DNA of 31,344 bases, taken from assembly GCA_050013635.1 (NCBI GenBank), contig JBEKEW010000003.1, positions 1 to 31,344 of the forward strand. Direction: 5' to 3'. Within the stretch, counting starts at the first letter, position 1. The number at the start of each line of letters is the position of its first letter. This stretch comes from Thermoplasmata archaeon. Lineage in GTDB: Archaea; Thermoplasmatota; Thermoplasmata; Lutacidiplasmatales; UBA184. A model generated the notes under the pieces. That model ran no database searches. It was not told the DNA's origin and saw only the letters and a program-made list of their open reading frames with translations. Positions 1-31,344 of the stretch are shown here, in pieces. A program made the position numbers and the translations under genes.

Positions 1-144
1 TTGGTCGAAGACGATGATGAACTCCGGTGCGAAGCAAGAAGCGCAGGGACATACGGAGCCACTCGCGTCCTTCTTCTCGACCTTCATCACCGGCGCACCC
101 TCAATGACCGCTTCGGTAGTTGCCCAATCACAGTCTTCACACAT
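1..144 (-). CDS. Small Cys-rich (CxxC...CxxC) putative Zn-finger protein, runs off window start
   Basis: Not in ORF track. Manual translation from ATG at 144: MCEDCDWATTEAVIEGAPVMKVEKKDASGSVCPCASCFAPEFIIVFDQ (open at edge); starts 7 nt after the AbrB-like stop. Confidence 0.5.
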   Translation of the reverse strand, partial: MCEDCDWATTEAVIEGAPVMKVEKKDASGSVCPCASCFAPEFIIVFDQ

Positions 145-151
145 CGTTGAC

Positions 152-322
152 TCAGCCTCCCCGAGCGGAGTGATCGACCCGTCGGATGCGAAAGGTGGTC
201 GAACCCTCCGGTAGGAACTCGATCAGCTCGCCCGGCTTCAGGTCGAGCACCTTAACGAAGTCCGACGGGAGCGGCACGACTAAGGACCCCCCGCTCTTCC
301 GCACTCGCCGGACAAGTGCCAT
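152..322 (-). CDS. AbrB/MazE/SpoVT-family DNA-binding protein (56 aa)
   Basis: Below ORF-track cutoff. Manual translation MALVRRVRKSGGSLVVPLPSDFVKVLDLKPGELIEFLPEGSTTFRIRRVDHSARGG fits the swapped-hairpin pattern (RKxGxSLxVxLP...LxLKPGExIEF); GGGAGA upstream. Confidence 0.75.
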   Translation of the reverse strand: MALVRRVRKSGGSLVVPLPSDFVKVLDLKPGELIEFLPEGSTTFRIRRVDHSARGG

Positions 323-377
323 GCTGACCGCCGTGTCTCCCTACGGCCACACGGGCCCATCTACTTTCTCGCGCTCT

Positions 378-409
378 GATGGTGAGGTTCCGAACCTCTT
401 GGGACCATC
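378..409. promoter_or_regulatory. Inverted repeat, candidate operator or hairpin
   Basis: Perfect GAGGTTC-C-GAACCTC (384-398) flanked by GATGGT (378-383)/ACCATC (404-409); lies upstream of the AbrB-like gene. Function not established. Confidence 0.3.
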
Positions 410-565
410 CCTCCCGCGGCTTTCTGGGGGAGTTCACGTCGCCGGGTCGCTCCTTTCTCGACGCCCGGGAGGACGAAGCGCGCCGAACGGAGCATGTAGA
501 ACTTCTCGGCAACGACCTCCCGCGGCGCTCCTCCGGTCCGATAGGAGCGGCCCCTTCCCACCGCT

Positions 566-573
566 CATATAGA
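566..573 (+). promoter_or_regulatory. Probable TATA box of tRNA-iMet
   Basis: CATATAGA, AT-rich island in GC-rich DNA about 25-30 nt upstream of tRNA base 1 (596). Confidence 0.45.
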
Positions 574-595
574 CCGACTCACTGGTCCCGCCCAC

Positions 596-698
596 AGCGG
601 GGTAGGGTAGTCAGGAAAGCGGTCGGCGGTGCCGGCCGTCCTGAAATCCCGACGGGCTCATAACCCGTAGATCCATGGTTCAAATCCATGCCCCGCTA
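596..698 (+). tRNA. Initiator tRNA-Met (CAT), intron-containing; CCA not encoded
   Basis: Acceptor stem AGCGGGG(596-602)/CCCCGCT(691-697) with A1-U72; anticodon stem ACGGG/CCCGT with three consecutive G-C pairs; loop CTCATAA; T-arm CATGG-TTCAAAT-CCATG; discriminator A698. Removing 618-645 gives a 75-nt cloverleaf. Confidence 0.95.
618..645 (+). other. Non-canonical tRNA intron (28 nt) in D-loop, about position 20a/21
   Basis: Central 4-bp helix CAGG(612-615)/CCTG(640-643), two 3-nt AAA bulges (616-618, 644-646), intron hairpin GCGGTCGGC(619-627)/GCCGGCCGT(631-639). Confidence 0.87.
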
Positions 699-730
699 CT
701 CTCGGTAGACCCGGGGACTCCCGACTTGGG

Positions 731-1243
731 ACGGAGACCTACGTAGAGCTTCCAGCGTTCCCAGTCCTTCGGGTCAAGGCCGACATGAACGGTGGCGGAC
801 CGTTCCCCGCGTTCGCCCTCCTCGAGTCCAGGCTCCCTGCGCAGAAGGGTCGCAAGTTCTACGGTACTTTCCAATCCACCCCCGACGGAGAGGAGTACAA
901 CGCCTGCGTGGCCCGGATCGAGTCCGATGGCCCTGAAGGGATGCAGCTCCCGACGGGAGTTATCCCGGGGGGACGGTACGCCCGGCGCAAGCTGCCGGAT
1001 AGGGAGAGGAACCGGTCGTATCTTCCCAAGCTCTTCCAGGAGATGGCACCTACCCCGGACGTCGACCCGAGCCGCCCTTCGCCCGAAATCTACCGAAATG
1101 CCGCCGAGCCCCACCTCCTCGTGCCGGTGCGCAGCTCTCATGGGAAGGAGGAGCCGGATACCCCCACGGAAAGGACGAGCGTTCGCCAAAACCCGCGGAG
1201 CGCAATCACCATGTACGTTCCGGCTCCTGAAGGACAGCGATGA
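731..1243 (+). CDS. GyrI-like / AraC effector-binding small-molecule-binding domain protein (possible ACG start or decaying gene)
   Basis: Motifs ESRLP..KGRKFYG, EEYNACVA, GVIPGGRYARR, DPSRPSPEIYR resemble the GyrI-like fold. Frame is open and protein-like upstream of ATG785 back to ACG731 (ETYVELPAFPVLRVKAD). Confidence 0.6.
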   Translation, partial: TETYVELPAFPVLRVKADMNGGGPFPAFALLESRLPAQKGRKFYGTFQSTPDGEEYNACVARIESDGPEGMQLPTGVIPGGRYARRKLPDRERNRSYLPKLFQEMAPTPDVDPSRPSPEIYRNAAEPHLLVPVRSSHGKEEPDTPTERTSVRQNPRSAITMYVPAPEGQR

Positions 1244-1704
1244 CGGCGCCCGACATCCACGGTGTGACGGTTGCCACCGACGGCTCGCCGATCGCCCACG
1301 AGGCGGTCGAGTACGCGATCGACCTGTCGAAAAAGTATGGGGCGGTGCTGACGGTCCTTACGGTCGCTCCGCTGGTCCCCCTCTACGTCGCTTCCTCGGA
1401 GCCGTGGGTCCCCGCGACCGCTCCGGAGAGCGATCTCCCGTACTATCGCAAGTTCCTCAATCAAGTGGTGGACGAGGCGAAGGCGGTCGGTGTGAGCGCG
1501 ACGGGGGTCTGCCTCGAAGGGGTGGTCGCCGACGAGATCCTAGCCTACGTGGAGGCGAATCCCCCCGATCTGTTGGTCATCGGATCCCGAGGATTGTCCC
1601 GAGGGAAGCGGTTGCTGCTCGGCAGTGTCTCGACCGCGCTCCTGCACGCGGTGAAGTGCCCGGTGCTCGTCGTGCACCCGCGTTCTACGACGCCTTCGTC
1701 GTGA
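1240..1704 (+). CDS. Universal stress protein (UspA family)
   Basis: VATDGSPIAHEAVEYAIDL N-terminus and DLLVIGSRG...LLGSVS..LLHAVKCPVLVV C-terminus. Confidence 0.93.
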   Translation: MTAPDIHGVTVATDGSPIAHEAVEYAIDLSKKYGAVLTVLTVAPLVPLYVASSEPWVPATAPESDLPYYRKFLNQVVDEAKAVGVSATGVCLEGVVADEILAYVEANPPDLLVIGSRGLSRGKRLLLGSVSTALLHAVKCPVLVVHPRSTTPSS

Positions 1705-2191
1705 TCCGCAGGCGCGTCGGGCAGGGAAGCTTGTGCGATGCCTTGCGTAGCGCCTCCTTGGCGTCGGGAATGTGCGCCGTGGTCGTGTAGACCGAGATGA
1801 GCTCGACCCCGATCTGGGCGCGCACGGCGTGCCCGACGGCCTTGCCGAACGCGCCCCGCATGCCCGAGGAGATACGGTCCGCTCCCGCTCCCATCGCCAT
1901 CTTGTGCTCCCGGAGGATCTGGTGGGGGAACCGCCGCACCTTGAGATGGTACTCGTTCGGCGCGCCCTTCTCGAGGACCCGGACGGCGCTGATGCGGGCC
2001 GCCTCGAGAGCGATGTCCCGGACCTGAGCTGCCTCTTCGGTGCCGAGGGTGAGCTCGACGGGGAACTCCTGACGGAGGTTCCCCGTGTCGAACTGGGTGA
2101 CTCGGCAGACGGGAATGCCTCCCATGTACTCCTGCCGGGTGTAGACCTGACCCTCGACCTTGCGGTACATGCGGGCCGGTTTGCGCGTCAT
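1685..2191 (-). CDS. rpl10e: 50S ribosomal protein L10e/uL16
   Basis: RKPARMYR, YTRQEYMGGIP, ALEAARI, LREHKMAMGAGADRISSGMRGAFGK, AKEALRKASHKLP. Confidence 0.97.
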   Translation of the reverse strand: MTRKPARMYRKVEGQVYTRQEYMGGIPVCRVTQFDTGNLRQEFPVELTLGTEEAAQVRDIALEAARISAVRVLEKGAPNEYHLKVRRFPHQILREHKMAMGAGADRISSGMRGAFGKAVGHAVRAQIGVELISVYTTTAHIPDAKEALRKASHKLPCPTRLRITTKAS

Positions 2192-2216
2192 GGGCGCGGC
2201 CCAGACGGGGGTTCCG

Positions 2217-2222
2217 TTAAAA
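2217..2222 (-). promoter_or_regulatory. TATA box of rpl10e (overlaps pantoate kinase stop codon)
   Basis: TTTTAA on minus strand about 26 nt upstream of ATG 2191, consistent with a leaderless transcript. Confidence 0.55.
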
Positions 2223-3146
2223 TGGTTGCGTATGGCGGTCTCTCGGGAGTGCCGCCGGACCTAAGCGGTGCGCTCCCCGGATCGCAACCCGTACCTCCAC
2301 GGCCCGCAGCTGAAGGCGGCGGAGCCGGTCGACGATTCGGTTTCGCGCCGTCGAACTGCGCGGAGCCGCCAGAAAGCTCTCCCCGAACATCGCTTGGAAC
2401 GCCCAGGCGCCGTCGGTGCGCAGGAGCCGGAGCACGCGGTGGAGACGCGGGGAAGCGACGCCCATCCGATCGGTGAATCGCTCGCTCGCTCGGAGGAACC
2501 GCTCGGGGTCGGGGTGCGCGAGAAGGGCATCGACCCGCGAACCCCCCTCCCCGACCCGCCTCAGGAAGCGCGGATCCCGAAGCAGTCGGGGAGAGGGGAT
2601 CGGATTCCCCACGACCCCGACGAACACCGAACGCGTCCATGGGAGCCGCTCGACGTCTCCGAACGGCGGGATGCCGGGCCGCCGACGGAACTCCAAGCCG
2701 CCTCCGAGGATGGCGGCCACGCCCCCGAGCCCCCCGCCGCCGAAGAGATCGCAGAGGTGGGCGGTCTCGATCGCCTTCGCTCTCGGGCGGCCGAGGGCGT
2801 CCGCCACGGCGAGCGCGGTGGAGGTGGCGCCCGCCGCGCTCATCCCGAAGCCTTGGCCGAGGGGGAGATCGTGATGGAGGCGCACCGTGAGCGTTCCCCG
2901 CCGGCTCCCGAGGAGGCGTTGGGCGACGTCCGTGGAGATGGGGAGGGGTGCCCGCCCCTCGGCGGTGACATGAACGCGCCGCGTGGGCCCCGCTCGCCAG
3001 GATGCGGAGGCCCAGGCGCCGAGCTCGAGCACGACGCCCGCGCCGACGGAACCGCGCGATCGCGGGTCTCGGGTGCTCGCCGCGGGGGCAAAGAACCCGG
3101 TGACGTGGCCCGGAGCGAACGCGCGTGCGGTTCGGATTCCTCTCAT
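2217..3146 (-). CDS. pok: Pantoate kinase (archaeal GHMP kinase, CoA biosynthesis)
   Basis: AFAPGHVTGFF, GSVGAGV, GHMP loop PLGQGFGMSAA, GGGLGGV. Start set at ATG3146 (GTG3173 possible). Confidence 0.85.
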   Translation of the reverse strand: MRGIRTARAFAPGHVTGFFAPAASTRDPRSRGSVGAGVVLELGAWASASWRAGPTRRVHVTAEGRAPLPISTDVAQRLLGSRRGTLTVRLHHDLPLGQGFGMSAAGATSTALAVADALGRPRAKAIETAHLCDLFGGGGLGGVAAILGGGLEFRRRPGIPPFGDVERLPWTRSVFVGVVGNPIPSPRLLRDPRFLRRVGEGGSRVDALLAHPDPERFLRASERFTDRMGVASPRLHRVLRLLRTDGAWAFQAMFGESFLAAPRSSTARNRIVDRLRRLQLRAVEVRVAIRGAHRLGPAALPRDRHTQPF

Positions 3147-3183
3147 GTGGCGCAACCGATTCTCGATACGCACTGACGATTCC

Positions 3184-3190
3184 TTATAAA
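3184..3190. promoter_or_regulatory. TATA box in pok/pan divergent region
   Basis: TTATAAA reads as a TATA box on both strands between the divergent starts 3146 and 3248. Confidence 0.55.
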
Positions 3191-3247
3191 CCGAGGCGTC
3201 ATGCTAACGCCAGACGGGCCGAACGTTCGTCGCACTTTTTACGGGAC

Positions 3248-4453
3248 ATGAGCGAACCGGACTCCTCCGCACCCCCGCATGATGCGTTCGACCGAGTGAA
3301 CTTCCTCGAACTGAGGAACACCCAGCTCGCCGAGGCGATCAAACGCGTCGAGAGCGAACGGCACTACATGGAGTCGGAGATCCTCCGGCTCCAGCGGGAG
3401 GTCAAGCGGATGAAGACGGAGCTGGACCGGCTCCGATACCCTCCGCTCATCGTCGGCAGCGTGCGGGACGTTCTCACCGACGGCCGCGTGATCGTCAAGT
3501 CGTCGACCGGACCGGACTTCGTTGTCAACGCAGCGGAGACGGTCGAGCACACGAAGATGACGATCGGGAGCCGGGTCGCCCTCAACAAGCAGACCCTCGC
3601 GGTCATGGGGGTCCTACCGGCCTCCCTCGACCCGATCGTGACCGCGAGCGAGATCGTCGACAAGCCCAGCGTCACCTACGAGGATATCGGAGGACTCTCC
3701 GATCAGATCCGCGAGATCCGGGAAGCGGTGGAGTACCCGCTGCTGCGCTCGGAGCTGTACAAGCGAGTGGGCGTCGATCCCCCGAAGGGCGTGCTCCTGA
3801 TCGGATCCCCCGGCACGGGGAAGACGATGATCGCGAAAGCGGTCGCCCACCACACGAACGCGACGTTCGTTCGACTGGTCGGTAGCGAGCTCGTTCAGAA
3901 GTACATCGGGGAGGGGGCCCGTCTCGTGCGGGAGCTGTTCCAGATGGCCCGAGAGAAGGCCCCGACGATCATCTTCATCGACGAGGTCGACTCGATCGGG
4001 GCCAAGCGCCTCGAGGTCGCGACCAGCGGGGACCGCGAGGTCCAGCGCACCCTGATGCAGCTGCTGGCCGAGATGGACGGGTTCGAGCCGCTCTCGAACG
4101 TCAAGATCATCGCGGCGACCAACCGGCCGGACATCCTGGACGAAGCCCTCCTGCGGCCCGGCCGATTCGACCGGATCATCGAGGTGCCCATTCCCGCGGC
4201 CGGCGGGCGTGCCGAGATCTTCAAGATCCATTCGCGCCCGATGACGATGCACGAGCCGATCGATTTCGAGGTGCTCGCCGCCCGATGCGAGGGCGCCACC
4301 GGGGCCGACATCAAGGCGATTTGCACCGAGGCCGGGATGTGGGCGATCCGCGAAGAGCGGGACCAGGTGACCGCGGTCGACTTCGACCGGGCGATCGAGA
4401 AGGTCATCGGGGAAGAGGAACTCCGCAAGGAGTCCGTCACGATGTTCGCCTAA
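3248..4453 (+). CDS. pan: Proteasome-activating nucleotidase (AAA+)
   Basis: N-terminal coiled coil, OB domain (PPLIVG), Walker A GSPGTGKT, ELVQKYIGEGAR, Walker B IIFIDE, LLRPGRFDR, C-terminal MFA. Start moved to ATG3248 (401 aa). Confidence 0.97.
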   Translation: MSEPDSSAPPHDAFDRVNFLELRNTQLAEAIKRVESERHYMESEILRLQREVKRMKTELDRLRYPPLIVGSVRDVLTDGRVIVKSSTGPDFVVNAAETVEHTKMTIGSRVALNKQTLAVMGVLPASLDPIVTASEIVDKPSVTYEDIGGLSDQIREIREAVEYPLLRSELYKRVGVDPPKGVLLIGSPGTGKTMIAKAVAHHTNATFVRLVGSELVQKYIGEGARLVRELFQMAREKAPTIIFIDEVDSIGAKRLEVATSGDREVQRTLMQLLAEMDGFEPLSNVKIIAATNRPDILDEALLRPGRFDRIIEVPIPAAGGRAEIFKIHSRPMTMHEPIDFEVLAARCEGATGADIKAICTEAGMWAIREERDQVTAVDFDRAIEKVIGEEELRKESVTMFA

Positions 4454-5487
4454 GGGCGGACCGACGATCGGATCTCCGACTCCGCCGGCGCGGGTTCTAG
4501 GGCGGTCCGTCCTGGAGCGCGACCCGGGCCGCGATCCGCGGACCGGTGGTCGTCGAGAGGTCGAGCACGTAGGGCCGCGATCCGCGGACCGGTGGTCGTC
4601 GAGAGGTCGAGCACGTATCCCGGCTGTCCGGGGCGGAAGACGACCGGCCGGTCGGCGGTGAACCGGACGCTCTGTGCATCGCGCGGCCCGACCGATACCG
4701 GGACGACCTGCAGCCCGATGGCGAGATGCATCTGGGCCCCCTCGCCCCACGCGGACCGGTGGTATCGGCACGGGAAGAGCGCGGACCCGTTCAACGAGGC
4801 GGACGCGTGCAGCGCCCCTTCCGGAGCGAGGATCTGCCCGCGCGCGAGCTCGTCGGGATCGACCCCCTTCAGCGCGACGCCGACCCGATCGCCGTTCGAT
4901 GCGTGGGTGACCTCCACGTCGTGGACCTGGATCGACCGGATCTCGACGATCTTCGGGGTCGGCCACAGTCGGAGCTTGTCATGCGCATGGAGCGTCCCCG
5001 CCCGTACCACGCCCAGGGCGACCGCCCCGACCCCCTTGACCGGGAACGCGTGATCGATCGGAACCGTGACCGGGCCGTCGCCCGGGCGGGGAAGCCAGGC
5101 ATCGACGAGCTGGCGGAGCGCGGGGTAGTCGAGCGGTTGCTCCGGCGCCGTCTCGAGCCGGGTCCCCTTGAGGAGGCGGGCGACCTCCTCCGCGCCCACG
5201 CTCGGGCCCAACACGATCGTCGTCGGGACGTCGTAGAGGTCGGCCACGGCGATCGTCTCGGCGATCGGACGCGAGAGTTGATCGATCACCAATAGGCAGC
5301 GGTCGGCCATCCCGAGGGCGATGAGGAGCGGAGGGAGCTTTTCGGGAAAGTTGGTCGGTTCCACGCACGTGATCGCGTGACCTTCGGTCACGAGGTTGTA
5401 CAGCGTGACGTCCGATCCCGTCCCCTTCTTCCCGAACTCCTTCGCGACGTCTCGGGCCCCGATGGTCGCGATCGTGACCGCCGGCAT
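4450..5487 (-). CDS. Archaeal SelB-like elongation-factor family protein (aSelBL), degenerate G-domain; C-terminus altered by a tandem duplication
   Basis: Start ATG5487 with GGAGGT RBS (5491-5496). N-terminal EFGKKGTGSDVTLY without a canonical GTPase P-loop; EF-Tu domain II motifs IDHAFPVKGVGAVALGVV, IRSIQVHD, GDRVGVALKG, RGQIL. Confidence 0.85.
   Translation of the reverse strand: MPAVTIATIGARDVAKEFGKKGTGSDVTLYNLVTEGHAITCVEPTNFPEKLPPLLIALGMADRCLLVIDQLSRPIAETIAVADLYDVPTTIVLGPSVGAEEVARLLKGTRLETAPEQPLDYPALRQLVDAWLPRPGDGPVTVPIDHAFPVKGVGAVALGVVRAGTLHAHDKLRLWPTPKIVEIRSIQVHDVEVTHASNGDRVGVALKGVDPDELARGQILAPEGALHASASLNGSALFPCRYHRSAWGEGAQMHLAIGLQVVPVSVGPRDAQSVRFTADRPVVFRPGQPGYVLDLSTTTGPRIAALRARPLDDHRSADRGPGRAPGRTALEPAPAESEIRSSVRP
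4526..4617. repeat. Perfect 2 x 46-bp tandem duplication
   Basis: GGGCCGCGATCCGCGGACCGGTGGTCGTCGAGAGGTCGAGCACGTA at 4526-4571 and 4572-4617. Confidence 0.97.
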
Positions 5488-5495
5488 GGAACCTC

Positions 5496-8102
<2,607 letters not shown>

Positions 8103-8128
8103 CGGAGCCCGTACATCTCTGCGAGCCG

Positions 8129-8135
8129 ATTTAAG
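8129..8135. promoter_or_regulatory. Probable bidirectional TATA box for clpB and pyrD
   Basis: ATTTAAG (CTTAAAT on minus) is the only AT-rich element in the 55-nt gap; about 23 nt before pyrD GTG and 27 nt before clpB ATG. Confidence 0.55.
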
Positions 8136-8157
8136 CGCAGCACTAGTCCCCTGGGGC

Positions 8158-9078
8158 GTGGCCGATCTTGCCGTGAGCTGTGCCGGGGTTGCGCTGCGCA
8201 ATCCGCTGCTGCTCGCCTCGGGGATCTGGGGAGAGAGCGGGGAGTCCCTCACGAGCGCGTGGGAGGCGGGCGCCGGTGGCGTGATCACGAAGTCGATCGG
8301 TTCGCGGCCGCGTCCGGGATACCCCAACCCGACGATCGAAAGCTACGACCGGTGGGGGATGCTCAACGCGATGGGACTCCCCAACCCCGGGATCGAGGAA
8401 TACCCTCAGGAGATCGCGATCGCCCTCCGGGCGGGCGCGACCGTGATCGGTTCGGTGTTCGGAGGAGATGCGGAGGAGTTCGCGAGCCTCGCCGCCGCGA
8501 TGGCAAAGACCGGCGTGTCGGCGGTCGAGCTGAACTTGAGCTGTCCCCATGCCAAGGGGTACGGTAGCGAGATCGGGAGCGACCCCGCCCGGGTCGAAGA
8601 GGTCGTCCGCGCGGTGACGCGCGCCGTGCGGATCCCCGTCATCGCCAAGCTCACGCCCAACACACCGGATCCGGCGGTGCTCGCCCTGGCGGCCGAGCGT
8701 GGCGGGGCCGCCGCCATCAGTGCGATCAACACCTTGCGCGCGATGGCGATCGACGTGGAGCTGCGGCGGCCGGTCCTCTCCCATCGCCTCGGGGGTCTCA
8801 GCGGGCCGGCCATCAAGCCCGTCGGGCTCGCGTGCGTCTGGCAGATCCACGAGCACGTGGGCATCCCGATCATCGGGGTCGGCGGTATCTCCTCCGGCCG
8901 GGACGTGGTCGAGTATCTCATGGCCGGCGCGAGCGCGGTCGAGATCGGCACGCAGATCGCCTTCGAAGGGATCGGGGTCTTCGAGCGGGTCGGTCGCGAG
9001 CTCTCCGAGTTGCTCGATACGCTAGGGTTCGCACGGGCACGCGACGCGACCGGCGCCGCCCACGTTCCGGCCGCCTGA
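8158..9078 (+). CDS. pyrD: Dihydroorotate dehydrogenase family 1B, catalytic subunit
   Basis: [63 protein letters not shown]. Start GTG8158. Confidence 0.95.
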
Positions 9079-9124
9079 GCTCCGGGCCGTCGTCGAGGGA
9101 GCAGGGATCGTGCGCCACCGAGGG

Positions 9125-9132
9125 GATATATC
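9125..9132 (+). promoter_or_regulatory. Probable TATA box of pyrK
   Basis: GATATATC about 23 nt before GTG9155. Confidence 0.45.
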
Positions 9133-9154
9133 GCGGACCGGGTAGGCAGGGGCC

Positions 9155-9931
9155 GTGCGGACGATCGTCGCTGTCCAGGAGAGGGTCCGGGAGACCCCGT
9201 CGACCGTTACGCTCCGCTTTCCCCTCGCCGTCGCGGCCGACCCGGGACAGTTCGTGATGGTCTGGATCCCGGGGGAGGACGAGCTTCCGATGTCGCTCTC
9301 GTACACGGACGGCCCCTCCAAGGGGATCACCGTCAAGGCGATGGGCGAGACGACCCGGAACATCCAGCGGATCGAGGCGGGCACGCGCCTCGGCATCCGA
9401 GGCCCGTACGGCAACCGGTTCGATCCGTCTCCGAAGCGCATCCTGATCGTCGCGGGCGGTTCCGGCGCGGCCGTGCTCGCCCCGGGGGCCGAGCGCGCGA
9501 TCGACCAAGGCGCTTCGATCACGGTCGCCCTCGGCGCGACGACCGGCGGCGAGCTGCTGTTCCAGGATCGATTCGCCTCGATGGGCGCGAAGGTGGAGGT
9601 CTCAACGGACGACGGGTCCGCCGGCACGCGGGGATACGTAACGGTCGTGGTCGAACGGCTGATCGCGGGGGACTCCTTCGACGCCGTCTGGAGCTGCGGG
9701 CCGGAGGTGATGATGCGGAAGGTCGCGTTGTTGGCACAGGAGCGCGGCGTCCGCTCGTATGGGTCGGTGGAACGTCAGATGAAGTGCGCCCTCGGCATGT
9801 GCGACGCCTGTGCCCTCGGTCCCTTCCATGTCTGCGTGGACGGTCCGGTCTTTCCGACGGAGCGGCTGCTGGCGCTCCCCGAGTTCGGCGCGTTCAAGCG
9901 CGATCCGGCGGGTCGCCGTGTCCCGCACTGA
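9155..9931 (+). CDS. pyrK: Dihydroorotate dehydrogenase electron-transfer subunit
   Basis: PGQFVMVW, GIRGPYGN, VAGGSG, CGPEVMM, [2Fe-2S] motif MKCALGMCDAC...HVCVDGPVF. Confidence 0.93.
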   Translation: MRTIVAVQERVRETPSTVTLRFPLAVAADPGQFVMVWIPGEDELPMSLSYTDGPSKGITVKAMGETTRNIQRIEAGTRLGIRGPYGNRFDPSPKRILIVAGGSGAAVLAPGAERAIDQGASITVALGATTGGELLFQDRFASMGAKVEVSTDDGSAGTRGYVTVVVERLIAGDSFDAVWSCGPEVMMRKVALLAQERGVRSYGSVERQMKCALGMCDACALGPFHVCVDGPVFPTERLLALPEFGAFKRDPAGRRVPH

Positions 9932-9995
9932 TCCCTTCCCGAGCGCGGAGGAGGCGGCCGCGGCGGGGGCAGTTTCCGTTCCTCGGCCACAGACC

Positions 9996-10000
9996 TTAAA
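9996..10000 (+). promoter_or_regulatory. Probable TATA box of pyrG
   Basis: (CC)TTAAA about 34 nt upstream of GTG10034. Confidence 0.4.
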
Positions 10001-10033
10001 GGAGGGATTCCATACACGCGCCCGGAGCTGTTC

Positions 10034-11668
10034 GTGAAGGTTCTGGTGGTCAGCGGGGGCGTGATTTCGGGCCTCGGCAAGGGCATCACGACCTCGTCGC
10101 TCGGCCGTCTCCTGAAGGCGCGGGGGATCCCCGTCACGATTCTCAAGATCGATCCCTATCTCAACGTCGACGCGGGAACGATGAACCCGTACCAGCACGG
10201 CGAGGTGTTCGTGCTGGACGACGGTACCGAAGCGGACCTCGATCTCGGCAACTACGAACGGTTCCTGGGGCAGAGCCTCTCCGGGACCCACAATCTGACG
10301 ACCGGGAAGATCTACCGTTCCGTCATCGAGAAGGAGCGTCGCGGCGACTACCTCGGCAACACCGTGCAGATCATTCCGCACGTCACGGGGGAGATCAAGC
10401 GGATGATCCGAGAGGTGGCGCAGTCGGCCGGCGCGGAAGTGATCCTGGTCGAGGTCGGGGGCACCGTCGGCGACATCGAGTCGATGCCGTTCCTCGAGGC
10501 GCTGCGCGAGCTTTCCTACGAGCTCGGAGATGGCCACATGGCGTTCGTCCACACCACGCTCGTGCCGGTGGTGGGGCCGGTCGGCGAGGCGAAGACGAAG
10601 CCGACGCAACACTCCGTGCGGGAGCTGCGCGCGATCGGGATCCGCCCGAACTTGATCGTCGCCCGGGGCCCGTTGCCGCTCACGGCGGATATCAAGGCCA
10701 AGATCTCCCTATTCTGCGACGTCCCTCCCGAGGCCGTCATCTCGGTGCCGGACCAGTCGACCGTCTACGAGGTCCCCCTCGTGCTCGAGGCCCAAGGCGT
10801 CGGCCCGCTCCTCGAGCGGCTGCTCGGTCTGCCCGAGCGCCGACCCGACTACACCGCCTGGAAGCAGTTCCTCGATACCTACCGGCGGGCGGAGGGTTCC
10901 ATCGAGATCGCGGTGGTGGGCAAGTACACCGAGTTGCGGGACGCCTACCTGTCGCACTCGGAGGCGTTCCACCACTGCCAGGGCCACCTCGGATGCGAAA
11001 TCCGCCTGCAATGGTACGACGCCGAGGACATCGCGAAGAACCCCTCCCTCCTCAGCCGGCTCGAGCAGTCGGACGGGGTCCTCGTCCCGGGCGGGTTCGG
11101 TGCCCGGGGCGTCGAGGGAAAGGTCCTCGCGATCGAGCGGGCGCGCCTCCGGCGCATCCCGTACCTCGGGGTCTGCTACGGCTTCCAGATGGCCGCCGTG
11201 GAGTTCGCGCGCAATGTCCTCTCCCTTCGGGGCGCCAATACGACCGAGGTCGATGCCGAGACGCCCGACCCGGTCGTCTGCCTTCTCGAACAGCAGAAGG
11301 GGATCGCGGAGATGGGGGGCACGATGCGCCTCGGAACGCAGCGCGTGGTGCTCACCGCGGGGTCGAAGATCGCCCAGTACTACGGCGTCACCGAGATCTG
11401 GGAGCGGCACCGGCACCGGTACGAGATCAACCCGACGTACCTCGACCGCTTCCAATCCCACGGCTTGAGCGTCACGGGGCGGGCGGTGGACGGCCGCGTC
11501 GAGTCGTTCGAGCTCGCCGACCATCCGTTCTTCATCGGGGTGCAGTTTCATCCGGAGTTCCTCTCCCGGCCGGAGGCCCCCCATCCCCTGTACCTGGCGC
11601 TGGTGCGGGCCGCCCTGGCCCGCAAGGAGGTGCCGACCCCTGCCGCCGCCACGCCGATCGTCCCGTGA
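10034..11668 (+). CDS. pyrG: CTP synthase
   Basis: VVSGGVISGLGKG, KIDPYLNVDAGTMNPYQHGEVFV, KTKPTQHSV, glutaminase GVCYGFQ, ERHRHRYE, QFHPEF. Confidence 0.98.
   Translation: MKVLVVSGGVISGLGKGITTSSLGRLLKARGIPVTILKIDPYLNVDAGTMNPYQHGEVFVLDDGTEADLDLGNYERFLGQSLSGTHNLTTGKIYRSVIEKERRGDYLGNTVQIIPHVTGEIKRMIREVAQSAGAEVILVEVGGTVGDIESMPFLEALRELSYELGDGHMAFVHTTLVPVVGPVGEAKTKPTQHSVRELRAIGIRPNLIVARGPLPLTADIKAKISLFCDVPPEAVISVPDQSTVYEVPLVLEAQGVGPLLERLLGLPERRPDYTAWKQFLDTYRRAEGSIEIAVVGKYTELRDAYLSHSEAFHHCQGHLGCEIRLQWYDAEDIAKNPSLLSRLEQSDGVLVPGGFGARGVEGKVLAIERARLRRIPYLGVCYGFQMAAVEFARNVLSLRGANTTEVDAETPDPVVCLLEQQKGIAEMGGTMRLGTQRVVLTAGSKIAQYYGVTEIWERHRHRYEINPTYLDRFQSHGLSVTGRAVDGRVESFELADHPFFIGVQFHPEFLSRPEAPHPLYLALVRAALARKEVPTPAAATPIVP
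11624..11631 (+). promoter_or_regulatory. Shine-Dalgarno for aspS, inside pyrG 3' end
   Basis: AAGGAGGT ending 8 nt before in-frame CTG11640. Confidence 0.65.
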
Positions 11669-12950
11669 GCTGCGCGAGCTGGACGGCGCCACCGTCCGGA
11701 TCGCCGGCCACCTCGAAGAGTACCGCGCGCTCGGAGGCGTAGCGTTCGCCCTCGTGCGGGACCGCTCGGGCACGACCCAGGTCACCCTCAAAAAGGGTCG
11801 GGCCGACCCCGCGCTGTTCACGCTGCTCGCGGAGCTGCCCCGCGAATCGATCGTCGAGGTCGAAGGAACGGTCCATCGCTCGGAGCGAGCGAACCGCGGG
11901 ATCGAGATCCACCCGGAGCGGGTGGGGGTCATCTCGCGGGCGGCGGTCCCGCTGCCGTTGGGCGTCGTGGACAAGGTCCCCGCCGAACTCGATACCCGCC
12001 TCAACCATCGGGTCCTCGATCTCCGCAAGCCGACGGTGCGGGCGATCTTCGAGCTGCGGGCCGCCCTGCTGCGCGGGTTCCGGCACGCCTTCACCGAACG
12101 GGGATTCTTGGAGGTCGAAACCCCCAAGCTGCTGCGCCAAGGGGCCGAAGGGGGCGCGACGCTCTTTCCCGTGCAGTACTTCGAAGGGCGCGCGTACCTC
12201 GCCCAGAGCCCCCAGCTGTACAAGCAGATGCTGATCGGCGCCGGGTTCGAACGTGTGTTCGAGATCGCACCGGCGTTCCGGGCCGAACCGTCCGACACCG
12301 TACGCCACATCACCGAGTTTACGAGCCTCGATGCCGAGATGGGATACATCGACGGGCCGGAGGACGTGCGCGCCGCCTTGGAGGGCGTGGTCGCCGACGC
12401 GATCCGGACCAGCCGAGAACAGCTCCTCCGCGCGGAGAACCCCCTCGCGGCCGGGTTGCCCGAAATCGTGCTCCCCTTCCCCCGCATACCCTTCGCGACT
12501 GCGGCGGAATGGCTGAACCGTTCCGACCTCGACCACGACTTCGGTACCGAGGAGGAGCGCGCGATCGGAGAGATCGCCGTGGAGAGGTTCGGGAACCCGC
12601 TCTATTTCCTGATCGATTACCCGGCCGCGATCAAGGCCCAGACCTTCTACGTCGGGCGACGGGACGACGTTCCCCGCCTCACCGGCTACTTCGACCTCGA
12701 TTACCGCGGGCTCGAGATCGCGAGCGGAGGTCCCCGCGAACATCGCCTCGATCGGCTCGAAGCGCAGATCCGCGAGGCCGGTTTCGATCCGGCGTCCTTC
12801 GCGGGGTACCTGGAAGCGTTCCGATACGGCATGCCGCCGCACGGCGGCTGGGGGCTCGGGATCGACCGCCTCGTCCAGGCGCTGGCGCGCCTCCCGAACA
12901 TCCGGGAGGCTCGCTTATTCCCCCGCGACCGCTACCGTCTCGAACCGTGA
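11640..12950 (+). CDS. aspS: Archaeal-type aspartyl-tRNA synthetase; inferred CTG start (436 aa)
   Basis: YLAQSPQLYKQM, FEIAPAFRAE, RHITEFTSLDAEM, GLEIASGG.REH, GMPPHGGWGLGIDRL, LFPRD. OB-fold strands LDGATVRIAGHLEEYRALGGVAFALVRDRSG lie upstream of the track's GTG11754. Identity confident; exact start inferred. Confidence 0.93.
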   Translation: MPPPRRSSRELRELDGATVRIAGHLEEYRALGGVAFALVRDRSGTTQVTLKKGRADPALFTLLAELPRESIVEVEGTVHRSERANRGIEIHPERVGVISRAAVPLPLGVVDKVPAELDTRLNHRVLDLRKPTVRAIFELRAALLRGFRHAFTERGFLEVETPKLLRQGAEGGATLFPVQYFEGRAYLAQSPQLYKQMLIGAGFERVFEIAPAFRAEPSDTVRHITEFTSLDAEMGYIDGPEDVRAALEGVVADAIRTSREQLLRAENPLAAGLPEIVLPFPRIPFATAAEWLNRSDLDHDFGTEEERAIGEIAVERFGNPLYFLIDYPAAIKAQTFYVGRRDDVPRLTGYFDLDYRGLEIASGGPREHRLDRLEAQIREAGFDPASFAGYLEAFRYGMPPHGGWGLGIDRLVQALARLPNIREARLFPRDRYRLEP

Positions 12951-12963
12951 GGGGAAGCCATCG

Positions 12964-15093
12964 ATGGTCGCCGCCAAGAGGACCCTACCCGCACCGACCG
13001 AGCTTCACGGACGATGGCAGGCGGTCTTCGAGGAAGCCGGGCTGAGGTCCGACATCCTCGGGCTCGCCGACCGTTTCCCCGAGGAGCGTTCGCTCAAGAT
13101 CCCCTTCCAGACGCTCGACCGGATCGATACCACGCTCGGCGATCTGCTGCTCGACCGTCCGGAGGAGGTGCTCGCGGCGGGGGTCCGCGGGTTGCGCGAG
13201 CTGTTGCCGCTCGACCGGCCCGAGCTCTCGGGGTTGCGGCTGCGCGTCACCGGCCTCCCCAGCACCGCGCACCGATCGATCCGGGATGTGCGGGAGGTCG
13301 ATCTCGGCCGGTTCCTCGCCTTGGATGGGATCGTCCGCAAGGTGACGGAGGTGCGCCCCCAGGTCCGCGAGGCGGTCTTCGAGTGCGTCGCGTGCCGCAC
13401 CGAGATCCACGAGACCCAGGACGCCGATGCGATGCTGTTCCGGGAACCCCTGGAGTGCCCCGACGCCCAAGGCGGGTGCGGCAAACCCCAAGGCCGCACG
13501 CGCTTCCGCTTCCTTGCCGACAAGTCCACCTACGTCGACTCCCAGCGCATCGAGGTCCAAGAGAACCCCGAGTCGTTGCGCGGGGGCGCCCACCCGCAAG
13601 GGATCCCCGTACTGCTGACGGAGGATCTCGCCGGCCACGTCATTCCCGGGAACCGGGTCGTCGCGAACGGGGTCCTGAAAGGCGTGCAACGCACCACCGG
13701 AGGTGGGCGGGGTGGGGTCGTCCGCAACACCGTTTCCGATCTGATGCTGATCGGCAACTCGGTCGAATGGAAACAGCTGGAGTACGACGAGATCGAGATC
13801 AGCGAGGAGGAGGAGCGCCTGTTCCGTCAGTTCCAGGACGACCCGACGGTGATCGACAAGATCGTGCTCTCCCTCGCTCCCACGATCAAGGGGATGGAGG
13901 AGGAGAAGGAGGCGATCGCCCTCCAGCTCTTCGGCGGGGTCGAGAAGCGCCACCCCGACGGCATCCGGACCCGCGGCGACATACACGTCCTCCTCGTGGG
14001 GGATCCCGGCACCGCGAAGAGCCAGCTCCTACGGTACATCGCCGAGGTCGCCCCCCGCGGCATTTACACGAGCGGAAAGGGTGCGACCGCGGCCGGTCTT
14101 ACGGCCGCCGCGGTCAAGGACGATTTCGCCGGAGGGCGTTGGGTGCTCGAGGCGGGGATGCTCGTGCTGGCCGACGGAGGGATGGCCGTCGTCGACGAGC
14201 TCGACAAGATGACCCCCGAGGACCGTTCGGCGATGCACGAGGCCCTCGAGCAGCAGACGGTGTCGATCTCCAAGGCCGGTATCACCGCGACCCTGAATGC
14301 CCGGTGCCCGGTGCTCGCGGCGGCGAATCCGAAGTGGGGACGCTTCGACGATCACCGGACCATCTCCGAGCAGATCGACCTCCCCGCGACGCTGCTCTCC
14401 CGGTTCGACGTGATCTACTCGATCCGGGACCGGCCCAACCAGGAGCGCGACCGGGCGTTGGCGAAAGGGATCCTCGGTTCGCACCGCGATTCGGAGCTGC
14501 CCGCGATCCCCGATGCGACCGGGCGCACCCCCGGCACGCATGCCGCCCCGTTCTCGGCGGATCTGTTGAAGAAGTACGTGGCCTACGCACGTCGCAAGGT
14601 GCGGCCGGCGTTGTCGGACGCGTCGCTGGGCGTGCTCGAGGACTTCTACGTCAGCGTCCGTCGCCAGGGGGAGGAGCCCGATGCCCCGGTGCCGATCACC
14701 GCGCGTCAGCTCGAGGCCCTGGTCCGGATGAGCGAGGCCTCGGCCCGCGCCCGCTTGTCGAACGTCGTCACGGTCGAGGACGCGCAGCGAGCGACCCGCA
14801 TCATGGACAGCTTCCTGCACCGCGTCTCGAGCACGGAAGGGAAGATCGACATCGATCTCGTTACGACCGGCACGAGCCGCAGCCAGCGGGAGCGCCAGGA
14901 CGTCCTGCTGAAGATCATGCGCGACCTGCAGGCGAACGACCCCGCTCGGACCTTTACGATCGAGGAGCTGAAGGCGGCCGCCGAGCCGCAAGGGATCCCC
15001 GAGGACCGTGTCGAGCAGCTGGTCTCCTACCTGAAGAACTCGGGAGAGCTGTTCGAGCCCCGGCCGGGGGCGCTCCAGCTGGTCCGCTTCTGA
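12964..15093 (+). CDS. mcm: Replicative helicase MCM
   Basis: Zn finger CVAC...CPDAQGGC, Walker A GDPGTAKSQLL, GKGATAAGLTAA, LEAGMLVLADGG, VVDELDKM, EQQTVSISKAG, LLSRFD, ITARQLEALVR, C-terminal winged helix. Confidence 0.97.
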   Translation: MVAAKRTLPAPTELHGRWQAVFEEAGLRSDILGLADRFPEERSLKIPFQTLDRIDTTLGDLLLDRPEEVLAAGVRGLRELLPLDRPELSGLRLRVTGLPSTAHRSIRDVREVDLGRFLALDGIVRKVTEVRPQVREAVFECVACRTEIHETQDADAMLFREPLECPDAQGGCGKPQGRTRFRFLADKSTYVDSQRIEVQENPESLRGGAHPQGIPVLLTEDLAGHVIPGNRVVANGVLKGVQRTTGGGRGGVVRNTVSDLMLIGNSVEWKQLEYDEIEISEEEERLFRQFQDDPTVIDKIVLSLAPTIKGMEEEKEAIALQLFGGVEKRHPDGIRTRGDIHVLLVGDPGTAKSQLLRYIAEVAPRGIYTSGKGATAAGLTAAAVKDDFAGGRWVLEAGMLVLADGGMAVVDELDKMTPEDRSAMHEALEQQTVSISKAGITATLNARCPVLAAANPKWGRFDDHRTISEQIDLPATLLSRFDVIYSIRDRPNQERDRALAKGILGSHRDSELPAIPDATGRTPGTHAAPFSADLLKKYVAYARRKVRPALSDASLGVLEDFYVSVRRQGEEPDAPVPITARQLEALVRMSEASARARLSNVVTVEDAQRATRIMDSFLHRVSSTEGKIDIDLVTTGTSRSQRERQDVLLKIMRDLQANDPARTFTIEELKAAAEPQGIPEDRVEQLVSYLKNSGELFEPRPGALQLVRF

Positions 15094-15163
15094 GCCGACC
15101 CCCGCCCGCCGACCGCGCCGCTCATAACTGTCGCGTACGCTAGCGGAGCGAGGGGGATCGACG

Positions 15164-15481
15164 ATGGCCGCACCGGACGGGATCGTCATGCGGGTCCACC
15201 GCGTGCGTGGGGAGGTCATCGTCGCCGCGTGCGATGCCGAACTGATCGGCCGCGAGCTCCCGATCGGCCCCGGACACGCCACCAAGGTCAGTCCCCAGTT
15301 CTACGGGGAGCGCCGGGTCTCGCTGGAGGAGCTGCTCTGGGCGCTGGAGCGGGCGACCAGCGCGAACCTGCTCGGCCCCCGGGTCCTCCGGGCGGTGGAA
15401 GCGGCGGGGTTCGTCGCGGCCGGTGGCACGGGAATGCTGGGCGGCGTCCCGCACGCGATGATCTTCAGCATGATCCCCTGA
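15164..15481 (+). CDS. DUF424 family protein
   Basis: VIVAACDAELIG, FYGERRV, ATSANLLG..V, G.VPHA pattern. Confidence 0.85.
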   Translation: MAAPDGIVMRVHRVRGEVIVAACDAELIGRELPIGPGHATKVSPQFYGERRVSLEELLWALERATSANLLGPRVLRAVEAAGFVAAGGTGMLGGVPHAMIFSMIP

Positions 15482-15493
15482 GGGAGCGCAGAG

Positions 15494-16252
15494 ATGGGTA
15501 CCGGGGAGTTCTGCGCCGCCTGCGGCCGTACGGATCTCGAGCTCGTCGATGGGATCTGCGCGGAGTGCACCATGGACCGGACCGTCTTGGTGCGGGCCCC
15601 GCAGCGGGTCAACATCGTCCTCTGCCCCACGTGCGGGGCGCGCCTGGTCGGCTCGCATTGGGAGCGGTCCGGGACCTCCCCGCTCCTCACCGGCACGGAT
15701 CTGACCCCCGCGTTGGAGCCTCACGCGGAGGTCGGGATCCGAACCGTACGGTGGGAGGAGACCGGCTCGAGCGCCCTCCTGCACCAGTACACCGGACGGG
15801 TCCGTCTGCGGTTCCGCGGCATCGAGCGGGAGGTCGCCGTTCCCCTGACGGTCAAGGTCGACCACCGTACCTGCCCGGAATGCTCCCGGAAGAGCGGACA
15901 CTACTACACCGCCCAGCTCCAGCTGCGGGGGACGCTGGACGGATCCCGGGAGAAGGCGGCCGCTCTCCGCGCACGGTTGGACGCGCAATGGGCCGATCTG
16001 ATGAACGAAGCGCGGGCGGATTGGCGCCACGCGATCTCGTGGCGGGAGGCCCTGCCCGAGGGATGGGACTACTTCTTGGTCAACACGATGGCCGCCCGCT
16101 CCCTCGCCCGACTCGCTCAACGACGGCTCGGTGCGGAGATGAAGGAATCGGCGACCCTCTACGGTCGCAAGGACGGCCAGGACCTGTATCGGGTCACGAT
16201 CTGTGTGCGCATCCCTCTCCCGCGACGCCCCGCGGGACCCGCTCCTTCCTAG
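15494..16252 (+). CDS. NMD3-related ribosome biogenesis protein (short form, 252 aa)
   Basis: FCAACG..CAEC, CPTCG, CPECSR..GHYYTAQLQLRG, GWDY, ESATLYGRKDGQDLYRVTICVR. Confidence 0.85.
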   Translation: MGTGEFCAACGRTDLELVDGICAECTMDRTVLVRAPQRVNIVLCPTCGARLVGSHWERSGTSPLLTGTDLTPALEPHAEVGIRTVRWEETGSSALLHQYTGRVRLRFRGIEREVAVPLTVKVDHRTCPECSRKSGHYYTAQLQLRGTLDGSREKAAALRARLDAQWADLMNEARADWRHAISWREALPEGWDYFLVNTMAARSLARLAQRRLGAEMKESATLYGRKDGQDLYRVTICVRIPLPRRPAGPAPS

Positions 16253-16351
16253 CCGGGGGCTCCGGACGGACGTCGGATGCCGTCTCGGGGTCATGGAACC
16301 ATACGCTTATGAAGCGACCCTCCCATTCTCCGTAGGACGGGACGATAGGCG

Positions 16352-16726
16352 ATGGCGAAGAGCGGGATACTCAGGCGGCATCACGGGGCGGAAACGTTGG
16401 AGGAAGGCAGCTTCCTCGATCTCGGGGCGATGGGCTTTGATGGGGAAGGCTCTCCGCTCGGTTCGCGGGGCACCGTCCGGATGGCCGAAGTGCTCCGGTA
16501 CGAGGATGTCGCCACCTACGCCAAGCTCGCGTACCAGGGCGATATCGTGGTCCTGGACTACACCTCCATCGCCAACGACCAGATCGCGATGCGCCGCATG
16601 AGCCTCGACCTCAAGAACGTCTCCAAGGACATCGGCGGCGATGTCGCCGGGATCGCCAAGAACCTGATCTGCATCACGCCGGCCGGCGTCCGCGTCGATC
16701 GCCAGAAGCTCCGACCCACCCTGTAG
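16352..16726 (+). CDS. sepF: Cell division protein SepF (archaeal type)
   Basis: FLDL N-terminal motif, VRMAEV..YED, GDIVVLDY, GGDVAGI..N.ICITP.GVRVDRQKL. Confidence 0.85.
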   Translation: MAKSGILRRHHGAETLEEGSFLDLGAMGFDGEGSPLGSRGTVRMAEVLRYEDVATYAKLAYQGDIVVLDYTSIANDQIAMRRMSLDLKNVSKDIGGDVAGIAKNLICITPAGVRVDRQKLRPTL

Positions 16727-16739
16727 GTGGGGGTTCCCT

Positions 16740-18263
16740 GTGCAGCTGCGCCTCGATCCCGGAGGCGCGCTCGCGGCGGGCGCCGAGCTATCGATCGAGG
16801 GGATGCTCGAGGCCACGGGGAAGGACCCCTCGTTCCCTTCGGCGCTTGCCGCTTCGGATGCGGCGATCGGTGGTGCGATACGGCGGGCGTGGGGATCGGG
16901 CGAGGTCCACGGCCGCTTCCAGGAACTGACGGTGTTCCACCGGACGGATGGGCCCGGCCGCGTCGCGGTCCTCGGGCTCGGTCCGCGCGATCGCCTCGAT
17001 GCCGAACGGGTCCGGCGCGCCTCGGCGAGCGCCGTCAAGGCGGTGCGGGGGAAAGCCGTGCGCCGGGTGGCGTTCCGGCTCGCCACCTTCACCGGTCGGG
17101 CGGTCAGCCCCGAAGTGGCGGTCCGGGCCCTGACCGATGGGATCGGGCTCGCGAACTACGAGTTCACGGCGTACAAGGCTCCGAAGGAACCGCTCCTCGA
17201 GGATGTGGCGATCTGCCTCGGGGCCGAGCATCGCGCCCAGGCCCGCACGCTCGGTCGTGCCTTCGACCAGGAGCTCGCCCTGGTCGAGACGGTGCGGTGG
17301 ACGCGCGACATCGCGAACCTGCCGGCGAACGACGCCCACCCCGCCCGTCTCGCGACGGAGGCCGAGGAGCTCGGGCGCAAGCAGCACCTCAAGGTCACGG
17401 TCTACGACGAGAAGGAGCTCGCGCGGCTCGGCTGCGGGGGTCTTCTCGCGGTGGGGGGAGGATCGGCCCACCCCCCCCGGATGATCGTGCTCGAGCATCC
17501 CGGCACCGGCGCAAAGGCGCCGACGATCGCGGTCGTCGGCAAGGGGATCACCTTCGACTCGGGCGGGATCTCGATCAAACCGTCGCTCAAGATGGGCGAT
17601 ATGAAGTTCGACAAGTCCGGGGCGGTCGCCGTCCTCGGCATCCTTCGCGCCGCCGCGCAGTGGCGGGTCCGGCCCCGGGTCGTCGGCGTCTTGGCGTGCG
17701 CCGAGAACGTTCCGAGCGGGTCCTCCTACCGCCCGGGGGACGTCGTCCGCGCCTACGGCGGCACGACGATGGAGATCGCCAACACCGATGCCGAGGGCCG
17801 CGTGGTCCTCGCCGATGCGCTCGCCTTCGTCGTCGATCGGTACCATCCGGACGCGGTGATCGACCTCGCGACGCTGACGGGCGCCCAGGTCGTGGCGCTC
17901 GGGGACGACATGGCGGGGCTCCTATCGAATGACGAGCGGCTCGCCGCGCGACTTCTCGCTGCCTCGAGAGCGACCGGCGAACCGCTGTGGCGGATGCCGA
18001 TCACGGAGTACCACCGGGAACTGGTCAAGAGCGAGGTCGCCGACGTGCGCAACTCGATCGAGATCCCGCTCGCCGGCATGCTGACCGCTGCGGCGTTCCT
18101 GGAGCGCTTCGTCGGGAACGTCGCGTGGGCCCATCTCGACATCGCCGGGCCGGCGTACACCACGATCACGACCCGTCGATACCAGCCCGCCTACCAGAAC
18201 ATCGGAGCGACCGCGTTCGGGGTACGGCTGGTCGCCCGGCTGTTGCTCGACTTCGCCCGTTAG
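16740..18263 (+). CDS. pepA: Leucyl aminopeptidase, M17 family
   Basis: VGKGITFDSGGISIK, MKFDKSG, ENVPSG, NTDAEGRVVLAD, DLATLTGA, WAHLDIAG. GTG start. Confidence 0.95.
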   Translation: MQLRLDPGGALAAGAELSIEGMLEATGKDPSFPSALAASDAAIGGAIRRAWGSGEVHGRFQELTVFHRTDGPGRVAVLGLGPRDRLDAERVRRASASAVKAVRGKAVRRVAFRLATFTGRAVSPEVAVRALTDGIGLANYEFTAYKAPKEPLLEDVAICLGAEHRAQARTLGRAFDQELALVETVRWTRDIANLPANDAHPARLATEAEELGRKQHLKVTVYDEKELARLGCGGLLAVGGGSAHPPRMIVLEHPGTGAKAPTIAVVGKGITFDSGGISIKPSLKMGDMKFDKSGAVAVLGILRAAAQWRVRPRVVGVLACAENVPSGSSYRPGDVVRAYGGTTMEIANTDAEGRVVLADALAFVVDRYHPDAVIDLATLTGAQVVALGDDMAGLLSNDERLAARLLAASRATGEPLWRMPITEYHRELVKSEVADVRNSIEIPLAGMLTAAAFLERFVGNVAWAHLDIAGPAYTTITTRRYQPAYQNIGATAFGVRLVARLLLDFAR

Positions 18264-18275
18264 GGCCCGTCCCCG

Positions 18276-19724
18276 TCAGTTGTCCACGACCTTCACGCTC
18301 TCGCCGCCGTGGCGCGTCGCCCGCGGGCGGATCTCGCAGAACAGCGGAGTATGGTAGCCGCCCCCGGTGATGAGCGCCATGCCCACCGGGAGCGATTGGA
18401 TCGTGTCGGTCATCCCGGCCGTGAGCCCCTCGATCGACTGGGCGATCGCGCGCAGGTCGAGCGGGTTCGTCACCTGGAGGATCAACTGGGTGTTGCACTG
18501 GCTCAGCACGCTCTTGTCGATGCGCGCCGGGCGTTGGGTGACGACGCACAGACCGAGGCCGAACTTGCGGCCTTCGCTCGCGATCGTCTTCAGGATCCGC
18601 GAGGAGACGACCTGCCCCTGCTGCGGGGCGAAGTTGTGGGCCTCCTCGATCACGAGGAAGAGGGGTGGGATCTTGCCCTTCTTGCGGTTCTCGAAGAGCG
18701 TCGAGGAGATCCGTGCCGCTACGAGATGCTGGACGTCGGGCGCGACTCCCCGCAGGTTGATCAGCGTCGCCTCTCCCTTCTTCACGAGGTCGTTCAAACT
18801 CGTTCCTTGCGGGCCGAGGAGCTTGGTCTGCTCGACGTAGAGCAGGCGCTCGTAGAGCGTCTCGGCGATCGCCCCCTCCCCGTCTTCCGCCGCCCGCACG
18901 AGGTCGGCGACGGTGTAGTCGGGGTGGGCGCTCGACACCCGCTCGACCAATTGCCGGACGGGGGCCAGGAACGTCTTCACGTTCGTCAGGCCCATGAAGA
19001 CGAGCAGTTCTCGCGGCTCGAGGTGGTGGAGCGAGAACGTCAGCGGCTTCGCCGTGGGGTTGAGGGAGACGTCGGGGGAGTACTCCTGGATCTGGCGCGA
19101 GAAGCCTTGCGCCTCCACGCCGAACCGGCGGTGGGCCCCGTTCTTCTCGGCCGGGGAGCGCAGCGCCCCGTACTCCCCATGGGGATCGATGATGACGCAG
19201 GTCACCTTGTGGTGCAACAGCTCCTCGATGAGGACCCCGAGCAGGTAGCTCTTCCCGCCGCCGGTCTTGGCGAGCACGCTCACATGGCGCTGGACGAGCT
19301 GGTTGATGTCCAGCTCGACCCTAAGGTTGTGGTTGCGCAAGAGCCCGACGTACGCACCGGAGTTGGTGTGGTGGCTGAGACCGAGCACCTTGGCGATGAG
19401 AGGATCCTCGGCGCGGTAGACGTGGGCCCCGGGGCGGAACGGGATCGTCGGGATCTTCACAAGTCCCTGCGCGTCCCGGTACCCCACGATCCGCGCGATG
19501 CCGAGCAGGTTCTCCCGGATCGATGCCTCGTCGGCGGCCACGAGCGTGCGGGCGCGTTCGATGTCGAGATCGCTCTTGCGCAGCAGATCGTCCAGCTGGC
19601 AGAGGACGTCCCCGTGGAGTTCGTCCTCCACGCAGAGGTAGTCGCCCCGCTCGACCGGATGGATGAGGCTGAGCTGGAAGTGACCGAGCCCTACGTCCCC
19701 GAAGATACGGCCGACCTCCTCCAC
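18276..19724 (-). CDS. HerA-like ATPase (HerA/FtsK superfamily, DUF87 type)
   Basis: N-terminal barrel region, HVSVLAKTGGGKSY, IIDPHGEY, Walker B LVIEEAHNF, SEGRKFGLGLCVVTQRP, SQCNT. GTG start with an AT-rich element about 25 nt upstream. Confidence 0.9.
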   Translation of the reverse strand: MEEVGRIFGDVGLGHFQLSLIHPVERGDYLCVEDELHGDVLCQLDDLLRKSDLDIERARTLVAADEASIRENLLGIARIVGYRDAQGLVKIPTIPFRPGAHVYRAEDPLIAKVLGLSHHTNSGAYVGLLRNHNLRVELDINQLVQRHVSVLAKTGGGKSYLLGVLIEELLHHKVTCVIIDPHGEYGALRSPAEKNGAHRRFGVEAQGFSRQIQEYSPDVSLNPTAKPLTFSLHHLEPRELLVFMGLTNVKTFLAPVRQLVERVSSAHPDYTVADLVRAAEDGEGAIAETLYERLLYVEQTKLLGPQGTSLNDLVKKGEATLINLRGVAPDVQHLVAARISSTLFENRKKGKIPPLFLVIEEAHNFAPQQGQVVSSRILKTIASEGRKFGLGLCVVTQRPARIDKSVLSQCNTQLILQVTNPLDLRAIAQSIEGLTAGMTDTIQSLPVGMALITGGGYHTPLFCEIRPRATRHGGESVKVVDN

Positions 19725-19829
19725 GGACCGAATCAGCGGACCGCACGATATTAGTCTGCCGCGAGCGAGGAAATATCGAGGCGTGCCCCTGCGGCCCCGC
19801 GGTCGTCCCCGCCGCTTTCACGGGAAGCC

Positions 19830-19836
19830 CTTATAT
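19830..19836 (+). promoter_or_regulatory. Probable TATA box of coiled-coil gene
   Basis: CTTATAT; GGAGGT RBS follows at 19886-19891 ahead of TTG19898. Confidence 0.45.
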
Positions 19837-19897
19837 CGGGCGCCACCCTGAAACGGGACCCCGGTTCCTATCGGGAGCGCCGGTCGGAGGTGGTCGG

Positions 19898-20764
19898 TTG
19901 GCCGACGCCACGCAAGAGCTCGAACGCAAGCGCATCGAATCGAATCAGCGGGCCGACGAGCACCGGGCGGCGCGAGATCGGCTCAACGCCGAGGCCCGCC
20001 AGATCGCGGACGAGCGGGGCCGCATCCTGGACGAACTCCACGCGAAGAGCGCGGAGGCCCAGGAGCACCGACGGCATCGGGACGAACTGAACGAGCAGGT
20101 CCGCGAGGAGAAAGCGCTCCGCGAGGAGTGGAACCACAAGCTCCAAGAGACCAGCGATCGGGTCCAGGAGCTCAAGCGCACCCGCCAGCCCCGTACGGGT
20201 GCCGTCCCGGTGTGGCGGATGAAGAAGGAGCTCAAGGAGCTCGAGTTCCGGCACATGACGACGGCGCTCACGAACGAGCAGGAGAAGCGCCTGATCGAAG
20301 AGATGAAGCATCTCGAGCAGGCGATCCGCGAGCAGGACGAACAGTTGCGGCGCGACCCCGAGGTCGAGCAGGCGCTCCAGGCGATGGCGGAGGCCCGGGT
20401 CGAGGCGGAGAAGCACCACGCGGCGGTCGGGCAGAACGCGGAGGCGGCCCAGCACGCGCACGAAGCGATGGTCCTCCTGTACGAATCGGTCGACGAGCTG
20501 CGTCGGAAGGCCGACGAGGTGCAGACCCACCTCATCGAGGTCAAGGCCCGGGCGGACGAGCTCCATCGCGCCCACATCACCGCGATCGAGGAGGTGCGGG
20601 ACCTCGAGAAGATGCTCTACGCGACCCGTGGAGGTCACGCGCCCGCCGAGTGGGGCGAGGAGACCGAACCTCCGAAGGAGGAGGACTTCCTCGCCCGACT
20701 GAAGAAGGGAGAGAAGGTCTCGACCGCGGACCTGCTCGAACTGCAGAAGACGGGCCGCGGCTAG
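19898..20764 (+). CDS. Archaeal long coiled-coil protein (COG1340-like)
   Basis: 288 aa almost wholly E/K/R/A heptad-rich; RD.LN...R repeats; LEFRHMT..LT.EQEKRLIEE motif; KLKKGEKLST-like ending (RLKKGEKVSTADLLELQ). Confidence 0.8.
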   Translation: MADATQELERKRIESNQRADEHRAARDRLNAEARQIADERGRILDELHAKSAEAQEHRRHRDELNEQVREEKALREEWNHKLQETSDRVQELKRTRQPRTGAVPVWRMKKELKELEFRHMTTALTNEQEKRLIEEMKHLEQAIREQDEQLRRDPEVEQALQAMAEARVEAEKHHAAVGQNAEAAQHAHEAMVLLYESVDELRRKADEVQTHLIEVKARADELHRAHITAIEEVRDLEKMLYATRGGHAPAEWGEETEPPKEEDFLARLKKGEKVSTADLLELQKTGRG

Positions 20765-20795
20765 GCCTTCCCACGCGCCGTTCTCGCCGATCCCG

Positions 20796-21641
20796 CTACG
20801 GGACCGGTGCGATGGGGGTCGATGCCGCCGGCGTGAGCCGGGACCCGCGGCCCCCGACGATCCGCGCGACGTACCCGAACGCCGCGGCCGATAGGCGCAT
20901 CCAGGCCATCGCTCCCCGTTGCCGCTCGATCAGACGCCGCGGCTTGTAGCTCGACCACAACGACCCGTTCTTCTCGGTCAATTGCTTACGACCGTAGCCG
21001 TTCCAGAACGCTTGGTAGAGGAATCGAACGAACGTCGTCCGCATGTGGTGGTAGACGATCGCATCCGGGGCGTACCGGATGGCGACGCCGGTCCGAACGG
21101 CCCGCAGATTGAGATCGATGTCCTCGGCGGTGATGAAACGGGGGTCGAACCCGCCCAAACGATCGAACAGCACCCGCCGGTAGGCGAGGTTGCAGGAGGG
21201 GTAGGTCACATCGCTGCCCTTCAGGTAGAGCTCGATCCGCTCCAGGTCCCCGTAGTGAACGCGGCCGATCGGCTGCGTTCGGCCCGCGACGACATCGGAG
21301 TGGTGGAACTCCTCCCGCAGGACCGACAGCCAGGCCGGGTCCGCGGCGCAATCCCCGTCGATGAACGCCACGAACTCCCCCTGGGCTACGGCGACGCCGG
21401 CGTTGCGCCCCACCCCGCGCGAGCCGTACCGCTGGAAGGCGCGGAACCGATCCGGATAACGGCGCGCGTACTCCCCGGCGATCTCGAAGCTACGGTCCCG
21501 GCTCAGCGCGTCGACGAGGATGACCTCGTACGGCGGCTCCTGCCCGACCAGGCTTTCGAAGAGCTGCCGAAGGTTCGGTTCTTCGTTCCGGACCGTGATA
21601 ACGACCGATATCAGCGGACGCGAACGTGCATCACTTGCCAA
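20796..21641 (-). CDS. Glycosyltransferase family 2 (GT-A)
   Basis: ISVVITVRNEE, EVILVDALS.D, GRNAGV, FIDGDC, GGFDPRF..AEDIDL; TTG start overlapping the PRC-barrel stop by 11 nt. Confidence 0.9.
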   Translation of the reverse strand: MASDARSRPLISVVITVRNEEPNLRQLFESLVGQEPPYEVILVDALSRDRSFEIAGEYARRYPDRFRAFQRYGSRGVGRNAGVAVAQGEFVAFIDGDCAADPAWLSVLREEFHHSDVVAGRTQPIGRVHYGDLERIELYLKGSDVTYPSCNLAYRRVLFDRLGGFDPRFITAEDIDLNLRAVRTGVAIRYAPDAIVYHHMRTTFVRFLYQAFWNGYGRKQLTEKNGSLWSSYKPRRLIERQRGAMAWMRLSAAAFGYVARIVGGRGSRLTPAASTPIAPVP

Positions 21642-21873
21642 TGTCCATCACGACGACGTCCTTGACGGCACGCATGCTCTTGAAGGGGAGCACGAGACGA
21701 CCGGACGTGTCGCTCTGAAACAGGCGAGGCTCGATGTCCTCGTTCGGCGTGACGAGGACGTGGGCGATGGTGCCGGTGAGCGTGTCCACGACGAAGTTGT
21801 CGATCATGCCGAGGATCTGCCCGTCATTGGTCATCACGGTTTTTCCCCGTAGTTCGGTGAGGAATTTGCGCAT
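21631..21873 (-). CDS. PRC-barrel domain protein
   Basis: LTELRGKTVMTNDGQILGMIDNFVVD..TG.I, LVLPFKSMRAVKDVVV; ATG21873 about 30 nt below TTAAATA (21905-21911, minus). Confidence 0.88.
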   Translation of the reverse strand: MRKFLTELRGKTVMTNDGQILGMIDNFVVDTLTGTIAHVLVTPNEDIEPRLFQSDTSGRLVLPFKSMRAVKDVVVMDIGK

Positions 21874-22055
21874 CGAGGCCTCCACCGGCCATGTCGGACC
21901 ACGCTATTTAACCGTTGGCTGGATGAGAAGGGTCGGCCGGTACGGCGTGCTGCCGCGCGCGGACCCGGTCCACCGGTCCGGTCCGGAACGCACGGTGCAC
22001 CGCCGGTCCAAAAACGGTGCTCGGTCGAGAACGCACCCGCGGCTGCGGGCAACGC

Positions 22056-22061
22056 TTATAT
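22056..22061 (+). promoter_or_regulatory. TATA box of rpl18e operon
   Basis: TTATAT about 30 nt upstream of ATG22091. Confidence 0.55.
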
Positions 22062-22090
22062 CGGCGACCTTGGTCGGAGCCGTTCCGCCC

Positions 22091-22456
22091 ATGGCCCTCA
22101 TCCTGGACAAGCAGAATCCCGAGCTCTCCCACGCCGTACGGGAGCTCCAGATCGCTGCCAAGACGCACGACGCGGCGATCTGGGGGGCCGTGGCCCAACG
22201 CCTCGGTCGCGCGCGGCATCAGACGACCCCGGTGAACGTGGGGCACCTCGAACGTCTCGTCCAGGACAAGGAGGTCGTTGTCGTCCCTGGCAAACTGCTT
22301 GCGGACGGGTCGATCACCAAGCCGATCACCGTCGCGGCCTTCCAGTGCTCGCCGGCGGCGCGCTCGAAGATCCAGGCCGCGGGGGGCACGGTGCTCACGA
22401 TCCACGAGCTGATCAAGTCCAAGCCCGATGGGGCGGGGGTACGGATCTTTGGCTGA
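22091..22456 (+). CDS. rpl18e: 50S ribosomal protein L18e (eL18)
   Basis: NPEL, IW..VAQRL, VNVGHL, VVVPGKLL.DG, VAAFQCS.AARSKI..AGG. True start ATG22091 inside track ORF 21734..22456. Confidence 0.95.
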   Translation: MALILDKQNPELSHAVRELQIAAKTHDAAIWGAVAQRLGRARHQTTPVNVGHLERLVQDKEVVVVPGKLLADGSITKPITVAAFQCSPAARSKIQAAGGTVLTIHELIKSKPDGAGVRIFG

Positions 22457-22901
22457 ACCGCGTGCGGCCCTTCCGCCGGCGTCCGCCAAGGTCGTCGATG
22501 TCTCGGGTCTCGTCCTGGGCCGGGCCTCGAGCTTGATCGCCCAACGGCTCCTGGCGGGGGAGGAGATCGTCGTGGTGAACACCGAGAAGTGCGTCGTCAC
22601 CGGGCCCCGCGCGAGCGTGCTCGGGCATTACACCGCCGCCCGGGCCCAGGGCTCGGTACGCTCGGGACCTCACTATCCCCGGTACCCGGACCGGATCTTC
22701 CGTCGCACGGTGCGGGGCATGCTACCCCACTTGAAGACCCGCGGCAAGGAGGCGTACGACCGTCTGGAGGTGTTCATCGGGGTCCCCGACGAGTACCAGA
22801 ACGTCCCGCGCGAGACCCTCGACATCGCGAAGGCCCGCCCCACGTTGCGCAGCGCGATCACGCTCGGCGAGGTCTCCAAGCTGCTGGGAGCGCGTCTATG
22901 A
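22449..22901 (+). CDS. rpl13: 50S ribosomal protein L13 (uL13)
   Basis: VVDVSGLVLGRASS.IAQRLL.GEEIVVVN.EK, GPHYPRYPDRIFRRTVRGMLP; TTG22449 overlaps the rpl18e stop. Confidence 0.96.
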   Translation: MAEPRAALPPASAKVVDVSGLVLGRASSLIAQRLLAGEEIVVVNTEKCVVTGPRASVLGHYTAARAQGSVRSGPHYPRYPDRIFRRTVRGMLPHLKTRGKEAYDRLEVFIGVPDEYQNVPRETLDIAKARPTLRSAITLGEVSKLLGARL

Positions 22902-23305
22902 AGGCACCGGTGGTCGTGCTGACCACGGGGAAGCGCAAGGAGGCGATCGCGCGTGCCTCGATCCGTAAAGGATCCGGGCGCGTGCGCATCAACGACACCC
23001 CGCTCGAGTTCGTCGAGCCCGAGCTCGTTCGGCTGAAGATCCAAGAGCCGCTCCTGATGGTCGGGGAGAAGTGGAAGACGGTCGACATCTCCGTGCACGT
23101 GCAAGGTGGCGGCATCATGGGTCAGGCGTCCGCCGCGCGCACGGCCGTCGCGCGGGGTCTCTTGGGATGGATCAAGGATCCCGCCCTGGCGGAGATGTTC
23201 AAGCGGTACGACCGGTCCCTGATCGTCAACGACCCGCGCCGAAAGTTGCCGAAGCGACCCGGCGGCCGCGGAGCCCGTAAGCGCCGCCAGAAGTCCTACC
23301 GTTGA
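22898..23305 (+). CDS. rps9: 30S ribosomal protein S9 (uS9)
   Basis: [55 protein letters not shown]; ATGA overlap with rpl13. Confidence 0.97.
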
Positions 23306-23330
23306 GGGATACCGAGGAGGTGGTTCGATC

Positions 23331-23528
23331 ATGACGATGATGATCCCGATCCGCTGCTTCACGTGCGGCACCGTCATCGGCCAGTTCTGGGACCCGTACC
23401 TCGACCGGACCGCGCGCGGCGAGAACGCGGGGGACGTCCTCGACGCGCTCGGGCTCGAGCGGTACTGCTGCCGTCGGATGCTCCTTACCCACGTCGACCT
23501 GCTCGACGAGGTCGGCCCGTACGGCTGA
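23331..23528 (+). CDS. rpoN: DNA-directed RNA polymerase subunit N (Rpo10)
   Basis: [30 protein letters not shown]; GGAGGT RBS upstream. Confidence 0.97.
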
Positions 23529-24312
23529 TCGACGCGGGGCTGCGGAGCGCCCCCCTCGGATCCCGTTCGATCGTGCCGTAGCGTACTATGACGCGAGCCG
23601 GGGGTTCCCGGCCGAGGTGAGCACGGCGCTCGGGACCGCGCTCGCGGCCGAGCTTGCGGGCCGGGCGACCCTCGAGGTCGGAGTCGGGACCGCGCGGATC
23701 GCAGCGCCCCTCGTGGAACGGGGTATCGCGCTGGTGGGCGTCGACCTCTCGCGCCCGATGCTGCGACGGGCCGTGGAGAAGGGCCTGCGGGCCGGTGTCG
23801 TCGCCGACGGGGCCCATCTGCCGTTCTGCGATCATGCGTTCGACGCGGCGATGACGGTGCACGTGACCCACCTCTTGGCCGATTGGCCCCACGTCCTGGG
23901 CGAGATCGCCCGGGTCACCCGCACCGAGTACCTCTCCGTCATCGAAGGGCCCACCCCTCGGCGCCGTGGACCTGCCTCCGAGTACTACCGCTCGCTCCAG
24001 GAGGAGGGGGTTCTCGCAGCACATCCCGGGCTGCACGAGTGGCGCCTCGCCGAGCAGCTCCCGCCGGACCGCTGGCGGCCGGTGATCGAGTACGACGATC
24101 GAACGAGCACGGAGGCCCTCTTCCACATCCTGGAACGCCGACAATGGTCGAACCAGTGGAAGGTCCCCGAGGGAGCGCACCGGAGGGCCCTCGAGGCCGC
24201 CCGGGCTCGGTTCCCGACCGATACCGAGATCGTGACCCCGACCCGGCTCCGCATCGCGATCTGGTCGGTCGCGCGGCTCGCAGCGCACGTCTCCCGGCAG
24301 ATCGCTCCGTAA
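23521..24312 (+). CDS. Class I SAM-dependent methyltransferase; start upstream of track GTG23617, ACG23521 inferred
   Basis: [37 protein letters not shown]. Family-like N-terminal [13 protein letters not shown] (23566-23604) precedes the first canonical start. Confidence 0.82.
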
Positions 24313-24357
24313 GCTCGGGGGAGCTTCATCGGCGGGCCACCCCAGGAGCGGGCGCGT

Positions 24358-27300
24358 CTACGCGTTGTCCTTGCCCTTGTCGCGCTTGGAGCCGCGCTCG
24401 AGACCGGAGCGGCCCGTCTTCGGGTTCGCCCGACGGGCGCGGCGGCGGAACAAGAACACCAAGAGCACGATGATGATCACCGCGACGGCGGCGATGATCG
24501 CGTACTCGATGTACAGGTTGATCGGGTTCTGGTTGACGGTGATCGGGGTCGAGGTGAGGTTCGGACCGTTGACGTAGTCCGCCGGGAACTCATTGGACGC
24601 CGTGGCGTTCGCGTAGAGGATCCAGTTCCCGACCGGCCCAGGGGTCCACGAGATCTGGGCGCGGACGGTCGCACCGTAGGGGAGGCTCGGGATCGTCCCC
24701 GTGGCCCAAGGGGTCGGGTTGACGATTCCGTTGGTGTAGTTATAGAACTGCACCGAGGAAGAGCCCGCGTTCACGATGAAGTTGGGGGATCCGACGCCGC
24801 TCGGAGGCAGCAGGTAGAACGCCACCTGGACGTTGTTCGCCACGGACTTCGAGCCGCCGCCCACCGTGACGTTGACCCAGATCGTGTAGGAAGAACCGGC
24901 GGTCATCGAGCCCGGTGCGTTCAGATTGTTCGCCGCCATGATCGGTCGCGTCGTGGTGTTCACCGAGACGGTGAGCGCCTGAGAGGTCCACGCCACGTTC
25001 CCGGCGCGATCGGTCGTGGTCAGGTTGATGGTGTACGGGGTCGCCTGCGGATAGAGCCACGCGGTCCACGCACCGGGGTAGGTGAACGGGGGCACGCTCG
25101 CGGATTGGTTGTACCAGAGGTTCACCGTGCGGTTCGCGGTGTTGTTGACGTGCCAGGTGTACTGCACGACCGAGCCGTTGTTCGGGTCGGTCGAGTTCGC
25201 GCCGTTGAACTGGACCTGAGCGGTCCCGTTGGCTCCCTCGATCACGCCGCTGCCGGGGACCGGCTTGCCCTTCGCGTTCTGGATCTGGAACGCGGGGAGC
25301 GGCTTCTGCTGATCGACGACGAGGATCACGAGCGTCGCAGCCGCCGCGTGCCCCTCGCCGTCCCAGACGGTGAGGGTCATGTTGTACTGCCAACCGAGGA
25401 ACGGCACACCGATGCTGCCGACGATCCCATTCGAGAGGTAGAGCCCGTTTCCGAGGAAGGCGAGCGACCAGTTCGAAAGGAACCGCGCCCCCTGACTCAC
25501 CGAGAAGTTCGCGATCGTCTGGAACTGGTTCGCGGTGACCTTGAAGGAGGCGACCGACAGCACGCTCGGGACGGCGGGGAAGCCGACGTTCGCCGAGCTG
25601 CCCGATGCGTTGAACTGTAACGTGGTCGACCAATTGACGTACAGATACGTCGTCCCGGCCGTGGTCTGGCGGACCTGGGTACCGGTCGCATTGTAGGAGA
25701 TGTTCGCCTTGGTCAGACCCGCGGAGACGACCCAAACGTGGTAGGCGACCGTGTTCACGAGTCCCCCGGAGTTCGTCACGGTGAGGGTGCCGGTGAGGGC
25801 GGTCTGGGTCGTGGCGACAGCGTACGTGTGGTAGGTAGTCGGGTGGGTGCTCGCGTTCAGCGGGGTTCCGTCCCCGAAGTTCCACACGAAGAACGAGCCG
25901 TTGGTCCCGCTGGGGTAGGTCGAGTTCAGCGCGCTGAAGGTGACGTTCTGCCCGAGGCCTACGACGACCGTGTAGTTCCCCTTGCTCTCGTTCAGTACGT
26001 TCGATTGCGAGAACGTGAAGCTGGAGACGGAGGCGTTCACGCTCGCCGTGACCCCGCCGAACTTGACGACCGAGAAGGTCGCGGTACCGAAGCCCGACCC
26101 GCTCGATAGGGACGTGAGCGAGAACGATGTCCAGGTGTTCCCCTTCCCCGTCGCGGAGAGCTGAGTGTTCGCCGGCGCTGCGGTGCCCGCTGCCAACGAG
26201 TAGCCTTGCGGGAGAACGACGCGGTAGACGAAGCTCTGCGCCTGCGTGGGGTACCGGTAGTTGAACGCGAACGTGTACTGGCTGTTGTTCGCGCGGACCG
26301 TGGAGCTGAGCCCGTAGCTCTGGGCATAGTTCAGGGTGAGCGTCGACGTGCTCGTCGGGCCGCAGGAGCCGGCGACGCACGTGGACGAGTAGGTGAACGC
26401 ATTGGTCGAGGCCTCGTTGAACGCCGTGCCGTTGATCGACGTCGCCGCCTGGACGGCGGGGAAGAACGGTCCCGCCGACTGGATCGCGGTCGCGACCGTC
26501 GGGAGCGAGGATGCTGGGAAGTAGACCGAGTGGTTCCAGTCCAGGCCGAGCTGCGACCAGAGATCCCCGACCGAGGCGTTCGCGAACGTCGGGATCACCG
26601 CGTTCGCACCGAGCGTCGCGGTGGTGCTGACCGCCAGCGTGCCGCTCCCCTGCGTCCCCAGCGCAACGCCGGAGAAGTTCAGGACGGTGGTATACACGGC
26701 CGGAGGCGAGATCGCGTTCACGGCCACGTTCTGATAGATCGGGGCGTTGGCCGAGACGGTCTGCGCGTAGTACGCGGTCGAGTACCCGACCGGCGAGAGG
26801 AAGACATCGAACGGCTGGGGGCCGCTCACGAAGTCCGCCGGGTACGTCCCGAACGAATAGAAGCCGCCCGGTGGGGTCGCTCCCGAGTAGATGTAGCCGT
26901 TGCTCGGATCGTAGACGGTGACGTTGCCGCCGTTCCCGACGTGGACCGCGGGGCTCGTGCCCGCTACGTTCTCGAATCCCGAGATGAGGTAATCCTGCGC
27001 CGAGATGTTGACGGTCTGGATCGGCGCGTTGATCACGACCTGCGTCAGGTTGTAGTGGATGGTCGGGCCCGGGACGGTCGTCTCGGCGACCCAGGTCCCC
27101 TCGGGGGCCTGCAGCTTGTACGACCCGTTCGAGGTCGTGGTGTTCCAACCGAGAACGAAGCCGTTGTAGGCCGGGTCCAGAAGCTGGACGGTCGACACGA
27201 CGGTCCGGCCCGCGTAGGTGACGGTACCCTGGAGGGTCGAGCTGTACGGGAGGATGGAGACCCCCGTGATCGTGACCGGGGTGGCCGTCCCGCCCGAACC

Positions 27301-27708
27301 GAGGTTGGAAGCGGAGAAGTAGCTGAACACGGGGCTCGGCGTCTGGGGGATCGCCGCGCACGGACTGCACCCGGAGAGGGTCAAGCTCGCCTGAGGAGCC
27401 ACCCACGCGCCCCACCAGCCCGGGGTGAGCCCGGGGGCGTTGGTGACGCTCGAGAACGTGAACTGACCGCTTCCACCGATGGTCGTGGCCGTGTAGGTCT
27501 GGTTCGTTGCCTGGGATACGAGGCTGACCGTTACCCCGGCGGGCACCGGGTTCGGCGCGCCCGTCGGCTGCTCCACGTACCCGTACAGGGTGTACGTTGT
27601 CGTAGTAGCTGCCGGGGCGGCGCTGACCGGCACGATGGCGGCCAAGAGCACGACCAGGACCAATCCCACCAAGGCGACCTGCGGCACGGCTCGATGCAAC
27701 GACTTCAC
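24358..27708 (-). CDS. Large membrane-anchored surface glycoprotein (S-layer/adhesin-like; PKD/Ig-like and CARDB-like domains)
   Basis: Sec-type signal peptide (VSA/AP), S/T/N/G-rich beta-strand composition, PKD-like FVWNFGDG and GANSTDP.NG....YTW, more than 35 N-x-S/T sequons by hand count, C-terminal TM helix followed by RRRARR basic tail. GTG start. Confidence 0.85.
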   Translation of the reverse strand: MKSLHRAVPQVALVGLVLVVLLAAIVPVSAAPAATTTTYTLYGYVEQPTGAPNPVPAGVTVSLVSQATNQTYTATTIGGSGQFTFSSVTNAPGLTPGWWGAWVAPQASLTLSGCSPCAAIPQTPSPVFSYFSASNLGSGGTATPVTITGVSILPYSSTLQGTVTYAGRTVVSTVQLLDPAYNGFVLGWNTTTSNGSYKLQAPEGTWVAETTVPGPTIHYNLTQVVINAPIQTVNISAQDYLISGFENVAGTSPAVHVGNGGNVTVYDPSNGYIYSGATPPGGFYSFGTYPADFVSGPQPFDVFLSPVGYSTAYYAQTVSANAPIYQNVAVNAISPPAVYTTVLNFSGVALGTQGSGTLAVSTTATLGANAVIPTFANASVGDLWSQLGLDWNHSVYFPASSLPTVATAIQSAGPFFPAVQAATSINGTAFNEASTNAFTYSSTCVAGSCGPTSTSTLTLNYAQSYGLSSTVRANNSQYTFAFNYRYPTQAQSFVYRVVLPQGYSLAAGTAAPANTQLSATGKGNTWTSFSLTSLSSGSGFGTATFSVVKFGGVTASVNASVSSFTFSQSNVLNESKGNYTVVVGLGQNVTFSALNSTYPSGTNGSFFVWNFGDGTPLNASTHPTTYHTYAVATTQTALTGTLTVTNSGGLVNTVAYHVWVVSAGLTKANISYNATGTQVRQTTAGTTYLYVNWSTTLQFNASGSSANVGFPAVPSVLSVASFKVTANQFQTIANFSVSQGARFLSNWSLAFLGNGLYLSNGIVGSIGVPFLGWQYNMTLTVWDGEGHAAAATLVILVVDQQKPLPAFQIQNAKGKPVPGSGVIEGANGTAQVQFNGANSTDPNNGSVVQYTWHVNNTANRTVNLWYNQSASVPPFTYPGAWTAWLYPQATPYTINLTTTDRAGNVAWTSQALTVSVNTTTRPIMAANNLNAPGSMTAGSSYTIWVNVTVGGGSKSVANNVQVAFYLLPPSGVGSPNFIVNAGSSSVQFYNYTNGIVNPTPWATGTIPSLPYGATVRAQISWTPGPVGNWILYANATASNEFPADYVNGPNLTSTPITVNQNPINLYIEYAIIAAVAVIIIVLLVFLFRRRARRANPKTGRSGLERGSKRDKGKDNA

Positions 27709-27764
27709 GACTCCCGTTTCTATCGTCCCCCTATCGGAGGACTCGGCGCCGAACCTAGTCGCTC

Positions 27765-27772
27765 TACATATA
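27765..27772 (-). promoter_or_regulatory. Probable TATA box of surface glycoprotein gene
   Basis: TATATGTA on minus strand about 57 nt upstream of GTG27708. Confidence 0.4.
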
Positions 27773-27828
27773 GCTTGCTCGCCAAAAGGTACCGTCCGCC
27801 GCCGGAGGGTCGCGGCACGAGGCGCTCT

Positions 27829-30054
27829 CTATCGGTAGATCGCCTGGCCCGGCTCTTCCTTCCGCCGGGGCGAGCGCTCCCGTAGGAGGTGCCGCGAGAA
27901 CTCCTCGTAGAAGCGCAGGCTCTCGGCGTCGCACGAGGGGTGCATCTGCCGCAGGGCCGCCTCGAAGTGGGCCATGCCGACCTTCGTCGCCTTGAGGTTC
28001 TCGCGGATCGCGCCGAGACCCGCCTCCCGGCAGAGCGCCGCCAGATCGCTCCCGACGAAGCCCTCCGTGCGGGCGGCGAGCTGGTCGAGGTCGACGTCGT
28101 GGGCGAGCGGCATCTTCCGCGTGTGCACCTTCAGGATCTCCAAGCGTCCGGCACTGTCCGGGGGTCCTACGTACAGAAGGTGGTCAAAGCGTCCCGTCCG
28201 CAAGAGCGCCTCGTCAATGATGTCCGGGCGGTTGGTCGCGGCGAGCACGAGCACGCGCTCGAGCGATTCGAGTCCGTCGATCGAGGTGAGCAGCTGGTTG
28301 ACGATCCGCTCCGTGACGCCGCTCGAGGTCTGCAACCCCCGTTTGGGAGCGATCGCATCGATCTCGTCGATGAAGACGATGGAGGGGGAGGCCTGACGGG
28401 CCTTCTTGAAGATCATCCGGATCGCCTTCTCACTCTCCCCGACCCACTTGCTCATCACTTCCGGGCCCTTCACCGAGATGAAGTTCGCCTGGCTCTCGGT
28501 GGCCGCGGCCTTCGCGAGGAGGGTCTTCCCGACGCCGGGCGGCCCGTAGAACAGGATCCCGCGGGACGGCTCGATCCCCATCTGCTCGAAGACCTGGGGG
28601 TTCTTGAACGGCAGCTCGACCGACTCCTCGAGGACGCGTCGGGCGGGTCCGAGCCCCCCCACCTCGTCCCAGTGCGTGGTGGGGATCTCGACCGTGACAT
28701 CCCGGAGGCTCGACGGCTCGATTTGCTTGAGGGCCTCCCGGAAGTCCTTGTCGGTGACCTTCATCCGTTCGAGCAGCGAGATCGGAATCGGCTGATCGAA
28801 GTCGATCTCGGGGAGGTACCGTCGCAGCGCTCGCATCGCCGCTTCGCGTGCGAGCGCGGCGAGGTCGGCACCGACGAACCCGTGCGACAACGCCGCGAGC
28901 TCGCGCAACATCCGCTCGCGCTCCCGCTCGCTCCCGTCGATCGGCATACCCCGGGTGTGGATCTGCAGGATCTCCAAACGACCCGCTTGCGTCGGAACTC
29001 CGATCTCGATCTCGCGATCGAACCGTCCCGGCCGGCGGAGCGCGGGATCGATCGCTTCTTCGCGGTTGGTCGCGGCGATGACGATGACGTTCCCCCTTCC
29101 CGAGAGCCCGTCCATGAGGGTGAGCAGCTGGGCCACGACGCGCCGCTCCACCTCGCCGACGACCTCATCGCGCCGCGGGGCGATCGAGTCGAGCTCGTCG
29201 ATGAAGATCACGCTCGGGGAGTTCTTCTCCGCCTCCTCGAACTTCTCGCGGAGCTCTTTCTCGCTCTCGCCGTAGTACTTGGAGATGATCTCGGGACCCT
29301 GGATCCCGATGAAGTGCGCCCCGGCCTCGTTGGCGACGGCCTTCGCGATCAGGGTCTTCCCGGTCCCCGGAGGTCCGTAGAGCAGCACCCCCTTGGGCGG
29401 GGTGATCGCGAGCCGGTCGAACAGCTCGGGATGCTTGAGGGGGAGCTCGATCATCTCCCGAACGCGGCCGAGCTTCTCCTTGAGGCCCCCGATGTCCTCG
29501 TAGGAGATCCGGGGCGCCGCGACCTCGGTCTCGCTGACCGTCTCCTCTTTGATCGTGATCAACGTCGACGGGGCGACCTGGACGATCCCCTTCGGCTGCG
29601 TCGAGACGACCATGAACGGCAACGAGCCCCCCATAAGGAAGACGCCGGGGATGACGAACACATCCCCGCGGACGAAGGGGCGACGAGCGAGCGCCTTCTG
29701 CACGAACGCGTCGAGGCCCGGACCGAGGTCCATGCGAGAGGAACCGGCGTAGATCGGTGCGATCGTGATCGCGTCGGCGAGCGGGCAGTCGATCCGCGTG
29801 ACCTGGACGCGGTCCCCGATGCTCACACCGGCGTTGCGGCGGACGACCGCCTCCACCCGGACGAGGCCTTTGCCTTCATCATCGGCGGGGCCCCGACCGA
29901 CGACGGCGGGCGTCGTCTTCCGCCCGCGGATCTCGACGATGTCGCCGACTCCAACCTTCAATCGCTGACGCGTCTGGTTGTCGAGCCGGGCCGCGCCGAG
30001 GCCTACGTCCTGCTGGGAGACTTCTGCAACCCGTAGGTGGGCACTCTCCCCCAT
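27829..30054 (-). CDS. cdc48: CDC48/VCP/VAT-family AAA+ ATPase (about 741 aa)
   Basis: Double-psi barrel N-domain, D1 [17 protein letters not shown]2 [27 protein letters not shown]-terminal IYR. Start ATG30054 (ATG30066 alternative); CTATTTAG TATA at 30083-30090. Confidence 0.97.
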
Positions 30055-30155
30055 CGGCGAGGTCATCCACGCGCGGGCCGCTCTAAATAGCTTCGGCCGG
30101 CCGGCACCCCCGCTGCCGGAAGGAAGATATGTCGCATTCCCCTCGAGGAGGGCGC

Positions 30156-31061
30156 ATGGTGGAGCGGGTGGGACCGGCTCCGGAGCTGCGTCGCCTGTTC
30201 GAAGCCGCCGGCTACCGGATCGAAGAGCGGTCCCAAGGATGGGTCGCGAGCCGAGCTCGGGATCGCCGGGCGGTGGTCGCCGCCGCCGCGTTGCACTCCC
30301 CGACCGATTTCGAACCGTGGTTCCCCACGGACTCGGTCCACCGGGTCCTGTACTACCCGGAAGATCCGGGCGAGGTCGCCCGACGCCTCGCTGCGGATCG
30401 GGGGATCGAGGTGCTCGACCCGACGACCCTGGGACCGGCGCTCGGCGAGTTGCTGCTAGGGCCGGTCCTCCCCGCCCACGAAGCCCGCGACCCGTCCAAC
30501 GGCCTCCCCCTCGTCCCACCGGCGCTCCTGATTCCCGAAGGCGCGTCGACCGTTCGCCCCCGGATCGGCCGAGAGGAGATCGAAGCCTTGGCCGGAGGGG
30601 TCGGCGTGCGTTACACCCTGCGACTCGTCCCGCACTACCTCGCCCCGTACCGGGTACGAACGCCTTCTCCCCACGGAGGTACGGGAGCCGTGTCGGATCA
30701 CTTGGTGGCCGTGAACGCGCTCGCCCGCCGCGCGGAGATCTGGGAGCCGCAGGACTACGAGCTGGTCGGCGACCTCCCCGGGCCGTACCAGCGCCTCCAA
30801 CCCGAGATCGGGGACGGGCAGGCAGTCGCCATCGCAATCCAGGCGATCCGACGCCATCACACGGTGAACGTCGACCACACCGAGCAGCACGGCGAAGCGA
30901 TCGTCATCGAGACCCGTCGCCTCCCCCCGGCACTGGACGATATCCAGCTCGGTCCCCGAGTCCTCGTGTACGTGCCGTACTGGTATGTGGAGGGGGACGA
31001 CGGGCGGATCGTGCTCGACGCGGTCACCGGTCGCCGCACCACCGAGGAGGAGCTCCCCTAG
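30156..31061 (+). CDS. Hypothetical protein: degenerate Mrr-like nuclease-fold N-domain plus two related C-terminal alpha/beta repeats
   Basis: Host-like codon bias, GGAGGG RBS before ATG30156 (ATG30129 alternative). LFEAAGY.IE and ARRLAADRGIEVLD...L..LL recall Mrr_cat edges; repeats P.IG...LVPHY...VNAL and P.IG...YVPYW...LDAVTG. Confidence 0.72.
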   Translation: MVERVGPAPELRRLFEAAGYRIEERSQGWVASRARDRRAVVAAAALHSPTDFEPWFPTDSVHRVLYYPEDPGEVARRLAADRGIEVLDPTTLGPALGELLLGPVLPAHEARDPSNGLPLVPPALLIPEGASTVRPRIGREEIEALAGGVGVRYTLRLVPHYLAPYRVRTPSPHGGTGAVSDHLVAVNALARRAEIWEPQDYELVGDLPGPYQRLQPEIGDGQAVAIAIQAIRRHHTVNVDHTEQHGEAIVIETRRLPPALDDIQLGPRVLVYVPYWYVEGDDGRIVLDAVTGRRTTEEELP

Positions 31062-31113
31062 GTGCCCCTCCCCCCCGCCGACCGTAAAATACGTTCCTAC
31101 CTTGCGTCGGTCC

Positions 31114-31344
31114 GTGATCCTCGAACAGCACCGGGTCGGACCGTATCTCAATTTCACCTATCTCGTGGCGAGCGGCGAGGGAGGCGACGGGGTCGTCATC
31201 GACCCCTCCTACGGCATCGAGCCGGTGCTCCACTCGATCGACGCGCATCGGGTCAAGGTACGGTACGTCCTCAATACCCACAGCCACGCCGATCACATCG
31301 CCGGAAACGGGGAGGTGCGCGAGCGAACGGGGGCCCAGGTCGTC
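31114..31344 (+). CDS. MBL-fold metallo-hydrolase (glyoxalase II-like), 5' part, runs off window
   Basis: Not in ORF track. From GTG31114: MILEQHRVGPYLNFTYLV...VVIDP...YVLNTHSHADHIAGN; HxHxDH motif; TAAAATA (31085-31091) upstream. Confidence 0.9.
   Translation, partial: MILEQHRVGPYLNFTYLVASGEGGDGVVIDPSYGIEPVLHSIDAHRVKVRYVLNTHSHADHIAGNGEVRERTGAQVV

What the first reader, a model, noticed from the sequence alone, without database searches (positions are those of the whole stretch)
596..698. Initiator tRNA-Met interrupted by a non-canonical D-loop intron with a relaxed BHB motif
The essential initiator tRNA (A1-U72, three G-C pairs in the anticodon stem) has a 28-nt insert at about 20a/21 rather than 37/38. 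It folds into a 4-bp central helix (CAGG/CCUG), two AAA bulges and a 9-bp intron stem, but the exon-side outer helix is poorly formed (U611-U647 mismatch), making it a relaxed HBh'-type substrate. Established knowledge: non-canonical intron positions and relaxed motifs are mainly associated with Crenarchaeota, Thaumarchaeota and DPANN and with broad-specificity (alpha-beta)2 or epsilon2 splicing endonucleases, whereas characterised Thermoplasma has an alpha2 enzyme preferring strict BHB. If the host is Thermoplasmata, it may have a broadened or acquired EndA. Standard annotation could miss this tRNA.
Basis: partly seen in the sequence, partly recalled or inferred. Interest (0 to 1): 0.75.

Follow-up and report, generated by a model that had tools for sequence, protein, structure and literature searches.

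The report
Initiator tRNA gene with D-loop intron
This is the only start-codon (initiator) methionine tRNA gene found in a peat-soil Thermoplasmata archaeon; it is interrupted in its D-loop by a 28-base protein-spliced intron of a known kind, yet the organism's single splicing enzyme is the ordinary type that the literature says handles such misplaced, loosely folded introns poorly.

Summary
Observation confirmed. Window 596-698 (+) is an archaeal initiator tRNA-Met (A1-U72, three G-C pairs, CAU at 659-661) with a 28-nt insert (618-645) at 20a/21. It has a CAGG/CCUG helix, two AAA bulges and a 9-bp stem. No outer helix forms, so the motif is relaxed (HBh').

It behaves as a spliced intron:
- Exons are almost invariant in 30 of 33 sampled genomes of the genus, and the intron stem covaries.
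- Intron-less orthologues in sister genera and families match the predicted spliced product.
- No second initiator gene turned up, even in a 100%-complete relative.
- A TATA box sits at a fixed distance upstream.

The host belongs to the Lutacidiplasmatales/UBA184 group of Thermoplasmata. Its one endA gene is a vertically inherited two-unit alpha'2 enzyme. It has no beta subunit and none of the L1/L2/L3 loops linked to broad specificity, so "acquired EndA" is not supported.

Non-canonical introns are routine here: ten T-loop introns and a second D-loop intron in this genome. The same D-loop site is occupied in 7 of 30 sampled Thermoplasmata families.

Splicing itself was not shown; metatranscriptome contigs held only the unspliced form.

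This scan has reported the same interrupted gene before, on other genomes.

The parts
596..698 (+). Initiator tRNA-Met gene (pre-tRNA body, 103 nt; CCA not encoded)
   Evidence: Sequence; fold; covariance model R1 scores it 127 bits. ARAGORN calls tRNA-Met(CAU) on the in-silico spliced product.
596..617 (+). 5' exon (positions 1-20a)
   Evidence: Nearly invariant in the 21 genus sequences of alignment A1 (only position 9 varies, A or G). Continues directly into the 3' exon in intron-less orthologues.
618..645 (+). 28-nt intron. Boundaries follow the BHB rule; because both bulges are AAA, any 28-nt excision in register gives the same product
   Evidence: Variable in sequence (26-32 nt in the genus) while both exons stay almost fixed. 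Absent from orthologues in genera g15 and g17 and families f2, f3, f4 and f20.
646..698 (+). 3' exon (positions 21-73)
   Evidence: Nearly invariant in the genus sequences of A1; one sequence differs at a single position.
612..615 (+). 5' strand of the central 4-bp helix H (CAGG; D-loop positions 17-19)
   Evidence: Pairs with 640-643. Invariant in the genus, apart from one sequence where one pair is broken. Covaries as UAGG/CCUA in families f23 and f25.
640..643 (+). 3' strand of helix H (CCUG; intron)
616..618 (+). 5' bulge AAA; predicted cut between 617 and 618
   Evidence: A true 3-nt bulge between H and the intron stem. AAA in all 22 aligned sequences.
644..646 (+). 3' 'bulge' AAA; predicted cut between 645 and 646. 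It is really one side of a 3x3 or 4x4 internal loop facing A609-U611
   Evidence: outer helix 0 bp.
619..639 (+). Intron hairpin h' (9 bp, 3-nt loop)
   Evidence: Six of 9 pairs have compensatory changes.
659..661 (+). Anticodon CAT
565..572 (+). TATA-like box TCATATAG, 24 to 31 nt upstream of tRNA position 1
   Evidence: A TATA-like octamer at the same distance in all 21 genus loci, inside otherwise divergent G+C-rich flanks.

Best explanation
Window 596-698 is the functional, and apparently only, initiator tRNA-Met gene of this archaeon. It is transcribed from a TATA-box promoter as a 103-nt precursor. Its D-loop carries a 28-nt bulge-helix-bulge intron of the relaxed HBh' class at position 20a/21. 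The resident homodimeric alpha'2 splicing endonuclease cuts in the two AAA stretches (617|618 and 645|646). RtcB joins the exons to give a 75-nt tRNA with D-loop AGUCAGGAAA, and CCA is added afterwards.

Shown: the anatomy, its conservation and covariation, the match to intron-less orthologues, the lack of a second gene in the genomes searched, and the type of EndA present.

Inferred: cleavage and ligation themselves, and that the alpha'2 enzyme does the job without help.
For: Anatomy and fold.

Conservation:
- The same interrupted gene is in 30 of 33 sampled genomes of the genus. The other three show no initiator gene at all, and none has an intron-less copy.
- Exons are almost invariant while the intron varies, with 6 of 9 stem pairs compensated; 0 of 500 shuffles reach the observed values.

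Splice junction:
- Intron-less 75-nt genes of g15, g17, f3, f4 and f20 and 74-nt genes of f2 read ...YAGG + 2-3 nt + AUCCC, as the predicted spliced product does. The f3 (G026) and f4 genes carry the identical GGAAAUCCC junction.
- Helix H covaries between exon and intron (CAGG/CCUG versus UAGG/CCUA) across families.

Single copy and expression:
- Besides the 126-127-bit hit, model R1 finds only elongator-type hits of about 55 bits in the own genome and in a 100%-complete relative. An intron-less initiator scores about 83 bits.
- A TATA box is conserved at -31 to -24.

Splicing machinery:
- EndA is one ORF with two PF01974 units.
- The catalytic triad Y292/H300/K331 is in the C-terminal unit only.
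- The homodimer model passes: score 0.83, best of 3 controls 0.01. That mark was reached by 21 of 30 proteins solved as pairs of one chain and by 0 of 23 solved as single chains. Similar dimers are solved, so this shows likeness rather than binding.
- RtcB is present.

A second HBh' D-loop intron, in tRNA-Arg(GCG), is kept in 58 of 60 genomes of the family, so this class of substrate is evidently tolerated.
Against: No spliced RNA was seen. Contigs from four metatranscriptomes hold only the intron-bearing form, which may be precursor or DNA carry-over, and show no joint.

The 3' cut site lies in an internal loop, not a bulge. An alpha'2 enzyme (A. fulgidus) failed to remove the closest known analogue in vitro (PMC5829648).

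The own genome is only 82.6% complete, so absence of a second gene rests mainly on relatives.
Confidence: 0.85

Rival explanations
1. The intron is spliced, but only because this lineage's alpha'2 EndA has gained broader specificity through point changes or through its full-length N-terminal unit, or because an accessory factor presents the 3' site. This is a rival on mechanism, not on identity.
For: A. fulgidus alpha'2 EndA did not remove the M. kandleri HBh' intron at 20b/21. Reviews assign relaxed motifs to (alpha-beta)2, epsilon2 or loop-bearing enzymes. The N-terminal unit here matches almost the whole Pfam catalytic-domain model at 47.9 bits. By contrast, the units of Archaeoglobus, Thermoplasma and haloarchaea are reported as carrying a deletion, and A. 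fulgidus shows gaps there.
Against: No indel or obvious block separates EndA of families with D-loop introns from families without them. No L1, L2 or L3 insert is present. No second endonuclease-family gene was found. Nothing here measures specificity.
Confidence: 0.45
2. An ordinary alpha'2 EndA suffices. The well-formed 5' half (bulge, 4-bp helix, long intron stem) docks the dimer. The 3' AAA, held 4 bp away next to the D-stem, is cut well enough in vivo at moderate temperature. Nothing is enzymatically special.
For: The enzyme looks entirely conventional. The same site is occupied in seven Thermoplasmata families with similar enzymes. A. fulgidus EndA can process a bulge-helix-loop motif in a full-length pre-tRNA. 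In the M. kandleri test the failed reactions left a partly cut product, read by the authors as cleavage mostly at the proper bulge.
Against: That published mature-domain-assisted activity is for position 37/38, not the D-loop. A. fulgidus EndA gave no clear product on the D-loop analogue.
Confidence: 0.35
3. The gene is a decaying or silent copy, and the working initiator tRNA is encoded elsewhere, unassembled.
For: The own assembly is 82.6% complete in 207 contigs. tRNA genes are often missing from metagenome bins.
Against: Exons are almost identical across 21 species-level genomes while flanks and intron diverge. The stem shows compensatory changes. No other initiator was found in relatives that are 93-100% complete, some in as few as 5-20 contigs. 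The promoter box is conserved.
Confidence: 0.04
4. The insert is never removed, and the tRNA works with an enlarged D-loop hairpin.
For: Only the unspliced form was seen in RNA libraries.
Against: The insert separates G18-G19 from A21 and would disturb the D/T-loop elbow. What is conserved is exactly the endonuclease geometry (4-bp helix, 3-nt A-rich bulges), not the hairpin sequence. Standard RNA-seq rarely captures mature tRNA, and contigs show presence, not absence.
Confidence: 0.02

Closest known systems
Methanopyrus kandleri pre-tRNA-Glu(UUC) intron at 20b/21 (Kaneta et al. 2018, PMC5829648)
   Same: A euryarchaeal D-loop intron at practically the same position. It is the relaxed HBh' class, and the host's EndA lacks a specificity loop.
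   Different: There the enzyme is an (alpha-beta)2 heterotetramer; here it is alpha'2. There it is a single exceptional intron in an elongator tRNA that also has a canonical intron. Here it sits in the only initiator gene found, in a genome with at least a dozen non-canonical introns. The hosts are a hyperthermophile and a peat-soil organism.
Aeropyrum pernix pre-tRNA-Thr(UGU) D-loop intron and the multi-intron tRNAs of Thermoproteales
   Same: BHB or relaxed-BHB introns outside the anticodon loop that are removed by EndA. The introns vary while the exons stay fixed.
   Different: Those hosts have (alpha-beta)2 EndA with the Crenarchaea-specific loop and its lysine. That loop is absent here.
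ARMAN-2 (Ca. Micrarchaeum) non-canonical introns with epsilon2 EndA (PMC3239211, PMC3488258)
   Same: An uncultured archaeon with many non-canonical introns.
   Different: Its EndA is a three-unit epsilon2 enzyme with the ASL loop. Here it is a two-unit alpha'2 enzyme with no such loop.
Alpha'2 EndA of Archaeoglobus fulgidus (1RLV/2GJW) and Thermoplasma acidophilum (2OHC)
   Same: Same architecture: a structural N-terminal unit, a catalytic C-terminal unit, and a homodimer.
   Different: The enzyme here is about 354 aa against 305 and 289 aa. Part of the extra length lies in the N-terminal unit. The solved enzymes are listed as narrow in specificity.

Membership tests
Archaeal initiator tRNA-Met | A1-U72 pair, three consecutive G-C pairs at the bottom of the anticodon stem, CAU anticodon | tested here: met
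   The same features hold in all homologues.
Archaeal initiator tRNA-Met | One gene per genome, distinct from the elongator Met and Ile2 CAU tRNAs | tested here: met
   The own genome has two other CAU tRNAs (C18, and C1 with a canonical intron). Model R1 finds one initiator per genome.
Archaeal BHB-type tRNA intron, strict hBHBh' | 4-bp central helix flanked by two 3-nt bulges on opposite strands | tested here: inconclusive
   Helix H is 4/4 and the 5' bulge is clean. The 3' AAA faces three or four unpaired D-loop bases, so it is an internal loop rather than a bulge.
Archaeal BHB-type tRNA intron, strict hBHBh' | Outer exon-exon helix h adjoining the 3' bulge | tested here: not met
   U611 faces U647, so the outer helix is 0 bp. 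The ten T-loop introns in the same genome have the 5-bp T-stem in this role (two of them read by hand).
Relaxed HBh' intron | Central helix H, one proper bulge and an inner intron helix h', with the second site in a loop | tested here: met
   H is 4 bp, the 5' bulge is AAA and h' is 9 bp. h' covaries.
Relaxed HBh' intron | Excision restores a standard cloverleaf that matches intron-less orthologues | tested here: met
Relaxed HBh' intron | Actually cleaved by EndA and ligated in the cell | tested here: inconclusive
   Only unspliced contigs were found in four metatranscriptomes, with no joint.
Alpha'2 (homodimeric two-unit) EndA | One polypeptide with two tandem endonuclease units | tested here: met
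   Two PF01974 and two PF02778 stretches in one 354-aa ORF. The same holds in 118 of 121 genomes of the order.
Alpha'2 (homodimeric two-unit) EndA | Tyr-His-Lys triad in the C-terminal unit only | tested here: met
   Y292, H300 and K331 align with the M. jannaschii triad. By my reading of the alignment, the N-terminal unit has Leu and no His at the matching places.
Alpha'2 (homodimeric two-unit) EndA | Forms a homodimer | tested here: met
   Model support only: score 0.83, best of 3 controls 0.01. The mark was reached by 21 of 30 proteins solved as pairs of one chain and 0 of 23 solved as single chains. Solved relatives exist, so this shows likeness.
Broad-specificity EndA ((alpha-beta)2, epsilon2 or loop-bearing alpha4) | Separate beta subunit or a three-unit protomer | tested here: not met
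   The only PF01974 matches are the two in one ORF, even at E <= 1. The same holds across the order.
Broad-specificity EndA ((alpha-beta)2, epsilon2 or loop-bearing alpha4) | L1 (CSL) or L2 (ASL) insert before the L-x-LSL-x-E motif, or an L3 insert in the C-terminal domain | tested here: not met
   The catalytic unit (residues 189-354) aligns with M. jannaschii EndA residues 6-171 with gaps of only 1-2 residues. S. tokodaii, P. aerophilum and A. pernix chains carry 11-19 more residues before that motif, and N. equitans has 7 more in the C-terminal part.

The most novel reading that the evidence does not exclude
The roughly 355-aa alpha'2 EndA of non-Thermoplasmatales Thermoplasmata has no specificity loop and no beta subunit, yet is intrinsically able to excise relaxed HBh' introns. 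On this reading, this branch of Euryarchaeota underwent its own expansion of D-loop and T-loop introns, including in the initiator tRNA. The accepted rule that relaxed, misplaced introns need an (alpha-beta)2, epsilon2 or loop-bearing enzyme would then be incomplete.
Probability: 0.5. Interest if true: 0.7.

Novelty: new member of a known kind. Interest (0 to 1): 0.58.

Why it matters
Archaeal tRNA splicing has been explained for twenty years by co-evolution. Enzymes of the alpha4 and alpha'2 types are said to go with a few strict introns at position 37/38. (Alpha-beta)2, epsilon2 or loop-bearing enzymes are said to go with many relaxed, misplaced introns (PMC4090602, PMC4033280, PMC5829648, PMC6379350).

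Here an essential gene depends on removal of a relaxed D-loop intron in an organism whose only EndA is a loop-less alpha'2. The pattern extends to about a third of this genome's recognised tRNA genes and to several families of the class.

This gives a clean biochemical test with one gene and one 103-nt substrate. It also has a practical side: tRNA finders without a non-canonical-intron step miss or mislabel these genes, so tRNA counts used to grade such metagenome bins can come out too low.

Tried and rejected
- **Standard finders.** ARAGORN default found nothing, and with introns allowed it gave a false Phe. Rfam at its gathering score found nothing on the window.
- **First deletion scan.** It demanded a perfect 4-bp helix, drowned in flank artefacts and missed the T-loop introns. 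A relaxed version with helix scoring replaced it.
- **RNA evidence.** Two run searches and one read-laying gave unspliced contigs only and no joint. This neither supports nor refutes splicing. One contig with a contiguous D-loop belongs to another organism: it has a GGAG D-loop and AT-rich flanks.
- **EndA insert linked to D-loop introns.** None was seen in 21 aligned enzymes.
- **Acquired EndA.** Rejected. Identity falls smoothly from genus to family to class.
- **Integration cassette at the tRNA 3' end** (a lead from earlier scan notes). No repeat of the tRNA 3' end occurs in the window.
- **Initiator genes of genera g16 and g18.** They were not detected by R1, and a 14-nt anticodon-arm pattern hit only coding sequence. 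Left open.
- **RF00005 on five relatives as an intron census.** The listing was cut before the low-scoring hits, so only total counts were usable.
- **Not done.** A covariance model for T-loop introns, and tRNAscan-SE, which is not available here.

Full report
**1. What is in the sequence**

Window 596-698 on the + strand reads as an archaeal initiator tRNA-Met.
- The acceptor stem is AGCGGGG with CCCCGCU, giving A1-U72, and the discriminator is A698.
- The anticodon arm is 652-668, with three G-C pairs next to the loop and CAU at 659-661.
- The T arm is 674-690.
- CCA is not encoded.

Between G19-A20-A20a and A21 lies a 28-nt insert.
- Helix H is C612-G615 with C640-G643.
- A616-A618 is a true bulge between H and a 9-bp hairpin (619-627 with 631-639).
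- A644-A646 follows H on the other strand but faces A609-U611, and U611 meets U647.

So this is not a strict hBHBh' motif.

The minimum-free-energy fold is exactly this, at -54 kcal/mol with z = -5.0. That fold pairs U611 with A644.

Because both bulges are AAA, every 28-nt excision in register gives the same 75-nt product.

Finders without a non-canonical-intron step fail on the gene.

**2. Why it is an intron and not noise**

A DNA search of relatives found the same interrupted gene in 22 of 24 genomes of the genus. Eight of nine further genomes had it. That makes 30 of 33. The other three show no initiator gene at all, and none has an intron-less copy.

In the 22-sequence alignment A1 the exons are almost invariant, while the insert varies in sequence and length, 26-32 nt in the genus.

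On the named structure, 6 of the 9 hairpin pairs show changes on both sides. In total 97% of cells are paired, against 35-48% when the partners are slid. None of 500 shuffles reaches the observed values.

Sister genera g15 and g17 and families f2, f3, f4 and f20 have uninterrupted 74-75-nt genes. Their D-loops read as the predicted spliced product does. The f3 (G026) and f4 genes read ...AGGAAAUCCCG, the same junction as predicted.

Across families, helix H itself covaries between an exon base and an intron base: CAGG/CCUG against UAGG/CCUA.

**3. Whether it is the working gene**

Model R1 scores this gene at 127 bits and intron-less initiators at about 83 bits. In the own genome and in relatives, including a 100%-complete one and several in as few as 5-20 contigs, the next hits are elongator tRNAs at about 55 bits.

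All 21 genus loci keep a TATA-like octamer 24-31 nt upstream, inside otherwise divergent flanks. In this window it is TCATATAG at 565-572.

RtcB ligase is present in the genome.

**4. The host and its enzyme**

The genome is a 1.47-Mb bin with 68% G+C, estimated 82.6% complete. It comes from peat.

Record titles of close EndA relatives read "Thermoplasmata archaeon". They include UBA184 and a Ca. Lutacidiplasmatales isolate. That order is the former Terrestrial Miscellaneous Euryarchaeota Group (PMC9287336).

The genome has one endA gene: a 354-aa ORF with two endonuclease units. The same arrangement is found in 118 of 121 genomes of the order.

The C-terminal unit aligns with M. jannaschii EndA over 166 residues, with gaps of only 1-2 residues. 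It keeps the triad Y292, H300, K331.

Crenarchaeal chains carry 11-19 extra residues just before the L-x-LSL-x-E motif, where the CSL and ASL loops sit. The N. equitans chain has 7 extra in the C-terminal part. This protein has neither.

The N-terminal unit lacks the Tyr and His.

A homodimer model passes: score 0.83, best of 3 controls 0.01. The mark was reached by 21 of 30 proteins solved as pairs of one chain and by 0 of 23 solved as single chains. Because similar dimers are solved, this shows likeness only.

Identity to other Thermoplasmata EndA falls smoothly with distance: 63-88% in the genus, 46-59% in the family, about 30-49% in other families. An alignment of 21 enzymes shows no indel that tracks D-loop introns.

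The enzyme is therefore inherited, not acquired, and looks ordinary.

The solved 289-aa Thermoplasma enzyme seems to represent a shortened form. ORFs of 289-327 aa occur in only three sampled families (f15, f20, f21). For most of those genomes only the catalytic domain matched the query.

**5. Non-canonical introns are routine here**

In the own genome I found T-loop (59/60) introns in ten tRNAs: Asn GUU, Arg UCU, Arg UCG, Ser CGA, Ser GCU, Ser GGA, Ala GGC, Asp GUC, Glu CUC and Gln CUG.
- In all ten the 5-bp T-stem serves as the outer helix.
- Both bulges are 3 nt.
- The central helix has 3 or 4 pairs.

So they have strict geometry at a non-standard place (Arg UCG and Ser GGA were read by hand after mis-set them).

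A second D-loop intron lies in tRNA-Arg(GCG) at 17/17a. It is again HBh' with no outer helix. It is kept in 58 of 60 genomes from all seven genera of the family, with near-invariant exons and a covarying hairpin.

Adding three to five canonical introns gives roughly 17 of about 40 recognised tRNA genes interrupted, 12 of them at non-standard places. This count is approximate.

**6. Distribution**

In 151 genomes of the class, the D-loop site of the initiator gene is occupied in seven of 30 sampled families: f1 (this genus only), f5, f11, f22, f23, f24 and f25.

Other families carry an anticodon-loop intron or a T-loop intron (f16), both D-loop and T-loop introns (f24), or none.

In 125 genomes from other classes of the phylum, no hit scored above the intron-less level. 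The D-loop form was therefore not found outside the class in those sampled.

**7. RNA**

Four metatranscriptomes hold contigs of the intron-bearing form. One piece starts at 610 next to an adapter and runs 61 nt past the 3' end, so it is a primary transcript or DNA. No joint was found.

Contigs drop rare forms, and mature tRNA is poorly captured by standard libraries. This leaves splicing unshown but not refuted.

**8. Comparison with what is known**

Reviews state that euryarchaeal alpha4 and alpha'2 enzymes serve few, strict, canonical introns. They assign relaxed motifs to (alpha-beta)2, epsilon2 or loop-bearing enzymes.

The closest analogue is the HBh' intron at 20b/21 of M. kandleri tRNA-Glu. 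A. fulgidus alpha'2 EndA did not remove it in vitro, and the loop-less native (alpha-beta)2 enzyme removed it only slowly.

I found no paper describing non-canonical tRNA introns in Thermoplasmatota. The paper that named the order ran tRNAscan-SE but does not mention introns.

**9. Verdict**

The gene and its intron are real, and the intron is of a known kind. What is unexpected is the pairing with a plain alpha'2 enzyme in a lineage full of misplaced introns.

Whether that enzyme is broadened (0.45) or simply adequate (0.35) cannot be settled without biochemistry.

**10. Earlier notes of this scan**

I read these after my own analysis. They report the same interrupted initiator gene on other genomes and similar intron loads in Thermoplasmata. 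They are unchecked AI notes and are not counted as evidence. One lead from them, the tRNA acting as an integration site, was tested and not found here.

Noticed in passing
window 4526-4617: A perfect 46-nt tandem duplication (2 x 46 nt, 100% identical) lies near the 3' end of the minus-strand ORF that ends at 4450, which a first-reader note calls SelB-like. A relative (G002) has one copy. Because 46 is not a multiple of 3, the duplication replaces the last roughly 10 residues with about 43 others. It is either a recent frameshifting duplication or an assembly artefact.
   Followed up: partly
own genome outside the window: L183 (C18:6400-6525), L184 (C37:1700-1835), C177:2483-2532, C19:14768-14815, C37:7439-7486, C2:334-383, C63:3568-3615, C84:5912-5958, C6:11825-11871, C15:5557-5607 (C2 and C63 ranges approximate, set by hand): Ten tRNA genes carry an intron at T-loop position 59/60. 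All have the T-stem as outer helix, UUCR pairing with the intron's 3' end, and two 3-nt bulges. Rfam's tRNA model scores them at only about 17-37 bits.
   Followed up: partly
L182 (G000:C29:10235-10370); relatives L185-L214: tRNA-Arg(GCG) has a 33-nt HBh' intron at D-loop position 17/17a, with central helix GUAG/CUAC that uses D-stem bases. It is conserved in 58 of 60 genomes across all seven genera of the family.
   Followed up: yes
L142-L161, L123-L134: Initiator tRNA genes across the class carry introns at different places: the anticodon loop (f9, f10, f12, f15, f17, f18, f19, f30), the T-loop (f16), D-loop plus T-loop (f24), and 167-169-nt genes (f27, f5) that probably have several introns. 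An interrupted initiator gene seems more the rule than the exception outside the families with cultured members.
   Followed up: partly
G043 (genus g16, 97% complete) and G051 (genus g18, 93% complete): No initiator tRNA was detected, either with model R1 or with a 14-nt anticodon-arm pattern. The gene may be unassembled or more heavily disrupted there.
   Followed up: partly
EndA loci L162-L181: Two size classes of EndA occur in the class: about 350-385 aa in most families, and 289-327 aa in f20, f15 and f21. For most genomes of the short class only the catalytic domain matched the query. The solved Thermoplasma enzyme (289 aa) is of the short size.
   Followed up: partly
G000:C184:3-854 and C117:4184-4597: RtcB is split over the ends of two contigs (profile positions 1-281 and 292-426). 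This is most likely assembly fragmentation, not a split gene.
   Followed up: no

Follow-up and report, generated by a model that had tools for sequence, protein, structure and literature searches.

The window, by which we mean the whole stretch of 31,344 nucleotides analysed here, is archaeal DNA with 68% GC from an uncultured peat-soil Thermoplasmata archaeon, whose family (f1) consists of soil and peat Thermoplasmata of the UBA184 / Lutacidiplasma lineage. It carries an intron-bearing initiator tRNA-Met gene and about 30 coding sequences, and the features discussed here are listed in Table 1. An independent recount of these ~30 coding sequences gave ~18 ATG, 6 GTG, 2 TTG and 1 CTG starts and 2 genes without a canonical start, close to the initial annotation, which had divided 31 coding sequences into 18 with ATG, 7 with GTG, 3 with TTG and 3 with near-cognate starts. 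The three genes named there as near-cognate cases, aspS, a methyltransferase gene and a GyrI-like gene, indeed have no canonical start at the point required by their conserved N-termini.

Table 1. Positions of the genes and signals discussed, counted from the first nucleotide of the window
Feature	Position	Strand	Remarks
Initiator tRNA-Met (CAU) gene with D-loop intron	596..699	+	Exons ~596-617 and 646-699; read from the sequence
tRNA intron, 28 nt	618..645	+	MFE fold; exact ends ambiguous within the flanking AAA repeats
GyrI-like/Cass2-like gene	731..1243	+	Probable ACG start 731-733; ATG/GTG of homologues in or near this column; first in-frame ATG at 785
pyrG (CTP synthase)	10034..11668	+	GTG start, where Pfam CTP_synth_N also begins; G007 has ATG at this position
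Shine-Dalgarno AGGAGGTG for aspS	11625..11632	+	Present in 80/80 related species as GGAGGT[C/G] or a near match, at an unchanged position
aspS (aspartyl-tRNA synthetase)	11640..12950	+	Predicted start CTG 11640-11642, 436 aa; start column of 80 species; OB domain from residue 19
DUF7121 gene	19898..20764	+	TTG start, canonical; TTG kept in G007
Family-2 glycosyltransferase gene	20796..21641	-	TTG start, canonical; TTG kept in G007
rpoN (RNA polymerase subunit N)	23332..23528	+	ATG start, GGAGGTG 8 nt upstream
GAGGT, Shine-Dalgarno-like	23508..23512	+	8 nt before ACG 23521
Class I SAM methyltransferase gene	23521..24312	+	Candidate start ACG 23521-23523; alternative ATC 23560; no canonical start before GTG 23617

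The clearest near-cognate case is aspS, with CTG 11640 as the predicted start of the aspartyl-tRNA synthetase (AspRS). The reading frame is open from 11469, following a stop codon at 11466-11468, and its first ATG, GTG or TTG is GTG 11754, which sits 20 codons within the Pfam OB-fold domain that begins at nucleotide 11694. The CTG lies 8 nt after AGGAGGT (11625-11631), and the end of pyrG, with its stop codon at 11666-11668, overlaps aspS by 29 nt. Across 80 species representatives, the start column contains CTG (64), ATG (10) or GTG (6) and no other codon, which excludes a base-call error or a private mutation for this gene, and the GGAGGT, close variants allowed, keeps its distance of 8 nt from the start in all 80 genomes. 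The CTG and the AGGAGGT are invariant in 18/18 relatives of the genus, while the overlying pyrG residues vary, and the T of the CTG occupies a third codon position of pyrG in a genome with ~90% GC3. In the AspRS tree, every deep clade contains CTG, and changes to ATG or GTG happened at least 6-7 times; CTG is also found in two further genera of the family, and the families f2 and f3 have ATG. The only RNA run found (X25) is a metatranscriptome with a small share, covering aspS at 12682-12923 only, away from the start, and its contigs are without cover at 11640, 731 and 23521.

Further near-cognate starts are located outside the window. The start column of truA holds ACG in 15 of the 24 genus genomes and ATG or GTG in the other 9, and in four genomes there is an in-frame stop 2-11 codons upstream, with no rival start between. 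A TATA-like CTTAG is positioned ~22-25 nt upstream of the ACG, from which the truA mRNA looks leaderless. Leaderless initiation is strongly dependent on codon-anticodon pairing (PMC4705826), and a 5'-terminal ACG on such an mRNA would for this reason be unusual. For an MFS transporter gene, the column comprises CTG (10 genomes), GTG (6) and CTA (1), where the start overlaps the upstream TGA (CTGA) and, in two genomes, lies 11 codons after an in-frame stop. In truA and in the MFS transporter gene alike, no canonical start lies in the stretch from the in-frame stop upstream to the conserved N-terminal domain. A membrane-protein gene, which has ACG ATG in G000, reads ACG ACG in G007, where no canonical start occurs over 53 conserved codons. 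A CTG candidate in a MobA-like gene is ambiguous, having a conserved GTG six codons downstream, and no case of an ATC, ATT or ATA start was established among the near-cognate candidates. The suggestion that near-cognate starts are a lineage-wide trait is borne out by the aspS CTG in three genera of the family, the truA ACG and the MFS transporter CTG, and these sequence comparisons confirm that the lack of canonical starts is real and that the near-cognate codons are conserved across relatives.

The frequency of these starts is far lower than the roughly 10% that the initial annotation implied for the genome. The near-cognate pattern was found in ~4/857 ortholog pairs genome-wide (~0.5%, a lower bound) and in ~5/876 pairs for a second genome, the genome-wide rate being built on crude gene models of our own and on the manual triage of 121 flagged pairs, with only codons free of overlap by another gene counted beforehand. 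This is a rate measured within the lineage. Near-cognate starts affect well under 1% of genes, and because the genome-wide rate is only ~0.5%, the 3/31 in the window represent a local cluster and not a genome-wide frequency.

Several other screens and candidates were discarded. CTG codons at a spacing of 7 after GGAGG were counted 11 times against ~3 expected and were dropped, being mostly internal codons or codons beside a canonical start. A coding-potential scan gave 58/1009 genes whose coding signal reached 8 or more codons beyond the first canonical start in the upstream direction; these were mostly false, among them the L10e, LLM oxidoreductase and DUF1697 genes. A first ortholog screen flagged 229/855 pairs, which was an artefact, since upstream genes read in the wrong frame also gave conserved translations. 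A mismatch-phase filter added to the ortholog screen was set so tightly that it missed the known cases, and a screen for start-column interchange was noisy, being convincing only for truA and the G007 membrane-protein gene. A CTG after AAGGAGG (C151:492) belongs to an epimerase gene lying upstream, where it encodes part of the C-terminus, and the true start there is ATG; a GHMP kinase gene of G007 has an upstream GTG, and an EF-Tu-domain-2 gene starts with ATG 5486 behind AGGAGGT, so neither is near-cognate.

The initiator tRNA-Met gene has an A1:U72 pair (AGCGGGG...CCCCGCUA), a GGG/CCC anticodon stem and a CUCAUAA loop (anticodon arm GGGCUCAUAACCC), together with a bulge-helix-bulge (BHB) motif in which AAA bulges at 616-618 and 644-646 surround a 4-bp CAGG/CCUG helix. 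Without the 28-nt intron, the tRNA is 76 nt long and its D-loop is normal, and the exons in G007 are identical, with an intron of equal length showing compensatory changes in the hairpin (covariation). ARAGORN in default mode and Rfam at the gathering threshold detected no tRNA in the window; the Rfam tRNA match to this gene covers 628-692 only and is below threshold at 24.5 bits, and a tRNA-Phe call by ARAGORN in intron mode was rejected, as direct reading of the sequence gives the initiator tRNA. The two other CAU tRNAs of the genome have a G:C or U:A first pair and are without the GGG/CCC stem, and the assembly yielded no initiator-like tRNA whose anticodon is CAG or CGU. The intron-bearing gene proposed initially is real, and the 28-nt insert is an ordinary BHB intron with predicted splicing. 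It resembles archaeal BHB introns at non-canonical positions in being a 28-nt D-loop insert with two 3-nt bulges 4 bp apart and hairpin covariation between two species, and differs in its host gene, the initiator tRNA of a Thermoplasmata lineage. The speculative tie between this intron and relaxed starts is not upheld, given the canonical anticodon stem-loop, the ordinary D-loop intron and the lack of an initiator-like tRNA for CUG or ACG in the assembly.

The initial annotation had also proposed low stringency of initiation through an altered initiation factor, and of this proposal the divergence of aIF1 is the part that stands, while the implied 10% scale and the intron link do not. We found aIF1 in 28/31 genus genomes, so a loss of the factor was rejected; in G000 (C14:3564-3770), it matches the Pfam SUI1 domain (PF01253) with 58.3 bits against a cut-off of 25.5, and its start is ATG, so a non-canonical start of aIF1 itself was rejected as well. 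The SUI1 scores are 52-62 bits in family f1 versus 66-90 bits in the rest of the class, a drop of ~30%, whereas the HMM scores of the control proteins aIF1A, aIF2-beta and L7Ae fall by only 5-10% in the family. Loop 1 reads RRYNK in 15/15 family sequences examined and RRYGK in 32/33 other Thermoplasmata, the family thus departing from the archaeal motif R-R-[Y/F]-G-K by a Gly to Asn replacement. The family protein is also without the zinc knuckle and has gained a basic C-terminal tail. In Pyrococcus abyssi aIF1, binding to the 30S subunit and to mRNA involves the loop-1 residues R31, Y32 and K34, and the zinc knuckle is missing from ~36% of archaeal aIF1 (PMC6237735). The loop-1 Gly is missing as well from the aIF1 of one outgroup genome, G022, and the families f2 and f3 have a canonical aIF1 together with the ATG start of aspS. 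As judged by these sequences, the aIF1 of family f1 is the most divergent in the class. It is plausible that the remodelled factor causes the tolerance of near-cognate starts, the link being one lineage-level co-occurrence and hence a correlation only. The more specific proposal, that the family lowered its start stringency via aIF1 (Gly33Asn, zinc knuckle loss and basic tail), making CUG and ACG true starts of essential genes, including a 5' ACG on a leaderless mRNA, is tentative and on balance doubtful.

Taken as a whole, the sequence evidence makes it probable that family f1 starts ~0.5-1% of its genes at CUG or ACG with the ordinary initiator Met-tRNA, and that the lineage tolerates such codons. 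The main alternative, possible but rather unlikely in our judgement, is that near-cognate starts at this rate are ordinary in archaea and missed by gene callers, so that neither the lineage nor its aIF1 would be exceptional. Harringtonine ribosome profiling in Haloferax volcanii did find near-cognate initiation sites, which made up ~30% of the putative alternative initiation sites and were set aside (PMC7261190), and in Deinococcus, dnaA and rpsL have conserved starts at ATC and CTG, respectively (PMC2830850). However, the sister families f2 and f3 pair their ATG aspS with a canonical aIF1, and the fall in the aIF1 score is specific to family f1.

A second alternative, improbable overall, attributes the cases to private mutation, base-call error or gene decay, the genes being either untranslated or translated in truncated form from a downstream canonical start. 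The initial annotation had itself named base-call errors and private mutations as what would undo its proposal; they are impossible for aspS (CTG in 64/80), truA (ACG in 15/24) and the MFS transporter gene, and the two weaker cases of the window carry evidence on both sides.

The methyltransferase frame contains no ATG, GTG or TTG from 23344 to GTG 23617 by in-frame scan, and a 13-residue motif of the family is located upstream of this GTG. The RPPR codons in this region differ between G000 and G005 at third positions only, i.e., synonymously, and the frame is therefore translated upstream of 23617, which argues against decay. However, the comparison involves two genomes, G005 holding the only close ortholog, and this ortholog keeps, 6 codons before the ACG, an in-frame TTG that G000 lost by a single T-to-C change, as a private mutation would have it. 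The ACG overlaps the rpoN stop codon as ACGGCTGA, so that a Shine-Dalgarno motif at 8 nt combined with an overlap of the upstream gene is found both here and in aspS/pyrG, as described initially. We regard ACG 23521 as the best candidate start, in a weak case less secure than aspS.

In the GyrI-like gene, whose Pfam scores are below threshold (Cass2 17 bits, GyrI-like 15 bits), the ACG aligns with the ATG or GTG of 8/11 genus homologues, exactly or within 1-2 codons, and a start at ATG 785 would drop the first beta-strand. The ACG is unchanged in an independent peat-metagenome contig (199-2055, four differences, none at 731-733) and is therefore not a sequencing error. The homologues with a canonical start are distant (~50% identity), with no close ortholog among them; the gene is missing in the closest relatives, G002 and G005, its GC3 is lower at 0.78, and no ribosome-positioning signal was found near ACG 731. 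ACG 731-733 is the probable start, again a weak case and less secure than aspS, and the gene could have lost its start.

That C-to-U RNA editing restores canonical starts (CUG to UUG and ACG to AUG), as it does at ACG starts in plant organelles, is highly improbable. In its favour, CTG and ACG are each one C-to-U step from a canonical start and no ATC, ATT or ATA case was established, but GC-biased mutation is also expected to yield CUG and ACG, so that editing is not needed to explain the pattern, and mRNA editing is not known in archaea.

If near-cognate codons are tolerated starts in this lineage, as we favour, initiation would truly occur at the CUG and ACG codons, both decoded by the ordinary initiator Met-tRNA, and Met would be the first residue. 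For aspS, the AGGAGGT in the end of pyrG would set the 30S subunit 8 nt before CUG 11640, and translation from there would give the full-length AspRS; termination-reinitiation would be compatible with the pyrG overlap. The MFS transporter would be started via the CTGA stop/start overlap and the methyltransferase via its overlap with the end of rpoN, while the truA mRNA would be leaderless and begin with the ACG. Termination-reinitiation, as suggested initially, fits aspS, the methyltransferase and the MFS transporter gene, but not truA. GC-biased mutation is the probable origin of the near-cognate codons, as a single T-to-C change turns TTG into CTG and ATG into ACG, and these codons may persist through the tolerance of the lineage, with repeated reversion to ATG or GTG; the remodelled aIF1 may cause this tolerance.

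By the usual description, translation in archaea begins at AUG, GUG and UUG only (PMC4705826), and against this rule an essential aminoacyl-tRNA synthetase appears to keep a CUG start over dozens of species. Gene callers assume the same three codons and would truncate genes such as aspS, truA and the MFS transporter gene, as the initial annotation anticipated, so that AspRS, TruA and others would be truncated or called pseudogenes in abundant soil and peat archaea, distorting completeness and metabolic estimates. The co-occurrence of the start pattern with an aIF1 altered in nature, in an initiation system that has its homologue in eukaryotes, may also offer a testable handle on the way in which loop 1 of e/aIF1 determines initiation fidelity.

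Conserved non-canonical starts are described in Deinococcus-Thermus for the housekeeping genes dnaA (ATC) and rpsL (CTG) (Baudet et al. 2010, PMC2830850). The likeness lies in the high GC, the richness in leaderless mRNAs, the clade-wide CTG start of an essential gene and the misannotated start, but those are bacteria with IF3, where the starts were proven by N-terminal proteomics, whereas the present case concerns an archaeon with eukaryote-type factors and includes ACG. The AUU starts of infC and pcnB in Escherichia coli are likewise conserved non-canonical starts of translation-related genes, but they are regulatory (autoregulatory), whereas aspS, truA and the MFS transporter gene are without evident regulatory logic and the start of aIF1 is ATG. 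The codons are exchanged freely for ATG or GTG from one species to the next, which resembles tolerated drift more closely than it does a regulatory device under conservation.

In eukaryotes, CUG and ACG are the most efficient near-cognate codons, and changes in eIF1 raise non-AUG initiation. Eukaryotes and their viruses initiate at near-cognate codons with Met-tRNAi under the surveillance of eIF1, and this resembles the pattern described here in using CUG and ACG with homologous factors (aIF1/eIF1, aIF1A and aIF2). In place of scanning and a Kozak context, however, the archaeal starts have a Shine-Dalgarno motif, a stop/start overlap or a probable leaderless 5' end, and whereas near-cognate starts in eukaryotes give alternative isoforms, here they would be the sole starts of the main protein.

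The aspS reading frame contains no ATG, GTG or TTG (the canonical starts) until a GTG 20 codons within its OB-fold domain, as delimited by Pfam. Further upstream, the Shine-Dalgarno (SD) sequence AGGAGGT is followed after 8 nt by a CTG, with the pyrG stop 29 nt further on, and the protein read from this CTG has 436 aa, of which residue 19 is the first of the OB domain. Both CTG and SD are unchanged in 18/18 genus relatives (68-91% protein identity), in which the AspRS N-terminal peptide L[S/P]xPRRxSRE is also conserved and the pyrG residues encoded by the overlapping bases are variable. The T of the CTG occupies a third-codon position of pyrG despite a genome GC3 of about 90%, an indication that the CTG itself is under selection.

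Across 80 species-representative genomes, the aspS start column holds CTG in 64, ATG in 10, GTG in 6 and no other codon, and GGAGGT[C/G] or a close variant precedes it in all 80. At the sequence level this pattern marks the column as a start codon, bearing out the CTG start claimed in the initial annotation. A base-call error, against which that annotation advised a comparison with sister genomes, a private mutation or a frameshift is excluded by the conservation and by the interchange with ATG and GTG only. In the AspRS tree every deep clade includes CTG, and at least six to seven switches to ATG or GTG are required. Elsewhere in the host's family (f1), two further genera have CTG and one has ATG; the start is ATG in the sister families f2 and f3.

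Features discussed in the text (window positions unless a genome and contig are named; G000 is the MAG holding the window, G007 a relative)
Feature	Location	Strand	Description
tRNA-iMet	596-699		A1:U72, GGGCUCAUAACCC, 28-nt insert in D-loop
tRNA-iMet of G007	G007:C2:569210-569312		
GyrI-like gene, ACG	731		
EF-Tu-domain-2 protein gene	4450-5486	minus	
Duplication in its 3' end	4526-4617		perfect 46-bp tandem, 2.0 copies
ClpB disaggregase	5496-8102	minus	full-length (Clp_N, two AAA modules, D2-small), adjoins PAN
aspS frame free of stops	from 11469		
aspS CTG	11640		
aspS OB-fold domain	from 11694		
aspS earliest canonical start	11754		GTG
Methyltransferase frame without canonical start	23344 to 23617		ends at GTG 23617
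Methyltransferase ACG	23521		8 nt past GAGGT, overlaps rpoN stop
Family f1 aIF1	G000:C14:3513-3827		in relatives, loci L085-L096, L333, L334
SMC ORF	G000:C48:7453-7965		C-terminal signature-motif part only (LSGGEKS...)

The two ACG starts proposed in the window stand in part: both frames lack a canonical start at the conserved N-terminus, and each ACG is a candidate. The methyltransferase frame carries a 13-residue motif upstream of its GTG, and homologues begin 6-8 codons ahead of FDR, with GTG or, in two, perhaps CTG. The only close ortholog, in the relative G005, differs in the RPPR codons at third positions solely, which argues that translation begins upstream of RPPR. The ACG, kept in G005, is likely the start, but the rpoN codons in which it falls are themselves constrained, and the window lacks an in-frame TTG present in G005. 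The GyrI-like gene, whose family assignment is below the Pfam threshold, lies 31 nt 3' of the tRNA with no SD or promoter evident. Its ACG shares the column of the ATG or GTG of genus homologues in 5/11 cases, or in 8/11 when offsets of one or two codons are included; identity to these homologues is only about 50%, the gene is absent from the closest relatives, and the ACG is identical in a contig from an independent peat metagenome. The gene may initiate at ACG or may have lost its start recently, and decay or private mutation is a possible explanation for these two genes only.

In GyrI-like paralogues of several genus genomes (loci L024-L034), an element resembling CGTTTC[A/G]C[T/G]A[T/C]CTC is conserved about 45-55 nt 5' of the ATG, and CTTAG/CTTAA lies 3' of it, about 25-30 nt ahead of the ATG; the pair may represent an operator and a TATA box. 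The window's copy, directly after the tRNA, is without this upstream element.

The MAG (1.47 Mb, 83% complete, 68% GC), of which the window is contig C3, yielded 1172 crude gene models, whose high-confidence set starts with ATG in 64%, GTG in 30% and TTG in 5%. GGAGG at a spacing of 5-10 nt accompanies only about 11% of these starts; a weak A/T-rich signal around -27 suggests leaderless transcripts for many genes. Coding-potential and SD screens gave three more near-cognate candidates, which were examined in relatives. For truA, 15/24 genus genomes have ACG (ACG ACG CGC TGG...), nine carry ATG or GTG in this column or the one beside it, and in four genomes there is an in-frame stop 2-11 codons upstream; a CTTAG/CTCAAG element 22-25 nt upstream, alike in ACG, ATG and GTG genomes, indicates that the mRNA is probably leaderless. 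In the MFS transporter column ten genomes carry CTG and six carry GTG; the start shares bases with the upstream gene's TGA (CTGA/GTGA), and an in-frame stop lies 11 codons upstream in two genomes. The MobA-like gene is ambiguous.

An ortholog screen of 857 pairs against the 2.3-Mb contig of the 74%-identical relative G007 looked for stretches lying 5 or more codons ahead of the first canonical start that were protein-like, conserved and free of overlap with another gene, with wrong-frame conservation artefacts removed. After 121 flagged pairs were sorted by hand, four genes passed: aspS, truA, the MFS gene and the methyltransferase. Run in the opposite direction, the screen gave about five such genes in G007, one of them for a membrane protein with ACG ACG aligned to ACG ATG of the MAG. 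The initial annotation's three near-cognate starts in 31 CDS are thus a local cluster and not the rate of the genome, which is roughly 0.5% of genes as a lower bound from both screens. Such a rate may be usual among archaea and have gone unnoticed. The G007 orthologs (among L177-L292) of g87, g920, g140 and g1036, which include an XPD-like helicase and an archease, show conserved stretches of 29-152 codons without a canonical start, the XPD-like gene having CTG opposite the MAG's TTG, and are likely further near-cognate cases. The screen additionally flagged an SMC gene broken in the MAG by an in-frame stop or frameshift, whose ORF aligns from residue 1067 onward of the intact G007 frame.

Most likely, Met-tRNAi would initiate at CUG or ACG, the position being fixed by the SD, a stop/start overlap or the 5' end. 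CUG and ACG are each one T-to-C change away from a canonical start (TTG and ATG, respectively), a change that GC-biased mutation would favour, and the repeated reversions to canonical starts suggest near-neutral drift. C-to-U editing restoring canonical starts would fit the same codon pattern, but we know of no precedent in archaeal mRNA. The proposed link between start-codon choice and the tRNA-iMet intron found no support: the anticodon arm is unremarkable, and the MAG assembly holds no initiator-like tRNA with a CAG or CGU anticodon. The insert forms a standard bulge-helix-bulge (a 4-bp CAGG/CCUG helix between two AAA bulges), its excision is predicted to leave a normal 76-nt tRNA, and G007 has identical exons and an equal-length intron with compensatory changes. 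ARAGORN and Rfam miss the gene at default settings, and ARAGORN's intron mode wrongly calls it tRNA-Phe.

The suggested alteration of aIF1, the start-codon proofreading factor, is seen in its sequence. The factor was found in 28/31 genus genomes, itself starting with ATG, and in family f1 is the most divergent in the class, with SUI1 Pfam scores of 52-62 bits against 74-90 (one at 66) in other families, about 30% below the rest. The corresponding ranges are 61-68 against 70-77 for aIF1A, 107-110 against 113-130 for aIF2-beta and 98-99.5 against 103.5-104 for L7Ae. Loop 1 reads EPRRYNKP in all 15 family sequences (VEKRRYNKP in the relative G177) and RRYGK in 32/33 other Thermoplasmata; the changed glycine falls between Y32 and K34 of Pyrococcus abyssi aIF1, which with R31 bind the 30S subunit and lend stability to its complex with mRNA (PMC6237735). 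The N-terminal zinc knuckle CxxCGLPxxxCxC, present in 64% of archaeal aIF1 (PMC6237735) and in 31/33 other sampled genomes, is absent from the family, and most members, in two of three genera, have a basic C-terminal tail (LPKRGRRG). Since altered aIF1 and near-cognate starts represent a single lineage-level co-occurrence, a causal role is a lead, not a demonstration.

GC3-based frames and Pfam define about 30 genes in the window: tRNA-iMet, the GyrI-like gene, Usp, L10e, GHMP kinase, PAN, EF-Tu-domain-2 protein, ClpB, pyrD, pyrK, pyrG, aspS, MCM, DUF424, NMD3, SepF, M17 peptidase, HerA, DUF7121, GT2 glycosyltransferase, PRC-barrel protein, L18e, L13, S9, RpoN, methyltransferase, PKD-domain protein, CDC48, a hypothetical protein and an MBL-fold protein. 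The ATG start of ClpB is kept in G007 too. The duplication in the EF-Tu-domain-2 gene causes a frameshift that adds a long tail rich in Arg and Pro; contigs of three independent peat metagenomes have the unit in single copy, the protein ending in ...GPRIAARVALQDGPP*, and the duplication would be a mutation of this strain or an artefact of assembly. Many peat metagenomes contain the same DNA as the window, and the relatives are Thermoplasmata MAGs of peat, acidic soil and wetland, including UBA184 and Candidatus Lutacidiplasma silvani.

Our results point to conserved CUG and ACG primary start codons in one Thermoplasmata family, with aIF1 as a candidate factor-level correlate. Reviews give AUG, GUG and UUG as archaeal start codons (PMC4705826), and ribosome profiling in Haloferax observed near-cognate sites that were then discarded (PMC7261190). 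The closest documented parallel is Deinococcus, in which conserved dnaA ATC and rpsL CTG starts were proven by proteomics (PMC2830850).

What the first reader, a model, noticed from the sequence alone, without database searches (positions are those of the whole stretch)
11624..11753. Essential aspS has no canonical start: probable CUG initiation inside pyrG
The aspS frame has no ATG, GTG or TTG between the stop at 11466-11468 and GTG11754, yet the first strands of the anticodon-binding OB fold (ELDGATVRIAGHLEEYRALGGVAFAL) lie upstream of 11754. A strong AAGGAGGT ends 8 nt before in-frame CTG11640, giving MPPPRRSSRELRELDG... and 436 aa, the usual size for archaeal AspRS. The gene would overlap pyrG by 29 nt, dual-coding the pyrG tail. 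CUG initiation of an essential synthetase could be an expression-control point.
Basis: partly seen in the sequence, partly recalled or inferred. Interest (0 to 1): 0.7.

Follow-up and report, generated by a model that had tools for sequence, protein, structure and literature searches.

The report
Conserved CTG start codon of aspS
The aspartyl-tRNA synthetase gene of this peat-soil Thermoplasmata archaeon really does begin at a CTG codon inside the end of pyrG, and about 83% of 147 related species keep that CTG, so it is a genuine rare start codon that gene finders usually misplace.

Summary
The aspS frame has no ATG, GTG or TTG before GTG11754. CTG11640 lies 7-8 nt after AGGAGGTG and 29 nt inside pyrG, and counting from it puts the protein in exact register with the solved T. 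kodakarensis AspRS.

It is not an assembly error. Contigs from four other peat studies show no difference there. In 147 species of the same family the homologous codon is CTG in 122, ATG in 16, GTG in 9 and never TTG.

The T and G of that codon never change across 132 genomes, whereas free sites change 17-43 times. Codon periodicity switches from the pyrG frame to the aspS frame exactly at this codon. CTG changed to or from ATG/GTG at least 6-9 times.

The best reading is Shine-Dalgarno-led CUG initiation by initiator tRNA on a pyrG-aspS-mcm mRNA. This is inferred; nothing here shows it directly.

The suggested "expression-control point" is untested. It is weakened because two other genes of this genus show the same pattern: an MFS transporter (CTG/GTG) and truA (ACG/ATG/GTG).

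A few NCBI-named proteins already start at this CTG; most are truncated or extended. This scan has reported conserved CTG/ACG starts in other archaeal genomes.

The parts
11625..11632 (+). Shine-Dalgarno sequence AGGAGGTG of aspS, lying inside the pyrG coding sequence
   Evidence: One search gives the sequence. It is the perfect 8-nt complement of the 16S rRNA 3' end GGAUCACCUCCU found in three congeners. Positions -15 to -10 are nearly invariant in 132 genomes. That includes two pyrG third-codon positions with 0 changes, whereas other pyrG third positions change 12-34 times.
11640..11642 (+). CTG initiation codon of aspS
   Evidence: There is no canonical start in frame before 11754. The homologous codon is CTG 122, ATG 16, GTG 9 in 147 family genomes. 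Bases 2 and 3 show 0 changes; base 1 is only C, A or G. The residue numbering is in register with 3NEL/1B8A.
11640..12950 (+). aspS coding sequence: archaeal-type aspartate--tRNA(Asn) ligase, 436 codons plus TGA
   Evidence: NCBIfam NF003483 514.6 bits and TIGR00458 428.9 bits, both above their cut-offs. PDB alignment.
10034..11668 (+). pyrG (CTP synthase) coding sequence, GTG start and TGA stop at 11666-11668
   Evidence: NCBIfam NF003792 734 bits, covering residues 2-532 of 544. ORF list.
11640..11668 (+). 29-nt stretch that codes in two frames: the pyrG tail and aspS codons 1-10
   Evidence: The same 29-nt overlap occurs in 137 of 144 family loci.
11754..11756 (+). GTG that gene finders take as the start, giving a truncated 398-aa product; it is an internal Val codon
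   Evidence: P0001, 99% identical, is recorded as 398 aa starting MRDRSG. A canonical codon stands at +38 in only 24 of 144 loci.
12949..12966 (+). GAGGGGA, then 8 nt, then ATG12964 of mcm, 13 nt after the aspS stop; mcm is the next gene of the likely operon
   Evidence: pyrG and mcm also flank aspS in the two congeners checked, L002 and L009.

Best explanation
aspS is translated from CUG11640. It is the second gene of a pyrG-aspS-mcm transcript. The small ribosomal subunit is positioned by an 8-nt Shine-Dalgarno sequence (AGGAGGUG, 7 nt upstream) that lies inside the pyrG coding sequence. The ordinary initiator Met-tRNA (anticodon CAU) then pairs with CUG with a mismatch at the first codon base, giving a 436-aa AspRS that begins with Met. 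This arrangement arose in the common ancestor of one Thermoplasmata family, whose sampled genomes include Ca. Lutacidiplasma silvani. CUG has been kept in about five of six species and has been swapped for AUG or GUG several times. What is shown: the position of the start, its conservation, the conservation of the Shine-Dalgarno sequence, and the absence of any alternative start. What is inferred: that the initiator tRNA inserts Met, that the three genes are co-transcribed, and how efficient the start is.
For: (1) No ATG/GTG/TTG stands in frame before 11754. Residues 7-38 align with solved AspRS in exact register. (2) The homologous codon is CTG 122, ATG 16, GTG 9 and TTG 0 in 147 species genomes of 7 genera. 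(3) Per-site parsimony over 132 genomes gives 0 changes for codon bases 2 and 3. Free third positions change 17-43 times, and base 1 takes only C, A or G. Upstream of the codon the variable sites follow pyrG third positions; downstream they follow aspS third positions. (4) The tree requires at least 9 switches between CTG and canonical codons, at least 6 of them on strongly supported branches. (5) All 10 database proteins matched to ATG/GTG loci start at this codon. (6) The Shine-Dalgarno sequence is complementary to the 16S 3' end of congeners and is conserved even at pyrG synonymous sites. (7) Contigs of four other peat or wetland studies show no substitution or indel between 11586 and 11760. 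(8) The initiator tRNA gene in the window has a normal CAU anticodon and the three G-C pairs in the anticodon stem. (9) Orders outside the family have ATG at the same alignment position, an AT-rich upstream region and no pyrG next door.
Against: There is no peptide, ribosome-profiling or transcript evidence, and no RNA run holding the stretch was listed. Shine-Dalgarno use is a minority habit in this genome: GGAGG peaks upstream of only about 6% of well-placed starts, and ATG is not enriched after GGAGGT. The efficiency of CUG with archaeal initiation factors is unknown. The review I read names only AUG, GUG and UUG as archaeal start codons (PMC7531240).
Confidence: 0.9

Rival explanations
1. 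Translation starts at GTG11754, as gene finders call it, giving a 398-aa AspRS that lacks the first 38 residues.
For: GTG11754 is the first canonical codon in frame. A 99%-identical database protein is recorded in this 398-aa form.
Against: A canonical codon stands at +38 in only 24 of 144 loci, and the first downstream canonical codon ranges from +1 to +132. Codons 5-38 are conserved as protein with aspS-frame periodicity. They align to residues 7-38 of the solved enzymes. No Shine-Dalgarno sequence precedes 11754.
Confidence: 0.02
2. Sequencing or assembly error: the true codon is ATG, or an indel hides an in-frame GTG11630 or GTG11665.
For: The genome is a fragmented metagenome-assembled genome of 207 contigs, 83% complete.
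Against: Contigs assembled from four other studies carry the same letters with no indel. In addition, 121 other species genomes have CTG in the same frame relation to pyrG.
Confidence: 0.01
3. No separate initiation: a programmed +1 frameshift near the end of pyrG makes a PyrG-AspRS fusion protein.
For: The aspS frame is open for 57 codons upstream of the CTG and overlaps pyrG. The overlap is conserved.
Against: No slippery motif is conserved; the overlap is variable apart from the aspS codons. An invariant xTG that alternates with ATG and GTG, and a conserved Shine-Dalgarno sequence, have no role in frameshifting. Upstream of the codon the aspS frame shows pyrG-frame periodicity only. Some relatives have a stop in the aspS frame 11-15 codons upstream of the CTG (L012, L019, L021).
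Confidence: 0.02
4. The CUG is used, but only by ribosomes that have just terminated at the pyrG UGA 26 nt downstream and move back (termination-reinitiation). The weak codon would then tie AspRS output to PyrG translation.
For: The overlap is conserved, co-directional and in phase 1, which cannot shrink to -4 or -1 (PMC10666635). Coupling by termination-reinitiation has been shown in archaea (PMC6728339).
Against: The same work finds that efficient reinitiation needs overlaps or gaps of a few nucleotides, and that long overlaps are rare. A conserved 8-nt Shine-Dalgarno sequence argues for direct recruitment of the ribosome. No local RNA structure that would need unfolding was found (z = -0.62).
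Confidence: 0.15
5. The CUG is a selected regulatory device specific to aspS, a weak start that limits or tunes the level of the synthetase.
For: CTG has been kept in 83% of species over family-level divergence. TTG was never seen, although C to T is a single transition.
Against: ATG or GTG replacements arose at least 6-9 times, and two are shared by clades of 6-7 species. Base 1 changes 8 times, which is within the range of neighbouring pyrG second positions (6-26). Unrelated genes in the same genus (an MFS transporter and truA) carry CTG or ACG starts, which points to a tolerance of the whole lineage. The apparent link between ATG and a weaker Shine-Dalgarno sequence did not survive a test on independent pairs.
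Confidence: 0.2

Closest known systems
Conserved CTG start of rpsL in Deinococcus-Thermus, and CTG start of plasmid RepA in E. coli (Baudet et al. 2010, PMC2830850)
   Same: An essential translation-related gene starts at CTG. The CTG is conserved across related genomes. Gene finders mis-set the start. The initiator tRNA is presumed to read the codon.
   Different: Those cases are bacterial and have peptide evidence. This case is archaeal (aIF1/aIF1A/aIF2 machinery), lies inside the upstream gene, and has comparative evidence only.
GUG and UUG alternative start codons of archaea (review PMC7531240)
   Same: An NUG codon after a Shine-Dalgarno sequence on an internal operon gene. It alternates with ATG and GTG among relatives, just as GUG and UUG starts do.
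   Different: The review names AUG, GUG and UUG only; the string 'CUG' does not occur in its text. At this site UUG is the one NUG codon never seen.
Near-cognate initiation sites seen by ribosome profiling in Haloferax volcanii (Gelsinger et al. 2020, PMC7261190)
   Same: This is experimental evidence that archaeal ribosomes occupy near-cognate start sites: about 30% of the putative alternative sites.
   Different: Those sites were set aside as possible false positives. They were not shown to be the sole start of an essential gene, nor to be conserved.
infC (IF3) AUU/AUA start with autoregulation (cited in PMC2830850)
   Same: A conserved weak start codon on a translation gene.
   Different: IF3 itself discriminates start codons, which closes a feedback loop. 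AspRS has no known role in start-codon selection, so no such loop is evident.
Non-AUG starts (CUG, ACG) in eukaryotes read by Met-tRNAi and policed by eIF1 (my own knowledge; eIF1 role stated in PMC6237735)
   Same: The codons found in this genus, CUG (aspS, MFS transporter) and ACG (truA), are among the better near-cognate codons in eukaryotes. The archaeal factors are homologues of the eukaryotic ones.
   Different: There is no scanning or Kozak context here. For aspS a Shine-Dalgarno sequence places the ribosome.

Membership tests
Archaeal-type aspartate--tRNA(Asn) ligase (NCBIfam NF003483 / TIGR00458) | Whole-protein score above the curated cut-off | tested here: met
   514.6 bits against a cut-off of 353, and 428.9 bits against 368.4.
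Archaeal-type aspartate--tRNA(Asn) ligase (NCBIfam NF003483 / TIGR00458) | N-terminal OB-fold anticodon-binding domain followed by the class II catalytic core, about 430-440 aa | tested here: met
   Residues 7-436 align end to end with 3NEL/1B8A (438 aa). Homologues carry PF01336 plus PF00152. Several of the shortest truncated database forms (375-398 aa) list PF00152 only.
Archaeal-type aspartate--tRNA(Asn) ligase (NCBIfam NF003483 / TIGR00458) | Charges both tRNA-Asp and tRNA-Asn (non-discriminating) | not testable with these tools
   This rests on the family name only. A separate AsnRS-like gene exists at G000:C120 (36% identity), so discrimination remains an open question.
Non-AUG (NUG) start codon led by a Shine-Dalgarno sequence | No canonical start that could give the conserved N-terminus | tested here: met
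   In 89 of 119 CTG loci no ATG/GTG/TTG stands between the opening of the frame (or the edge of the fetched DNA) and codon 13.
Non-AUG (NUG) start codon led by a Shine-Dalgarno sequence | The codon alternates with ATG/GTG at the homologous site in relatives, and its bases 2 and 3 are invariant | tested here: met
   CTG 122, ATG 16, GTG 9. T and G show 0 changes in 132 genomes.
Non-AUG (NUG) start codon led by a Shine-Dalgarno sequence | Complement of the 16S rRNA 3' end lying 5-10 nt upstream | tested here: met
   AGGAGGTG with a 7-nt spacer. The 16S 3' end of congeners is GGAUCACCUCCU; G000 itself has no 16S gene assembled.
Non-AUG (NUG) start codon led by a Shine-Dalgarno sequence | N-terminal peptide or initiation-site footprint at the codon | not testable with these tools
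   The organism is uncultured and no RNA holder was listed.
Translational coupling by termination-reinitiation | Stop and start overlap or lie within a few nucleotides (-4, -1, up to about -8) | tested here: not met
   The overlap is -29 nt. The criterion comes from PMC10666635.
Autoregulatory weak start of the infC type | The gene product itself acts on start-codon selection | tested here: not met
   The product is an aminoacyl-tRNA synthetase.
Programmed ribosomal frameshift fusion | A conserved slippery site in the overlap | tested here: not met
   Within the overlap the only invariant positions are aspS codon positions, the start codon and the pyrG stop.

The most novel reading that the evidence does not exclude
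The aspS CUG is one sign of a relaxed start-codon rule in this whole lineage. In this Thermoplasmata family the initiation machinery (aIF1, aIF1A, aIF2, Met-tRNAi) would accept CUG and ACG, the better near-cognate codons of eukaryotes, as routine starts. It would do so on internal operon genes led by a Shine-Dalgarno sequence (aspS, MFS transporter) and perhaps even on leaderless mRNAs (truA, ACG with a promoter-like box about 25 nt upstream). If so, a percent-level share of genes, essential ones among them, is mis-annotated in every public genome of the group.
Probability: 0.35. Interest if true: 0.7.

Novelty: new member of a known kind. Interest (0 to 1): 0.45.

Why it matters
CUG is a permitted but very rare start codon. 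The archaeal translation review I could read names only AUG, GUG and UUG. Here comparative data from 147 species pin a CUG start on a gene expected to be essential, and show that it has been stable over family-level divergence.

This has two consequences. The first is practical: of 26 public protein records matched to CTG-bearing genomes, 19 are truncated and lose N-terminal residues of the anticodon-binding region, 4 are wrongly extended and only 3 are right. The second is mechanistic: CTG and ACG starts in two further genes of the genus give a concrete set of natural templates. With these one could ask how stringent start-codon selection by the archaeal factors is, and whether it resembles the eukaryotic order of near-cognate codons.

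Tried and rejected
(1) RNA structure around the start: the fold of 11590-11700 is no better than shuffled sequence (z = -0.62).

(2) Compensation between a weak codon and a strong Shine-Dalgarno sequence: GGAGGT accompanies 113 of 119 CTG loci but only 6 of 16 ATG loci. The weak motifs sit mostly in one clade, and the independent-pairs test gave nothing (median p = 1).

(3) Genome-wide Shine-Dalgarno test: ATG is not enriched after GGAGGT (1.09 times expectation), so a Shine-Dalgarno sequence alone is weak evidence in this genome.

(4) Composition screen for coding-like sequence upstream of the first canonical start: 8 of 739 ORFs. Two of them led to aspS and the MFS transporter. A stricter screen that also required a Shine-Dalgarno sequence returned aspS only.

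(5) Pairwise screen against 800 kb of congener G007. It was too noisy: out-of-frame conservation of overlapping genes extends the alignments, and the first canonical codon agrees in only 46 of 238 pairs. It gives no estimate of prevalence, but it did flag truA.

(6) NOG1-like GTPase at G000:C112, with CTG after AGGAGGTG: relatives are patchy and carry stops, so the case is inconclusive.

(7) ACG start of the methyltransferase at 23521: only one clear orthologue (G005) was found in 40 congeners, so it could not be tested.

(8) No RNA holder was listed for the stretch.

(9) An exact look-up of the 398-aa form found nothing, but a 99%-identical 398-aa record exists.

The CTG call in public records was therefore inferred by matching P0057, P0011 and P0069 to the fetched DNA.
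Full report
**Observation.** AAGGAGGT occupies 11624-11631, followed by 8 nt and then CTG at 11640. The pyrG stop TGA is at 11666-11668, so the two genes share 29 nt. The aspS frame is open from 11469, and its first ATG, GTG or TTG is GTG11754. Under NCBI table 11 the only other permitted starts upstream are ATC codons. GTG11630 lies in the pyrG frame and GTG11665 in the third frame.

**The gene.** From CTG11640 the product is 436 aa. It scores 514.6 bits on NCBIfam NF003483, aspartate--tRNA(Asn) ligase (cut-off 353), with profile positions 13-438 on residues 12-436. Residues 7-436 align to residues 7-438 of the 438-aa Thermococcus kodakarensis AspRS (3NEL, 1B8A). Counting the CTG as codon 1 therefore puts the protein in exact register with a solved enzyme. 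A start at 11754 would delete residues 1-38, of which 7-38 are aligned. The upstream gene is CTP synthase (734 bits).

**Not an artefact.** Contigs assembled from four other peat or wetland studies cover 11555/11586-11900, or 11450-11796. They show no substitution or indel between 11586 and 11760. The window belongs to a Thermoplasmata metagenome-assembled genome of 207 contigs, 83% complete. Its genus includes Ca. Lutacidiplasma silvani AcS3-62: contig JAKIVZ010000001.1 has the same length as contig C16 of G094. On that basis I place the lineage in the Lutacidiplasmatales of Sheridan et al. 2022 (PMC9287336).

**Comparative signature.** I located aspS in 41 and then 151 species-representative genomes and fetched the start region from 147 genomes of the family, spanning 7 genera.

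- The homologous codon is CTG in 122, ATG in 16, GTG in 9 and TTG in none.
- Three of the CTG genomes are unpublished (G019, G069, G084). Without them the first 144 loci give CTG 116, ATG 16, GTG 9.
- The 29-nt overlap with pyrG is present in 137 of 144 loci.
- The first canonical codon downstream of the start ranges from +1 to +132. It falls at +38 in only 24 loci, so GTG11754 is not a conserved start.

I then counted parsimony changes per site over 132 genomes, on a tree built without these columns.

- The second and third bases of the start codon never change.
- The first base takes only C, A or G (8 changes).
- Unconstrained third positions change 17-43 times.
- Upstream of the codon the fast sites are pyrG third positions. 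Downstream they are aspS third positions. The reading-frame signature thus switches exactly at this codon.
- The AGGAGG core is nearly invariant. Two pyrG synonymous positions inside it show 0 changes, against 12-34 changes at other pyrG third positions.

The tree needs at least 9 changes between CTG and ATG/GTG, 6 of them forced by strongly supported branches. CTG is the commonest state in five of the seven genera.

Gene callers give independent confirmation. All 10 database proteins that I could match to ATG or GTG loci start at this very codon.

**Context.** The 16S rRNA of three congeners ends GGAUCACCUCCU, so AGGAGGUG is a perfect 8-nt Shine-Dalgarno sequence with a 7-nt spacer. Shine-Dalgarno use is a minority habit in this genome. 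GGAGG peaks at -14 to -10 before only about 6% of 339 well-placed starts, and ATG is not enriched after GGAGGT. This fits a mostly leaderless organism that uses the motif at internal operon genes.

mcm follows aspS after 13 nt, with GAGGGGA 8 nt before its ATG. pyrG is preceded by a TTAAAG box about 35 nt upstream of its GTG. Genomes of other families, in the same order and class, have ATG at the same alignment position, an AT-rich upstream region and no pyrG or mcm nearby. The operon, the overlap and the start inside pyrG are therefore a feature of this one family, and CTG is its commonest start codon.

**Rivals.**

- Assembly error is excluded.
- A start at 11754 is excluded by non-conservation of that codon and by conservation of codons 5-38.
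- A frameshift fusion of PyrG and AspRS has no conserved slippery site. It also gives no reason for an invariant xTG that alternates with ATG and GTG, nor for a conserved Shine-Dalgarno sequence.
- Reinitiation after pyrG termination is possible as an added contribution. However, published work finds efficient reinitiation only at overlaps or gaps of a few nucleotides (PMC10666635).
- No significant RNA structure surrounds the site.
- The initiator tRNA gene in the window has a normal CAU anticodon loop and three G-C pairs in its stem. Nothing therefore points to a special decoding tRNA.

**Is aspS special?** A composition screen of the genome flagged 8 of 739 coding-like ORFs.

- One is an MFS transporter (G000:C7). 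Pfam MFS_1 position 1 falls at residue 17 counted from a CTG that follows GGGAGG by 8 nt. In 30 congeners the homologous codon is CTG in 15, GTG in 11, ATG in 1 and unclear in 3.
- A pairwise screen against congener G007 was too noisy to give a rate, but it flagged truA. Its homologous start codon is ACG in 21, ATG in 6 and GTG in 3 of 30 congeners. One genome has a stop two codons upstream of the ACG and no canonical codon within 40 codons.

Near-cognate starts thus recur in this genus. I treat those notes as leads only. The prevalence in this genome remains unmeasured.

**Mechanism and what it means.** The position of the start and its Shine-Dalgarno sequence are shown. Three things are inferred: decoding by Met-tRNAi with a first-base mismatch, co-transcription of the three genes, and the efficiency of the start.

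Against a device specific to aspS stand three points:

- ATG and GTG replacements persist in clades of 6-7 species.
- The first base of the codon does not evolve more slowly than neighbouring pyrG second positions (8 changes against 6-26).
- Two other genes show the same behaviour.

The complete absence of TTG, although C to T is a single transition, is unexplained. It may reflect the pyrG residue that such a change would create, or a real preference for CUG over UUG.

**Known and new.** CTG is a listed start codon of table 11. Conserved CTG starts are documented in bacteria, with peptide evidence: rpsL in Deinococcus-Thermus and RepA in E. coli (PMC2830850). For archaea, the review I read names AUG, GUG and UUG only (PMC7531240). 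Near-cognate sites seen in Haloferax ribosome profiling were set aside (PMC7261190).

Public annotation is inconsistent. Of 26 database proteins matched to CTG loci, 19 are truncated, 4 are extended and 3 (NCBI-named) start at the CTG. I therefore file this as a new, unusually well-supported member of a known kind. It is of moderate interest, and the interest would rise if a lineage-wide relaxed start-codon rule were demonstrated.

Noticed in passing
G000 contig C124, locus L325:146-1027 (+): truA-like pseudouridine synthase with ACG ACG where relatives have a start codon. In 30 congeners the homologous codon is ACG 21, ATG 6, GTG 3. One genome (L336) has a TGA two codons upstream of the ACG and no canonical codon within 40 codons. 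There is no Shine-Dalgarno sequence. A TTAA/TCAAGA-like box about 22-27 nt upstream hints at a leaderless mRNA that begins at ACG.
   Followed up: partly
G000 contig C7, locus L232:64-1287 (-): MFS transporter whose first transmembrane helix lies upstream of the first canonical codon (TTG at +48). A CTG stands 8 nt after GGGAGG. In 30 congeners the homologous codon is CTG 15, GTG 11, ATG 1, unclear 3.
   Followed up: partly
G000 contig C112, locus L231:97-1575 (-): NOG1-like GTPase ORF that opens two codons after a stop, with CTG 9 nt after AGGAGGTG; the first canonical codon is 29 codons downstream. Relatives are patchy and carry internal stops, so the start is unresolved.
   Followed up: partly
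Only one clear orthologue, in G005, was found among 40 congeners, so conservation could not be judged.
   Followed up: partly
window 11640 and homologous sites in 147 genomes: TTG never occupies the aspS start position, although C to T is a single transition and TTG is a common first canonical codon elsewhere in this genome. This is unexplained.
   Followed up: no
public protein records P0001-P0120: AspRS records of this family have 21 different lengths from 375 to 451 aa, because callers pick whichever canonical codon is nearest. Several of the shortest forms (375-398 aa) no longer list the PF01336 OB-fold domain.
   Followed up: yes
window 9990-10036: pyrG starts at GTG10034, with a TTAAAG box about 35 nt upstream and GGAGGG next to it. 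This may be the promoter of the pyrG-aspS-mcm unit; it was not examined further.
   Followed up: no
window 628-692 (+): ARAGORN misses the initiator tRNA gene, and Rfam finds it below the gathering score (24.5 bits against 29). Its anticodon arm is canonical: CAU with three G-C pairs. An earlier report of this scan says the gene carries a D-loop intron.
   Followed up: partly
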